Of a DNA stretch of 64,000 nt, positions 1-64,000 are shown piece by piece. The notes beneath the pieces were generated by a model. It was not told the origin of the DNA. It was given only the letters and a program-made list of their open reading frames with translations, and ran no database searches. Each line of letters opens with the position of its first letter. The stretch's first letter is position 1. The DNA is taken from positions 36,890,001 through 36,954,000 of the forward strand of contig OZ024740.1 of assembly GCA_964016885.1 (NCBI GenBank). The letters run 5' to 3'. A program made the position numbers and the translations under genes. The DNA is from Eledone cirrhosa (lineage: Eukaryota).

Positions 1-372
1 AGTAGCTGTTCGACATAATCAACAGGTCGGTCACTCCTGGGCACTGGACAATTGCGTGCAGAACGGTTTCGATGTCCTACTCGCATCTTGGACAGGTCCT
101 TTTGGCAGGATCTCTGCCAGGGCGTCCGTGCCTGTAACTTTTGTCTCGAACTGGTAGAACCCTCGGTAGCACTGCCAGGCCAGAGACCTCTGGAAGTTAT
201 CCATAGGCCCTGGACAGAAAGTCCTCCCGAACAGACTGGTCAGTTCGTCCTCCACGATGTCTAGAGTTTCCCCGAGAACGTCGTCGCACTTATCCTCCAC
301 TAATCCCCTATAGAATGTCGGAGTGGAGTCTCCGCTGATTGCCGTTTCCGCTTCGTAGAGGGCTATGAGCGC
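1..372 (-). pseudogene. Tx1-type LINE ORF2 fragment (C-terminal region)
   Basis: ORF 31..300(-) reads DDVLGETL..PGPMDNFQRSLAWQCYRG, matching the ORF2 C-terminus of the Tx1 copies at 22.4, 32.1 and 60.6 kb. Confidence 0.85.
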
Positions 373-384
373 CTAGATAGATAG

Positions 385-448
<64 letters not shown>

Positions 449-508
449 GGGATATATATATACGGGATAACAAATTATTGTTATATGTAGTCCACTTAGT
501 TTCTCGCA

Positions 509-616
509 TGCTCTGATGAATAGACTGGTTATAACTATGTATTGGTGATCGATTGACGCAAAAACAGGCGGGTAGCGATCTCTAGACCTCCCAGTTCAGA
601 GAAACAATTGTCAGCA
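509..616 (+). ncRNA. Type I hammerhead ribozyme with large stem II insert
   Basis: TGCT-CTGATGA-...ACTGG...CCAGT...-GAAA-CAATTG-TC-AGCA. Stem I TGCT/AGCA, palindromic stem III ACAATTGT, GUC cleavage triplet; base of stem II is imperfect. Confidence 0.6.
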
Positions 617-665
617 ATGTGAATAAAGCACTTATTGTATAGCAAACCATGTCACTCTTCTTTCT

Positions 666-1013
<348 letters not shown>

Positions 1014-1039
1014 TATCCTTTGTGTGTGACAGCTCACAC

Positions 1040-1267
1040 CTATGCAGGTTTAGCTGGCCTCCTCCAAGGTATATCTCGTTGGAGGTATCTTGGGTAATTT
1101 AATGATAAGGACCCCAATCCTAACATCTCATTTCTACAGCTGAGTAAACTGGAGCAACGAGAAATAAAGTGTCTTGCTCAAGGAAACAACACATCACTCG
1201 ATCGGAGAATTGAACTCACAACCTTTCGATTGCAAGCTCAATGCTCTAACCACTAAGCCATGCGCCT
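1040..1267 (-). mobile_element. tRNA-derived CORE-type SINE
   Basis: Minus strand has an A box TGGCTTAGTGG, a B box GAGTTCAATTCT, then the CORE-like GTTTCCTTGAGCAAGACACTTT...CAGCTGTAGAAATG. Confidence 0.75.
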
Positions 1268-1942
1268 TTTATATGTATATAACTGTGTTGTACCATTTTC
1301 CCACCACTAGTGTAAGAATGTTGGGTGTGATTTGAGTTACATCTTTTCTAGAATTTATAATAGGATGAGTTATGGCTGTTTGGGAAAGAGGGGGTTTAGT
1401 TTACTCAATGTGTGTGACATGTGTTGAGGAAGGGCTGACTATGTTTTAGTTATATATTTAGATATGGTAACATTATACTTTCTGAATTCTTTTTGTTTCC
1501 TGTAAAACATAGAGAGTCTCTCTGGATTGCATTTGTCACAGTTTTTGTAACAGGATTCTATTTTAAGCAGTGTTAGTAGTCCCATGTCCAACACCCAGGC
1601 TAGGGGACCATGTGCTATTTTTTGTATAGTCTTTACTCTGAAACTTGCTCTGCTTCGTTTGTCCTACAGCCTGTATGCCCCCCCCCCCCTCCTCACAGGT
1701 ATAGACCTCGGGTTTTTGCAAGGTTGATGTTTGTTATTGCCACAAACTGCCCTTCGCATGTCAAGCTTGTATTTTACCTTTCTATTTTTATACCGTTATG
1801 TACGACACGCTCTATTGATGTGATATGTTTACATGCTGGGATGATATTTACAAGCCGGAATGACGCGAAAGGCACTATTTTAATTTCCACGTAGTTTATT
1901 GTAATTCAGAGACAAAATATTTAAAGTGAAAGTAACGCAGAA

Positions 1943-2110
1943 ATAATTGTTTCTACTTTTGGTACAAGACCAGCAATTTCCCCAGTGCATTACTGGTGCT
2001 ATATTTTATCGACTCTGTAAGGATGAAAATTAAACTCAGAACGTAAAGGGCTTTAACTCTATGCAAAGCATGGGATCTGACGTTCCACCAATACTGATGA
2101 TCCACCGCCT
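1943..2110 (-). mobile_element. tRNA-derived SINE (octopus OK-like family), decayed
   Basis: Homologous to the intact copy at 44069-44250 (TTCATCCTTAC..GTCGATAAAATA..ACCAGTAATGCACTGG..AAAAGTAGAAAC). Confidence 0.75.
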
Positions 2111-2189
2111 TTCAGGAAAAATAAATGGTTGCATCTATAATATAATAAAGGGAGTAGGGCGGGACAGTGTTTTATGCCAGCAGGCTCCG

Positions 2190-3240
2190 TGAAACATCTG
2201 CATACAGGTGCAAAATCTGAAGAAAATCAGCTGGATACTCTTTAAGCGTACTAAATCTTAGAATATGATTTTTCTTCCATTTGGAGAAAATCGGTTAGGT
2301 ACTTTTCAAGTTTTATAGATTCGCACCCAGTTATCCGGACAGACATCATCAGTTATGTCTATTGCACTTGCATGCATACTATGCAGAGTAAAGCCTGCAA
2401 TGCTCGAGTAAGACATGTCATGCAACCACACAGCATGTTGGGCCTTCCCCACAGGAGACCATAGCCTCTTCGTAAATCTACCCAATCTGATATAAACCGA
2501 ACTGTTATATCGGATGCCGAACGCTTCTGAGTTACTATTGGGGTCACCATCAACAATTTCAAGTGGGGGTCACCGCAGAATTAGCATAACCTCTGTTCGG
2601 CGTATTTGCGCAGGGTGTTCATACTGCAGTGTAGGTGCAACAAAAGGGTCTTAGTAGAAGTAGCACAGACGTGAGTTTTACGGTATCAATAACACGGGAA
2701 CGGACACAGGGACCGGATTTGCACATGATGAAAGCACGAAGCGTCAACAGAGTGTCGACAAAAATTTTAAGATTCTCCTCATTTCTTCAATCCCCCGAAA
2801 ATGGCCCTGCTTAAAAGTAAGTGTTGTATCCTCTGTTAAATAAACCAAATTTTTAACGAAATATTATACGCTACTTACGATGTTTAAGTAGTGTTTATAT
2901 TGAAAATGAAAATGGCATGTAATGACCAATGCTAATTTGTAAATTTCCTAGAAACCATTAATGGAATCGGAAATTTCTTTTGTCCGCAGCAAACTAATGT
3001 GTGCTGCAAATTTCGAGGAAATCGACTGGATTATCTTTAAGTTACGCCTCAAAAAAGCCTTAAAATGCGGTTTTCGCCTAATGCGGGCCCTAAGGCAAAG
3101 AAAATTAAAATCTTTTTAGCCCATTGCACTTCAAGAAATATAAGTAACGCATCTGTAAAGTTTGAAAAAAATGGGTCTGGTACTTCTCGAGTTTTAGGGA
3201 TTTACACAGACAGACAGACATCCTCTGTTTTATATATATA
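2190..3240 (-). mobile_element. Non-autonomous Helitron-like element, long variant (3' end not resolved)
   Basis: 5' terminus TATATAAAACAGAGGATGTCTGTCTG is shared with 3241-3904; a homologous inverted copy lies at ~41117-42340. Confidence 0.6.
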
Positions 3241-3810
3241 CTAGCAGTGGTACCCGGCGGTGCACGGGATAAGGCATTTTGGAACGCAGGCCGCCAACAG
3301 ACCTAATCGTGGAAAAACTGCATACCTGGACAATATGTAAAGAAAATAAACCGAATATTCTGATGGCTGGATAATCTTTAAGATTTTCCTCGATGAAGCA
3401 GGAAAAATGCAGGGGATCAAGAAAATGAATTTTCTTTTATGCGCATAATATGCCTTGAAATTTCGGGAAAATCGGCTAGATGTAACGCCTCAAAATAGCC
3501 ATAAAAAGCTGAAAAAATGAAGTTTTTCACCTAATGCAGGCTCTGGGCCATAAAAAAGTTGGATTTTCTTTGCTCACGGTATGAAGAAGAGAGTGACTAA
3601 TACATAGTTACAATTTCAAGGAAATCGGTCTGACGTAACGCCTAAAAAAAAACCTAAGAAGCTGAAAAAACGCAGTTTTCCACCTAATGCTGGCCCTAGG
3701 AGATCAAAAAGTTGAATTTTATGTGCATAACACTCCCTCAAACATAAGTAATACACGTGTAAAGTTTGAAAAAAATCGGCTGGGTACTTCTCGAGTTTTA
3801 GGGATTCAGA

Positions 3811-3883
<73 letters not shown>

Positions 3884-3904
3884 CCTCTGTTTTATATATA
3901 TAGA
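3241..3904 (-). mobile_element. Non-autonomous Helitron
   Basis: Minus strand begins TC(TATATATATAAAACAGAGG) and ends with the hairpin CCCGTGCACCGCCGGG followed by CTAG, between A and T; internal (CA)n. Confidence 0.75.
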
Positions 3905-4139
3905 TATATAGAGAGAGAAAGTGAGAGAGCGAGAGAGAGAGAGAGAAAGAGAGAGAGAGACAGAGCGAGAAAGAAACAGTATATGTGAAGAGAGAGATAC
4001 AGACAGAGTATATAGAAATATTGAGAGAGAGTGAAAGAAAAGATGAAGAGATTAGGATTTTTTCAAAACGCTGACACGTATGTGTAAGTGCGTGCGTGTG
4101 TGTATGTGTATATACATACATTTATATGTATAAAAAATA

Positions 4140-4500
4140 CCAGTTACCTCGGTTAGGCGAGCCACCAGTGAAGATAGGAATCTTGCAGTCAGTAGCCCTA
4201 TTCCCGCAAACGTCTCGAATGTCATTGGCTGGAAAATGTAGCTGGCCGAAAGATCTTGGTATTTCAGGATTTTATTCTGTTCGGCTGCAGATGAAGTAGC
4301 TCTCGTCCTTACTGTTACATCCAGGATCAGGGAAGAAGCGATGAATGAAATGACTAGCTGTGGAATCCCAGGTAAGGCACTTTTCTCTTTACCAGGGACA
4401 CGGGGTAGAACCGCCAGGTCTTCTTCCATCAATTCTGGACAACCCAGACGGTTCCAAAACGGAGGGGATATTTGCCCGGGCCAAAGCTCTTAAGAAGTGG
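4140..4500 (-). pseudogene. CRE-like non-LTR retrotransposon fragment, REL endonuclease region
   Basis: RALARANIPSVLEPSGLSRIDGRRPGG..PW and AAEQNKILKYQDLSASYIFQPMTFETFAG; a short second piece is on + at ~36145-36200. Confidence 0.7.
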
Positions 4501-4542
4501 TAATAGGACAGTGTGTGTACCATATATGTGTGTGTGTGTGTG

Positions 4543-4599
<57 letters not shown>

Positions 4600-4727
4600 A
4601 TAAAGAATGTCCATAGAATCATTTGATAATATATATACACCATTTCCTCTCCCAATTAGCATAATCAACCACATAAAAAATCAATTAGACCAGGCTATAA
4701 GATTAAAAGGCACCTATGAAGAAATAT

Positions 4728-4790
<63 letters not shown>

Positions 4791-4838
4791 TATGTATGTA
4801 TACGTACATACATATATATATACAGACGTACAGTAGCA

Positions 4839-4896
<58 letters not shown>

Positions 4897-5046
4897 CAGG
4901 TACACATACATATATGTACGTATCAGTTTAGCGGACGTTTATTATAACGCCCGCTTTGTCCGTTTGTAAACAAACTGACAGCCTGAATTTATGACGTACG
5001 GTGTTAAGGCAACCACGTCACCTTTTTGTTCAACACTGACACAGGA

Positions 5047-5089
5047 ACGATGGACTAGTTTCAAGCTTCTTAGCTATCATCAGCACGGT
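5047..5089 (-). ncRNA. Minimal type I hammerhead ribozyme (family A)
   Basis: ACCGTG-CTGATGA-TAGCT-AAGA-AGCTT-GAAA-CTAG-TC-CATCGT; GUC site; one mismatch in stem I. Confidence 0.85.
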
Positions 5090-5325
5090 ATACCCTTCTG
5101 CCAGATGGTTGAACGTTCGAAAGTATATACTTTCCTTATGAAAATTAACGGCTGAGCAGCCTAATTTGCATATCGAGTGAGTTCAGTCGGCCAGGCGCAC
5201 CGAAAACGATAAGTTGTAATAAAATGAAAACGAAATTTCATTTCTCGCTCTTAGTACGGCACTTACTTAAATGTAAGTATGTATGTATACGTACATACAT
5301 ATATGTATACAGACGTACAGTAGCA

Positions 5326-5395
<70 letters not shown>

Positions 5396-5545
5396 CAGGT
5401 ACACATACATATATGTACGTATCAGTTTAGCGGACGTTTATTATAACGCCCACTTTTTCCGTTTGTAAACAAACTGACAGCCTGAATTTATGCCGTACGG
5501 TGTTAAGGCAACCACGTCACCTTTTTGTTCAACACTGACAAAGGA

Positions 5546-5588
5546 ACGATGTACTAGTTTCAAGCTTCTTAGCTATCATCAGCACCGT
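5546..5588 (-). ncRNA. Minimal type I hammerhead ribozyme (family A)
   Basis: ACGGTG-CTGATGA-TAGCT-AAGA-AGCTT-GAAA-CTAG-TA-CATCGT; palindromic stem III ACTAGT; GUA site. Confidence 0.9.
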
Positions 5589-5905
5589 ATACCCTTCTGC
5601 CAGATGGTTGAACGTTCGAAAGTATATACTTTCCTTATGAAAATTAACGGCTGAGCAGCCTAATTTGCATATCGAGTGAGTTCAGTGGGCCAGGCGCACC
5701 GAAAACGATAAGTTGTAATAAAATGAAAGTAAGTGCCGTACTAAGAGTGAGGAGTGAAATTTCGTTTTCATTTTATTACAACTTATCGTTTTCGGTGCGG
5801 CTGGCCGACTGAACTCACTCGATATGCAAATTAGGCTGCTCAGCCGTTAATTTTCATAAGGAAAGTATATACTTTCGAACGTTCAACCATCTGGCAGAAG
5901 GGTAT

Positions 5906-5948
5906 ACGGTGCTGATGATAGCTAAGAAGCTTGAAACTAGTACATCGT
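5906..5948 (+). ncRNA. Minimal type I hammerhead ribozyme (family A, inverted unit)
   Basis: Same motif as 5546-5588, on the + strand. Confidence 0.9.
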
Positions 5949-6102
5949 TCCTGTGTCAGTGTTGAACAAAAAGGAGACGTGGTTGCCTTAACACCGTACG
6001 GCATAAATTCAGGCTGTCAGTTTGTTTACAAACGGACAAAGCGGGCGTTATAATAAACGTCCGCTAAACTGATACGTACATATATGTATGTGTACCTGTA
6101 TG

Positions 6103-6133
<31 letters not shown>

Positions 6134-6256
6134 GAATATAGACATAGAATATTCGAAAATATTCTGTATGCTTATAATAAACATTTTGAAGACCTAATCG
6201 CTATAGAATAGAATACGTCACGTATTACAATTAGATTCTCGATAAAAGCAAGGGAA

Positions 6257-6299
6257 GTAATCTACGCGTTTCATTCTCGTTAGAAATCATCAGGACTAC
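6257..6299 (-). ncRNA. Minimal type I hammerhead ribozyme (family B, unit 1)
   Basis: GTAGTC-CTGATGA-TTTCT-AACG-AGAAT-GAAA-CGCG-TA-GATTAC; stem I GUAGUC/GAUUAC, palindromic stem III ACGCGT, GUA site. Confidence 0.9.
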
Positions 6300-6566
6300 A
6301 TATCCAGTGCTTTTATCGAGAATGACACAGCTAGAGACTTATAGAATACTTAGCTGTGTACAGGAACTGGTTTGAAAGAGCGGTTGCCGGTCCGGCAGAA
6401 ATTAGAAATTGGAATAAATGCTCTGAAATAGCGATATATATGTGAATATAGACATAGAATATTCGAAAATATTCTGTATGCTTATAATAAACATTTTGAA
6501 GACCTAATCGCTATAGAATAGAATACGTCACGTATTACAATTAGATTCTCGATAAAAGCAAGGGAA

Positions 6567-6609
6567 GTAATCTACGCGTTTCATTCTCGTTAGAAATCAT
6601 CAGGACTAC
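6567..6609 (-). ncRNA. Minimal type I hammerhead ribozyme (family B, unit 2)
   Basis: Identical to 6257-6299. Confidence 0.9.
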
Positions 6610-6876
6610 ATATCCAGTGCTTTTATCGAGAATGACACAGCTAGAGACTTATAGAATACTTAGCTGTGTACAGGAACTGGTTTGAAAGAGCGGTTGCCGG
6701 TCCGGCAGAAATTAGAAATTGGAATAAATGCTCTGAAATAGCGATATATATGTGAATATAGACATAGAATATTCGAAAATATTCTGTATGCTTATAATAA
6801 ACATTTTGAAGACCTAATCGCTATAGAATAGAATACGTCACGTATTACAATTAGATTCTCGATAAAAGCAAGGGAA

Positions 6877-6919
6877 GTAATCTACGCGTTTCATTCTCGT
6901 TAGAAATCATCAGGACTAC
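6877..6919 (-). ncRNA. Minimal type I hammerhead ribozyme (family B, unit 3)
   Basis: Identical to 6257-6299. Confidence 0.9.
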
Positions 6920-7110
6920 ATATCCAGTGCTTTTATCGAGAATGACACAGCTAGAGACTTATAGAATACTTAGCTGTGTACAGGAACTGGTTTGAAAGAG
7001 CGGTTGCCGGTCCGGCAGAAATTAGAAATTGGAATAAATGCTCTGAAATAGCGATATATATGTGAATATAAGTCTCTAGCTGTGTCATTCTCGATAAAAG
7101 CACTGGATAT

Positions 7111-7153
7111 GTAGTCCTGATGATTTCTAACGAGAATGAAACGCGTAGATTAC
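7111..7153 (+). ncRNA. Minimal type I hammerhead ribozyme (family B, inverted unit)
   Basis: GTAGTCCTGATGATTTCTAACGAGAATGAAACGCGTAGATTAC read directly on +. Confidence 0.9.
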
Positions 7154-7310
7154 TTCCCTTGCTTTTATCGAGAATCTAATTGTAATACGTGACGTATTCT
7201 ATTCTATAGCGATTAGGTCTTCAAAATGTTTATTATAAGCATACAGAATATTTTCGAATATTCTATGTCTATATTCACATATATATCGCTATTTCAGAGC
7301 ATTTATTCCA

Positions 7311-7350
<40 letters not shown>

Positions 7351-7360
<10 letters not shown>

Positions 7361-7397
7361 ACGTACATACATATATGTATACAGACGTACAGTAGCA

Positions 7398-7479
<82 letters not shown>

Positions 7480-7589
7480 TGCTACTGTACGTCTGTATAC
7501 ATATATGTATGTACGTATACATACATACTAACATTTAAGTAAGTGCCGTACTAAGAGTGAGAAATGAAATTTCGTTTTCATTTTATTAC

Positions 7590-7591
<2 letters not shown>
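7351..7591. repeat. Remainder of family A repeat, palindromic around a (TA)n tract
   Basis: 7351-7400 matches the start of the family A unit; 7476-7591 continues the inverted unit that broke off at ~6110. Confidence 0.8.
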
Positions 7592-7631
<40 letters not shown>

Positions 7632-7634
<3 letters not shown>

Positions 7635-9869
7635 AATACCAAAAAAACGGCTCAAGCGAAAATATGAGTGGATCTTGTCGAAACGCCACAACAGGAACAT
7701 CGTCACTAACGAACAGACGGACCAGAACCACGTGGAAAACAACACCTTAACAACCGCCACCGCCGCAACCACCAACATCGAGCCATACCTCAACGAATCG
7801 ACGCACCTGGTCACCGACCTAACCGGCACTCTCACGAGCGACGAGCTGAAACTCCTACACCTCGGACCTAAGTTCATCGTCACACAACGTCTCGACGACA
7901 GACTCAAACTCAACATCGAGGCCAACTTTTGTCGAGCCGCTTACCAACTTAAATGGGTGACCGCTATCAACAGCGCCACAGATAATAACAGCGCCGACAC
8001 AACCCACCCCAAGTTCCCCACTTACCACCCCGACAACCCACTCCACCCCACACCCACCACGAACTCGATCGACACTAAACTTATCAGGCTAAAACACTCC
8101 ATCTCGGATATACTTCACAAACACACACACACACGCACAACACATAACCTCACCAAATCTCAACTCACCACTCTCTCCAACCTAAAATCAAGAACCTCAT
8201 CTATCTCCCCTCCGACAAGGGAAAAGAATTCTGCGTCATCAGCAGAGAGGCCTACAACACCCTGGCCCTCCAACACCTTGACGATGACAACCTCTACTCC
8301 AAGGTCACGGGAATCACTCCCACGCAGATAGAAGAACACATCAACTCCGCCTGGACCAACATCTGCGACCGGCGGAAGCTCCTGAAGAAGCTGAGATACA
8401 ACCTTCTCACGAGGAACAGCAGACTACCCGCCTTCTATCACCTCGTGAAAACACACAAAGAGGGACCCGACCTGAAAACCAGGCCCATCGTATCGAGCGT
8501 GGAGGGACCACTCTACAAAATTTCATGGCTCCACGCCAGAATACTCAAACCCATCTTAGACACCTTGCCGGGACACGTTAACAGCTCCGAGGAGGTGTTG
8601 AAGCGCCTGCATCAAATGGATCCCGACACCAGAAGGAATAACAGATATGCCTTCAGCCTTGATGTAGTCGCTCTCTACACCTCGGTCCCGGCACTCCCGG
8701 CCGTCAATATACTAATGGAACGCGTCCAATCCACCGACCTACACTGCTTCGGGCTCACCACCACTGACATCCACCAACTCCTATCCATCGTCGTCGAAAA
8801 CACCTACTTCGGATTCCTTGACTAAATATACCAACAAACCTCGGGATTGCCCATGGGATCAAGCCTATCAGGTGTGCTAGCGATCTGCTACATGGACAAC
8901 CTCGAACGCAAGGCAGTCAACGCCTGCCACCCCAACCCCGTAGCCTTTTTCTCAAGATACGTGGACGATATCCTCATCCTCACATCTTCCCAAGACACGG
9001 GGAACAGAATCTATGAGACGTTCAACAACACGGACGAGAACATTGACTTCAGTGTTGAACACCGCAACGAAGACGGGTCACTTGCCCTCCTCGACTTCCG
9101 AATCAACATCACGGAACAAGGAGGGATCCACTGCAACTTCTACAGAAAGGCAGCCTGCAGGGACCTATTCGTTCACTACAAGTCCGCTCTCCCTAACAGT
9201 GCCAAAAGAGGATACATCACGAACGATATCGCGCGAATCAAAAACAGATGCAGTGATCCCGCGAGTAGTGTCACTCATACCAAGCGATTCCTCGAGGTGC
9301 TGGAGACGAACGGGTACCCTACCTCGATCACAGACAGAATAGGAGACACCAGACGCAAGAGACAGAGAAGCACCCAAGGCAAGTGCTTCCTTAAAATGCC
9401 ACACCTGGGCGAGAAAACCACCAACGCTATCCGCAAGGCTATACGGAGGGAGGGCCTCGACATCCACCTGGCCCACTCGGGCCCCTCCCTGCGAAGATGC
9501 CTCTCCAGGAAACCCGAAAAATCTACTGACGCATGCTCCCTCAGAGACTGCCCGATACGCCATGCTAACTGTTGCCTACGCACATACGTCGTGTATAAGA
9601 TAGAATGTGACAGGTGCAACCAATACTACATAGGTAGCACAATTCGACCTTTGCACATCTGGATCAACGAACACACTAAAACCAGGGCCTCGTCTTTCCG
9701 GAAACACATAGACAAATGCGGAAACAAAGACGGAAGGCCCATTGTCACAATTCTAGCGACTGAAAGAAACGTCGGCACGTTACGTATCAAGGAAGCGCTT
9801 TTTATCAAACGACTGCAACCGCAAATAAACAACCGATCAGAGAGAAGCGAAATGAAATGGCTGGTTTAA
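7632..9869 (+). pseudogene. PLE1 reverse transcriptase / GIY-YIG endonuclease ORF (frameshift ~8195, stop 8823-8825)
   Basis: KTHK..RPIVS, SLDVVALYTSVP, PMGSSLS, RYVDDI, FLKMPHLG, a Cys-rich linker, then VVYKIECDRCNQYYIGST..EH..KEALFI..PQIN. Confidence 0.92.
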
Positions 9870-10260
9870 GTTAACAAGCGATGCAACAATACACAACACA
9901 CGCACACACACACGCAAACGAGACAACTACACACACACACGCACACACACACAGTAGCATTCCACCATACGAACATACTACACTGCTAATACAGATGAAC
10001 AAGGCAACAACACACACACACACTCAAGCGAGACAACAACACACGCACACACACAGTAACATTTAACAAACAGGCAGAGAATGGACTGACAGCTAGCGCC
10101 ATCCCACTCCCTCATTCGGCCGCTGACCTCTGTACGACCGACCCCATTTCACGCGCACGCGCGCTCTGCCGAATGCCTCAGATATTCAAAACAACAAACA
10201 GCGAAAGACGCGTTCCGGACTTGTCCGACAGACAACCTTTTCCCCCACCCCGGAAAAAAA

Positions 10261-10296
10261 CCCCAGTTGATGGATGTGAATCCGAAATATATAGGG
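10261..10296 (+). ncRNA. Degenerate hammerhead ribozyme in the PLE1 3' region
   Basis: CCC-CAGTTGA-TGGAT-GTGA-ATCC-GAAA-TATA-TA-GGG; stems intact, two substitutions in the CUGANGA box. Confidence 0.55.
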
Positions 10297-10616
10297 ACTA
10301 TTAAATCTCTCCCAAGGTAACTCTCTCTTGTGTTGTTATTTTTATTTTTATCCTTTATACTCTTCCCTTCATTCTACACATCTCCCACATCTTATACACA
10401 CCACGCATCTCAACGTACACCCACTTACATCTCTCTCTCCACCACCGGACCTTGTTACCCGGAGATTTACCCATTTGCATTGTCGAGGCTTCCAAACGAC
10501 TTAAAGATATTTACTTATATATATATATAAGGAAGTTATTCCGGGTTGAATCGGAGGTAACCACAGTAAGTAAGGTACTCAATACATAGCAGAGTATAAA
10601 AGTTTTAATATAGATG

Positions 10617-10667
10617 AGATTCTACAGGACTAGAACTGTTTCATTCTTTAGAAATCATCAGGAATCT
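10617..10667 (-). ncRNA. Type I hammerhead ribozyme (family C)
   Basis: AGATTC-CTGATGA-TTTCTAAAGAAT-GAAA-CAG-TTCTAGTC-CTG-TA-GAATCT; identical to 15575-15625. Confidence 0.85.
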
Positions 10668-10801
10668 GGCTTTCCAAAAATGTATGTGTGTATGTGTGTG
10701 TATGTATGTGTATGTGTGTGTATGTGTATATATGTGTATGTATGTATGTATATGTATATGTATATAATATAAGATCAAAAGATGGTTAAAAGTGTTCCAA
10801 G

Positions 10802-10872
10802 TATTTTATTATGCGCATTTCAAAAACAAATATCATCATGGGATGACATCTGCGTTCTCATCAGATAAAATA
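10802..10872 (-). ncRNA. Type I hammerhead ribozyme at the PLE2 3' end
   Basis: TATTTTAT-CTGATGA-GAACGCAGATGTCATC-CCAT-GATGATATTTGTTTTT-GAAA-TGCGCA-TA-ATAAAATA; 8-bp stem I, 16-bp G-U-rich stem II, palindromic stem III ATGCGCAT. Confidence 0.85.
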
Positions 10873-11939
10873 GGGAGACACGATATGAAGCTTAAAAAAC
10901 ACTTGTGAATAGTGAAGTTTTAAATCAACATATGAAAAATGAATTAAGATTGATGTATGAGATTGAGAAATAGTGAGGGGGGTTGGAAAAGGTAAGGAAG
11001 AGGAAGAAATAAGAGTAGAGGATGGTGGGGAAGGAGTATAAGAAGGAAGCATGAGAGAGGAGGAGAGATGGGTGATCGAGAGAGAGAGAGAGATAGCCTT
11101 TACAACTGAGAAAAAATATTGTCTCACAGAGAGAAATTAAGAAGCCGTTGGAAGATAATAGATAATTTAAAATATTTTGAAATTAAAAGTTAATGAGGTT
11201 TATGCATGAAGAAAAGGGAATTAAGAATAGTATTAAATTAAGGTTTGTATATTGAAGGGTTTAATAATATGTGCGAAGAAAAGAATTTATTAATGTGTAT
11301 TATTAAAAATAAAAATATTAAGGATATTAAGGATATAATGTGAAAAGAAGGAGAAGAATGAATGAGTTATGAATTTAGAGGAATTAGTTAGGGTTTAAGT
11401 TTGTTTTTATGTAATGTAATATGTGTGCGTAAATAGTTTGTTTAAAATGAGCGCGGAAGGAAAGAAGAAAAGAATGTTTAAGGAAGAAAATGTCTAACAT
11501 CAAAAAGTATATATGTTTACGAAATATTTTCTAATGGTAATAATATAATACATTAAAAGAAATTAGTTAGGGTTTAAGTTAGTTTTTATGTATTGTAATA
11601 TGTAAAAGTCAAATTAAGTAGTAGGTTTAAAACGAGCATGAAAGGATGGAAGAGATATGAAAAATTTAAGGAAGAAAAAAACCTAACGTCAAAAGTTTAT
11701 ATGTTTACGAAGGACTTCTAATGGTAATATTATAATGTATTAAAATAATAATTTTTATGGCCAATGATATGAGGAAAGATGGAAGAATGGATAATGTTGT
11801 GGTGAGTAATAATATGAATTGAGAAGTAGTTGGGAAGAAAAAGTACAGATTAGAGATTAGAAATTAAAAAGAAAAAAGGAAGAAAGGAAAATGATAAAGA
11901 GGAATGATATAGAATGAGTAAATTGTATTATATAATATA

Positions 11940-12962
11940 CTAGCAGTAAAGCCCGGCGTTGCTCGGGGTCGCTCAGTAGCTGTGTTAAAGTTACAATGTT
12001 AAGTTTCTTTCTTGGCTTAAGAACTGTAGTGTCTACTGTGCAGACTTGCATGTGGTGTTTTTGATTAATATTCCCTCAACCAACAATATGCCTTATGAAG
12101 TTAAGAAAACATAACGATAACCCGAATGTTATAACAAAAGAGGATGCTGGGGATAGAAACTGCACTGGTTATTTATTAACAAAGATCGAAAATGTAAACA
12201 CTGCAACGCAGAGAAAAACATTAGCGTAACCAAATTATCAGTTATGTCTGTCTGCACGCCTATATCACCTCTCTGCACGACTGTCTGTCTGCACGCCTAT
12301 ATCACCTCTCTGCACGACTGTCTGTCTGCACGCCTATATCATCTGTCTGCACGACTGTCTGTCTGCACGCCTAACGACGAAATATTTGCTTGTTTTACGT
12401 AGTCTTTAAATAGACTTGTTTTCAAGTAAAAATATTGTTTTAAAATGCTTTTAAATGGAAATGAAGCAAAACGGGGTCGCTCAGTAGCTATGTTAAAGTT
12501 ACAATGTTAAGTTTCTTTTTTGGCTTAAAAACTGTAGTGTCTACTGTGCAGACTTGCATGTGGTGTTTTTTATTAATATTCCCTCAACCAACAATATGCC
12601 TTATGAAGTTAAGAAAACATAACGATAACCCGAATGTTATAACAAAAGAGGATGCTGGGGATAAAAACTGCACTGGTTATTTATTAACAAAGACTGAGAA
12701 AGCCAGCGTAATTTTTTACGTAAGACGCTCAATGTAAACAGAACAAAGGGAAATAACTGATAACTTACGCTCAAAAATCGATACATTATATTCGATTTCG
12801 TCACATAGGGTGGGTCAATTTGAAATTTTTTTTTCCGATGTCTTCGCTAGGGCTCAATGTAGAAGTATAGCAATTTCGGTGCAATTCCGTGAGAGATTCT
12901 AAGAGGAGATGTGTGCCAAAAATCGATAGACAGACAGACAACCACAGTTTTATATATATAGA
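11940..12962 (-). mobile_element. Non-autonomous Helitron with internal duplication and 37-bp minisatellite
   Basis: A|TC...hairpin CCCGAGCAACGCCGGG...CTAG|T termini; 11964-12190 is repeated at 12473-12692; 37-bp unit at 12246-12372. Confidence 0.75.
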
Positions 12963-14135
12963 TAATACTGAAATAAGGTAGAAAGATGGGTATATTTGTA
13001 AAAGATATATAATCCTTTGAGAAAAAGGATTTTCAACTAGTAAGGTATTGAGATGTATACTTTATGGAATGTTCTATGGAATTTATGCAAGCAGAGAGAA
13101 AATAAATCTATTTATTATAGAATTGAAATTAGATATAATGGTAAATTTCTCGGCTAGGCAGAGATTACATGTTCTGGATAGGGAAGAATTCAAGTAAGGA
13201 AAGGCGGAACAAACCTTCCTCCAAGAGATGTTATAGTTAATATTTTTGTCTTTCAAGGACCATATGAGTTCCGAGAGTGCCGTGTTAGTTCTTTTACGAT
13301 GGTATTTAAAAGACGAATTGTGATTATAAAATTTAGCCTTGAAGGAAGTGGAAGTGGAACCGAAATAGGTAAAAGAATTGGTATCAGTTATAACCTTACA
13401 TTCATAGACTAAGTTTTTATCAAGACAATGGTTATTAAGAGGACATTTAGTTTTAATAGGGCAATTACAATTACGATTAGAGAAATTAACAGAGTTATTA
13501 ACAGGTGACCTAGTGTTATTTATAGAAGGAATTGGATTGGAGAAGTTATTTACGATAGGAACAATAGTTTCCTGATTTAGATTGGTATTATGAACATTCA
13601 ACGAAGTTACGTTTGACGTCGTATTTAAATTTACAGAATCTAGCCTAGAGTTAACAATGACGTCGGGTGTACTACTGCTATTATTATGACGCTCAGTGAT
13701 GGAAGGATGTGATTTATTATTTAATATTTTATTGTTGTGTTTAGAGATAATGTTAGAGATATTGGAGGTGGTGGAATAAGAAAGTTTTATTGTATGTTTG
13801 TTAAAGATTTTACTATAGATATGTGAGGGAGGGAAGCATTTATCTAAGGCCCTAAAGAATAGTTTAGGAATATTATTATTAATAGATATAGAAAAAGGAG
13901 CATTATACCAGATTATATTTTTGTATCTAGGTCTTTTATTTAAGTTATTGGAATGTCCATAATTAATTATTTTACTGTAAGACCTTCTAGGATTGGTTTC
14001 TTTACTGTATTTAATTTTATCAGGATAAGTGGCTTTAGAAAGCGCATTATTATAGTAATTGGCGTTAGCATCGAAGATATCTTTATTAGAGGATAGGTTT
14101 GAGATTTTTTTTTCAATATTACTGACTATAGCATG

Positions 14136-14188
<53 letters not shown>

Positions 14189-14254
14189 ATGTATATTTTA
14201 TATGTATGTGTATGTATATGTGTATGTTTATGTATGTATATGTATGTATATGTA

Positions 14255-14301
<47 letters not shown>

Positions 14302-14310
14302 GTATATATA

Positions 14311-14372
<62 letters not shown>

Positions 14373-14440
14373 CAAGGTTTAGCAAATAAGAAAAAGTTTC
14401 AAAATAAATTTTAAAAAATTAACTCCACTTACTATATTTA

Positions 14441-14522
14441 CCTTTACCGATTCGGTTTCGATTCTCAAAAATAAACGGAGTCCATACGGCCTTCGTTGCA
14501 AAGAAAGAATCTCGTCAGAAGG
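14441..14522 (-). ncRNA. Type I hammerhead ribozyme with 40-nt stem II insert
   Basis: CCTT-CTGACGA-GATTCT-[40 nt]-AGAATC-GAAA-CCGAATCGG-TA-AAGG. Confidence 0.8.
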
Positions 14523-14729
14523 ATCTTTTCATTCGAAGAATATACATTCTCAAATTCAAATTACGAACTGGCGCTATTCAAAATTGTTCCCGAGATGAGA
14601 GTAAATGAAGTGGAATCAATTTTTTCAAGGGCCAAGTGTAAAGGTAGAGGCAAAGGCATATATATATATATATATATGAAAGACGTAAAATAAGAAAATT
14701 ATAAAAATTAACTTACTTACTAAAATTTC

Positions 14730-14812
14730 ACTCCAACTAATTAGTTTCTGAAAGGGAATAAACATGGTTTCCGAATGGAACGCATGGAGAAGGCCTTTCG
14801 TCATCAGGAAGT
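14730..14812 (-). ncRNA. Type I hammerhead ribozyme with 38-nt stem II insert
   Basis: ACTTC-CTGATGA-C-GAAAGG-[38 nt]-CCTTTC-A-GAAA-CTAATTAG-TT-GGAGT; palindromic stem III; GUU site. Confidence 0.75.
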
Positions 14813-14827
14813 CTATTCTCAGCTAAG

Positions 14828-15139
<312 letters not shown>

Positions 15140-15574
15140 ATGTCTGTTGACAGCTGGAATATAGCTTCAGAGAAATATGACAATAATGATAGACACCCAA
15201 TATTTTGAACTGGTTTATAGAATTCTCTTGGCCTTTGTCACTCTAAGTAGAGCTTTAAAGAATTAGCTTTTAAAGAATTTGTCTTTTCTTTAAATCCATC
15301 AACCATGACCGACCCCCAACCATCTTATAGACACCTGAAATATAGGCATTGTTAGCTTAAGAGAAACTTAAAAATAAGGAGTGGCACCCCATTCTGAACC
15401 TGTTTATAGAATCCTTTCTGCCTTTGTCACTCTAAATATAAACTATAGCCTTAAAGAATTAGCTTTTAATGAATTCCCTTTTCTTTCAACCAATGACCTC
15501 CACCCATCCCACTCCCCACCCTCTCCTACCACCTGAAAAGATATAAATACCACACCATTTACTTTTGGAAAGCC

Positions 15575-15625
15575 AGATTCCTGATGATTTCTAAAGAATG
15601 AAACAGTTCTAGTCCTGTAGAATCT
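15575..15625 (+). ncRNA. Type I hammerhead ribozyme (family C)
   Basis: AGATTCCTGATGATTTCTAAAGAATGAAACAGTTCTAGTCCTGTAGAATCT; ends a ~500-bp non-coding piece (15140-15640) with an internal ~190-bp duplication. Confidence 0.85.
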
Positions 15626-15744
15626 CATCTATATTAAAAATATATATATATATGAGTGTGTGTGTCACCGTTTTTAAGTAAGAGACATATATATGTGTGT
15701 ATCCCCTTCCTTCCTTTTACACAAACACACATTTTGTGATGGAC

Positions 15745-16200
15745 GGATGGACAGAAGTCGCTCAAATTTATATGCATGTGAATGGAGTTCCACTGAAGCA
15801 TGCAGAGAAGCTCAAGTTTTACTACGGGGCCGTATTCACGAGTGATGAAATGCATGAGGCTGAATTAAGTGCAAGTATTGCAAAATCTGATGCAGTAATG
15901 CGCCAGCTTCAACATTCAGTAATCAGAAGAGAGGTAGGTGTAAAACCCAAACTCGGTGTCTTCTTGGTATTCCTGCCAACCCTTACCTACGGTCATGAAT
16001 CTTGGGTAATGACTGAAAGAATACGATTGCAAATACCAGCGGCCGAAATGGGTTCCTCTGAAGGATCTTTGGGATAACTTTAGTTGATAAAGTGCATAGC
16101 TCGGAGATCAGTGAGTCACTCCAGGTAGAACCGCTACTTCTCATGATTAAGAGATCACAGCGCCGATACTATGGACATGTGGTTAGAATGTCTCGCTGGA
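15745..16200 (+). pseudogene. RTE-clade LINE fragment (post-RT region)
   Basis: FLPTLTYGHESWVMTERIRLQIPAAEMG..VEPLLLMIKRSQRRYYGHVVRM. Confidence 0.8.
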
Positions 16201-16217
16201 CAGATTTTTCAGGCAGA

Positions 16218-16342
16218 AGATATTGTCAATTTGCTTTTCAATTCACATATCATATCTATATGAATATATATTTGCGTATAATACCATAACACATACTACA
16301 TATGCTAGCAGAAAACCGCCAGAAGAGCGGTTCTTCTGCTAG
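16218..16342 (+). mobile_element. Helitron 3' terminus
   Basis: GCTAGCAGAAAACCGCCAGAAGAGCGGTTCTTCTGCTAG|T; same end as 45035-45523. Confidence 0.65.
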
Positions 16343-16347
16343 TTATA

Positions 16348-16713
16348 ATAATTGTTTCTACTTTTGGCACAAGGCCAGCAATTACCCAGTACATTACTGG
16401 TACTTTATTTTATCGACCCCGTAAGGATGAAAGACAAAGTTAACCTCGGCGGGATTTGAACTCAGATCATAAAGGACGTAACCCTTTGCGTCAAAGCATG
16501 GCGTCCGACCCTCTACTGATACTGCCAATCCACCGCCCTTATACACAGAAATAATTGTTTCTACTTTTGGCACAAGGCCAGCAATTACCCAGTGCATTAC
16601 TGGTACTTTATTTTATCGACCCCGTAAGGATGAAAGGCAAAGTCAACCTCGGCGGGATTTGAACTCAGATCGTAAAGGGACGTAACTATGCTAGAAAGCA
16701 TGGCGTCCGACCC
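16348..16713 (-). mobile_element. Two tandem OK-like SINEs
   Basis: Two head-to-tail copies (16348-16540 and 16548-16713), each with the B box GAGTTCAAATCCC. Confidence 0.85.
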
Positions 16714-17199
16714 TAGAAATAATACATGGTTGTCTGATGTGTTGTTTTTATATTACTGTTCTTTTTTTTTTTTTTGTCGGTTGACCAAATATAGAACTTG
16801 TCAGCTTCCTAATTGTGTTTGTGCTTCGTTTTGTTTTCTTTACTGTGATTCCTTTGGGTTCTGGCAAAGTTATGAAGCTGTTATATGTAACTTCAAGTGA
16901 TGTATATTTTTTACTGTGCATGTGCAACATTTTTACGTTGTTGAGTCTAATGGTAGAGTGTATTTGGTGTTCTCTGGTATTTCAACAATGAGGAAAATTG
17001 TGTATATCATAGATGCTACTTCAAATGATTTATTTTGAAGGGAGGATACGAGTTTCATGGCATCTTTATACGAAGCTGTCGGCATATTTTTGCGAAGGTG
17101 TGGGAAGTTTTGTATGAATAGGTTCTAAATAGTGATAGCGAGAACGTATCGTTATACTAATTTATACGAAAATGTTTCTGAGTCTTCTTATTCTTCTTC

Positions 17200-17370
17200 A
17201 CCCATTTATTCTTGAGAAGGTCATGGGGGAAGAGTTCTCAAACATTCCCTCCAACGAGTTCTGTCAGAAGCAACTGTCTCCAACTGATCCGGCTGGACCC
17301 CCAAGTGTGAGCAGCCAAGCTCATGGATGTTAACCAACCATCTTGCTCAGCGTTTACCCTGGGTCCTTGA
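17200..17370 (-). pseudogene. RTE LINE 3'-end fragment
   Basis: Homologous to ~33436-33610 (CTGTCAGAAGCAA..AACTGATCC.GCTGGA..CAGCCAAGC.CATGGAT). Confidence 0.6.
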
Positions 17371-18154
17371 GTCATAAAATTAAATACCAGTTATATTCTC
17401 AGTCGCTACAATTCATAGAACTTCGACCCGCTATAATTTCTCGTATTGTGTGAATGAGAAAAATCACTAAAATATATTAGGAATAAAGAAAAGTAGGACA
17501 AGAAAATAATAGATAAATATTTTCCCGTAGCTCATCATAATTACCACATTATGTTGTTATATTACTGTAATATTGTACCACCACATTATGTCGTTGTTGT
17601 TATTGTTATTGTTGTTATATTGTTGTGAAAATTAATTTCTGGACTTCATCTTTTACAGCAAACTGGAGTGAATGAAGAAACCAGCATAAAATATTGAATT
17701 AACTTGGTTGAGATCCATTGCTGTTAATCCCCATATTAAAAGGAATATAGACAGTGTTTTCTCTAAATGTCAACCGTCTTTAATATTTGAAGATTAATAA
17801 ATAAAGATTAACAAATATTTCAAATGAAACAGAAATATGTATTCTAATATCTTGGATTTAGTTCTAAAGAAAATTCTTGCTGCTTTGGTTATTTTCATAG
17901 CTATACCTTCATTTTAAGTTTATACTGATAATCCCCACACCGGGGAAAGCTGGTTTTATAGCAACAAACAATCCATTTTCCCAGATTGCATTTTCTATTT
18001 CTGTCTCTTCTGTGATGTCAAATTGACTAGAAAATTCGATAAAATATTCACCACACTCTTGGCATTAAATATTTTCTCAATGTTTTTAGGAATGTATTTT
18101 CAATAGTTCTTCTGGACAATTTTTCAAGCCTAAGTTTAATTATTATTATTATTA

Positions 18155-18223
18155 CGGGGTCGATAAAATAAAGTACCAGTAATGCACTGGGTAATTGCTG
18201 GCCTTGTGCCTAAAGTAGAAACA

Positions 18224-18225
<2 letters not shown>
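18155..18225 (+). mobile_element. 5'-truncated OK-like SINE embedded in (TTA)n
   Basis: Exact SINE 3' half with ATT repeats on both sides. Confidence 0.85.
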
Positions 18226-18256
<31 letters not shown>

Positions 18257-18542
18257 GGTTGGTGAAGCCACGCTTCTTATCGTCTCCAATCTTTTTCAAC
18301 GTTTTACCTCTTTTTCAACCGTTCTAAACCTTTTATTCAAGTTTTAAATTTGATAAAAGTTTAGAAGAAGTGACCCACCTAATACAGGGGTTCACTAGTA
18401 AATAATACGGCACCCCTTTACGGGGTGTCGTATTCGTATTCATATTTGTGTAAAAATATTTTTTGAAAAATTTCAACATGGATAACACAAAAAAGAGAGA
18501 GAGCGCTGTCAGACAACACAGAGAGAGGGAGACTTTACCAGC

Positions 18543-20430
18543 ATGTCAACAAGACAGCGTTCCAGCGGAGGTAAATATAAACGAAAATATAACAAAGGAA
18601 AAAAAATTGTTACAGATTTAAAATTAACAAATATTTCTAACACAAACAACACCAACAATAACACCAACAACATCACCAACAACAACACCAAAAATAACAG
18701 CGGTAAAGTCGAGAACGACAATAACAAAAATAACAGAGGTAAGGTCGAGAACTACAATAACAATGACAATAACAACAGCCACAACAACAGTAACAGCAGC
18801 AACAGTATCAACGAAAACAACCCCAACAACTGTACGAGCGAAAAGAACAACAATGACACCGATACCTGTAATAGCGACCTCAGCACCACCAGTAGGACCA
18901 GTAGCGGCAGCAATAGTGGTGCTGCTGAAAAAGGGACCACTTCTTTTGGAGGTGTCGCCCGAAATATCGAGACAGTGTTAGTCACAGAGGAGGAGATGGC
19001 AGTCGCAAGGGCCATGGTGACAAGAAGCGCAAATAGAGTTTCCCTGAAAACTCCACCCGATGTTTTCAAGGACCAGCAGCTACGAACGGTGACTTACCGC
19101 ACCGTAAGCAAAATCTCACATCGAGTGGAGAGAGCCACGGAGGCTCAAATCCAAAAGGCTTTGGGGTGCGTCTGGGCACGCAGAACCCACATCATCCGAG
19201 GCAGAAAGTACGCCACAGTAGACGTACTTTTCGCCACCCCCAAGGAAGCAAAGTCTCACTCTTTGGAAACCCTAAAGAATGAGGAGTTAGTCTTGGTGCC
19301 CTCCTACTGCGGGCAGAAAATTGTGAGGGTCAAAGTGACCCAGGTCCCACCCGACGTGCCCATACCTTGGCTGGCCGCGTCTGTCCTTGCTGGAATTGAG
19401 AACAGGGCGACCATGCTGCAAGTAGAAAAAATAGGGAGAGAGAACTGGTCAGGTATAGGCATGCAAATGCTTATACAAACTGACCAGGAATGTATCGAGG
19501 CTATCCCCGATATCATAGACTTTGAGGAAGGACTCCAACTCCCTATAAGTGTAGAAGGAAGACGGCCAAAATGTTATCTCTGTGGGTCGAAAGATCACCT
19601 CAGGGCCTTTTGCCCACAGAAGACACCGAAGAGGGCCCCTCTCCTTCCAATACCTGGTCCGCTGTTACCAAGAGCAGGACAGGCAACAAACGAAGAAGCC
19701 CCGTCCACGGTGAGTAGGAGGGCAACGTCCGTAGCACCCGTACCAAGGCCACGGATAACTAAAGCAGCATCATCAGTAGCGGCAACACCAATAGCTACAT
19801 TTGAAATAGCTACACCAGCAACAACATTGCCGAAGAGGGCTCCACTACCACCACCAACAGCCGTGGAGCACATACCCCTCCCAGACGCCACAGAATCCGA
19901 CATGGAGTTTGAGGCGGGAGTGACGTGGCAAACAGTCTGCCACAAAAAACAAAAAACAAAAAAAAACCTTAGATTCACCCTCCAAAAGCGAAGGCATACA
20001 AAGAGGGGTAAAGGCAGCAAGGAAACTTGCAGCAACACCACCACAAACACCAACAACGCAAACACAACAAGACACACACACCAAACAACAACAAGAAGAA
20101 AACGGCAACAAAATCACCCCTCCCCCCAAAAAGTACACAGCCATAAACATAGCAAAAAAAGAACTCATAAAATATATAAAGCAGCACACAGACATCACGG
20201 AAAAAAATTACTACACCCCACCAACACCAAGAACTCTCCCGTCAAACATAAGCATCATCGAAATCTCATTAGAACAATACAAACCTTTAAAACAAAAATT
20301 CCCCAACGCAGTTGGAGACTTCAGAGGGACGGTTACCAAGAGGATATACACTGACATCCTCTTGGAAACACACATGACCAGCGAAAGGGACGGTTCTACT
20401 GTCCCTTCACCACACGAACAAGGTAAGTGA
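18543..20430 (+). pseudogene. T1 ORF1, Gag-like nucleic-acid-binding protein
   Basis: Asn-rich N-terminus and CCHC knuckle CYLCGSKDHLRAFC; frameshift in an A-run near 19950-19970; true C-terminus reads ..STVPSPHEQGK*. Confidence 0.85.
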
Positions 20431-20462
20431 CCCTTTCTCATTTGCCCCGTTTCTCATCCAAC

Positions 20463-22968
20463 ATGGTTGTACTCAGAATAGGAAGTATAAATGCACGTGG
20501 CCTGGGGTCATCTTGGAAGCAGGGTCACCTGCTCAATGACCTCAGGTCACTAAACATAGATGTGGCGGCCATCAGTGAAACCAGAATCTCCGAGGCACGG
20601 GCCATCGCACCGATCTTCGGCGGCTACGATGTATACGCATCTCCCAGCCGTCCAGGATCGGGGGATGGGTTGCCGTCCTTTTTCGAAGAGGCTTGGATCT
20701 CGCTATACGGGCCATCTTCCTGGACCCAGAAAGTAAGTCCGTGGTGCTAGACGTGACCGGCAGCGAAGGCAATGCTTTCAGGCTAGTAGCCGTCTACGCC
20801 CCAACAGGGGCAGGACGGCCAGATTTCTTCAGACGTCTAGAGACCTTTCTTGGAACGTCCCGCTCTTTAGTGTTAGTGGGCGACTGGAACGGTATCTTGG
20901 ATGCACGCTGGGATCGTGTGGGGCTAGTGGATAGGGGAGGAGGGTGCAAGAGCCTCACCAACCTGCTCAGGCGTTTTGAACTGTCTAACAGGTATCGACT
21001 GGATCACCCGAATGTGCCAATGTGGACATGGACAAACCGCATCGGGTCATCCAGATCGTATCTAGATAGGGTATTCTGCAGGGAACTAGATAAGGCTAGT
21101 ATAAGTTGTCCACAATTTAAAATAGTCGACTACACAGACCACAAATTTGTGATCTGTGAGATCGACATAGACAGACTTCATAGACAAGGGTCTGGTCACT
21201 GGAAGCTGAACGCATCTTTCCCGGTGCGCAAGGCCTACAGAGACCGGATTAGCGTATTAGCACTTTGCTGAACTGTTCGGGAGCGGCGGAGGCCCTGATC
21301 AACTTGGATCAATCCAAAGCATTCGATAGGGTCGACCATCGGTACCTGGCGGCGGTCCTCGAGGCAGCCGGTTTCGGGCCCGTTTTCAGGCGTTGGATCG
21401 CAGCAATGTACAGCGACATCTGCTCAGTTGTGAGGGTGAACGGTCATCTGTCGCAGCCGTTTAGCATCATGCGCTCAGTCCGCCAGGCTTGTTCCCTCTC
21501 GTCCCTCTTGTACGTATTGGCTCTCGAGCCGTTACTGCACAAACTGGCGGCGATGAGGGGCGTCCCACGCGAACTAGGATGCGGGAAATCCGAGTCGGCT
21601 TACGCTGACGACGTCACCGTGGTGGTGTCGAGCACCAGACACGTCCAGATGCTCGGCACCGCTCTCAAGGAATACGAAACGGTGACAGGAGCAAAGATAA
21701 ACCAGGAAAAGTCGGTGGGCTTGCAGCTAGGCACGTGGAGAGGCAAGTCCATGCCGTCCGACAGCGTCGTGGGGCGTTGGACGGACGGACCGGTTAAATT
21801 GCTCGGGGTCTGGTTCGGACCGGACCTCCAGATGGAGAAAAACTGGAACGAGGTGACGAGCAGGGTGGCCTCCCTCACCCAGAAATGGGCTGAGAGGAAG
21901 TTGTCCCTGAAAGGCCGGGCGGAAGTGGCGAATGCGAACATCGCATCCGTCATCTGCTACCGCCTCACCGTCGTCCCTTGCTCCAGCCCAACTCTCACCA
22001 AAATGGAGCGCCTCCTCTTCCGCTTTTTGTGGAAGGGACGCGCTCCCATGGTCAGACGATCCATCTGCTGTCAACACCCGTTGCGTGGAGGACTGGGCAT
22101 GCCATGGCTGATGATGCGCAAACATGCGCTGAGGCTGCGACATCTCTGGTGCTTCCTTGATGGTGAACGGGTGTGGTCGCCGTTCGCCAGGCACATTTTC
22201 CCACAGCCCGTCTCCTTGACGGAGCTACAGTACTGGGTCAGAAAAAGACCGAGGGATAGCGCTTGGAAACTGGAATGTCTCCAGGCGCTCACTGCCCTCT
22301 CCCAGTTGGGCACCAGTATCGGTGGAACATCCACCTCGGCGTTCTATAGAGGACTAGTGGAGGGGAAGAGCGACGACGTTCTCGGAGAGATCCTGGGATC
22401 CGAAGAAGATCAGCTGCTTGCTCTCTTCCGGAGAACTTTCAGCCCGGGGCCTATGGATAACTTCCAAAAATCCCTGGCCTGGCAGTGCTACCGGGGAGCG
22501 CTGGCGGTTCGAGATTAGCTCTACAGGCACGGAAGTGCCGTCAGCCGAGCCTGTCCGAGATGCGCGCATAGCGACGAAACCGTTGTGCACGCACTCGTTC
22601 AGTGCCCGAGCATTGCTGACTTGTGGAGCTATGTCGAACAGTTGCTGTCACGTGTGGGACTGATCCGGTTGTCGACTGAGTCCATTGTGCAGATGGTCTC
22701 GCCGTCTTCCTTTGAGGAGGAAGGGCAGGCGGTTTTCATCTGCCTGGTGGCCATGGCGAAAGAGATTGTGTGGTGGACAATGTTAAAAGGATTAAAGACA
22801 AACACTTTCCTCTTCGGCGAATCCCTGATTAACTTTTTCAAGTTTCACTTGAAGAGGAAAATCAGGGTGGAGAGGCAAGTGCTGCTTTCTAGCAAGTTTG
22901 TTGAAAGGTGGGTGAATGTAGCGAGAATGGTCCGAGTGAACGGGACCACTCTGAATATATGTCTGTAG
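20463..22968 (+). pseudogene. T1 ORF2, AP endonuclease plus reverse transcriptase (disrupted)
   Basis: IGSINARGL, ISET, VYAP, GDWN, SYLDR, TDH; LDQSKAFDRVDH, VRQACSLS, YADD; C-terminal CPRC..H..C. Confidence 0.92.
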
Positions 22969-23295
22969 TTTGAGAGATGGAAAAATTGAGAGAGGGCGCT
23001 TGCCCTGGTAGACAGGGTGGCCGTGGTCTTTTGTGTGGTTTTCACCACGAGTAACCCGCGGAGGTTTCCCCCCTATTGGGGAATTTTTCATTGTTTCAAC
23101 TTCCATTTTATTGTTTACATATATATATATGTTTTATGTCTTTTTTCTTTTCTTATATAAATAATAAAAATATTTACACGCACAAAACCCACATCATACC
23201 GTCCTGTTCCGTCTGTGACGTTTTTCTTGATGTCAGCCCTTGTGGCCAATAAAGAAATCATTATTATTATTATTATTATTATTATTGTTGTTATT

Positions 23296-26200
23296 CCTTG
23301 AATCTCAGTCATTGATGTTGGTTAACTGGAAAGTCCGTTGGATTGAATATCAAGCCACTACCTGCAGCCTCAGATATTCAGGACGTATCGGAGGGTTCTT
23401 GCTGTTCCAAGCAAGCATGCCTTTTGAAGCGTTCCAAAAAGCGTGAAGGGGCCGATTTTCTTTAACCCTCCCTGGAAACTTTTGGAGATAGTCCCCAGTG
23501 CGCCTATGACAATCGGGATCACTTTGACTTCATGGCAGTTCCAAATCCTTTTCACCTCCCACTTTAGGTCCTGGTATCGGTTAATTTTCACCCTCTCCTT
23601 CTCTTGCACTCTCGTGTCGAACGGGCAGGCCACATCCACAATCAGACACGATCTTTTTTCTTTGTCCACAACTACCAGGTCAGGTCAATTGTGTTCCAGT
23701 TTTTTGTCCGTCTGTATCCTAAAATCCCACAGCACCTTCACCTGATTGTTCTCCATCACCGCCGCTGGCCTATGCTCATACCATTTCTCAGAATGTGGTA
23801 AATTGTTTACTTTGCACAGGTGCCAGTGGATCACCCTGCCCATCACATCGTGTCTCCAGCCCTTATAGTGGGTCTGGGCTAGGTGTTTACACTCGGACAC
23901 AATGTGAGCCACAGTCTCCTCTCTCTCTCCACAGATCCTGCACAGTGGGCTAGCCTCCTCCTTGTAAATATGGTGCTTCAACCACTTCGTTTTGAGGGCC
24001 TGCTCCTGCGCAGCCATTAGCATTCCCTCTGTAGCCTTTTTGAGGTCTCCTCTTCTCAACCAGTTCCATGTCTGTGGATCTCTAAATTCAGTTTTCTCAA
24101 AGAAGGTACTATGAAGGGATTTTCCCTTAAGGCTGCTCTTCCTCCTTGATGTTATTTCCTCCTTGGACATCCCCTGGCCTACTGTCCCCTCCTTCAGTAC
24201 AGTTCTGAGCATTGGCTCCTTACTATAGGTCACGTATTTGTATAGGTTGTTTTTCTCCATCTGAACACAGTCCTCTATGCTGATAAGACCTCTTCCACCC
24301 TCAGATCTCCTTAGGTAGAGCCTATCGACATCACTCCTCTTGTGGAACATGTTGTAGATAGTCAATAGCTTCCTAGTCTTCCTATCCATTTCTTTTTGTT
24401 CAGCAACATTCCATCTCAGAATTCCCGCACTGTACCTAATAATAGACACAGCTCGGGAATTTACTGCGCTTATGGCATTTCTGCTGTTCAGATGTGACTT
24501 CAATACGCTCCTTACTCTCCGAATGTATTCAGTTCTTAACAATTCCTTTATTTTTTTGTTCTTTATGCCATCAGCCTCCAGAACGCCCAAATACTTGTAT
24601 CCTTCCTCACAGTCAATTTCCTTTATCATTTCACCTGTTGGTATCTGGATCCCGTTACTTCTGCTCAACCTACCCCTCCTCATCACAATGACTCCACATT
24701 TACCAATACCAAACTGCATACATATATCACTGCTGAAAATACGGACAGTGTCAACAAGCACATCCAACTCCTTCTCACTTTTCCCGAAGAGCTTAAGATC
24801 GTCCATGAAGAGGAGGTGATTGATGGTAAGCTCTCCCCTTCCCAACTTGTATCCTGCTCTCACTTTTCGCAGCATAATGGTCAAGGGCATCAGGGCAAGG
24901 ACAAACAACAGAGGGGACAGGCTATCTCCCTGGAAGATACCTCTCTTGATCTTCACGCTTCCCAAGGATACTCCAGTTGATGTCAACTCTGTCTCCCAGG
25001 ACCCCATACTCCTGCCCAGCAACTGTCTGATGTTGTCTGCCACCCTGAAGATCTCCAGGCTTTTGGTGATCCAAGAATGAGGCACCATGTCAAATGCCTT
25101 TCTGTAGTCTATCCATCCCATGGCAAGATCAGTGTGTCTCCTCCTGCAATTCCCCATTACCATCTTATCAATAAGTAACTGGTCCTTTGTACCACGTGAC
25201 TTCTTTCGGCATCCTTTCTGTTCGTCCGGTAACAAGTTGTTTGTGTGGAGGTGATGGTAGATTTCCTCAGACACAATGCTCGTCAACAGTTTCCACATTA
25301 CGGACAGACATGTGATAGGTCTATAGTTGGTAACATCATTACCCTTGATTCGGTCTTTCATTATCAGAACTGTGGTACCTTTTGTCAACCACTCTGGCAC
25401 CTCACCCGACACCAAGCAGTCATTGAACATGGCCGTCAGCTTCGGGTGGAGGGATGTTAAATGTTTAATCCAATACCCCTGCACACCATCTGGGCCTGGT
25501 GATTTCCAGTTGGTTAGTTTTTTGGCCTGCCCCTTAAGAGTTTAAACTGTGATACTCAAATCAGTTTGTTGTTGTGCCTGCTCACCGATCTCCCTCTGTA
25601 CTGTCTCAATCCACCCTGCCTGGACATTATGTCTAACATCCTGCTCCCATATTCCTCTCCAGAATGTTTTAGTTTGCTCCGCCCCAGGGATCAAGTCGTT
25701 GCCTCTTTCTTTCCCCTCAAGCTGTCCAAACAGCATCTTCTGGTTGTTGTCGAACATGCGGTTCTGTTTATACTGACTGACTCTGTTCTCGTATCGCCTG
25801 ATTTTTGCACTCTTTGCTACAATGCGTTGCTTCAGTTCCTCTATGATAATATTTAGCTTTTTCCTCCTAGTTTTGTATTTTATTTCCAGTCTATTTTTAG
25901 TGCCTATGTTTTTTAGTGTCCCATTCAGTAGTGACTCAAGCTTTCCTATGTCATTTCTCATTTCCCCGATTTGCCCACTCAGTCGCTTCTTCCACCACGG
26001 CTCTGCTCTTTCTTGTCTGTTGTTTCCTCTCGCTTTTATACCAAGTAGTTTCCTCACCGTATTTGCTGTTGCTTTGAGGATAGTGTTGCACTGGTGAAGG
26101 CTCCTCGCCTCAAGGTATGGGATGACTTTGTTTACCTTAGCTGTTGTTTCTTTTAACTTTTTCCTGTCTACAAATCTTAGGTTCATAGGTCTCCCACTAT

Positions 26201-26815
26201 CATTGTTCAATTCATCTACCACTAAATTTAGGATGTCAACCGAATCTTGTCCTAGCCCGTCAGCATTCATCTCCTCAGTGGCCGTATCTCTGTTCCAGGT
26301 ATTATTTATCTCAGTATTCAGATCATTGTCTGCTTCGGGTGGTTCCTCCGTTCTCAGGACCTCTTCACCTTCATTTCCCACTGGCTCGCTTGTCTGGCAT
26401 ACTACACCCGCCATCTCCAAGCCATTCTCTCTGCTCAGTTCCTCCAGTTCCAGCTCGCTTATCCACCCATTCGTTCTTATTACCCGAGCCTGCCCGGCCA
26501 ATTTTTGTTCATCTAATTTAAATAAACCAATCTCGTTCCAGATGTTATGCACCCGTCTCCTGTAGCCCCTCTCCTTGGGGTTACTTTTCAGGTAACATTG
26601 CATAACAGTTCTATTCAATTCTTTCGTCCTGTTGGTTCTGGCCCCTTTCCTTCTTCTCCTTCCTCCAAACATCAGCAGTATTTGGTTGACAGTCAGGTTC
26701 CTGCTGCTGAGCCAGGGGGCACCTGTTGGGTGAGAGTCTGTCACATGACGTTCTAGTCTCCATTTCACCGTTATTCGAACTGTTTATGTTCGATATTTAA
26801 ACACTCTTATCGAGG
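23296..26815 (-). mobile_element. R4/Dong-type RT-REL retrotransposon, family A, full-length copy
   Basis: Flanked on both sides by (TAA)n on its sense strand; single long ORF. Confidence 0.92.
23370..26768 (-). pseudogene. R4/Dong ORF (RT, Zn knuckle, REL endonuclease) with two nonsense substitutions (~25542, ~23685)
   Basis: [73 protein letters not shown]. Confidence 0.92.
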
Positions 26816-26884
<69 letters not shown>

Positions 26885-29800
26885 GAATGCTATGGTTGAC
26901 GGAGGCTCGGCTCTGTAAGGTATTGTAAATTTTGACCGCTATAACAATTGTAAATTGTTTAAAACTTTAACCAACTTGTAGACAAAAACATCCTCCTCCT
27001 CGTGAGAGGGGTCTTTCTGCCCGTTATTTGGCCCTTCGGGGTTAAATAACCAGTTATTGGGGTTTTGTGCCCAATATTTATTTTAAACAAAAAAAAACAA
27101 CATGGCTACGAAAAAAAATTTTCATAGGTCACTCCCACTCATTCCGTCGTCTTCTTCCTCAATCGTCACTACAGCAGAGAGAAGATTGTCTCTCTTCCTC
27201 CCTTCTCTAAATGTGTCTCTCTCCCTCCCTTCTCTTTCGCAAGCGACGCCAGAAAAGAAAAATCACGTGGAAAACGTGCATGATTTCTCCACGACGACGA
27301 CGACAACGACGAAAAAGGTGTGCGGCAAATAGGAAAACCCATTTCATTCGTCTGACGTCAGGAATAATAGCAGTAGCAGCCGTAATAACAGCAGCAGCAG
27401 CAACAGGGACAAGGAAAACGACAGTAGCAGCCACAACAGCATCAGCAGGAGCATAAATAACAACAGCAACAACAACAGCAGCAGCAGCAGCAACAACAAC
27501 AACAACCACAGCAACAGCGGCGGCGGCAGTAGTCGTAGTACCTGCAGCAACAACAGAAGTAACAGCAGCTCTGACGACAACAACAACAACAACAACAACA
27601 GCAGCAAAGAAAAACCAATCTCGTTTGCAGGTATCGCAAAGAACCTGGAAACCATCCTCATAACAAATGAGGAATTAGAGGAAGCGAAGAAGATGGTGAC
27701 GAAAACCGGACACCGAGCAATCTGCAAGGCAGCCGAAAAATATTTCGAAACCCAATAGCACTGTACGGTCACGTACCGTACAGTAAGCACAAAATCCCGT
27801 AGGGTTGAAAGAGCCACAGAGGCTCAAATACAAAAAGCCTTAAGGTCTGTGTGGCAGCGGAAAACGCACATCACCCGAGGCAAGAAATATGCCACCGTAG
27901 ACGTGCTTTTTGCCACACCCCAGGAGGCAAAGACTCAATCCTTAGTGACCCTAAGGAGCGAGGAAATGGTGTTGGTGCCCTCCTACTGCGGGCAAAAAAT
28001 TGTGAGGGTCAAACTGACCCACGTCCCCTCCGGGATGGCCCCTTCTTGGCTGGCCGCGTCTGCCCTCGTCGAAATCGAGGACAAAACAACTGTACTGCAA
28101 GTACAGAAAAAAGTAAGAGAAGATTGGGTCGGCACCTCCATTGAGATGTTAATCCAAACCAACCAGGAGTGCATCGAAGCTATCCCGGATGTGATAGACT
28201 TCGATAACGGCACTCAACTGCCCATAAGTGTTGAGGGCAAACGACCGAAATGCTTTCGCTGTGGATCGAAGACTCACCTCAGGGTCTTCTGCAACGAGAA
28301 GACCCTGAGAAAGGAGAAAAATCCCCTCCTTCCGAAACCGGCTCCACGGCTATCAGCAACAGGACAAGCGGCAACCAGGAACGATATGTCCGTGGCACCC
28401 ATACCCACGCCACGGAAATCAAAAACAGCAGCAGCAGTGGAAGTATTAACAACAACAACAGTAATACCAAATGCAGCTGCAACAGAGACTCCAGTGCAAA
28501 CATCACCAACAACAACAAGTGAAAGAGTGGAGCTGGTACCCCTCCCCGACCTCACAGAATCAGACATGGAGTGTGAGGTGGGAGAGGGATGGCAAAAGGT
28601 CGTAAGAAGGCACAAACGCAGAAGCAGCGAATCGTCGCCTTCGAAAAGGGAGGAAAGAAATTAAAAAAGAGTAAAGGCTACTGCAAAGAGACTCACAGCA
28701 GCAACACCACCAACACCATCACCACCCACACTAGCACCACCATCATCACCGGCGACAACCCAACCGCCAACAACAACAACACCTTCAACACCACCACCAC
28801 AAGCACCAACATCGCAAACACAACAAAACACACACACCCAGCAACAACGACAAGAAAATAGCAGAACCACACCCCACCCCCAGAAAAACAAATGCACGCC
28901 AATAAATACACACAACAAGAAACTAATGACTTACATAATTGAACACACAGACATTTCACAGCACGACTACATAATACCAGCACCAATCAAAACGCCAAAT
29001 AACATAAGACTGCTAAAAATAGCACAGAAACAATACACAAACATTAAAACGAAATTCCCCAACGCAGTCGGTGATTTCAGAGACCTAGGAGGGACTCTCA
29101 ACCGAAGAGTATATTCGGACATACTCATAGAAGAGCCGACGACCAGCCGAAGGAACGATTCAACGGTCCCTTCACCAGACGATCAAGTGAAAAGGGATGG
29201 AAAAACCATCCTTCCTCTACGAAAAGTACGGTAAGTGGTCTTTCCCATCTTTTCCACTCTATTTTAAACATGACCTCACTCAGAATAGGCAGTATAAATG
29301 GGCATGGCTTGGGCTCGTCATGGAAGCAGGGTCACCTGCTCAACGACCTCAGGTCACTAAACATAGATGTAGTGGCCATCAGCGAGACCAGAATCTCCGA
29401 AGCACAGGCCTTCGCACCGATCTTCGGCGGCTACGATGTGTACGCATCGCCCAGCTGTCCAGGATCGGGTGGAGGAATTGCTGTGCTTTTTCGGAGATGT
29501 TTGGATCTCGCCATACGGGCCATCTTCATGGACCCAGAGGGTAAGTTGGTGGTGCTGGACGTGACCAGCGGAGACGGGCAAGCTTTCAGGCTAGTGGACG
29601 TCTATGCCCCGACAGGAGCAGGGCGGCCTGTTTTCTTCCGGCGTCTGGAGACCTTTCTTGGAACGTCCCGCTCTTTAGTGTTAGTGGGCGACTGGAACGG
29701 GATCTTAGATGCACGCTGGGACTGTGTGGGATTAGCGGATAGGGGTGGAGGGTGCAAGAGCCTCACCAACCTGCTCATGCGCTTTGAACTGTCTGACAGG

Positions 29801-32800
29801 TACCGATTGGATTTCCCGAATGTGCCAATGTGGACTTGGACAAATTGCATAGGGTCATCCAGATCATATCTAGATAGAGTATTTTGTAGGGAAATAGATA
29901 GGTCTAGCATAGGCTGTCCACAATTCAAGATAGTCAGCTACACGGACCACAAATTCGTGATCTGTGTGCTTGACTTAGATAGGCTTCATAGACGAGGACC
30001 CGGCTACTGGAAGCTAAACGCGTCCTTACCAGCGAGCAAGACCTACAGCGACCGGATTAGCGAACTATTTAAGCGGGCGTTGACGGGGCCATCGTCAACA
30101 ACAAGTGGTGGTTTGCTCTGAAAAGAGCGATTAGAATAGAATCCATTAGGTTTAGTAAGGCTTTAGCAACAGAGAAAAATAGAGCAGAGGGAGAACTAGT
30201 TAGAAAATTAGACGAGGCGCTTAGCAAAGGCATTGCGACCGACGTGCTTGCGGCGAAATTGGCCCTTGACCAATTCTTCAATACAAAGCACGAAGGCTGC
30301 GTTGTCAGAGCTAGGTGCGTGCTCTCAGACACGAGGGGACGAAAGCCGTTCAATGGGCCCGAGTGGCGGAGGCGCGTCGTGGCAACAAAGCCACGATCCG
30401 GTCTTTGGTGGACCACGACGGGCGCATGCAACTCGATCCCGGGCAAATGTGTGAAGCTTTTCAGCGACACTTCGCTCAGCTGTTCGGGGGCAGCGGTGGG
30501 CCGGGTCGAGGGATGGACTTTAGTGTCTACCTCGTCGGACTGCCGCGGCTCTCGGCCACTGAGGCGGAGTGTTGCGAAAAGCCGATAACAGCCGCTGAAG
30601 TAAGGGAGGCAATGACTGGCTGCACAAGGGGTAAATCGCCTGGTTTGGATGGTCTGCCCTATGAACTTTACGTACAGATGCCAGACTTGTTCGGAGGCCT
30701 CTTGGCGGACGTCTACTGCAACTGGCAACAGAACGGGAGAATTCCCAGTTCTGTGAGCCGAGGAGCGGTGGCACTGCTGAGAAAGAATCCGAACAAGGGG
30801 GATAACATAGATAATTTCAGGCCCATAACTCTGCTAAACACAGAGTTCAAGATTTTGGCCAAGGTGCAAGCAAAGAGGTTGGCGCTTGTCGTTGGTGGTC
30901 TGGTGGGAGAGACACAGACATGCGCCATTCCCGACAGATCCATCCACGACAACCTCCACCTCATGCGATACATCGTAGAGAGGGTAGCTAGGGAACCTGG
31001 CACGGGTGGGTCCTTGATCAATTTAGATCAGTCGAAAGCTTTCGATAGGGTCGACCATCGTTACCTAGCGGCTATCCTGAGGGCGGCTGGCTTTGCGCCC
31101 GTATTCAGAGATGGATCGCTGCCATGCACAGCGACATCTGCTCTGTGGTGAGAGTGAACGGTCACCTTTCGGAACCGTTCAACATCATGCGCTCGGTCCG
31201 CCAAGGATGTCCCCTCTCGTCCCTCTTGTACGTATTGACTCTCGAGCCATTACTGCACAAACTGGAGACGTTGAGGGGCGTCCCGCGCGAACTAGGATGC
31301 AGAAGATCCACGTCAGCATATGCGGACGATGTCACCGTAGTGGTGTCGAATGCCAAACACATCGATGCGATCAGCACTACACTAAGAAAATACGAAGCGG
31401 TGACAGGAGCAATGATCAACCAGGAAAAGTCAGTGGGCCTGCAGCTCGGCACCTGGAGAGGCAGGTCCATGCCGTCCAACAGCGTCGTCGGACGCTGGAC
31501 GGACGGACCGGTTAAATTGCTAGGGGTCTGGTTCGGTCCGGACCTCCAGACGGACAAAAACTGGGACGAGGTGACGAGCAGGGTGGCTTCTCTCACCCAG
31601 AAATGGGCGGAGAGGAAGCTATCCCTGAAAGGTCGAGCGGAGGTGGCTAACGCGTACATCGCGTCTGTCATATGCTACCACCTGACCGGCGTACCTTGTC
31701 CTAAGCCCCGCCTGACTGCGCTGGAGCGTTTGCTCTTTCGCTTTTTGTGGAAGGGACGCGCTCCGATGGTCAGGCGCTCCATCTGCTGTCAACACCCGCT
31801 GCGTGGAGGGGAGGGCTGAGAATGCCGTGACTGATGATGCGCAGACACGCGCTCAGGCTACGACATCTCCACCTCTTCCTCGACGGTGATCAGGTGTGGT
31901 CGCCGTTTGCTAGACACGTATTTCCCCAGCTCGTTTCCTTGACGGAGCTGCAGTCCTGGGTCAAGCGAAGACCAAGAGAGAGCGCCTGGAGACTGGAATG
32001 TCTTCAGGCGCTCACAGCCCTCGACCAATCGGGCAATGTGATCGGTGGAAACTCCACCTCGGCGTTCTATAGAGGATTAGTGGAGGGGAAGAGCGACGAC
32101 GTACTTGGGGAAACACTAGGCGTCGACGAAAATCAACTAGCCAATCTCTTCGGAAGAACTTTCGGGCCGGGACCTATGGACAACTTCCAGAAATCTCTGG
32201 CCTGGCAGTGCTACCGAGGAGCCTTGTCAGTTCGGGATAAACTCTACAGGCATGGAGGTGCCGTCAACCGGGCATGTCCGAGATGCGCGCAGAGCGACGA
32301 ACCGTCCTGCACGCACTCGTTCAGTGTCCGACCATTGCTGACTTGTGGGTTTATGTCGAACACTTGCTGTTGCGTGTAGGATGGATCCGGCTATCATCTG
32401 AGTCCATCTTGAGGATTGCCCCGCCCTCTTCCTTTAGCCGGGAAGGGCAGGCAGTGTTTATCTGTCTGGTGGCCTTGGCGAAAGAGATAGTATGGTGGAC
32501 ACGTTTGAAAGGGCTGAAGACGAGCACTTACCTCTTCGGTGATGCCCTGATTAACTTTTTCAAATTTCATTTGAAAAGGAAAATCAGAGTAGAGAGGGAA
32601 GTGCTCTCTTCCCAGCATTTTGTTGAAAGATGGGTGAGAGAAGCAAGAATGGCCCGAGTGAATGGGACTACTCTGAGTACGTATATGTAAATTAAAGGTG
32701 GAAAACTGGGAAAGGGCACTTGCCTTGGTGGTCAGGGTCACTGTGGCCTTTTACTGGGCTTTCTCCACAAATGTCCCTCCGAAGTCTCCCCCCTATTGGG

Positions 32801-32941
32801 GAATCTTTCATTGTTATTTCTTTGTTACATCCTCTGTTTTTGTTTTTTACACGCAGAAATGCCCATTTGTACCGTCCTGTATTGTCCTGCACTGTCCTTA
32901 ATGTCTACTTTATGTAAACCCTTGTGGTTAATAAAGAAATC
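26885..32941 (+). mobile_element. Tx1-type LINE copy T2 (full length, multiply frameshifted)
   Basis: ORF1 ~27102-29234 with CFRCGSKTHLRVFC; ORF2 29270-32690 with APE motifs, GKSPGLDGLP, NFRPITLLN, RQGCPLS, YADD; 5' flank (TTA)n, 3' flank (TTC)n. Confidence 0.93.
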
Positions 32942-32942
32942 A

Positions 32943-33021
32943 TTCTTCTTCTTCTTCTTCTTCTTCTTCTTCTTCTTCTTCTTCTTCTTCTTCTTCTTCT
33001 TCTTCTTCTTCTTCTTCTTCT
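32943..33021 (+). repeat. (TTC)n tract at the T2 3' end
   Basis: About 26 perfect TTC units immediately after AATAAAGAAATCA. Confidence 0.95.
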
Positions 33022-33084
33022 TGCCGTCCTTAATGTTATATATCTCCTTTGGAGGTAATAACGAGACAATTATTCTTATTATTG

Positions 33085-33300
33085 TGTTGGATTGGCAGTA
33101 TCAGTAGAGCATTGGTGGCACCATGCTTCGCAGCATAGTGTTACGTCCCTTTACGTTCTGAGTTTCAAATTCTGCCTAGGTTAGCTTTGCCTTTCATCCC
33201 TAAGGGGTCGATAAAATAAAGCACCATTAAGAACTGGGGTCGATTTAATCGACTTTCCCCTCCCCCCAAATTACTGGCCTTGTGCCAAAAGTAGAAACGA
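33085..33300 (+). mobile_element. OK-like SINE, longer-tail variant
   Basis: GGATTGGCAG head, GAGTTTCAAATTC B box, extra GGGGTCGATTTAATCGAC hairpin, AAAAGTAGAAAC end. Confidence 0.8.
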
Positions 33301-33309
33301 TTATTATTA

Positions 33310-34125
33310 CTAGAAGAAGAACCGCCTTTCGAGCGGTTTTCTGCTAGCATATGTAGTGTGCATATTGGTATTATACGTAAATATATATGCATATAGATAT
33401 ACGTAAATTGAAAAGTAAATTGACATTATCTTCTTCGCCCACTTATTTCTGAGAGGGTCGTGTGAGCAGAGTCCTTCTCAAACACTCCTTCCAGCAAGTC
33501 TGTCAGAAGCAAACATCTCTAACTGATCCAGCTGGATCCCAAAGCGTGACCAGCCAAGCACATGGATAATTATCCAACTATGTTGCTCAGGGTCTACCTC
33601 TGGGTCTCCTGCCGGTTGATTTTGCCTGTAAAATCTGTCCAGTGATTCTTTCCTAAGACATTCTAATCACATGGCCATAGTATCGGAGCTATGATCTCTC
33701 AATCATGAGAAGTAGCGGCTCTACCTGGAGTGACTCACTGATCTCCGAGCTACGCACACTATTGACTAAAGTAACTCCAAAGATCCTTCAGAGGCACCCA
33801 TTTCGGTCGCTGGTATTCGCAATCGTATTCTTTCGGTCATTACCCAAGATTCAAGAGTTGGCAGGAATACCAGGAAGACAGCGAGTTTGGCTTTTACACC
33901 TGCCTCCCTTCTAATTATTGAATGCTAAAGCTGGCACATTACTGCACAGGCTCCTGCATTCCATCACTCGTAAATACAGCCTCGAGATACTTGAGACTAC
34001 CTATTTCAGTGGAACTCCATTCACATGTATATAAATTTGAGCGACTGCTGTCCATCCGTTGCACAATGTATGTGTTTGTGTGAATGTATGTTTGTGTCTC
34101 TAACTTAAAAACGGTGACACACACA
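33310..34125 (-). mobile_element. Helitron 3' end joined to an RTE fragment (mirror of 15655-16342)
   Basis: CTAG and hairpin at 33310-33348; RTE sequence ~33440-34035 homologous to 15745-16200. Confidence 0.7.
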
Positions 34126-34150
34126 AAAACACATACACACAAACACACAA

Positions 34151-34225
<75 letters not shown>

Positions 34226-34344
34226 AGAGAAAGAGAGAGGGGGAGATCACTGGAAGGTAATATCCGTAGTGCTAGAGCACTCAGTCCATGGGACGAGTTT
34301 GGTAGAAGTAGTAACAATTGTTCTCGGTATGGTAAACTAACTGT

Positions 34345-35010
34345 TTGCGTGTTTGCGCATCATCAGCCACGGCATACCCAGCCCTCCACGCAACGGGTGT
34401 TGACAGCAGATGGATCGTCTGACCATGGGAGCACGTCCCTTCCATAAAAAGCGGAAGAGGAGGAGCTCCATTTTTGTCAGAGTTGGGCCGAGGCAAGGCA
34501 CAACGGTTAAGCGGTAGCAGATGACGGATGCGATGAACGCATTCGCCACCTCTGCCTGACCTTTCAGGGACAGCTTCTTCTCGGCCCATTTCTGGATTAG
34601 AGAGGCCACCCTGTTCGTCACCTCGCTCCAGTTTTTCGGACTGAACCAGACCCCGAGCATTTTAACCGGTCCTTCCTTCCAGCGCCCACGACGCTGTCGG
34701 GCGGCATGTACTTGCCTCTCCAGGTTCCGAGTTGCAAGCCCACCGACTTTCCCTATTTTAACTTAGCTCCCGTCGCTGCTTCATATTCCTTGAGAGCGGT
34801 GCAGAGCATCTGGACATTTTCGGCGCTTGACCGGGCCCGCTCTGATTATACGCCTGTTGACTGAGGAGTGGAAAACTGAGAGAGGGTGCTTGCGCTCGTG
34901 GTCAGGGTGGCTGTGGTCTTTTGTGTGGTTTTCGCCGCAAGTGACCCTCGGAAGTTTTCCCCCTATTGCGGAATTTTTGAATATTTTGATATTTCTATCT
35001 TCTTGTTATA
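34345..35010. pseudogene. Tx1 fragment with an inverted 5' part (34345-34825 on -, 3' end on + from ~34827)
   Basis: ORF 34337..34660(-) LGVWF..KWAEKKLSLKG..GGLGMP is joined to a + strand ORF2-end/3'UTR sequence like that of T1. Confidence 0.75.
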
Positions 35011-35564
35011 ACCTTTTTTACACGGCCAAAACCCAAGCTGGAGAGAACTCGTCCATGGATCTCGGATATTTACCCGCCCTAGATAGATAGATTTTTATGT
35101 GTATATTTATATATAAATATATGTGTATATATATGTGTATATGTGTATATGTATATATGTGTATATATATGTATATATGTATATGTGTGTGTGTGTGTGT
35201 GGTGAAGATAATACGTCAGCAATGACGTGTTTGTCATAATGTCGTTATACAGACAGCCAGGCATACAGACATATATTATAAGGAGCGACGGAGATCTTTA
35301 ACCTGGGCCTAACACACCTTTAACAACAGAAAATTGAAAAATAAAAGCTGCAGTAATATCTTTAGACCGCAAGGAATGTATAAATGCAAGTTTGAAGTCA
35401 ATCTGAGTAGAAATGTGGATTTGTGTAGACGTTTCAAAAATGAGGACACACACACACACACAGACAACCACAGTTTTATATTTATATAGATATAAAACTG
35501 TGGTTGTCTCTGTGTGTGTGTGTGTCCTCATTTTTGAAACGTCTACACAAATCCACATAGTATA

Positions 35565-36046
35565 GCCATGGCGAAAGAGGTTTTATGGTGGACGCGTCTG
35601 AAAGGACTGAGGTCAGGCACCTTTCTCTCTGGCCAACAACTGGTCCGTTTCTTCCGATATCATTTCGGAAGAAGGATCAGGATGGAGAGAGAGGTGCTGC
35701 ACCCCAGCCGTTTCTATGAAAGATGGGTGAAAGTGGCGAGAATGGCCCGTGTGAATGGGCCTTCACTCTACATCAGACTATAGGTGAGGAAGATGAAAGA
35801 CCAAGGGAGCACCCCTTCTCTGTGCTCCCGAGGAGAAGGGTTGCACACTTTTTTCGGGGGTGTGTGCGACCCCCCAAGGCGCCTCCTCTCTATTGAGGAC
35901 TTTGTTATAAATTTTATTTTTTGTTATATTTTATTTTATTTTTATATATTGTTATTGCCTCCTCCTTATTGAGGACGCCTTTTTATGTAAACTCCCCCCG
36001 TTGTACTTGTCCCACTTTTGATGCCCTGGTGGCAAATAAAAGAAAC
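35565..36046 (+). pseudogene. 5'-truncated Tx1 copy, divergent subfamily
   Basis: MAKEVLWWTRLKGL..ERWVKVARMARVNG, with a 3' end CCCTGGTGGCAAATAAAAGAAAC. Confidence 0.8.
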
Positions 36047-36656
36047 ATATTTATATAGATATATGACACACACATATGTATATATATGACACACCACACA
36101 CATACAGACACGAGTCTTTAATTCAAGAACGCCGACAAACTCATGCGCGGCATACACACACTGTCCCATTACCACTTAAGAGCTTTGGCCCGGGCAAACA
36201 TTTATGCTGATTGGGAGAATAAATACTGTATATATTTTATCTAATGATTCTATGAACTTACTTTTTATATATACATATATAAGTATGTACACGTACATAC
36301 ATATATGTATACAGACGTACAGTAGTATGTATATATATATACATACAAGCACACATATATATATGTACGTATGGATTCACCGAACATTTATTATAATGCT
36401 CGGTGTGTTTGTAAACAAATATCCCGTTTACTTTTTACTTTTTACTTTTTACTTTTTACTTTTATATATATAAACAGCACGGACACTCTATCTCAAAATT
36501 ATTTTTGAAAAGCATTTAGAAATGCGCAACCGGTAAAAACTTAAAAACTTAAAACCACAACTGAATACTAACCCATACAATCACTAATACTCTTTTATTC
36601 CTAATTAAACCATTTTTCAGCTGTGAACAATTTGTCAGCATTTTCTATTCCGTTTA

Positions 36657-36736
<80 letters not shown>

Positions 36737-36753
36737 TAAAAAGTAAAAAGTAA

Positions 36754-36849
36754 ACTCCGACGGCAGAGCTCAAGCCGTTTCGATGGCCATTTCTGGACTA
36801 AATTAGAATTTTTAGCCTGGTAAATAAATAGCCGAACTTATCAAGGGGT
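36754..36849 (-). ncRNA. Hammerhead ribozyme, U3-A8 core variant (PLE3 pLTR copy 1, some stem mismatches)
   Basis: ACCCC-TTGATAA-GTT-CGGCTATTT..AAATGGCCA-TC-GAAA-CGGC-TTGAGCTCT-GCCG-TC-GGAGT. Confidence 0.65.
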
Positions 36850-39800
36850 ACTTCCTTATATGGGAAGATTGTAGTTGTCAAGAGGATTGGTCAAAATTTG
36901 TTGTAAACACAAGTAAGTCTATCATGGCATTTGGTGGGATGTAGGGGTGGCTGAACTTGCCTGTATAACAATGATGGGGTGAGTGGAGCCGGTCAAACGT
37001 TGAAAGTGATATCTATACAGCAGATTCTAAGGATAGTGTATGAAAAGTCGAAGAATTGTTCTGGAGAAAATGGAGGAGGGAGGGTATAGAATAGGTAAAT
37101 CAGATGAGAGTAGGAGACAATAAAACATAATAGAAAGAAATATAAAAAAATATTTTAAAAAAAAATAGATAGTGAGAAATGAATAAAAAACATCAAAAGT
37201 AGTAGAGTCTAGAAACAGCTGCTATAAATAGTAGGTGTTGCTTGTATGGCCAAAGCTATAGAAAAGGTTGATAAGTCGAGAACGGAAAATACTAAAATTG
37301 TAGAAGTGGGTAATGAAAAAATATAATGCAAACTTTTCAGGGGTCTAACACAGCTGCTATAAATAGTTAGTAAAGCGTATACCGCCAATGCTAACTTACA
37401 ATTACAGGCTAATGAGTTGAGAAAAGAAAATACTAAATAAGAAATTTAGAAATTGTAGAATTGGAGTAGTAACAAAAATGAAGTAGTAACAAAAATGTTA
37501 CAAAATTACATGGGTCTAACACATCTACTATAAATAGTTAGTGAAGCGTATTCGGCCAATTCTATCTTAAAATTACAAGGGTACTGAGGCTACAGAGGCC
37601 CGATAGGCTGCATCGGGGTAGGCGGAAGGGGAAAAACAGACGAGGAAGAAGATCGGGGTGGAAGGAAGTGATAGGATGAGACAGGGGGAAGAAGATAACA
37701 TAGAGGAAAAGAAAAGAGGTACATCTGCCTATGTAAGCTGGGGTTTCCCCTAACTTATTCGGCAAGTGGGAGGTATCAGCCCTTGTCTACCCACCCGGGA
37801 CGTTATGGGGTTTGAGGGCGAGGTAAGTCCTACGCAATCTGTGTTTGCATGCGGTTACCTTTTCGTCTTTCTTGTTTAGGAGTTGATCTTTCGAAAACAG
37901 CATTTGTAATGTTTCCTCCGAGCAAAAGTTACATGGACGGCGTCCTCCCGTGTAAGAATTAGCTCTGGACAGTAAGCTCCAAGTGAGATTGTAGGTTATA
38001 TTATTATCTTGGAGGTCCCAGATGTGGCCCGAAAGTGTAGTGGCATGTCGCCGGACCGGGTTTCGGAAAGTAAGTCCGTGTTGGTATAGCCGGATCTTAA
38101 AGTCACAAGCGTTTAATCCTATATAAGCTTTGTTGGAGGTGTCCGTCCTCACGTTGCACTGGTAGATTACGTTACGTTCTCGGCATCTGTTGTCGAGGGG
38201 GCACGTAGATCTATCAAGGCAGTTACACCTCCTGGTCGGCTCTCCACTGATGTCTAGGTTGTTTCTTCCATAGGGGTTGAGTTTTTTGTTGTTTGAGGAG
38301 GCGATGTTTTGTGCGAAGTTAGGTGTGGTGCCGTAGGAGAGTTTGATGGTGTTTTTGTTGATTATGTTGTGGTAGCAGTGTTGTAGTGGGAAGTGTTTTT
38401 CGAGGAGCCTAAAAAGTTTTTCCCGATAGGTGTTGTCACCTCGGCATTGTGGGGAGGATTGAACCACGTTACGTTGCGTGAGCGGTGGTGTCGCCTGCTG
38501 GTTCTGCTGAGGGAAGCTGGATAAAAGGATATTTCTTCCCGGAAGCCACTCCGCTTGAGGGCCTGGTTGTAATGAGGCGCATGTTCGTTGAATATCTGCT
38601 CATTAGCGGACAAACGAGATATGCGGAGGGAGATGTTTTTAACCAGGTTTTTTGGTGTGTTTCTAGGATGGTTAGAGCGGCGGTGGATGTAGTGCAGGTT
38701 GTCGTTTGGTTTCCTGTATGGGTAGTACAGATCATTTTCGAGGTTAAGGGTAACGTCCAGGAAATTGACTCGGGTTAGGGACGTTTGTAGGGTGATGTTA
38801 AATCCCCAGTCCCGGAAGAAGTTGATAAGTTGTTTACAGACCCGGTCTGTACTACTGGGGTTGTACCCTTTGAGGGTGAGGAGCCCATCATCTCGGTACA
38901 ATCCACCTCCGAATGCAGGAAACATTTCGGTGAGTTTAAATAGTAGGAATAATCCTATAAGATCTGTGACCTCGGCCGAATCCGTCGCGCCCATACTGAC
39001 GTCGAAGGGGGAGTTGGGAGCACTCTTTATCCACTTAGAGCTGTCGAAAAGTAAGACTGTCTTCCTGGCGTGGAGAATGATATTTCTTTCCTGGTCAGTG
39101 ATGGGTGCGAGTGTTTAGGCAAAGTCCAAGGCGGTCGTAAGGAGCGGTAAGGTAATAGATGCATAGTAACTCTCTATGTCAAACTGGATGAATTTTGTGT
39201 CTCGTTTGTCCTCCATATTCCTGAACCATGAGATTACTTCCTGGGTGCTGACCCATAGGCTAAGTCTCGCGTTTTGCTTAACTTTTGGTATAACGCGGTC
39301 TATGATCTTTTTACTGATTCTCCCTATGTCCGACTTCGTTGGGTTTATAAGCCTGATGGATGGTTTGCGGTCGAAGTCGGATTTGTTGTCCTTCAGAGTG
39401 AAGTAGGGAGTCCGTGGGTCTAAGGGTTCAGTGTGGTCGGCGACCCCGAGGCTGGAGGTAATTTGTTGTCCAGCTCAATTTATGTCGTTTGACCGGCTCC
39501 ACTCACTCCCTCATTGTTCTACAGGCAAGTTCAGCCACCCCTACCTCCCACCATTTTAAGATAGAATTGGCCGAATACGCTTTACTAACTATTTATAGCA
39601 GATGTGTTAGACCCATGTAATTTTGTATCATTTTTGTTACTACTCCAATTCTACAATTTCTAAATTTCTTATTTAGCATTTTCTTTTCTCAACTCATTAA
39701 CCTGTAATTGTAAGTTAGCATTGGCGGTATACGCTTTACTAACTATTTATAGCAGCTGTGTTAGACCCCTGAAAAGTTTGCATTATATTTTTTCACTACC

Positions 39801-40865
39801 CACTTCTACAATTTTAGTATTACAAATGCTGTTCTCGAAGGATCAACTCCTAAACAAGAAAGACGAACTGGTAACCGCATGCAAACACAGATTGCGTAGG
39901 ACTTACCTCGTCCTCAAACCCCATAACGACCCGGGTGAGTAGACAAGGGCTGATACCTCCCACTTGCTGAATAAGTTAGGGGAAACCCCAGCTTACATAG
40001 GTAGATGTACCTCTTTTCTTTTCCTCTATGTTGTCTTCTTCCCCCTGTCTCATCCTATCACTTCCTTCCACCCCAATCTTCTTCCTCGTCTGTTTTTCCC
40101 CTTCCGCCTACCCCGATGCAGCCTATCGGGCCTCTGTAGCCTCAGTACCCTTGTAATTTTAGGATAGAATTGGCCGAATACGCTTTACTAACTATTTATA
40201 GTAGATGTGTTAGACCCATGTAATTTTGTAACATTTTTGTTACTACTTCATTTTTGTTACTACTCCAATTCTACAATTTCTAAATTTCTTATTTAGTATT
40301 TTCTTTTCTCAACTCATTAGCCTGTAATTGTAAGTTAGCATTGGCGGTATACGCTTTACTAACTATTTATAGCAGCTGTGTTAGACCCCTGAAAAGTTTG
40401 CATTATATTTTTTCACTACCCACTTCTACAATTTTAGTATTTTCCATTCTCGGCTTATCAACCTTTTCTATAGCAACACCTACTAGTTATAGCAGCTGTT
40501 TCTAGACTCTACTATTTTTGTTTTTTTATTCATTTCTCACTATCTGTTTTATATATTTTTAAATATTTTTTTTATATTTCTTTCTATTATGTTTTTTGTC
40601 TCCTACTCTCATCTGATTTACCTATTCTATACCCTCCCTCCTCCATTTTTACTCCAGAACAATTCTTCGACTTTTCATACACTATCCTTAGAATCTGTTG
40701 TATGGATATCACTTTCAACGTTTGACCGGCTCCACTCACTCCATCATTGTTATACAGGCAAGTTCAGCCACCCCTACATCCCACCAAATGACATGATAGA
40801 CTTACTTGTGTTTACAAATTTTGACCAATCCTCTTGACAACTACAATCTTCCCATATAAGGAAGT

Positions 40866-40960
40866 ACCCCTTGATAAGTCCGGCTATTTATTTACCAGGT
40901 TAAAATTCTAATTTAGTCCAGAAATAGCCGTCGAAACGGCTTGAGCTCTGCCGTCGGGGT
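40866..40960 (+). ncRNA. Hammerhead ribozyme, U3-A8 core variant (PLE3 pLTR copy 2)
   Basis: ACCCC-TTGATAA-GTC-CGGCTATTT-[32 nt]-AAATAGCCG-TC-GAAA-CGGC-TTGAGCTCT-GCCG-TC-GGGGT; stems I and III perfect; GUC site. Confidence 0.78.
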
Positions 40961-41116
40961 TTACTTTTTACTTTTTACTTTTACCCACTCTACTATCCTA
41001 AGTATTGAGTACTCTGGTGCGTTATGGTCCATCTGGTTCCTTACCACATCTCCTTCGTTATATATATATATTGTTAAATACGCCGAGTCCGTCAACTTCT
41101 TATCATATATATATAT

Positions 41117-42340
41117 ATCCCTAAAACTCGAGAAGTACACGACCGATTTTTTTCAAACTTTACACATACGCTACTTATATTTCTTGAAGTGCAATGGGCT
41201 GAAATTTTAACTTTTTCTGCTCTAGGGCTCACATTAGGGGAAAAACTGCATTTTTTAAAGGCATTTTTTGGCTCTTTTTGAGGCGTAACTTAAAGATAAT
41301 CCAGCCCATTTCCTCGAAGTTTTCAGCACACATTAGTTAGTCCCCTCGCATTAATGGTTTCTAGGAAATTTACCAATTAGCATTGGGCATTACATGTCAT
41401 TTTCATTTTCAATATATTCCTAACGATCGACTTTCGTCAAATCAGAGCGAGGAAACAATGTTTCATTGATCTTTCCAATTGCTAATACTATCTATCGGTC
41501 GCAACTCCAGTTAGAAGGAGCAACGTGAAATAAGGTGTCTTTCTCAAGGACATAACGCATCGCCCGGTCCAGGAATCGAACTCACAACCTCACGATTGCG
41601 AATCCAGTTCTCTAACCACTCATCCACACGCCTTCATTTTCAATATAAACGCTACTTAAACATCGTAAGTAGCGTATATTTCTATAAAAATTTGCTTTAT
41701 TTAACAGAGGACACAACACTTACTTACTTTTAAGCAGGACCATTTTTGTGGGGGGGGGTGAAGAAATGAGGAACCTTAACATTTTTGTCGGCGCCCTGTT
41801 GACGCTTCGTGCTTTCATCACGCGCAAATCCGGGCCTTGTGTACGTTACCGTGTTATTGACACCGTAAAATTCACGTCTATGCTACTTCTACTAAGACTC
41901 CTTTTGTTGCACCTACACTGCAGTATGTACGCCCTGCACAAGTACGCCGAACAGCGGTTGTGCTAATTCCGCGGTGACCCCTTTTGTCGCACCTTTACTG
42001 CTGTGTAAACGCAGTGCAACCAGTGCCGCCCAGCGTTTGTGCAAATTGCACTATGGCCCCCTTCTGTTGCAGCTGCGTTGACACGCTGATTTCGTCATCT
42101 CAATATCCCTACTTAAACGTACATCCCTACTTGGTTTTCTCACAATCGACTACGTCGATCCTTCAGATGATGTCTGTCTGGATGACTAGGTGCGACTCTA
42201 TAAAACTCGAAAAGTACCTAACCGATTTTCTCCAAATGGAAGAAAAGTCATACTCTAAGATTTAGTACGCTTAAAGAGTATCCAGCTGATTTTCTTCAGA
42301 TTTTGCACATGCATGCAAATGTTTCAGGATTCGGGCCTGC
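41117..42340 (+). mobile_element. Helitron-like element homologous to 2190-3240, interrupted by a CORE-type SINE (~41420-41635, -)
   Basis: Reverse-complement similarity to 2190-3205; TCATTTTCAATATA occurs on both sides of the SINE as a likely target-site duplication. Confidence 0.65.
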
Positions 42341-42435
42341 TGGTGTTCTACGTTTCCAGTAGATGAACACTCATTCCCTGAGAATAAGGGAATTCAAAAA
42401 GTACACAGCTACATATGCAAAGATTTTATGCTGCT

Positions 42436-42487
<52 letters not shown>

Positions 42488-42595
42488 AGGAATTCCAACT
42501 TTGTCTGATTTACTCGTTTTATTTACAATCCTTTAAAATATATAATGGTATTATAATGAAATAGTATGATAGAATATTAAATTCTAAGTGTTAAT

Positions 42596-42634
42596 TGAAC
42601 AAGTACTTTCATGCTTTCGCAATCTTCAGGTTCA
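42596..42634 (-). ncRNA. Minimal hammerhead ribozyme (PLE4 inverted pLTR)
   Basis: Reverse complement of 43663-43701. Confidence 0.85.
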
Positions 42635-43662
42635 TAATATTTGCTGACAGTCAAGTTTGCAATTTTCAACTGTAATAAGATGGGTAAATTTCCTACCTTT
42701 TATACATTTTATACAGGGAAAAGTGGCTCCAGAATGCTAAGCCCTGCAAACTGTATTTCGACCAATCAGTGTGTAGTTTCATCAATTACTAAAGCTGATT
42801 AGTTTAAGCGTCACGGCTGGTTGAGCATGTCTAACGACCAATAATTAATCATATCCAAAGCATCAATTGCTTTGCTATTTTTAGAAATGATGAAAATAGT
42901 ATTTTCTATTAATCATCACCATCAACATCACTTTTATTATTATTATTATTGTTGTTGTTGTTGTTGTTGTTGTTAGTGGTCGTAGTCATAGCAGAAATCT
43001 AATTTACTGCATTAAATGCCCGAATTGTGAAGAACTATATGTCGGTCAAACTGGAAATGCACTATCGGAACGTGCACGGGTACACCGTCAACAAATCAGA
43101 GACCCAAATGTCCGTCAGATACCCCTAAGTAACCATCTAGCAACATGTGGTCAGGGAATATTTATAATATTCCCATTCTACAAATTACACAGCCCAAGTG
43201 AAATCAAGAGAAAAATCAAAGAAAAGAATTTTATTGATAAATTCAAACCCAAGCTAAATGAACAATAATAACGCTTAGGGGTATTACTTCTACTACCACT
43301 ATGACTACGACCACTAACAACAACAACAACAACAATAACAACAACAATAATAATAATAATAAAAGTGATGTTGATGGTGATGATTAATAGAAAATGCTAT
43401 TTTCATCATTTCTAAAAATAGCAAAACAATTGATGCTTTGGATATGATTAATTATTGGTCGTTAGACATGCTCAACCAGCCGTGACGCTTAAACCAATCA
43501 GCTTTAGTAATTCAGTGAAACTACATACTGATTGGTCGAAATACAGTTTGCAGGGCTTAGCATTCTGGTGCCACTTTTCCCTGTATAAAATGTATAAAAG
43601 GTAGGAAATTTACCCATCTTATTACAGTTGAAAATTGCAAACTTGACTGTCACCATATATTA

Positions 43663-43701
43663 TGAACCTGAAGATTGCGAAAGCATGAAAGTACTTGTTC
43701 A
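43663..43701 (+). ncRNA. Minimal hammerhead ribozyme (PLE4 pLTR)
   Basis: TGAAC-CTGAAGA-TTGC-GAAA-GCAT-GAAA-GTAC-TT-GTTCA; palindromic stem III AGTACT; CUU site. Confidence 0.85.
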
Positions 43702-43924
43702 ATTAACACTTAGAATTTAATATTCTATCATAATATTTCATTATAATACCATTATAAATTTTAAAGGATTGTAAATAAAACGAGTAAATCAGACAAAGTT
43801 GGAATTCCTCTTATTAATATAATCTTCTATACACAATCATACACACCCGTGTATATTTACCTATCTATCTATCTATATATATATATATATATAGTTGAAG
43901 TGGTGGTGGTGATGGTGGTGGCGA

Positions 43925-44349
43925 CATACCGGAAGTTGAAATTTGAAACTTTTAAAAGAAATGAATCTTGAAATAAGCAATACATTAAAATATTCCTATT
44001 TAATCATGTGTTACAAAATTTAGTAGATTAATTACATAATATTCATTCATTATGTATTCAAAGTAATACGGTGGATTGGCAGTATCAGTAGAGGGTCGGA
44101 CGCCATGCTTTCAAGCATAGTTACGTCCCTTTACGATCTGAGTTCAAATCCCGCCGAGGTTGACTTTGCCTTTCATCCTTACGGGGTCGATAAAATAAAG
44201 TACCAGTAATGCACTGGGTAATTGCTGGCCTTGTGCCTAAAGTAGAAACAATTATGTATTCAAAGTAATCCAACTTATTTTACTAACGGGATAAAAAATT
44301 ATATTATATGAACACTGTCCCGCACTCCTCCCTTTATTATATTATAGAT
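43925..44349 (-). mobile_element. 5' part of a non-autonomous Helitron (same family as 45035-45523), interrupted by a SINE
   Basis: Minus strand begins TCTATAATAATAAAGGGAGGAGTGCGGGAC and is homologous to 45035-45250. Confidence 0.65.
44069..44250 (+). mobile_element. OK-like tRNA SINE, intact, with 19-bp target-site duplication
   Basis: A box TGGCAGTATCAGTAG, B box GAGTTCAAATCCC; ATTATGTATTCAAAGTAAT at 44049-44067 and 44251-44269. Confidence 0.9.
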
Positions 44350-45034
44350 TATTATGGTTCAATTTTGTAAATATCAAACAATTAGATATTAAACGGTCTG
44401 GATATTTCAGTTAGGGAGCAATCAACAGCAAGTTGACAAGGTTCCTCGCTGCATGCTCTCTTGTGCCTTACATAGGCAAAATCTATCCTTAACATTCTTG
44501 CTGTACCAAGAAGTGCTATCTCGTACATAACCTGTAACCTTGCATCAATTCCGATTCTATTTCCGATATACATCCCAATACTCTGATCACCACTGGAATC
44601 ACTAAAACCTTCTTCATTCTCCACAACTTCCCAACTTCCTCCTTCAGTGGCTCATAATTCTCCATCTTTTTTTGTTCTTTATCCTTCACTCTAATAACTC
44701 CTGAGACAAATGTATCGATAGTTTGGGCCTCTTTTTTTCTTCTTGTTCACAAAATATCTGGCCTTCTTGTCTTAATCATTCTATCGCATTGCATTGAACG
44801 AAGTCCCATAAAAGCTTAAATTCGTTTTTTTTTCTAACACCCCTTCTGGTCTCTGCTCAAACCATTTAGTTGCTCTGACAAAGATATTACCCAACGATAT
44901 ATCTGGCAACATTATCATGTCCTCTTTTGACTTCTCACTGTGCCAACTTAACACATTCAATTACAACATGGCTGACCATTTCTCCTTTTGTTCCACACAT
45001 TCTAGATAATGGTAATTTCATCGTTTTGTCATCA

Positions 45035-45523
45035 TCTAAACTATAATAAAGTAAGGAGTGCGGGACTGCGTCGAGAATATATATTTGTTTATCCCATTTG
45101 TAAAATAAGTTGGATTACATTGAATAAATAATGAATGAATATTACATAATTTATCTACTAAATTTCGTTATTCTTGATTAAATATAAATAATATTGTTGC
45201 GTATTTTAAGATTCACTTCTTTAAAATTTTCAAATGTCAACACTTCCGGTTAGCGATCGCTTAAATAACATTCATATATTTCCGTCACTAATGTTCTCCT
45301 AATGCAGTTTATATATAATATCGTCTTTTTTTAATGTATCATGGATTACGTTACTGATTACATAAGACAGTGTAACGCAGTCTTCGTTCAATTTCTGTGT
45401 ATATTGTCAATTACGATTTTATTTGATGTATAATATCTACATGCATATATACTTGCGTATAATATCAATATATACACTACACATGCTAGCAGAAAACCAC
45501 CCGAAGGGTTGTTTTTCTGCTAG
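45035..45523 (+). mobile_element. Complete non-autonomous Helitron inserted in the decayed R4 ORF
   Basis: A|TCTAAACTATAATAAAG...hairpin...CTAG|T with no TSD; removing it restores QEQALPTNYIKHH-DDKTMKLPLSRMC. Confidence 0.85.
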
Positions 45524-46653
45524 TGATGTTTAATGTAATTAGTTGGAAGAGCCTGCTCCTGGGAGCTGCACACCAGAGGTTCAGTGCATCCTTTCATCGC
45601 CATTTTTACCACAACCAACTGTTATCCCAATGAATGCCTAATTTATATTTTGTGTACTGTCCATACATAAGGTTATTCTTCCATTCCTTTTCAAGTTCCT
45701 TTTCCACTCTCTTTTTACACGCATTAGGTGCAACAGCATCAACAGATTTCTGTGTATCGAGGTCTTTAACTTTTTACATTATGTTACCTCTTACATTTTT
45801 AAGGTATCGAGTTAGGTTGTTTTATTCGTTTTTAACACAATTTTTCACAACTTATCAGTCCTCTACCTCCGTTCTTTCTTCCAATATAAACTCTTGCGAC
45901 ATCACTCTTTGGGTGGAATTCGTTATGCATTGTCATCAATTCCCTAGTTTTCCTATCAATACTTTCCAATTCAACCTTCCACCATTTAATAACTCCTGCC
46001 CCATAGCGCATGAGAGACACAGTCCATGTATTTTTTTTACCTTGATCTTATTCCTTCCATTCAATTTAGATGACATTACAAGTCTCATCCACCTGTGCTA
46101 TTCTTTTATTAACATCTCCTTCATTTCTTTCTCTGATCTCAAAGACTCCTAAATACTTGTATTCTTTCTCACTCTTTGTTAGTTTTCCATATTTCAGGGT
46201 TACAACACCACATTTCTTTATCCCAATATCCTCACAAATCAGGTTTACAGTAGATGTTAAGATGTCAATTTCACTATTCTTTTCACAAATAACTTTAAAT
46301 CATCCATGAACAGATGGTTGATCTTAATATCATCTAGCACATATACAATTTTCACTTTTCTAAGGAGAATCTTGTAAATAACAATAAGTGGTGATAAACT
46401 GTCTCCCTAAAATATATCTCTTCATATTTTAACGAAGTCTTACTGTTCCTCACAGGAAATTAACTGTATCTGGCACTTGAGTACGTTTCAGACACTCTAA
46501 TATTAAACTCTCTGGGACCATCTTATAAGCTTTCCCATAGTCTTCCCATACTGGCTAAGTTCTTGTGCTGCTTTTTACAATCTGCAACGATTGTTTTATA
46601 AATCAGCAGCTTTTGTGCTCCTGCTGGCTTTTTTTTTTTGGCACCCTTTCTGC

Positions 46654-47016
46654 TCTTCCAGTAGAATTTAATTTTCCTCAAAGAACTTATTCTTCCAGTA
46701 GAATTTCATTTTCCTCAAAGAACTTATTCTTCCAGTAGAATTTCATTTTCCTCAAAGAACTTATTCTTCCAGTAGAATTTCATTTTCCTCAAAGAACTTA
46801 TTCTTCCAGTAGAATTTCATTTTCCTCAAAGAACTTATTCTTCCAGTAGAATTTCATTTTCCTTAAAGAACTTATTCTTCCAGTAGAATTTCATTTTCCT
46901 CAAAGAACTTATTCTTCCAGTAGAATTTCATTTTCCTCAAAGAACTTATTCTTCCAGTAGAATTTCATTTTCCTCAAAGAACTTATTCTTCCAGTAGAAT
47001 TTCATTTTCCTCAAAG
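46654..47016. repeat. 37-bp minisatellite, ~10 copies
   Basis: Unit TTATTCTTCCAGTAGAATTTCATTTTCCTCAAAGAAC. Confidence 0.95.
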
Positions 47017-47344
47017 AGCACAGTCCTACACATTGTCATCCATCTGCATCTTATTCATTTCAGTTGTGATACCCTCACGTAAATATGTCAACTTCATCCA
47101 AAATCCCTGGACCCCATTAGGTTCATAATCTTTCCAAATGAAAGTGTTGGTACTTGCATGCTTACCATTCCTGTTGTTTCAATGCATCCATGCTATTCCT
47201 GTTGTTATTAGCACTGCCAGAATCCTACGTGATATATTGAGCGTCTGAGATCAGAGACTGATCTGAGGACAATTAAAACACTTCACCAAGCAACCCATTG
47301 CTAGAGAAACCTTGCAAAAAGAAAAGGTATTATTATTGTTACTT

Positions 47345-47532
47345 GGCGGTGGATTGGCAGTATCGGTAGAGGGTTGGACATCATGCTTTGCAGCAAAGAG
47401 TTACGGCTCTTTATGGTCTGAGTTCAAATCCCGCCGAGGTTAACTTTGCTTTTCATCCTTACGGGGTCGATAAAATAAAGTACCAGTAATGCACTGGGAT
47501 AATTGCTGGCCTTGTGCCAAAAGTAGAAATAA
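47345..47532 (+). mobile_element. OK-like SINE
   Basis: GGCGGTGGATTGGCAG..GAGTTCAAATCCC..AAAAGTAGAAAT; ATTATTGTTA on both flanks. Confidence 0.85.
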
Positions 47533-47547
47533 TTATTGTTAATTGAT

Positions 47548-48240
47548 GTCTCAGTCATTGGTGTTATTCAACCGGAATAATTGCCCTAATAAATATCTAG
47601 CTGCTACGCACAGCCTCAGATATTCAGGATGTATTGGAGGGCCCTTGCCGTTCCAAGTAGGCATGCCTTTTGAAGTGTTCCAAAACAAGGAGGTTGGCTG
47701 ATAGTCTTTAGCCAGCTTTGGAAACTCTTTGAGATAGTACCCAGTGCTCCAATGACGACCTTGATCTAATGACAGTTCCAAATCCTTTTCAGTTCCCACT
47801 TCAGGTCATGGTACCAGTTAATTTTTTCCCTCTCCTTTTCCTGTACTCTTGTGTCCGAGGGCCAAGCTACATCTATAATCAAGCACGATCTTTTTTTCTT
47901 GTCGAAAACCACGAAGTCAGGCCTATTGTGTTCTAATTCTTTATAAGTTTGTATTTTGAAATCCCATAACACCTTCATCCGGTCGTTTTCCATCACCGAT
48001 TCTGTCTTATGTTCATACCACCTCTCAGCGTGGGGTCAATAGTTCAATTTTCACAAATGCCAGTGGATCACCTTTCCTATCATATCATGTATTCATTCTT
48101 TATAATGAGTCTGGGTCAGGAGTTTACACTCGGATACGATGTGAGCCGCAGTCTCTTCTCTCCCTCCACATATCTTACAAAGCGGGTTAGCTTCCTCCTT
48201 GTCAATATGATCCTTCAGCCACTTCGTTCTAAGGACTTGC
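47548..48240 (-). pseudogene. Diverged 5'-truncated R4/Dong family A relative
   Basis: MENDRMKVLWDFKIQT..NRPDFVVFDKKKRSCLIIDVA; 3' end TCTCAGTCATTG like family A. Confidence 0.85.
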
Positions 48241-48259
48241 TTCTATCATTATTATTATC

Positions 48260-51120
48260 ATGTTATTTCGTTTAGCTCAGTTCTGTGTCTCTATTGCCGG
48301 GTTCAGGTCTTAAACCTAGGGTAATAGCAGTTTTCATTGTAGAGAGAGAACTCATCTGAGAATGTGGGCTATTCCTAGTATTCCGACCATCTGTAGCATA
48401 TATTTGCTGATCTTGCAGGGAAGGATACTAAGGTGCGGGTATGATGATTTGGGTATTAATCCTAATGCTCCTATTACCATAGGGATAGTGTTTGTGGTCA
48501 TCCTCCACATGCGGTTGATCTCTTTTGCCACGTCTTTGTACTTTGACAGTTGTTCCATTGTTTTTAGATGCATTCTTGCCAGGTGATAGAACAATATCTA
48601 TAAGGCTACATGTCCGATGTGTCTTATTTTTTACGATGATATCTGGTCTGTTGGCAGTGATTTCTCGGTCAGTTATCATAAGCATATCCCACAAGATGGA
48701 TATGTTGCCATTTTCCATGACTGTTTTGGTTGATGTTCATACCATTTGTCAGAGGTTTGGATGTCATGAAAGCGGCAGAGCATCCAGTTCACATATTTGG
48801 CAATGTGGTTATGTCTTTCTATAAAGACAGTTTTTGCTAGCTCTGGACACCCAGAGATAACATGATCTACCGTTTCTTCATGTTTGTAGTATATTCTGCA
48901 TAGAGTGCTAGTCGCATCTTTTATTATTCTGTGTCTATAGGCCCGAGTGTTTAGAGATTGGTCTTGTGCAGCAACTAAGAGTCCCCCAGTCTCTGCTTTC
49001 AAACCAGCACTTCTGAGCCAGGATAGTGAGCCATACTGATCAATATCATTGTCAGAAATTCTTCTGGAAATCTACCATGTAGTGGTTTTGCCTTCCATTC
49101 ACGGTTTAGTCCCTCTGTTTAGAGTTTATTTGCTTTGATCTTCACAGTCCTAGCTTGTTGTGCAGCACTCTGTTGTTGACTTTCAATGGGTATATCTTGT
49201 TCCATGTTCAGTTTTCGCCTAAATGTTCTTGCCTCTTTTGTTATTGAGTGTAGTTTTTTAATCCATTCATACTTGAGTACAGGCTTGAGAAGCTCATCTC
49301 GGGTGTGATGGAGGTAGCTATCAATCCAATGGTTGCTGTTTTGCATGCTGACTGAAGTTGCAGGAACCCCTGTCCACCTTCTCTCCTTGAGATATTACAG
49401 CCTATATCAGCTTTGGGCTGATACATTTTTTCAGTTGTTAGTAGTTTTCTGGTTTTAGTGTCCAACCTTTGTAGTTCTTGCAGGTTCCAGTTTATGGTGT
49501 TAAAGCTGTATGTTACAACTGGTACTGCTAGACTGTTAATGGCTTTGAACTTGTAGGAGTTTAGCTCAATCTTTGTTATCAGTCTTACTCTCCTTATGTA
49601 CTCCTTCCGTATTTTTTCCTTCATACTTGCATGCTGGATTCCATCTCCTTCATTAACTCCAAGATATTTGTAGAACTCTTCATTGTTAAGTTCCTTTATG
49701 GTGGTTTGTTGGTCTATGACAATAGTTTGATGGTTAGAGAGCAATCGTCTTTTGCACACTTGTCCAGTCCAAATTTCATATGGATGTCATCAATGAAATG
49801 TTCCACTGTGTAAAGTAAACCTTCCAGATACCAATCATTGTTTCCAAATAGCTTGATATGATCCACATAAAGAAGGTGACTGTAGTGTGTGTTGTCTACT
49901 ACACAGCCTGTCCTCCGCAGTAACTAACTTAGTGGCAATAGATCTCCACAGACAAGGTAATTATAAACCCTGTTAGTAATCACTGATGTGAGGGATTTCT
50001 ACATCGTTGGAAGACATGTAAGTGGTCTGTAGTTCTTTACATTTTCTGTGCATTCATTCTTTGGTAGAAGTAGAAAATATGTTGTACCAGTTGTCATCCA
50101 GTTTGGGACCTCTCTTGGGTTTGCTACAATCCTGGAGAATTCAGTAGCCAAGGCTTCATGGAGCACATCCAGATGTTTCAGTCAGAAATTCTGCAAGCCA
50201 TTTCTGCCCGGTGATTTCCAGTTTCCAATATTGCTGACTGCTGTTTTTACTTCTCGTGAATTTATCTCATTCCATTCCTGGGTGCAAGCAGGAGTTTCTA
50301 ATTGTTCCAGCCATGGGGCATTAGAATTGTGGTCTTTAGCTTTTTCCCAGTAGTGTTCAACCTCATCAAGCTCAGGCGGTTGCCTTATTTCAATATTTTT
50401 TTCTGTCTTACTCTCTGTAAACATTTTTAGCATCTTCGGCAAATATTTTGTTCTGTTTAAAAAAGTTAGCTCTTTTTTTTTTTACTTTTTCTTAGTCTCT
50501 GCGCCTTCACCCGTATCCTTTGTTTCATTGATTCTTTCTAGTCTGCTTCCCGATTGTCCTTGTATTTCTTCCTCAGCCTAGAAAGTTTGTTGAGGTTGGT
50601 GTTTGTCCCCTTATCTGTTTCAGATACGAGGGAGATATCCGTCCTAAACTCTGTAATTTTGTTCTCCAGCTGTCTCCGCCATTTCAGTTTTGCATTTGTG
50701 CTTATGTTCATTGTTTGTATTTTAAGGTGCAGCTTGCCATCAATCACAGTTGAAGTGGCATATAGCAGCTGATTAATGTCATCAAGTGTCAGTGGTTTTC
50801 TGGGTTCATTTTTTATTACATTTAGTGCTTTGTTGACTTTCTCCTCCAGCTGATGCATCACTTTGGACACTTTCTGAGGTGGTGCCCGGTCTATCAGATT
50901 CTGAATTTTCAGAATCTCCCATTCACGCAGAATGTCTTCCTTCATTGTCCTGACAGTAGCGTCAACCAATGAGCAATCACCTATATATATTCATGTACCG
51001 GGAGGTTCTCATCTGTGGGAGCTTCAGTAATACTCTCACCGTCTGCTTCTTCTGTTGTATGCAGGTCTCCTTGACTGGAGTCGTTTTGTTGCTCACTTAT
51101 CTCCGCTTTGATGGTTTCCA
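48260..51120 (-). pseudogene. Decayed R4/Dong-type element, family C
   Basis: NWKSPGRNG, YKYLGVNEGDGI, AAQDQSLNT, HVISGCPELA, RHN, ANRPDII, KYKDVAKEI; short TAA run at the 3' end. Confidence 0.85.
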
Positions 51121-51121
51121 G

Positions 51122-51476
51122 TTCTTGAAAAGGAAAATCAGGGTAGAGACGGAAGTGCTCTCTTCCCAGCATTTTGTTGAAAGATGGGTGAGAGAGGCAA
51201 GAATGGCCCGAGTATGTGTCTGTAAATTAAAGGTGGAAAACTGGGAGAGGGCACTTGCCCTGGTGATCAGGGTCACGGTGGCTTTTTAATGGGCTTTCTC
51301 CACAAATGTCCCAAGGAAGTCTCCCCCCTATTGGGGAATTTTTTCATTGTTCTATTATTACATCCTCTGTTTCTTGTCTTTTTACACGCAGAAATGCCCA
51401 TTTGTACCGCCCTGTATTGTCCTGTGCTATCCTTAATGTCTACTTTATGTAAACCCTTGTGGTTAATAAAGAAATC
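51122..51476 (+). pseudogene. 5'-truncated Tx1 (T2/T3-type 3' end)
   Basis: LKRKIRVETEVLSSQHFVERW plus the 3'UTR, followed by (ATT)n. Confidence 0.9.
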
Positions 51477-51503
51477 ATTATTATTATTATTATTATTATT
51501 ATT

Positions 51504-53917
51504 TGCATTTATCTTGCTTTATGTTCATACGAGTTATCACCAAGTCACAACCAGTGACCTCAAGAGACAACAAGGTCCGCCATGTTCAAGAAAGAACATA
51601 CATATTCACACATGCATCCTTAGTGTTTAGACTTGTGATGTACTTATATTGACAGGATCTTCCTTAATATATGGGCAGTTCCCATTAGTACTATCTTTTG
51701 TATTTCTCCTATACGCGGGTTTCCTGGGATTTGCGATAAGTAGTCGTTAGACCCCTTAGGTATCACTCCCAGAGCGCCTACAACCACTGGTATTGTTTTA
51801 GTTCTCAATTTCCACATTTTTCCAATTTCTATCTCCAGGTCCTTATACTTGCTCAATTTTTCAAATGTTTTTATAGATACATTCTTGTCTATTGGAACAG
51901 ACATATCAATTAGCAGGCATACCCTCTTTTGAAAGTCCTTCAATATTATATCAGGTCTATTTGCATCTATTTTTCGGTCTGTTTGGATGCTAAAGTTCCA
52001 CAAGATTGAGATGTGATCTTTTTCAAGTATGGGAGGTGGTTGATGCTCCCACCAATTCTTTTGATGGGGCAGGTCAAAATGCTTACACATTATCCAATGT
52101 ATGTATTGTGCAGCTCTGTCATGCCTGTTTAGGTATTCGGTTGGAGCTATAGGACTGCACATTGAAATTATATGGTCAATGGTCTCTGGTTGTTTTTTGC
52201 ATACACGGCATAATGGGCTGCACCCATTTTTTATTATGTTGGCTTGGTAATTTTTTGTTGGCAGACACTGATCTTGTGCCGATATAATCAGTCCTTCAGT
52301 CTCCGATTTCAGTCCAGAGGATGCCAACCACTGATGGGTTAAAGTTTTGTCAACATCAGGATTGTTAGCTCGCTCTGGGTATTTTCCATACAGAGGCTTT
52401 TCTTGCCATTTCTTAGCCAGTTTCTGTAGCAGTTCTTTCTTTGCAGTTACTTTTACCTGCTTTGCTTTTTCTGTGTTTTCCATTTCAGCAGTAAATGGGA
52501 CTTCTGAAATTTGTAGTCCATTACCGTATCTTTGTGCATCTTTTGTAATGGAATATGATCTTTTGGTGCTTTCGTGTTTCAAAACGATTTTGATCATCCA
52601 ATCATGTGATTCCCTTAGATATGTGGATAATCCAATTGTTGCAGTTTTCAACGCAATGTCTAACTGGATTAACCCACGTCCTCCTTCTTTCCTAGGGAGA
52701 TATATTCTATCTATGTCTGCCTTAGGGTGATGCATTCTGTGCATGGTTAAGAATTTTCGGATTTTTGTATCGAGCCTACGGATCTCTGTGCTTGACCAGT
52801 TGATGACATTGTAACTGTAGGTTACTACTGGTATGGCAAGCGTGTTTATGGCATCGATCTTATTCCTTGCATTCAATTCCGTTCTTAAGATTGCTCTGAC
52901 TCTGCGGTAACATTCCTTCCTTATCCTTTCCCTCATTGTCGAGTGCTTGATTCCGTCTCCTTCACACACACCTAGATATTTGTAAGTTTTTTCTTGATCA
53001 AGCTCTCTTATCACGTTCCCCCGATCAAGATTAATGTCTGAACTCTTCAGCAGCTTTCCTCTGGTGAACGTTGCTTTGGCGCATTTATCCAGTCCAAACT
53101 CCATTTTAATGTCATCACTGAACTGCTTCACAGTGGATAATAGCCCTTGCAATTGTTCATCATTTTTTGCAAATAGTTTCAGGTCATCCATGTAGAACAG
53201 GTGATTAATGGTTTTGTCATAGACTCTATATCCATGTTTTGTTTCATTGAGCATTTTACTTAATGGTATAAGTGCGATGCAGAATAAAAGCGGTGATAAA
53301 GAGTCACCCTGAAAAATTCCACAATTAATATTAACTTCTCCAGCTTCCAGTGATTTATTTTTCACTATTCAAAAGGAGTGTCGTTTTCCATGTCATCATA
53401 CTGAATGACAAAAACCTCCTGACAACCGGAGATATTTTGAAAATCTCTAAACATTTTTCAATCCAACTGTGTGGCAAACTATCGAATGCTTTTTTATAAT
53501 CTATCCAAGCAATCGATAGATTTTTGTGTCTATTATGACAATCTTCCAGTATCATTTTGTTAACCAGAAGCTGATCCTTACAGCCATATGAGCCTCGTTT
53601 ACACCCTTTCTGCTCAATGGGAAATAGGTCATTTGTTATCAGGTGGTCATATGTGTATTCAGTTAGGACTGATGTTAAAAGTTTATACATTGTGGTCAAG
53701 CAGGTTATCGGTCTGTAATTTTTGGGATTGTTTGTCTCATCATTCTTCGGTAGCAGGAATGTAATGCCGTTAACTAGCCATGATGGTATCTTTTCTGGCT
53801 CCTTAACTATTTCATTGTAAAGTTGGGCTAACAGCTCATGAGACTCTGTGAAGGTATTTATCCAAAAGTTTTGTATTTTGTCTTTTCCTGGGGATTTCCA
53901 TTTGCTGGTTTTTCTTC

Positions 53918-53918
<1 letters not shown>
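51504..53918 (-). mobile_element. R4/Dong-type element, family B, 5'-truncated (one frameshift ~53360)
   Basis: ORFs 53355..53918 and 51644..53365 have KWKSPGKD, WIDYKKAFDSLPH, HLFYMDDLKL, CRVC..HIISMC, RHD, RPDII..LIDM; (TAA)n on both sides. Confidence 0.92.
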
Positions 53919-53955
<37 letters not shown>

Positions 53956-53956
<1 letters not shown>

Positions 53957-55993
53957 CTTGAATCTCAGTCATTGATGTTGGTTAACTGGAAAGTCCGTTG
54001 GATTGAATATCAAGCCACTACCTGCAGCCTCAGATATTCAGGACGTATCGGAGGGTTCTTGCTGTTCCAAGCAAGCATGCCTTTTGAAGCGTTCCAAAAA
54101 GCGTGAAGGGGCCGATTTTCTTTAACCATCCCTGGAAACTTTTGGAGATAGTCCCCAGTGCGCCTATGACAATCGGGATCACTTTGACTTCATGGCAGTT
54201 CCAAATCCTTTTCACCTCCCACTTTAGGTCCTGGTATCGGTTAATTTTCTCCCTCTCCTTCTCTTGCACTCTCGTGTCGAACGGGCAGGCCACATCCACA
54301 ATCAGACACGATCTTTTTTCTTTGTCCACAACCACCAGGCCAGGTCTATTGTGTTCCAGTTTTTTGTCCGTCTGTATCCTAAAATCCCACAGCACCTTCA
54401 CCTGATTGTTCTCCATCACCGCCTCTGGCCTATGCTCATACCATTTCTCAGAATGTGGTAAATTGTTTACTTTGCACAGGTGCCAGTGGATCACCCTGCC
54501 CATCACATCGTGTCTCCAGCCCTTATAGTGGGTCTGGGCTAGGTGTTTACACTCGGACACAATGTGAGCCACAGTCTCCTCTCTCTCTCCACAGATCCTG
54601 CACAGTGGGCTAGCCTCCTCCTTGTAAATATGGTGCTTCAACCACTTCGTTTTGAGGGCCTGCTCCTGCGCAGCCATTAGCATTCCTTCTGTAGCCTTTT
54701 TGGGGTCTCCTCTTCTCAACCAGTTCCATGTCTGTGGATCTCTAAATTCAGTTTTCTCAAAGAAGGTACTATGGAGGGATTTTCCCTTAAGGCTGCTCTT
54801 CCTCCTTGATGTTATTTCCTCCTTGGACATCCCCTGGCCTACTGTCCCCTCCTTCAGTACAGTTCTGAGCATTGGCTCCTTACTATAGGTCACGTATTTG
54901 TATAGGTTGTTTTTCTCCATCTGAACACAGTCCTCTATGCTGATAAGACCTCTTCCACCCTCAGATCTCCTTAGGTAGAGTCTATCGACATCACTCCTCT
55001 TGTGGAACATGTTGTAGATAGTCAATAGCTTCCTAGTCTTCCTATCCATTTCTTTTTGTTCAGCAACATTCCATCTCAGAATTCCCGCACTGTACCTAAT
55101 AATAGACACAGCTCGGGAATTTACTGCGCTTATGGCATTTCTGCTGTTCAGATGTGACTTCAATACGCTCCTTACTCTTCGAATGTATTCAGTTCTTAAC
55201 AATTCCTTCATTTTTTTGTTCTTTATGCCATCAGCCTCCAGAACGCCCAAATACTTGTATCCTTCCTCAGAGTCAATTTCCTTTATCATTTCACCTGTTG
55301 GTATCTGGATCCCGTTACTTCTGCTCAACCTACCCCTCCTCATCACAATGACTCCACATTTACCAATACCAAACTGCATACATATATCACTGCTAAAAAT
55401 ACGGACAGTGTCAACAAGCACATCCAACTCCTTCTCACTTTTCCCGAAGAGCTTAAGATCGTCCATGAAGAGGAGGTGATTGATGGTAAGCTCTCCCCCT
55501 CCCAACTTGTATCCTGCTCTCACTTTTCGCAGCATAATGGTCAAGGGCATCAGGGCAAGGACAAACAACAGAGGGGACAGGCTATCTCCCTGGAAGATAC
55601 CTCTCTTGATCTTCACGCTTCCCAAGGATACTCCAGTTGATGTCAACTCTGTCTCCCAGGACCCCATACTCCTGCCCAGCAACTGTCTGATGTTGTCTGC
55701 CACCCTGAAGATCTCCAGGCTTTTGGTGATCCAAGAATGAGGCACCATGTCAAATGCCTTTCTGTAGTCTATCCATCCCATGGCAAGATCAGTGTGTCTC
55801 CTCCTGCAATTCCCCATTACCATCATATCAATAAGTAACTGGTCCTTTGTACCACGTGACTTCTTTCGGCATCCTTTCTGTTCGTCCGGTAACAAGTTGT
55901 TTGTGTGGAGGTGATGGTAGATTTCCTCAGACACAATGCTCGTCAACAGTTTCCACATTACGGACAGACATGTGATTGGTCTATAGTTGGTAA

Positions 55994-55996
<3 letters not shown>
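53956..55996 (-). mobile_element. R4/Dong family A, 5'-truncated copy with open 642-aa ORF
   Basis: Near-identical to 23296-25335; (TAA)n on both sides. Confidence 0.93.
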
Positions 55997-56050
<54 letters not shown>

Positions 56051-56063
56051 CATTATTATTTTC

Positions 56064-56461
56064 GCGATGCCCTGATTAACTTTTTCAAATTTCATTTGAG
56101 AAGGAAAATCAGGGTAGAGAGGGAAGTGCTCTCTTCTCAGCATGTTGTTGAAAGATGGGTGAGAGAAGCAAGTATGGGCCGAGTGAATGGGCCTACTCTG
56201 AGTATGTGTCTGTAAATTAAAGGTGGAAAACTGGGAGATGGCACTTGCCCTGGTGGTCAGGGTCACTGTAGCTTTTTAATGGGCTTTCTCCACAAATGTC
56301 CCTCGGAAGTCTCCCCCCTATTGGGGAATTTTTCATTGTTATTTTTATTACATCCTCTGTTTTTTTTTACACGCAGAAATGCCCATTTGTACCCTCCTGT
56401 ATTGTCCTGTGCTGTCCTTAATGTCTACTTTATGTAAACCCTTGTGGTTAATAAAGAAAGC
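56064..56461 (+). pseudogene. 5'-truncated Tx1 (T2/T3-type 3' end)
   Basis: ORF2 end plus 3'UTR between (TTA)n tracts. Confidence 0.9.
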
Positions 56462-56476
56462 ATTATTATTGTTATT

Positions 56477-59400
56477 GGCCACCTACGTAGTAAATCGTAT
56501 CATCGTGAGCTCCGCAAAGGTTTGTTATTTCCAGTTGTTCAAAATTGTCATTCATGGAAAATGTTATTGTTAACTGTATATAAGTGCACATACATTGTTA
56601 TTTGAAAAGGACATCCAAAAAGATTGGGGCCTTGAGCCCAAAATTTAAACTTTTATAATTATCAAACAAAACATTTTCTTTGAAACATCATGGCTGACTC
56701 AGAGTCTCCTTTCTCACAAACTAACACCTCACACCGACACCACCATTGTAAATATTACTACGTTTGCCAACACTAAAATTATAAGCAGTAGCAATATTTT
56801 AAATTTGTCTCAGACATTCATTTCCCGCCATTACCAATGACTGCAGGTGTTAAAGCCGCCACCACCACCACCACCGCGGCGACAACCACCCCCACCACGA
56901 CAACAGAAACAAAATAAAAAAATAAATTAACTCGTGATATCGAAATGAATTCAACCAAAATGAATTCTTCCACACCGAACAATACTGACGCCACCACCAC
57001 CACAACTGAAACTAAAATTAATAATAACAAAAATAACGATAACAACAACAGCAACAATGAAATTAAGAAAACCACCCTGAGTTTTGCCAGAGTAGCAAAA
57101 CAGTGCGAAGCATTTCAGGTAACTCAGGAGGAATTAGAAGAAGCCAAAAAAATGGTAAAGAAAGATGGGAACAGGGTCAGCCTCACCCCCACCCCACCCA
57201 CCTAATAACATGGAGCATCGGCGCCTATGCACTGTGTCTTATCGAACAATTAATATAAAATCGCGCCGAGTGGAACGGGCATCCAAGTCCCAAATCCAAA
57301 AAGCTTTGGGACATGTGTGGGCAAAAAAAACCACATCAGACGGGGGCAGAGGTATGGAAGCGTGGACGTGTTCTTTGAAACACCACAGGAGGCTAGAGAA
57401 CACTCCATGGCCCCATTAAGAAGTGACGACTTCACACTCGTCCCAAGCTATTGTGGCCAGAGAATCGTAAAGATCAGGGTCATCCACGTTCCACCGGCCA
57501 TCGAAATTCCCTGGCTAATAGCTGCCGTCTTCGCCGGCATCGAAGCCAACACCAAGATAATCGAAATAGCGAAAGAAAAGCAGGAGAACTGGTCCGGATC
57601 TGGGATGGAGCTCCTGATCCAAGCGGAGCAAAAAAGCATTGAGGAGATCCCAGAGGTAATAGACCTCACTGACGGCAGCCACCTCACCGTAATTATCGAG
57701 GGCAGAAAGCCTAGGTGTGTCGTTTGTGGTGAAGGAACCCACCTAAGGGCTTTCTGCCCTCAGCCTAAAAGGTTGAGGCCTCCTCTCCTACCCACCCCAG
57801 TGACTCAACCATCAACACCACCAGCAGCAGAGATGGCAGCAACAACTGTAGCAGCAACAACAGAAGCAACTGTAACAGCAACGACACGAGCAACAGTAGC
57901 AAAATCAACACCACCACCACCCAACGCGCCAGAACTAGCACCAGCGCCTACACCATCCACCGCGCCACAACCAAAACTAACGCCTGTGGAGGATGTTCCA
58001 CTCCCCGGCCTATCACAACTGGAGACAGATTGTGACGACGAGGAGTGGGAAACGGTATCAGGAAAAAATAAAAAATAAAAATTTAAAAAAAATTCACTTC
58101 CTTCCCCTCCAAAAACAAAATACAGAGGGAAACAAATAAACTATCAAACAAAAAAGTTATGACAGATTGCCACCATCCACACCAGCATCACCAACCCCAT
58201 CACCACAAACACCAACACCACCATCACCTACACCACAAAAGTCACCAAAAAGCGAAACAGAAACAAACCCACAACAAACGCAAACAAAACAAAACAACCA
58301 AAACGATACACACTACACAGCATTAAATTTGAACAACAACCAATTATTACACTACATCCAACACATCACCAGCATCACAGAAAAAGACTACACAACAACC
58401 CAAAAGTTCACACAACCTCCACACATACAAATTACTCGCATCACACACAAAACGTACATGTAAAACAAAAATTCCCCAAAGACATCGGAGACTTCTGACA
58501 AGCACTCTCCAGGAGGATTTATAAGGACATCCTTCCTGAGGAGGCCACAAGCAGTGAAAAGGGTGGAGAAACCGTCCTTCCTCTACGAAAAGTATGGTAA
58601 GTGGTCTTTCCCATCTTTTCCACTCCATTTCAACATGACCTCACTCAGAATAGGCAGCATAAATGCGCGTGGCTTGGGGTCGTCATGGAAGCAGGGCCAC
58701 CTGCTCAACGACCTCAGGTCACTAAACATAGATGTAGTGGCCATCAGCGAGACCAGAATCTCCGAAGCCCGGGCCATCGCACCGATCTTCGGCGGCTACG
58801 ATGTGTACGCATCTCCCAGACGTCCGGGATCGGGGTGAGCAATTGCTGTGCTTTTTCGGAGAGGTTTGGATCTTGCCATACGGGCCATCTTCCTGGACTC
58901 AGAAGGTAAGTTGGTGGTGCTGGACGTGACCAGCGGAGACGGGAATGCTTTCAGGCTAGTGGCCGTCTATGTCCCGACAGGAGCAGGGCGGCCTGATTTC
59001 TTCCGGCGTCTGGAGACCTTTCTTGGAACATCCCGCTCTTTAGTATTGGTGGGCGACTGAAACGGGATCTTAGATGCACGCTGGGACTGTGTGGGATTAG
59101 CGGATAGGGGAGGAGGGTGCAAGAGTCTCACCAACCTGCTCAGGCGTTTTGAGCTGTCTGACAGGTACCGATTGGATTTCCCGAATGTGCCAATGTGGAC
59201 TTGGACAAATCTCAAAGGGTCATCCAGATCATATCTAGACAGAGTATTTTGTAGGGAAATAGATTGGTCTAGCATAGGCTGTCCACAATTCAATATAGTC
59301 AGCTACACGGACCACACATTTGTGATCTGTGTGCTTGACTTAGATAGGCTTCATAGACGAGGACCCGGCTACTGGAAGCTAAACGCTTCCTTACCAGCGC

Positions 59401-61396
59401 ACAAGGCCTACAAAGACCGGATTAGCGAACTAGTTAAGCGGGCGTTGACGGGGTCCATCGTCAACAACAAGTGGTGATTTGCTCTGAAAAGAGCAATTAG
59501 AATAGAGTCCATTAGGTTTAGTAAGGCTTTAGCAATAAAGAAAAATAGAGCAGAGGGAGAATTAGTTAGAAAATTAGACGAGGCGCTTAGCAAAGGCATC
59601 GCGACCGACGTACTTGCGGCGAAATTGGCCCTTGACCAATTCTTCAATGCAAAGCACGAAGGCTGCGTTGTCAGACCTAGGGTGCGTGCTCTCAGACACG
59701 AGGGGACGAAGCTGTTCAATGGGCCCGAGTGGCGGAGGCTCGTCGTGGCAACAAAGCCACGATCTGGTCTTTGGTGGACCACGACAGGCGCATGCTACTC
59801 GATCCCGGGAAAATGTGTGAAGCTTTTCAGCGACACTTCGCTCAACTGTTCGGGGGCAGCGGCGGGACGGATCGAGGGATAGACTTTAGTCTACCTCGAC
59901 GGACTGCCGCGGCGCTTGTCGTTGGTGGTCTGGTGGGAGAGGCGCAGACATGCGCCATTCCCGACAGATCCATCCACGACAACCTCCACCTCATGTGATA
60001 CATCGTAGAGAGGGTAGCTAGGGAACCTGGCACGGGTGGGTCCTTGATCAATTTAGATCAGTCGAAAGCTTTCGATAGGGTCGACCATCGTTACCTAGCG
60101 GCGGTCCTGAGGGCGGCTGGTTTTGGGCCCGTCTTCAGAGGCTGGATCGCTGCCATGCACAGCGACATCTGCTTTGTGGTGAGAGTGAACGGTCTCCTTT
60201 CGGAACCGTTCAACATCATGCGCTCAGTCCGCCAAGGATGTCCCCTCTCGTCCTTCTTGTACGTATTGACTCTCGAGCCATTACTGTACAAACTGGAGAC
60301 GATGAGGGGCGTCCCGCGCGAACTAGGATGCGGAAGATCCGTGTCAGCATATGCGGACGATGTCACCGTAGTGGTGTCGAACGCCAAACACATCGACGCG
60401 ATCGACACTACACTAAGAGAATACGAAGCGGTGACAGGAGCAATGATCAACCAGGAAAAGTCAGTGGGCCTGCAGCTCGGCACCTGGAGAGGCAGATCCA
60501 TGCCGTCCAACAGCGTCGTCGGGCGCTGGACGGACGGACCGGTTAAATTGCTAGGGGTCTGGTTCGGTCCGGACCTCCAGACGGACAAAAGCTGGGACGA
60601 GGTGACGAGCAGAGTGGCTTCTCTCACGCAGAAATGGGCAACTTCCAGAAATCCCTGGCCTGGCAGTGCTACCGAGGATCTTTGCCAGTTCGGGATAAAC
60701 TCTACAGGCATGGAGGTGCCGCCAGCCGGGCATGTCCGAGATGCGCGCAGGGCGACGAAACCGTCCTGCACGCACTCGTCCAGTGTCCGACCATTGCTGA
60801 CTTGTGGGTTTATGTCGAACACCTGCTGTCACGTGTAGGACGGATACGGCTATCAGCTGAGTCCATCGTGAGGATTGCCCCGCCCTCTTCCTTTAGCCGG
60901 GAAGGGCAGGCAGTTTTTATCTGTCTGGTGGCCATGGCGAAAGAGATAGTATGGTGGACACGTTTGAAAGGGCTGAAGACGAGCACTTACCTCTTCGGTG
61001 ATGCCCTGATTAACTTTTTCAAATTTCATTTGAAAAGGAAAATCAGGGTAGAGAGGGAAGTGCTCTCTTCCCAGCATTTTGTTGAAAGATGGGTGAGAGA
61101 ATCAAGTATGGCCCGTGTGCATAGGCCTACTCTGAGTATCTGTCTGTAAATTAAAGGTGGAAAACTGGGAGAGGGCACTTGCCCTGGTGGTCAGGGTCTC
61201 TGTGGCCTTTTAATGGGCTTTCTCCACAAATGTCCCTCGGAAGTCTCCCCCCTATTGGGGAATTGTTCATTGTTATTTTTTATTACATCCTCTGTTTTTT
61301 TTTACACGTAGAAATGCCCATTTGTACCGCCCTGTATTGTCATGCCCTGTCCTTAATGTCTACTTTATGTAAACCCTTGTGGTTAATAAAGAAAGC
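56477..61396 (+). mobile_element. Tx1-type LINE copy T3 (distinct ORF1, ORF2 with two internal deletions)
   Basis: ORF1 with CVVCGEGTHLRAFC; ORF2 58636-61149 with APE and YADD; (TTA)n on both sides. Confidence 0.92.
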
Positions 61397-61429
61397 ATTA
61401 TTATTATTATTATTATTGTTATTGTTATT

Positions 61430-64000
61430 CCTTGAATCTCAGTCATTGATGTTGGTTAACTGGAAAGTCCGTTGGATTGAATATCAAGCCACTACCTGCA
61501 GCCTCAGATATTCAGGACGTATCGGAGGGTTCTTGCTGTTCCCAGCAAGCATGCCTTTTGAAGCGTTCCAAAAAGCGTGAAGGGGCCGATTTTCTTTAAC
61601 CATCCCTGGAAACCTTTGGAGATAGTCCCCAGTGCGCCTATGACAATCGGGATCACTTTGACTTCATGGCAGTTCCAGATCCTTTTCACCTCCCACTTTA
61701 GGTCCTGGTATCGGTTAATTTTCTCCCTCTCCTTCTCTTGCACTCTCGTGTCGAACGGGCAGGCCACATCCACAATCAGGCACGATCTTTTTTCTTTGTC
61801 CACAACCACCAGGTCAGGTCTATTGTGTTCCAGTTTTTTGTCCGTCTGTATCCTAAAATCCCACAGCACCTTCACCTGACTGTTCTCCATCACCGCCTCT
61901 GGCCTATGCTCATACCATTTCTCAGAATGTGGTAGATTGTTTACTTTGCACAGGTGCCAGTGGATCACCCTGCCCATCACATCGTGTCTCCAGCCCTTAT
62001 AGTGGGTCTGGGCTAGGTGTTTACACTCGGACACAATGTGAGCCACAGTCTCCTCTCTCTCTCCACAGATCCTGCACAGTGGGCTAGCCTCCTCCTTGTA
62101 GATATGGTGCTTCAACCACTTCGTTTTGAGGGCCTGCTCCTGCGCAGCCATTAGCATTCCTTCTGTAGCCTTTTTGAGGTCTCCTCTTCTCAACCAGTTC
62201 CATGTCTGTGGATCTCTAAATTCAGTTTTCTCAAAGAAGGTACTATGAAGGGATTTTCCCTTAAGGCTGCTCTTCCTCCTTGATGTTATTTCCTCCTTGG
62301 ACATCCCCTGGCCTACTGTCCCCTCCTTCAGTACAGTTCTGAGCATTGGCTCCTTACTATAGGTCACGTATTTGTATAGGTTGTTTTTCTCCATCTGAAC
62401 ACAGTCCTCTATGCTGATAAGACCTCTTCCACCCTCAGATCTCCTTAGGTAGAGTCTATCGACATCACTCCTCTTGTGGAACATGTTGTAGATAGTCAAT
62501 AGCTTCCTAGTCTTCCTATCCATTTCTTTTTGTTCAGCAACATTCCATCTCAGAATTCCCGCACTGTACCTAATAATAGACACAGCTCGGGAATTTACTG
62601 CGCTTATGGCATTTCTGCTGTTCAGATGTGACTTCAATACGCTCCTTACTCTTCGAATGTATTCAGTTCTTAACAATTCCTTCATTTTTTTGTTCTTTAT
62701 GCCATCAGCCTCCAGAACGCCCAAATACTTGTATCCTTCCTCAGAGTCAATTTCCTTTATCATCTCACCTGTTGGTATCTGGATCCCGTTACTTCTGCTC
62801 AACCTACCCCCTCTTCATCACAATGACTCCACATTTACCAATACCAAACTGCATACATATATCACTGCTGAAAATACGGACAGTGTCAACAAGCACATCC
62901 AACTCCTTCTCACTTTTCCCGAAGAGCTTAAGATCATCCATGAAGAGGAGGTGATTGATGGTAAGCTCTCCCCTTCCCAACTTGTATCCTGCTCTCACTT
63001 TTCGCAGCATAATGGTCAAGGGCATCAGGGCAAGGACAAACAACAGAGGGGACAGGCTATCTCCCTGGAAGATACCTCTCTTGATCTTCACGCTTCCCAA
63101 GGATACTCCAGTTGATGTCAACTCTGTCTCCCAGGACCCCATACTCCTGCCCAGCAACTGTCTGATGTTATCTGCCACCCTGAAGACCTCCAGGCTTTTG
63201 GTGATCCAGGAATGAGGCACCATGTCAAATGCCTTTCTGTAGTCTATCCATCCCATGGCAAGATCAGTGTGTCTCCTCCTGCAATTCCCCATTACCATCT
63301 TATCAATAAGCAACTGGTCCTTTGTAGCACGTGACTTCTTTCGACATCCTTTCTGTTCGTCCGGTAACAAGTTGTTTGTGTGGAGGTGATGGTAGATTTC
63401 CTCAGACACAATGCTCGTCAACAGTTTCCACATTACGGGCAGACATGTGATAGGTCTATAGTTGGTAACATCATTACCCTTGATTCGGTCTTTCATTATC
63501 AGAACTGTGGTACCTTTTGTCAACCACTCTGGCACCTCACCCGACACCAAGCAGTCATTGAACATGGCCGTCAGCTTCGGGTGGAGGGATGTTAAATGTT
63601 TAATCCAATACCCCTGCACACCATCTGGGCCTGGTGATTTCCAGTTGGTTAGTTTTTTGGCTTGCCCCTTAAGAGTTTCAACTGTGATACTCAAATCAGT
63701 CTGTTGTTGTGCCTTCTCACCGATCTCCCTCTGTACTGTCTCAATCCACCCTGCCTGGGCATTGTGTCTAACATCCTGCTCCCATATTCCTCTCCAGAAT
63801 GTTTTAGCTTGTTCCGCCCCAGGGATCAAGTCGTTGCCTCTTTCTTTCCCCTCAAGCTGTCCAAACAGCATCTTCTGGTTGTTGTCGAACATGCGGTTCT
63901 GTTTATACTGACTGACTCTGTTCTCGTATCGCCTGATTTTGGCACTCTTTGCTACAATGCGTTGCTTCAATTCCTCTATGATAATATTTAGCTTTTTACT
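61430..64000 (-). mobile_element. R4/Dong family A copy running off the window end (1-bp frameshift ~62805)
   Basis: ORFs 62804..63970 and 61504..62802 are near-identical to the 23.3-25.9 kb copy. Confidence 0.93.

Follow-up and report, generated by a model that had tools for sequence, protein, structure and literature searches.

A probable non-LTR retrozyme with an internal (TA)n tract among PLE remnants of Eledone cirrhosa

Non-LTR retrozymes have been described as tandem units devoid of ORFs which carry type I hammerhead ribozymes, are expressed as circles and are probably moved by PLEs (PMC7229834; bioRxiv 10.64898/2026.07.22.740005). In the same two reports the animal retrozymes are regarded as non-autonomous PLE derivatives. 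The size of the units is 150–450 bp in the first report and 51–972 bp in the survey presented in the second. In vitro, one of nine predicted retrozyme dimers cleaved (bioRxiv 10.64898/2026.07.22.740005). PLEs target (TA)n and leave tandem or inverted copies and tails (PMC8557442), and according to PMC11167929 the insertion of a PLE did not need ribozyme cleavage. The literature examined leaves the mode of mobilisation of non-LTR retrozymes unsettled. No retrozyme with an internal target microsatellite appeared among literature titles and abstract openings, a scope outside which lie most subscription papers, the supplements of the retrozyme papers, Repbase and Dfam. The repeat annotation of Octopus vulgaris lists recently active PLEs, and the word “ribozyme” has no occurrence in its main text (PMC13282606).

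We describe here a hammerhead repeat, family A, observed in a 64-kb stretch of Eledone cirrhosa DNA (the whole stretch analysed, called the window below). It shares with the pLTRs of C-terminal-EN PLEs (Penelope/Poseidon, Neptune, Nematis, Hydra) a hammerhead near the 3′ end, tandem and inverted copies, insertion into (TA)n and a tail-like extension (PMC8557442, PMC4209133), but no in-register ORF is present upstream or downstream of it. Chlamys elements such as MRC1 form a non-autonomous, multicopy, head-to-tail and microsatellite-targeting PLE family like family A, but most of them are without hammerheads and have (CA)n or (C)n as target; their 3′ end is similar to that of the autonomous partner (PMC8557442), whereas no such partner of family A was found in the window. 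In the EN-minus PLEs Athena and Coprina, reverse-complement telomeric repeats stand beside the hammerhead, a precedent for a PLE-type RNA carrying the target repeat. That repeat aids attachment to telomere overhangs (PMC8557442), whereas family A has a microsatellite of interstitial location as its target, and most of its 3′ ends do not fall within the pure repeat.

The window consists of repeat-rich, animal-type DNA with many microsatellites and several RT fragments. Sequence comparison within it showed that family A is composed of a 487-bp unit, a shortened second unit and an inverted arm. The tandem part (4787–5728) had a period of 499 with 1.9 copies and 95% matches, and the inverted copy (5727–6146) was 96.9% identical over 420 nt. 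The array of two direct units and one inverted unit of about 499 bp, announced in a preliminary description of this DNA, was borne out in its arrangement, with the correction that unit 1 measures 487 bp and that unit 2 is shortened; the value of 499 corresponds to the distance between predicted cuts, longer TA tract included. From left to right, a (TA)n with one interruption (4724–4788) is the presumed target site. Unit 1 (4787–5273, minus strand) is complete, with an RNA-sense 3′ end CTTA (4790–4787) running into this TA, and contains an internal (TA)n of 51 nt (4842–4892). Unit 2 (5274–5728, minus strand) is shortened by 44 bp at the inversion junction, and its internal (TA)n of 63 nt (5329–5391) lies within a 146-nt domain of alternating purines and pyrimidines (5277–5422). 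The inverted arm (5727–6106, plus strand) joins unit 2 via a 2-nt overlap and gives way to a (TA)n (6107–6133) at the place where the internal tract would be, after which comes another repeat, family B, and not the family A flank. Beyond family B, a 48-nt piece of family A (7353–7400, minus strand) lies between the TA tracts 7314–7352 and 7401–7476 and is an exact inverted copy of the sequence from 7477 onward (0 of 48 mismatches). The segment 7477–7593 (plus strand), which lies beyond the coordinates of the preliminary description, is family A sequence continuing the inverted arm past the TA, and it ends at a second CTTA, with the C changed to A, into the TA tract 7594–7632.

The bodies of the three copies differed pairwise at 7, 5 and 6 of 337 sites, a total of 18 per 1011 (1.8%), which would mean either an old insertion or a heterogeneous array, rather than one circle, as the template. 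The GC content of the unit was 34.5%. The longest stop-to-stop frame reached 62 codons for the ribozyme strand and 93 codons for its complement, and 13 PLE proteins compared by tblastn with positions 4788–6106 gave no match at E ≤ 1, in keeping with the earlier remark that the units have no ORF.

A diverged copy was present 31 kb from the main array, in different surroundings (36266–36419; 74.7% identity over 162 columns, E 6e-23). Its part outside the microsatellite aligned better than 20,000 of 20,000 shuffles and was the best among 4076 window tiles, which confirmed the piece previously placed at about 36272–36420. The fragment itself (36280–36419, minus strand) has the same CTTA 3′ end as unit 1, both TA flanks and the two structures described below, a 24-bp stem and a 10-bp hairpin; it stops before the hammerhead, and no such motif was found in 36266–36419. 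Both family A loci adjoin pieces of a further repeat, E (4468–4724 and 36153–36262; 79–90% identity), the halves of which are permuted around a TA tract between the two loci. Possibly repeat E, too, is an element that carries TA, and family A landed in it. The diverged fragment is also joined, 5′ end to 5′ end, with a (TTTACTT)n (36427–36463), a motif for which all eight window matches are located there or at the termini of the PLE remnant F (36733–36754, 40960–40981). This may be a chimeric two-armed insertion, pointing to the RT of F as the partner, or merely an adjacent insertion.

A structure-constrained scan of the whole window, in which the core and paired stems were required, detected 11 hammerhead motifs: three in family A, four in family B, two in family C and two in element D. 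The same scan detected none in 30 shuffled windows. One CUGAUGA...GAAA hammerhead per copy was found in all three long copies of family A, the direct units having theirs on the minus strand and the inverted arm on the plus strand, so that the one ribozyme per unit noticed at the outset was recovered. Hammerhead 1 with its extended stem I (5028–5114, core starting at 5083) has a predicted cut after 5053 (GUC) and one mismatch in stem I. For hammerhead 2 (5527–5613, core starting at 5582), detected by the motif scan, the cut is predicted after 5552 (GUA), 499 nt from the first, and for hammerhead 3 (5881–5967, core starting at 5912), detected by fold and motif scan, after 5942 (GUA). Helix I contains 6 bp in hammerheads 2 and 3 and, with the mismatch, three consecutive pairs in hammerhead 1. 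Helix II is made of a U-U mismatch followed by 4 bp, the mismatch at its base being also present in axolotl HHR_Amex2, and helix III of a single pair capped by a palindromic CUAG loop, a single-pair helix with palindromic tetraloop as in axolotl HHR_Amex1 (PMC7229834). This layout of helix III has been described as needing a dimer (PMC4209133), and the CUAG loops of two copies were predicted to form a 6-bp duplex (−6.8 kcal/mol). Stem I continues into the GTTCAAC/GTTGAAC hairpin that had been recognised beforehand, with a folding energy of −34.2 kcal/mol (z −3.1; 2 of 200 shuffles as good). The minimal motif typical of PLEs has a G10.1-C11.1 pair, an extra nucleotide after A9 and a long helix II; the pair and the long helix II were absent here, and the family A hammerhead is nearer to the canonical metazoan type (PMC4209133). 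Rfam gave no match to family A at the gathering score, and in E-value mode the best hammerhead model reached 18.1 bits (E 1.2) where the cut-off is 52, so that it is through the motif scan and the fold that the hammerhead is identified. The top matches in E-value mode were miRNA models on TA repeats, far under their cut-offs, and were dismissed as compositional. A search for the exact motif in prokaryotic genomes gave no match and was uninformative.

The metazoan non-LTR retrozymes (Cervera and de la Pena 2020, PMC7229834; Li et al., bioRxiv 10.64898/2026.07.22.740005) are, like family A, ORF-free tandem repeats with one type I hammerhead each, a GC content below 50% and a strongly self-paired predicted circle. 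In family A the head-to-tail units are of a few hundred bp (period 499, 1.9 copies), slightly above the 150–450 bp of PMC7229834 and within the 51–972 bp of the bioRxiv survey. Type I hammerheads, under the Rfam threshold, occur in two consecutive units (5083 and 5582, minus strand), one of them with a stem I mismatch; there is no ORF, the GC is low, the predicted circle is self-paired, and no LTR-like layout was evident in the sequence comparisons. Family A differs from the described retrozymes by its internal (TA)n of 12–63 nt in a predicted 24-bp stem, the word “microsatellite” having no occurrence in PMC7229834. A further difference is that the inverted arms and 3′ ends of family A are mappable at this locus. 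We consider it likely that family A is a non-LTR retrozyme copied into (TA)n by the RT-endonuclease of a PLE. The element is real and its class is known, but its microsatellite domain, apparently conserved, is unusual. The broken stem I of hammerhead 1 counts against this assignment, and so do the published cleavage of one predicted dimer in nine, the PLE insertion that did not need cleavage, the 1.8% divergence of the copies and a unit size above that of PMC7229834. The original proposal of a non-autonomous retrozyme or pLTR-derived element agreed with the ORF-free head-to-tail units, each with one hammerhead, with the inverted arms pointing out into TA, and with the lack of similarity to the non-coding parts of the three window PLEs compared.

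The best-surviving alternative, which takes family A for the multimeric pLTR belonging to some autonomous PLE located elsewhere in the genome, both arms being truncated before the ORF, appears improbable. PLE insertions are heavily 5′-truncated and inverted (PMC8557442), tandem hammerheads exist in axolotl PLEs (PMC7229834), and direct and inverted 5′-truncated arms in (TA)n are present in family A. Element D (42476–43821) is such a truncated PLE, in which a GIY-YIG remnant lies between inverted arms of about 520 bp with a similar hammerhead. However, the 940 nt of the left arm of family A are purely head-to-tail units with no coding remnant, and no ORF follows the hammerhead. A family A unit has a further unit upstream of it; the arm of element D, by contrast, has the GIY-YIG remnant there. 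Family A was found neither adjoining the RT-GIY-YIG ORF of the window PLEs G, D and F nor recurring at the other end of such an ORF, and it has no similarity to their non-coding parts (121–278 of 300 shuffles as good). On this sequence evidence, family A is not the pLTR of any PLE compared in the window (G, D, F).

The nearest of these PLEs, G (7633–10515, plus strand), is 5′-truncated and encodes an RT with a GIY-YIG at the C terminus in a coding region broken by one frameshift and one stop; its 3′ UTR ends with CTTA and then TA, and it is not homologous to family A. The only organism-named match to its protein was from Octopus bimaculoides (54% identity). A role of family A as the 5′ pLTR of G, the orientation of which is that of the inverted arm, was rejected, as neither the 3′ UTR nor the 5′ region of G resembles family A (equalled by 145 and 243 of 300 shuffles, respectively). 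At about 10265–10300 in the 3′ UTR of G, a degenerate hammerhead-like motif, substituted at two core positions and with a helix II of the typical minimal kind, was seen by eye only and was missed by the scan. The hammerhead of element D has a U at the cleavage position in both arms. PLE F (36731–40983) has a CxCX5C linker, described for PLEs of the Hydra clade (PMC8557442), and long inverted arms with 154-bp internal repeats. It is related to another PLE remnant at 13107–13859 (36–55% protein identity), and the scan detected no hammerhead in either. Several PLE remnants and the two family A loci thus reside together in 64 kb. Of 20 comparisons of family A, made against 10 non-coding stretches nearby in either orientation, just one, with family C on the same strand, gave a nominally low value (5 of 300 shuffles), a signal that we put down to the common hammerhead core, the alignment itself being unchecked. 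The two pieces of family C (10530–10680, 15563–15639) are 100% identical over 77 nt and both adjoin TA; with the stable helix III predicted for it, their hammerhead could act as a monomer.

The TA tract is bordered by both family A flanks at three junctions, over 51 nt in unit 1, 63 nt in unit 2 and 12 nt in the diverged copy (36330–36341). Because the diverged copy, at a separate site, retains both flanks, the sequence comparison indicates that the tract is part of the element, and the early idea that the repeat carries its own TA was upheld by these three intact junctions. That every unit has such a tract held for the two direct units, with both flanks, but not for the inverted arm, which stops at the TA 6107–6133. 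The flanks of the tract alternate between purine and pyrimidine at 75 of 83 steps, as compared to 177 of 349 in the body. On the ribozyme strand they are predicted to form a 24-bp RNA stem enclosing the TA (4800–4923, minus strand; arms 4923–4900 and 4823–4800), which recurs at 5422–5399 and 5310–5287. At all three intact junctions the longest uninterrupted flank helix was of 24 bp on the ribozyme strand, with three or four G-U pairs, versus 13 bp on the other strand. The energy of the flank duplex was reached by 34, 12 and 5 per 2000 shuffles preserving purines and pyrimidines at the three junctions. Just upstream (RNA sense) of the microsatellite domain, folds and pair counts showed a 10-bp hairpin (4930–4955, minus strand), 100% paired in three distinct sequences, with both partners altered in three of its ten pairs (17 of 500 shuffles). 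The counts for junctions and covariation come from three to four related sequences at two loci, in registers chosen after inspection, and as predicted structures the stem and the hairpin both point to a structure kept on the ribozyme strand. The loop motif of the hairpin, TTATAATRAAY, a pattern chosen after inspection and with 0.47 matches expected, had all eight of its window matches in family A (4937, 5436, 6048, 36386) or family B (6172, 6482, 6792, 7228), on the ribozyme strand in the former and on the opposite strand in the latter.

The circular monomer was predicted at −167.7 kcal/mol for the ribozyme strand versus −133.3 kcal/mol for the other strand. The predicted circle was 70% paired, with a z of −10.8 with the microsatellite domain and −3.7 without it (40 shuffles each). 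From the cut site to the start of the microsatellite domain the distance is 130 nt, which resembles the distances from cut to 3′ end in B (129 and 166 nt), C (93 nt) and D (115–116 nt), as would be expected if the domain had been added later. We infer from these sequence distances that family A once ended near the start of the domain and that a target site or an inverted junction was captured afterwards; the TA tract is probably this old target site or junction.

A different view of the tract, that it is a host target and not cargo and that a 436-bp TA-to-TA monomer inserted repeatedly into one host microsatellite, is quite unlikely. It would account for the inverted arm ending exactly at TA, for the TA that separates all neighbouring elements and for the variation of tract lengths. 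Yet the diverged copy at another site has its 12-nt TA bordered by the same two flanks, three ends (4788, 36281 and 7353) fall about 50 nt past the tract, and the flanks pair across it, fully on the ribozyme strand only. Still less credible is an origin mainly by DNA-level duplication, fold-back at palindromic TA or misassembly of one hammerhead-bearing fragment, since, for all the perfect 48-nt inverted duplicate at 7353–7400, the nearly identical copies of family B and the difficulty of assembling TA-rich inverted repeats (PMC8557442), the family A copies differ at 5–7 of 337 sites per pair and so are not one sequence read twice, and the 3′ end recurs, with compensatory pairs, in an independent diverged copy.

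Read on the ribozyme strand, family A meets flanking TA-rich DNA at five places. The ends at 4788 and 36281 correspond to a single CTTA site, situated some 50 nt beyond the pure TA tract. The end at 7353 is four bases short of this first CTTA site, that at 7593 corresponds to the second CTTA site with one substitution, and that at 6107 to the internal TA tract itself. The unit holds three distinct CTTA sites. CTTA ends were also observed in both arms of PLE D, in PLE G and in one of the two family C pieces, but not in B or F, and this 3′ end is common to family A and the window PLEs D and G. As three of the four other 3′ ends are at CTTA outside the tract, with the inverted arm breaking at TA, these sequences suggest that the TA tract was mostly copied as cargo and was not the priming site. 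The internal TA as the usual priming site was rejected, as it fits at most one of the five ends. An anole PLE initiates internally, at a position that shares no homology with the target, and both strands are extended (PMC11167929); by analogy, the CTTA ends beyond the tract agree with such internal initiation.

We propose the following model for family A as a PLE-mobilised retrozyme. The tandem array would be transcribed on the ribozyme strand, and the hammerheads, with their palindromic CUAG loop, would cut as dimers, giving a 499-nt monomer or circle. A PLE protein would then nick a genomic (TA)n, and reverse transcription would start inside the RNA, mostly at a CUUA some 50 nt beyond the pure TA. 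As two predicted cut sites lie within the 940-nt left arm, either a circle or a multimer left uncut would have been the template, and copying from both strands of the target would give inverted arms pointing outwards. The TA tract, observed at lengths of 12 to 63 nt, travels with the unit, at the tip of the predicted 24-bp stem, for which full pairing is predicted on the ribozyme strand only.

Family B (6134–7313, minus strand) is a 310-bp hammerhead repeat with three direct copies and an inverted arm, and is a candidate for a nested insertion in the TA of family A. After the TA 6107–6133, the order is family B, TA, the 48-nt family A piece, TA and family A again at 7477–7593, which resumes in the orientation and register that continue the inverted arm. 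The copies of family B had 0 of 1521 mismatches, versus 18 of 1011 in family A, and were 99.5–99.8% identical in the longer BLAST alignments; with copies so much closer to one another, family B is probably the younger of the two. Family B has a short TA run of its own inside the repeat, and its left arm ends there (6124–7317). We slightly favour the reading in which family B was later inserted in the internal tract of the inverted arm, the 48-nt piece being a local fold-back. Alternatively, the inverted arm was primed in TA and 7353–7593 is a second, small insertion of family A. A haplotype link between the inverted arm and 7477–7593 was uninformative, as it consisted of one common variant, 95C>T, maybe private to unit 1. 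Among the 20 pure TA tracts of at least 20 nt in the window, totalling 909 bp, two (114 bp) are plainly internal to family A, and five (256 bp) if family B was inserted in the internal tract; family A as the main source of the TA microsatellite of the window is not shown by these counts. The suggestion that the repeat seeds landing sites therefore has one candidate case, family B, open to the alternative reading above, while family A supplies only 2–5 of the 20 long TA tracts. It is a tentative idea, in our estimation, that a retrozyme captured its own target, with (UA)n at the tip of a selected stem, that each insertion brings a new TA able to expand, and that PLE-driven elements such as family B land there, a feedback that would give the nests of PLEs and retrozymes spaced by TA in this window.

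This locus provides mappable evidence for the PLE model of retrozyme mobilisation, in the form of outward inverted arms, an insertion longer than the unit and a recurrent internal CUUA start, and it names RNA elements that can be mutated in the existing in vitro PLE assay. If the nested reading is false, family A is one more retrozyme family in a TA hotspot. If it is true genome-wide, a ribozyme repeat makes target sites for the elements on which it depends.

Follow-up and report, generated by a model that had tools for sequence, protein, structure and literature searches.

The locus examined here raises the question of what made, and what spread, a short tandem array in which every unit carries a hammerhead ribozyme motif. 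It lies between positions 36,890,001 and 36,954,000 of contig OZ024740.1 in the 3.0-Gb genome of Eledone cirrhosa; this whole stretch of 64,000 nucleotides is referred to as the window, and all positions are window positions unless they are called unit positions, which are numbered from the first base 3' of the predicted ribozyme cut. A sequence-only reading had proposed that the array is a retrozyme, copied from a circular RNA by the reverse transcriptase (RT) of a Penelope-like element (PLE). Its parts are as follows:

6099..6132 (no strand): left (TA)n target run, at or inside an arm of an adjoining 499-bp hammerhead family
6133..7070 (-): left arm, 3.03 identical 310-bp units, delimited by period-310 identity
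6235..6323 (no strand): perfect 16-bp inverted repeat (6235-6250 / 6308-6323), repeated in every unit
6257..6299 (-): type I hammerhead motif of unit 1, predicted cut after 6263
6567..6609 (-): type I hammerhead motif of unit 2, predicted cut after 6573
6877..6919 (-): type I hammerhead motif of unit 3, predicted cut after 6883
7067..7070 (no strand): head-to-head junction, where the arms overlap by a 4-nt TATA microhomology
7067..7314 (+): right inverted arm, 248 nt, exact reverse-complement copy
7111..7153 (+): type I hammerhead motif of the inverted arm, predicted cut after 7147
7278..7314 (+): 37-nt "tail" (unit positions 131-167), present at the right outer end and missing at the left outer end
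7315..7345 (no strand): right (TA)n target run

The three units of 6133-7070 show no mismatch among them, either in the period-310 comparison or with TRF, and the inverted partial fourth unit that had been described is an exact 248-nt copy. The ribozyme strand of the left arm runs leftwards from an inner 5' end at unit position 123 to an outer 3' end at 6133, which corresponds to unit position 130 and is called site A, while the right arm extends from a 5' end at position 230 to an outer 3' end at 7314, site B (position 167). Since the motif belongs to the minus strand of the tandem units and to the plus strand of the inverted copy, the ribozyme strand points outward from the junction in both arms. 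The unit has a GC content of 34.8% and, as had been stated, no coding capacity, the longest reading frame in a 6-mer of the unit spanning 59 codons from stop to stop and 30 from a Met. Pol III A and B boxes, the octamer and TATA are absent from the unit in the motif forms scanned, and the sole match of the promoter-motif scan was a CRE half-site. The array is inserted in the TA run of a second hammerhead family (4781-6146 and 7340-7596) with a 499-bp unit, an internal TA run, an apparent octamer motif and the same fold-back layout; a small inverted piece of it lies at 7340-7400.

A type I hammerhead motif was found in all four copies, which bears out the ribozyme claimed for each unit. It consists of a stem I of 6 bp, CUGAUGA, a stem II of 4 bp beneath a U.U first pair, GAAA and a GUA cut triplet, and its stem III comprises 2 bp within a palindromic ACGCGU. 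The motif had been called minimal, but its form is the canonical metazoan type I and not the "min-HHR" as described in the part of Cervera and de la Pena (2014) consulted, where the canonical form is reported to work as a dimer. The U.U pair at the base of stem II and the short stem III resemble HHR_Amex2 of the axolotl, presented as an efficient dimer cutter in the main text of PMC7229834. A search of the window with Rfam gave no hammerhead match at gathering score and chance matches alone at E values up to 10, and a weak stem II is predicted, with a pair probability of about 0.15. The 16-bp inverted repeat reported around the ribozyme is present and pairs as an extension of stem I. It is predicted to close a branched fold with 6 hairpins and 60% of bases paired, so that the rod-like RNA expected by the earlier reading is not recovered; a viroid- or deltavirus-like rod RNA was likewise rejected in view of the branched fold and a hammerhead motif on one unit strand only. 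The predicted folding of the monomer exceeds chance both as a linear (z -3.65) and as a circular molecule (z -3.56), and its opposite strand is predicted to fold similarly well (z -3.43).

These properties place the family within an element class, the animal retrozymes, that is itself already known, and its value is therefore mechanistic, with no new category involved. As described in the main text of PMC7229834, metazoan non-LTR retrozymes share with it units of 150-450 bp in tandem, a single type I hammerhead in each unit, a low GC content (35% in the 310-bp unit), the lack of an ORF, a self-paired monomer and coexisting PLEs. Rolling reverse transcription of a circle is the model proposed there, and it is still a proposal in the parts of the retrozyme literature covered (PMC7229834; Cervera and de la Pena, 2014). 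The retrozyme RNAs of that study were shown to cut and circularise, whereas the 310-bp family is known here from genomic sequence alone. A plant LTR retrozyme, with type III hammerheads in two LTRs and a unique core, was rejected because of the type I motif and the purely tandem units.

The family is young, high-copy and non-coding. A 31-mer of the core has 4,226 exact matches genome-wide, and a search with an end pattern gave 783 forward matches (reverse counts were inflated by the gap in the pattern). Extrapolating from 52 distinct ends within the first 101 Mb of sequence C1, we estimate about 1,500 insertions in the genome and, at about 10 units each, roughly 15,000 units of 310 bp, dispersed in many copies as in other retrozymes. 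As a cross-check, 34 of 116 insertions carry the 31-mer allele, which predicts about 4,400 matches. For an older relative of about 70% identity, thousands of candidate copies exist, with ends of a similar kind. For a closer comparison, 126 stretches of at most 10 kb around candidate loci and one stretch flanking the window were used, in which 123 insertions were mapped, including that of the window; L102, a duplicate of L076, and L044-L047 and L057, which hold no member, were left out.

The ends of these insertions follow a strict rule. Head-to-head fold-backs with one A and one B outer end make up 108 of the 123, and none has two A or two B ends. Site A falls at unit positions 128-139, blurred by TA microhomology, and site B at about 165-172, leaving a tail of 35-42 nt between them. 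Single arms end at A in eleven cases and at B in one; among the remaining insertions one abuts a gap, one leaves the view, and L040 is a fold-back with a further arm that our script had merged. The pattern holds across selection routes (A+B in 38/40 loci picked by the B end, 39/40 picked by the A-end pattern and 9/10 picked by the core), with a 20-locus "mixed" set deliberately enriched for single arms. Outer ends lie within TA runs in 200/216 cases, and target-site duplications are mostly unreadable in these runs (12/123 candidates). The window copy, with A at 6133, B at 7314 and a TATA junction, is thus typical of its family.

Inner ends behave differently. They are scattered over the unit and do not accumulate significantly at any point (p=0.10 for the best 11-nt window), nor is there an excess of run-off at the cut site (5/216 near it vs 7.7 expected), which the arrays cross unbroken about 1,170 times; those of the A arms are mildly non-uniform (Rayleigh p=0.002). 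The permuted start postulated before therefore applies to the inner ends, whereas the outer ends of the 123 insertions compared are fixed at two sites. The arms overlap by 0-5 nt at the junction in 76 of 106 two-arm insertions, and 107 distinct junctions exist among the 108 fold-backs, the sole repeated one occurring on different haplotypes. Arms comprise 5 units on average, with maxima of 21 for A and 27 for B; either arm may be the longer one. Two unusual structures were seen: a 272-nt unrelated GC-rich insert between the arms (L069, 4599-4870), without a match among the other fetched loci, and a single B-ended arm (L040, 6915-7191) whose inner end is joined to telomere-like TTAGGG repeats.

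Perfect inverted arms resemble the fold-back chimeras of long-read libraries, and the earlier reading had itself named an assembly artefact as an outcome that would overturn it. Such an origin is hardly credible given the strict A+B rule and the asymmetric junctions in 108 loci, and 14 different arm-to-arm joints were moreover found in k-mer contigs of X3, a public run that may be unrelated to the assembly. As further observations on public runs, the unit is present at 78-88% of sampled words in runs X1-X6, which come from four studies under four organism codes and among which no RNA run is listed; X2 and X6 have low depth and lack the neighbouring family, so that contamination is possible there. 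In X1 and X2 the unit forms one 340-nt contig each (310+30, a closed cycle), which we do not count as evidence for a circle because a tandem DNA array gives an identical contig.

In the accounts consulted, PLEs are known for inverted 5' copies, for microsatellite targets and for a tail of 30-40 nt at one of their ends (PMC8557442; PMC3846280). For an anole PLE, nicking and extension of both strands have been demonstrated in vitro, with two internal RNA start sites that define the tail; in these assays uncut RNA was used and the ribozyme was dispensable (PMC11167929). The 310-bp family shows the same combination of an inverted copy, a 35-42-nt tail, TA flanks and A+B ends in 108/123 insertions, and the likeness to EN+ PLEs, as far as described in these three sources, extends to head-to-head inversions, two internal RT starts, AT-rich or (TA)n targets and a type I hammerhead. 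It differs from them in lacking an RT/GIY-YIG ORF, in having up to 27 copies of the unit per arm, and in a tail that is not the start of an ORF. We therefore regard mobilisation of the family by a PLE as very probable, and the PLE-mobilised retrozyme claimed for the locus is supported by dispersed insertions estimated at about 1,500, by the two-site tails of the fold-backs and by the signs of a single-unit bottleneck discussed below. An autonomous PLE was rejected, as the search with the PLE proteins of the window placed no RT plus GIY-YIG ORF beside the arrays and 200/216 outer ends run into TA. Attachment of all copies to a PLE ORF, the other outcome that would have spoken against a retrozyme, was not observed: with the PLE proteins of the window as query, tblastn found no match within 300 nt of any array in 123 insertions. 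Closest in kind are non-autonomous Chlamys PLEs such as MRC1, portrayed in the relevant part of PMC8557442 as multicopy head-to-tail insertions made in trans; these are, however, algal, resemble the 3' ends of their partners and mostly lack hammerheads.

The twin arms also invite comparison with another retroelement, and this was tried and rejected. In LINE-1 twin priming, too, synthesis is primed from both strands of the target and the resulting head-to-head arms meet at a microhomology; these arms are non-overlapping parts of one linear RNA. In the 310-bp family, by contrast, both arms repeat one common unit, and an inner end lies near (within 15 nt of) the priming site of the other arm in 28/216 cases vs 21.6 expected.

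What served as template was approached through sequence variation in 997 full units from 116 insertions, comprising 45 haplotypes that were read from the assembly, where polishing could homogenise units. Units differ by 0.47 changes within insertions vs 3.73 between them. The two arms of an insertion disagree in 3/67 cases, although a pair of insertions drawn at random has a common haplotype in only 9%. Variants are termed private if they do not recur in the sample, which covers about 8% of the family; in 17/86 cases such variants are fixed throughout both arms, among them a 2-nt deletion over 20 units. A fixed private variant is present in 17/98 insertions (17%), and 138/940 units (15%; L148 left out) differ from their own array. 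The shared haplotype of the arms and the match between these two rates indicate that each insertion likely derives from a single unit.

Selection on the template points to RNA. Pair-breaking or core variants account for 10/55 variants transmitted between insertions vs 77/156 within arrays (p=5e-5), and none of the 55 transmitted variants lies in the hammerhead core, the motif being retained in every unit; a highly self-paired monomer is predicted from folding (z about -3.6) and agrees with this pair-keeping selection. In the closing stem, five of six pair-keeping changes are A>G, which keeps a G.U pair on the ribozyme strand only. Together these biases support a folded RNA intermediate of ribozyme-strand polarity, in agreement with the polarity implied by the fold-back geometry. 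We also considered ADAR editing as the cause of the A>G haplotype changes (14 A>G vs 5 T>C) and did not adopt it, since pair-keeping selection and uncertain polarity explain the skew equally well and private fixed variants are balanced (3 vs 3). Recurrent single-unit 92G variants (L031, L034, L036, L039) were set aside, since the search by which they were found selects for them. As a separate observation, A>G changes at unit positions 20, 259 and 276, all in paired regions, recur on several haplotype backgrounds, with mosaicism at position 276 inside L078 and L083; one possible cause is A-to-I editing that was afterwards copied into DNA.

Not all variants fit one clean circle. Within-array variants are mostly singletons (137). 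Nine minor variants in 8 insertions are common to both arms, some at equal rank (the three linked changes of L125 counted as one, and L043 dropped as an alignment artefact). They fit a multimeric template, template switching, base damage or conversion, and not a clean single circle. Variants at equal rank in both arms (L112, L125, L091 and one in L038), together with the preference of the anole PLE for unprocessed RNA in vitro (PMC11167929) and a ribozyme predicted to be weak, are what one would expect if the PLE usually copied an uncut linear multimer transcribed from the parental array, with circles as a rare form or by-product. We nevertheless consider such a template unlikely, as it could neither fix private variants over 16-20 units in both arms nor keep arms long over generations. 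It would also leave the agreement between the private fixation rate and the per-unit variant rate unaccounted for, and it sits badly with the absence of any inherited junction and with 5' ends that do not pile up at any start site. A template that is a monomer circle remains our preferred reading. In L125 (500-6901) the two arms begin with a common haplotype, from which the long arm passes to another after two turns, likely a template switch between circles.

Two further accounts place part of the array outside RNA copying. In the first, only one arm would come from RNA and the second would be a self-primed fold-back copy of the first cDNA, its fixed end arising by endonuclease resolution; in the sections concerned, PMC3846280 proposes self-priming as a source of PLE inversions, and PMC8557442 proposes that the tail results from endonuclease resolution. 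This would explain the common haplotype and the common minor variants of the arms, whose lengths correlate weakly (rho 0.24). Fold-back copying is nonetheless improbable to our mind: the junctions are not symmetric (14/108 within 15 nt, 10.8 expected), either arm can exceed the other, and in vitro nicking and extension take place on both strands, with starts at two sites on the RNA (PMC11167929). In the second account, short PLE-type insertions would have been expanded later by unequal exchange and homogenised by conversion, as in a satellite, a view favoured in the part available of Li et al. (2026). That RNA-pairing selection acts at the step between insertions, that both inverted arms are multimeric with common private indels, and that within-array variants are mostly singletons make it very improbable as a general explanation, even though variants common to non-adjacent units occur within arms and one array shows a higher-order pattern. 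The latter, L148 (537-10000), has an arm of more than 30 units with a roughly 9-unit higher-order variant pattern and is possibly a nascent satellite; it suggests that some long arms grow later at the DNA level.

Returning to the monomer circle, we propose that the family is a non-LTR retrozyme and that its predicted circle is probably reverse-transcribed by a PLE from both target strands. The evidence is the (TA)n fold-backs, the A/B outer ends, the scattered inner ends, the multi-unit arms, the single haplotype and the selection on pairing, all read from the sequence; the steps from array transcription to cDNA joining are those that we infer. RNA would be transcribed from an array, and adjacent hammerheads, with their short and palindromic stem III, would cut as dimers, after which a host ligase might close the 310-nt monomer. 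A PLE protein, perhaps as a dimer, would then nick both strands of a TA run, with internal priming at A on one strand and at B on the other. Site A is likely the first to be primed, because insertions with a single arm end almost only there. Each RT would roll round one common circle for a mean of 5 turns per arm, straight through the cut site, and the two cDNA ends would finally be joined by microhomology. The rolling reverse transcription of a circle by a PLE RT that had been suggested for the locus is in this respect supported by the fold-back arrays and the signs of a single-unit bottleneck. Counting against the mechanism are the minor variants common to both arms, the switch in L125, the pattern in L148, the ribozyme that the anole PLE could do without in vitro, the Xenopus dimers of which one in nine cut, the weak predicted stem II, the mildly non-uniform inner ends of the A arms, the lack of homology to the pLTRs of three PLE families and the longer tail of the young PLE described below.

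A fuller version, in which every insertion would record, as a fossil, a single 310-nt ribozyme circle that the two RTs of a PLE dimer rolled at once, one from A and one from B, with the enzyme supplied by a currently active, 99.9%-identical PLE, is put forward tentatively, at slightly less than even probability. If true, it would provide direct genomic evidence of PLE enzymes mobilising animal retrozyme circles, and the universal fold-back and tail of PLEs would result from the priming of a circular template at two sites.

At least two PLE families in the genome have two-site ends in TA. The younger one has a median DNA identity of 99.9% and open frames of 1,217 codons, and all 115 scored matches are 100% identical in protein; from its CxxxxCxxC linker we take it to be Neptune-like. 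Among 20 loci fetched, 16 fold-backs can be followed to both ends, and in every one of them a short end is paired with a long one; the tail of about 43 or 58 nt is longer than the 35-42 nt of the retrozyme. A young intact member in L243 (827-8617; G000:C3:182889500-182899499) forms tandems of 4,137 bp in which each unit has one hammerhead motif; it also shows an asparagine-rich insert and two alternative ends of the long tail. The window itself holds, at 7633-10510, a frameshifted PLE with RT and weak GIY-YIG matches, from a family of 25,838 candidates; copies of this family are 92-97% identical and have a tail of about 37 nt. Its hammerhead-like motif starts with UUGAUGG in 9/9 copies viewed, and the frame in L166 is uninterrupted. 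Derivation of the monomer from a pLTR fragment was rejected for three PLE families, those of the window, of L033 and the young one, against which it scored at or below shuffles. Among the matches listed, a motif search for the retrozyme tail returned only older relatives of the retrozyme itself. Given the lack of homology to the pLTRs of these three families and the longer tail of the young PLE, the latter is at most a candidate partner of the retrozyme.

In sum, the 310-bp family has all those features of a retrozyme that can be checked at sequence level, and it integrates like a PLE. Fold-back or tailed retrozyme arrays, or the 310-bp family, were not found described in the literature searched, which consisted mostly of freely accessible main texts. 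The main text of PMC7229834 does not contain the words "inverted" or "opposite" and describes no fixed ends or tail, in contrast to the A+B fold-backs here, and a 2020 review states, in the section concerned, that animal retrozymes show no motif pointing to a mobilising element (PMC7761336). Li, Clavereau and Pollet 2026 (bioRxiv 10.64898/2026.07.22.740005) likewise regard animal retrozymes as non-autonomous PLE derivatives. Their basis, in the part of the preprint available, is co-occurrence and pLTR homology in vertebrates, and they lean towards local tandem amplification, whereas ours is an integration signature with no pLTR homology found; tails, inverted arms and molluscs are not mentioned in that part, which also reports that one of nine predicted Xenopus retrozyme dimers cut. 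Instead of a motif, the family offers an enzymatic fingerprint, the one-short, one-long rule of PLEs in 108/108 fold-backs, and variant patterns suggestive of one unit as template. With it come a 310-nt substrate, two priming sites of single-nucleotide precision and, in the same genome, a very young PLE that is intact, which makes two questions testable, namely what mobilises retrozymes and how the inversions and tails of PLEs form.

Hammerhead motifs elsewhere in the window are not confined to these families. A diverging pair with a palindromic stem III, at 42601-42629 (-) and 43668-43696 (+), is probably another fold-back element. A short dispersed repeat, at 10638-10663 (-) and 15579-15604 (+), has a hammerhead core 93% like that of the 310-bp unit with a longer stem III, and is also found in L096, L099, L107, L039 and L150.

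Follow-up and report, generated by a model that had tools for sequence, protein, structure and literature searches.

Tx1-like and Dong/R4-like retrotransposons very probably occupy opposite strands of the same (TTA)n tracts in Eledone cirrhosa

Here, we find that Tx1-like LINEs with an APE-type endonuclease (Tx) and Dong/R4-like LINEs with a REL-type endonuclease (Dong-like) very probably occupy (TTA)n tracts on opposite strands throughout the genome of E. cirrhosa, likely by nicking different strands, and that they form mixed stacks of fixed polarity. The window is a stretch of 64,000 nt (GCA_964016885.1, contig OZ024740.1, positions 36,890,001-36,954,000, forward strand), of which the piece 18257-64000 was studied. 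An earlier note on this piece described an alternating, self-renewing array of two elements. As detailed below, the junctions and the strand rule stood; alternation and the restriction to two elements did not.

RESULTS

Two arrays in the window

All seven junctions claimed by the earlier note are real and have the coordinates it gave. Tail-to-tail junctions between Tx and Dong-like copies lie at 23259/23296, 51476/51504, and 61396/61430; head-to-head junctions at 26815/26885 and 55996/56064; and same-strand tandems at 53918/53956 (Dong/Dong) and 56461/56477 (Tx/Tx). As also described before, the Tx copies adjoining TTA tracts are all on the + strand and the Dong-like copies all on the - strand; minus-strand Tx pieces occur away from tracts (1-374 and 34347-34831). 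The features are as follows.

18152..18228, +, tRNA-type SINE, 3' part; the tail leads into array 1's first TTA tract
18225..18254, +, (TTA)10 tract, 5' flank of TxA
18257..23259, +, TxA, Tx1-like LINE; ORF1 with zinc knuckle, broken APE-RT-zf ORF2 (internal deletion of ~950 bp), 3' hairpin, AATAAA
23260..23295, +, TTA spacer, tail-to-tail junction
23296..26815, -, DgX, Dong/R4-like REL LINE without ~1 kb of 5' sequence; ORF with in-frame stops
26816..26884, +, (TTA)22 spacer, head-to-head junction
26885..32942, +, TxB, Tx1-like LINE, full-length (6.06 kb), frameshifted
32943..33022, +, (TTC)27 in place of TTA, flanking TxB at its 3' end
47347..47536, +, SINE, full-length, opens array 2
47540..48246, -, DgY, Dong-like, 5'-truncated, 76% to DgX; short TTA on either side
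48260..51100, -, R4-like element, old and degraded; its pieces compare with DgZ at 29-58% aa
51125..51476, +, Tx 3' fragment without a 5' tract; (TTA)8 follows
51504..53917, -, DgZ, second Dong-like family, 5'-truncated; RT, CCHC, intact PD..D..K motif
53956..55995, -, DgX copy, 5'-truncated, in tandem with DgZ across (TTA)12; REL PD motif reads PG
56064..56461, +, Tx 3' fragment after (TTA)18
56477..61396, +, TxC, Tx1-like LINE; 5' UTR and ORF1 of its own, ORF2 and 3' end of TxB type, internal deletions
61430..64000, -, DgX copy, full-length, continuing past the window to ~65,990

The piece had been read as one array. Arrays are present, but there are two, at 18152-33022 and from 47347 to ~75,260, separated by 14 kb of other repeats, the second continuing ~11 kb past the window. 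TxB is followed by (TTC)27 instead of TTA, and the Tx fragment at 51125 lacks a 5' tract. The Dong-like ends at 26815 and 55996 form real junctions, but they are 5'-truncated ends and not true heads; full-length Dong-like copies have ~1 kb of additional 5' sequence. The Dong-like copy at 47540-48246 and the SINE tails with which both arrays start had been overlooked.

Element identity

Tx ORF1 carries a CX2CX4HX4C zinc knuckle in all three ORF1s, and ORF2 has the order APE-RT-zinc finger (Exo_endo_phos, RVT_1, and zf-RVT). The best solved relatives of its endonuclease are human L1 ORF2p and variants thereof, at a weak E of about 1e-5. Insertion is target specific and without a poly(A) tail, as in Tx1-like elements; the homolog matches included no named Tx1 reference.

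Dong-like elements have a single ORF with an RT, a C-terminal CCHC finger, and a PD..D..K restriction-like endonuclease. Domain matches are RVT_1 and zf-RVT, the closest solved proteins are R2 (E 7e-14), and both DgZ and the DgX copy at 61430 carry the CX2CX8HX4C, RHD, NRPD, D, and K..Y motifs. The 413-aa N-terminal part gave no match to an APE domain, there is no separate ORF1, and insertion is into (TAA)n. DgX and DgZ, which compare at 39.5% aa, are probably Dong/R4 elements, judging from architecture and target; no named R4 or Dong reference was among the homolog matches. Rfam gave no ribozyme match at the DgX 5' end in locus L018, which includes the full 5' end; the scan of L018 and L106 together returned two chance-level matches, neither a ribozyme nor a tRNA. 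One repeat, frequent to the left of TTA tracts and at first read as a Dong 5' end, proved unconnected with Dong and was excluded from the library. A 5' UTR common to Tx and Dong was rejected as unproven. Pairwise scores of the Tx and Dong UTRs lay above those of 200 shuffles, with one 11-nt motif in common, but a profile built from six Tx 5' UTRs recovered (E <= 10) further Tx copies without the Dong UTR.

The strand rule genome-wide

Polarity in a single window only tracks the strand of the tract; genome-wide counts and a position-blind 1 Mb sample bear the rule out. Across the genome, Tx1-like 3' ends are followed by ATTATTATT in 9,309 cases and by AATAATAAT in 38, and ATTATTATT precedes 2,291 of 2,369 full-length TxB-family 5' ends. 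TAATAA lies at most 6 nt from the DgX 5' end in 480/599 cases, taken from one strand so that no site enters twice. At anchored loci, Dong-like elements have at least three TAA units at 28/28 3' ends and 26/28 5' ends (54/56 together) and at least three TTA units at none; at Tx ends, at least three TTA units were present in 23/28, 29/29, and 25/28. In the position-blind sample, 33 of 34 LINE ends at tracts have the expected polarity (p=4e-9). The contexts read ...(ATT)n-Tx-(ATT)n... and ...(TAA)n-Dong-(TAA)n.... The orientation described by the earlier note consequently holds genome-wide, and its proposal that an APE-type and a REL-type element use one repeat from opposite strands is supported. 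The exceptions are the 38 Tx ends in TAA, loci L037 and L079, and TTC/GTC flanks (window position 32943 and L063). TTC occurs beside Tx at window position 32943 and, distally, at L063; Tx flanks are overwhelmingly ATT, and a (TC)n or (TTC)n target of the Kibi/Koshi type was not found.

The earlier note also held that each insertion leaves target on both sides. This is true of full-length copies but, for truncated Tx copies, of only part: 17/38 have a TTA tract directly upstream and none has TAA there, 4/38 have a duplication but lack three TTA units immediately 5' of the copy, and 17/38 have neither. On the Dong side, 35/46 5'-truncated copies have an upstream TAA tract, which argues that the upstream repeat is target rather than element. 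For Tx, given the 17/38, copying of read-through RNA or survival may account for part of the near-perfect 5' repeat in full-length copies.

A SINE with the Tx hairpin and target motif

A tRNA-type SINE has the Tx 3' hairpin and a target duplication starting with ATTAT, and from these sequence features Tx is its likely carrier. A duplication of at least 9 nt was found in 32/57 SINE copies, and 27 begin with TTAT (mismatched-pair control, mean 3.7). The common hairpin has a 4-bp stem and a CT(T/G)GT loop; its covariation is 0.573 versus 0.238 (0/500 shuffles) in rows that were chosen by a loop-requiring pattern, are related, and cover only 4 pairs. Two-sided changes occur in 3/4 pairs, which is not above shuffles (232/500). 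With a 4-bp stem and loop-selected rows, Tx and the SINE show the common 3' end with hairpin and the common insertion site of a stringent LINE/SINE pair.

The SINE bears on an alternative to targeting of long tracts, in which the repeats beside Tx would be made by the element itself (as a repeat tail at the 3' end and, at the 5' end, by copying of read-through RNA); Tx would then need only a short ATTAT, tracts being dense in such sites and long copies surviving better in arrays. Consistent with this, the SINE, which likely uses the same enzyme, has at least two upstream TTA units in only 18/70 copies, its duplications extend into unique DNA, as the duplication at the Tx locus L067 extends into non-repeat DNA, and fewer than half of the truncated Tx copies have the 5' tract. 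However, the 17 truncated copies with upstream TTA have differing 5' ends and none has TAA, and Tx copies directly abut Dong tails and heads, an arrangement that requires a pre-existing tract. Moreover, short-motif and long-repeat targeting differ only in degree, and the strand rule is untouched by the choice. We regard this alternative as rather unlikely.

Order, clustering, and origin of the arrays

Alternation within the arrays is not supported. Among 94 LINE neighbors, 43 are heterotypic and 51 homotypic, an order no different from random (binomial p=0.47; Fisher p=0.41), and we have rejected alternation. Nor is the system one of two elements, as at least three Dong-like families, several Tx families, and the SINE participate. 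The arrays are mixed stacks in which polarity is fixed.

These data also bear on whether the two clades are coupled, either by a mutual preference at junctions or, as the earlier note proposed, by convergent read-through yielding double-stranded RNA that silences both. Convergent pairs are common: about a quarter of DgX 3' ends have a Tx 3' end opposite them, with a short tract in between (10/38 in C1, 1-44.65 Mb alone, window excluded, versus 3-9% expected from a genome-average tract density estimated from 1 Mb). Moreover, silkworm Dong has a self-cleaving 5' ribozyme, assayed on a transcript beginning in TAA repeats, which fits transcription from outside the element (PMC3774820, available portion). 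In contrast, there is no heterotypic preference among neighbors; AATAAA, present at Tx 3' ends among the matches listed, might limit read-through; and no sequence feature requires coupling. We consider coupling improbable, and independent use of one target would account for the stacks.

A LINE neighbor is present for 94/141 young, long copies (two in three). Consecutive ends lie at most 15 kb apart in 65/140 cases versus 6.5 expected, 61 of these 65 share one polarity, and young copies are clustered beyond what tract density predicts. In the position-blind sample, a LINE lies across the tract at 10/34 LINE ends, which is near the background of 23% and well under the proportion for young, long copies, arguing that clustering is not uniform.

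Arrays could instead derive chiefly from local tandem or segmental duplication or from assembly error. Duplicates or identical tandems are found at a few loci (L020/L021, L042/L043, and L088/L089), and one BLAST block covers both 23259/23296 and 61396/61430. However, the Tx halves of these two junctions are 71.6% alike, Tx 3' ends in the window are 70-94% alike, truncation points vary among copies, and the three DgX copies of the window differ by 0.8-1.2%, equal to their distance from copies on other contigs. For the window, this largely refutes such an origin, and a single local duplication is rejected; overall, we judge it very improbable. The view of the earlier note that the junctions are recurrent, independent insertions is upheld.

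A duplicated Dong-tail variant (spacer 56462-56476) was considered as a marker of insertion order; no second case was found in 10 junction loci, and we claim no order. Separately, four DNA sequencing runs compared with 22900-23700 skipped the repeat and left the junction unspanned; two runs under other organism labels had coverage at both element ends but showed no junction.

DISCUSSION

In the model we favor, each endonuclease likely nicks its own strand to prime reverse transcription. From the insertion sites, whose register is blurred by microhomology, we infer that nicking by the Tx enzyme would fall on the TAA-reading strand, at a T-A step, and that by the Dong enzyme on the TTA-reading strand. 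The core site of the Tx enzyme may be short (ATTAT), with a staggered second cut ~8-20 nt further, judging from SINE target duplications. Each insertion would split one tract in two, and a used tract would keep giving sites. The SINE is likely mobilized by Tx via the common 3' hairpin, and new tracts likely arise from SINE tails. Neither LINE clade would need the other; each would use the same renewable target independently.

The principle that two elements insert into one repeat facing opposite ways was already established for TRAS and SART in Bombyx mori (TTAGG)n, two site-specific non-LTR families that form arrays; the TRAS1 endonuclease nicks between T and A (PMC7265360 and PMC10088271; here and below, cited for their available portions). 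The Eledone elements likewise belong to two groups that share one repeat with opposite orientations and build arrays. However, TRAS and SART both belong to the R1 clade, are of the APE type, and use telomeric repeats, whereas here an APE-type element, possibly of the L1 group, is joined by a REL-type element, and the target is a trinucleotide microsatellite dispersed over many contigs.

Dong, a member of the R4 lineage (PMC3774820), DongAg, and DongBg insert into TAA microsatellites, a snail providing a known mollusc member (PMC3812793). With a single ORF, RT and REL motifs, and sense (TAA)n on either side, the Dong-like elements described here do not differ essentially from these. In Octopus vulgaris, Dong-R4 and L1-Tx1 elements have both been reported as recently active, and the main text of that report is silent on targets (PMC13282606).

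Microsatellite-directed Tx1 families include Kibi in (TC)n, Koshi in (TTC)n, and crocodilian families in (TTCC)n/(TTTC)n; SINEU has its target in common with Tx1-Mar and forms tandems across the duplication (PMC4494074). The Eledone Tx elements are similarly microsatellite directed, but in contrast to Kibi and Koshi their target is (ATT)n and TTC is rare. Here too a SINE uses a Tx1 target; in contrast to SINEU, it is tRNA-type and has a 3' hairpin in common with its LINE besides the site. Stringent LINE/SINE pairs of the L1 group with a common 3' hairpin are known from maize and green algae (PMC3472496). The Tx/SINE pair resembles them in having a hairpin whose loop is conserved and whose stem varies, but differs in that the carrier is an animal Tx1-like element without a poly(A) tail and in that several unrelated families form stacks. 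Tandem elements have been attributed mainly to site preference and double insertion (PMC5932611).

With Repbase, Kojima and Fujiwara 2004, and the majority of subscription papers outside its scope, our literature search uncovered neither a Tx1 family described from ATT/TAA repeats nor a partner for the SINE; the available portions of two reports on octopus SINEs name no partner (PMC4824008 and PMC4758252). As far as these searches reach, they suggest that both an (ATT)n-targeting Tx1-like lineage and the use of common dispersed microsatellites by an APE and a REL element are new. The findings would extend the Tx1-like repertoire by an (ATT)n/ATTAT target, name a likely carrier for an abundant SINE, and offer a mechanism for local pile-ups of transposable elements in such genomes. 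The SINE covers ~2.4% of a sampled megabase, in which Tx-like matches cover ~4.8% and Dong-like matches ~1.7%. APE and REL endonucleases on the two strands of one repeat make a natural pair for studying convergence of target specificity. AAT microsatellite markers in such genomes call for caution, as they often adjoin mobile elements.

A more far-reaching reading, which we think improbable, is that Tx1-like elements, the SINE, and Dong form a three-party, self-renewing microsatellite niche that shapes several percent of the genome. The Tx1-like enzyme would scatter the very abundant SINE at ATTAT, SINE and LINE tails would grow into (TTA)n, and Tx and Dong would then colonize these tracts from opposite strands. 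This would yield on the order of a thousand convergent Tx-Dong pairs, or more, as dispersed sources of antisense RNA restraining both clades.

Strand polarity at (TTA)n tracts

The sharing of (TTA)n tracts, which read (TAA)n on the other strand, by plus-strand Tx1-like LINEs (Tx; TxA, TxB, and TxC in the window) and minus-strand Dong/R4-like LINEs (Dong; DgX, DgY, and DgZ) is real and genome-wide. The earlier note had proposed this arrangement from the window, and the genome-wide orientation test bears out its fixed polarity. In exact-pattern counts across the 3.0-Gb genome, the Tx 3′ end was followed by ATTATTATT at 9,309 sites versus AATAATAAT at 38, and 2,291 of 2,369 TxB 5′ ends lay directly after ATTATTATT. 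Exact DgX 3′ ends numbered 4,368 and 5′ ends 1,141; TAATAA lay at most 6 nt upstream of 480/599 DgX 5′ ends on the reverse strand, which was used because each site counts once there (forward counts overlap and were excluded). DNA searches gave 150 loci, and an anchored set of 141 after removal of the window's five and four duplicates (L021, L043, L089, and L146). Here, at least three TAA units flanked Dong at 28/28 3′ and 26/28 5′ ends, and at least three TTA units at none; Tx ends had at least three TTA units at 23/28, 29/29, and 25/28, and at least three TAA units at one. Because these loci are the best matches, they are biased toward young, long copies. In a blind sample of 100 position-blind 10-kb stretches (73 tracts of at least 4 units, 34 of at least 6), 33 of 34 LINE ends at tracts had the expected polarity. 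One exception is an unlabelled locus, L037, where the Dong strand carries a Tx-type end. Five of the 38 TAA-flanked Tx ends, on contig C18 (5.26-9.84 Mb, assembly G000), have one junction in common and are likely a single event multiplied by duplication.

Among 5′-truncated copies, classed by automatic labels with a few rows mis-bounded, Dong had a TAA tract directly upstream in 35/46 and a TTA tract in none, while Tx had a TTA tract upstream in 17/38, TAA in none, a duplication but fewer than three immediately adjoining upstream TTA units in 4/38, and neither in 17/38. Therefore, the repeat is the target of Dong, and Tx is looser than Dong when truncated, whereas full-length TxB is very strict. 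This gap between full-length and truncated Tx copies could arise if read-through RNA served as the source of upstream repeats, or if copies in arrays survive better.

According to earlier reports, Dong in TAA is already known, including a snail member (PMC3812793), Tx1 families occupy TC, TTC, TTCC, and TTTC (PMC4494074), and TRAS and SART occupy one repeat in opposite directions (PMC7265360, PMC10088271), as Tx and Dong do here. In the literature outside Repbase and the 2004 survey, we found neither an ATT-targeting Tx1 family nor a pair of APE- and REL-type elements sharing a single microsatellite, nor any reported partner of the Eledone SINE.

Arrays of one polarity and mixed order

The seven claimed junctions are all present at their stated positions in the window. 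Their span holds two separate arrays, and polarity is constant for all members, including the copies beyond the window.

Array layout (window positions)
18152-33022, array 1: SINE tail, TxA (+), DgX (−), TxB (+); 3′ limit at (TTC)27
From 47347, array 2: SINE, DgY (−), old R4-like copy, Tx fragment, DgZ (−), DgX (−), Tx fragment, TxC (+), DgX (−)
Past the window to ~75,260, continuation of array 2: Tx, DgZ, very short Tx 3′ end, another DgX-type copy

Several observations agree with the claim that the junctions are recurrent insertions rather than one duplication. The window's three DgX copies are 0.8-1.2% apart over 1.2 kb, which is no closer than they are to copies elsewhere on other contigs; a 23-row tree, for which 20 of 29 loci were of sufficient length, does not place them in one group, one of them joining five outside copies with weak support. 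Moreover, the five window Tx 3′ ends are 70-94% alike, and truncation points vary among copies. Double insertion is a known source of tandem elements (PMC5932611).

The proposed alternation of the two clades did not hold up. The neighbours of 56 Dong anchors were Tx (17), Dong (27), SINE (3), or none found (9), and those of 85 Tx anchors were Dong (26), Tx (24), SINE (14), or none (21). Thus, order is mixed: only 43/94 LINE pairs were heterotypic (p=0.47), and neighbour type was independent of anchor type (Fisher p=0.41). Labelled heterotypic pairs were on opposite strands in 43/43, and the two Dong pairs with members on opposite strands resemble 5′ inversions.

Adjacency enrichment was confirmed only in part. 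A LINE lay across the tract at 94/141 anchored ends versus 25/68 sides of blind-sample tracts of at least 6 units (p=5e-5), and the median tract was 9 units when LINE-flanked versus 4 units. On contig C1 (1-44.65 Mb), which carries the window at 36890001-36954000, 65/140 consecutive ends were <15 kb apart versus 6.5 expected, with one polarity in 61; outside the window in this interval, 10/38 DgX ends faced a Tx end within 200 nt, with no wrong arrangements, against an expectation of 3-9% derived from tract density. In contrast, only 10/34 LINE ends in the blind sample had a LINE across the tract, near the 23% background, and therefore clustering belongs to young or long copies or certain regions rather than to all. 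If every insertion just split a tract and tracts were all equal, left and right occupancy should be independent; on this reasoning, the excess indicates that long tracts or certain regions are favoured, rather than attraction between the clades.

Element identity and insertion mechanism

The plus-strand elements encode APE, RT, and zinc-finger domains, with a CX2CX4HX4C knuckle in ORF1 of 3/3; among solved endonucleases, human L1 ORF2p and its variants come closest to that of Tx, in a weak match (E ~1e-5). The minus-strand elements have RT, a CCHC finger, and RHD/PD..D..K motifs without APE, and R2 is closest among solved proteins. The matches of our homologue searches included no named Tx1 or R4/Dong reference for a tree, and the clade labels, which are putative, are therefore based on element architecture and target.

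Flanks, polarity, neighbour order, clustering, domain content, and SINE duplications are direct observations. In target-primed reverse transcription, the first-nicked strand is the complement of the element's 3′ flank; on this basis, the 3′ flanks suggest that the TAA-reading strand would be nicked first for Tx and the TTA-reading strand for Dong. The Tx junctions (...C/ATT at the 3′ end, ATT/G at the 5′ end) would be consistent with cleavage at a T-A step, which is where the TRAS1 endonuclease is reported to cut (PMC7265360). Every insertion would leave repeat on both sides and so renew the target. Hypothetically, antisense RNA could form and small-RNA silencing could operate.

TxC (56477-61396) has its own 5′ UTR and ORF1 fused to a TxB-type ORF2 and 3′ end (93-96%), and similar chimeras occur at L264, L266, and L267; 5′ halves seem to be swapped among Tx families. 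Although DgZ and DgX proteins share only 39.5% identity, the first ~330-380 nt of full-length DgZ (L216:3793-4160, L270:5402-5724) match the 5′ end of DgX at 76%; Dong-like families may have exchanged 5′ UTRs, or a promoter or ribozyme there may be strongly conserved. Among the 5′ ends examined (TxB, TxC, L069, L072, L134, L226, and DgX), a splice-donor-like GCTCC..GTAAG occurs 30-50 nt from the start of several Tx 5′ UTRs and of the DgX 5′ UTR; Tx UTRs also have in common a short inverted repeat at around +140 to +180. A tract-free Tx copy at 34347-35024 has an inverted 5′ part, as in L1 twin priming.

A SINE as third participant

The SINE carries what we take to be A- and B-box-like motifs, and an Rfam scan gave no tRNA match. 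At tracts, it lies on the Tx strand in 18/19 ends. Most copies are outside microsatellites, with at least two TTA units upstream in only 18/70. In the blind sample, 32/57 full-length copies have a target duplication of at least 9 nt, 27 starting with TTAT, versus a mean of 3.7 for mismatched pairs; duplication lengths are 8-20 nt.

Both SINE and Tx terminate in a CT(T/G)GT loop on a 3-4 bp stem at equal distance from the tail, and the stem pairs vary between families. Across 16 rows selected by presence of this loop, pairing holds in 90.6% of cells, and covariation was 0.573 versus 0.238 (0/500 shuffles; slid controls ≤0.277), with no more two-sided pair changes than in shuffles. The shared hairpin fits a stringent LINE/SINE pair as reported for plant L1 (PMC3472496). 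SINE tandems with their own target duplication between units (L164, L175, L190, L206, L218, and L222) resemble those reported for SINEU-3.

Other repeats

At two loci (L062:1925- and L143:1875-, numbered in Tx orientation), a further family, with no match in the Tx or Dong library, starts directly after a TTA/TAG tract located downstream of a Tx end.

Other repeats in the window
7561-9869 (+), Penelope-like element: RT and weak GIY-YIG match
13083-14378 (−), Penelope-like element: looks similar to 7561-9869 by eye
37787-39114 (−), Penelope-like element: likewise similar by eye
36731-37910/39819-40983, inverted repeat of 1.2 kb, 95%: encloses the element at 37787-39114
42476-42991/43299-43821, inverted repeat of 520 bp, 96%, MITE- or foldback-like: inner ends (TTA)/(TTG) and (CAA)/(TAA)
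44564-46609, old R4-like remnant, SINE-interrupted: ~35% aa to DgX
46654-47017, minisatellite adjoining this remnant: 37 bp x 9.8 copies, 99%
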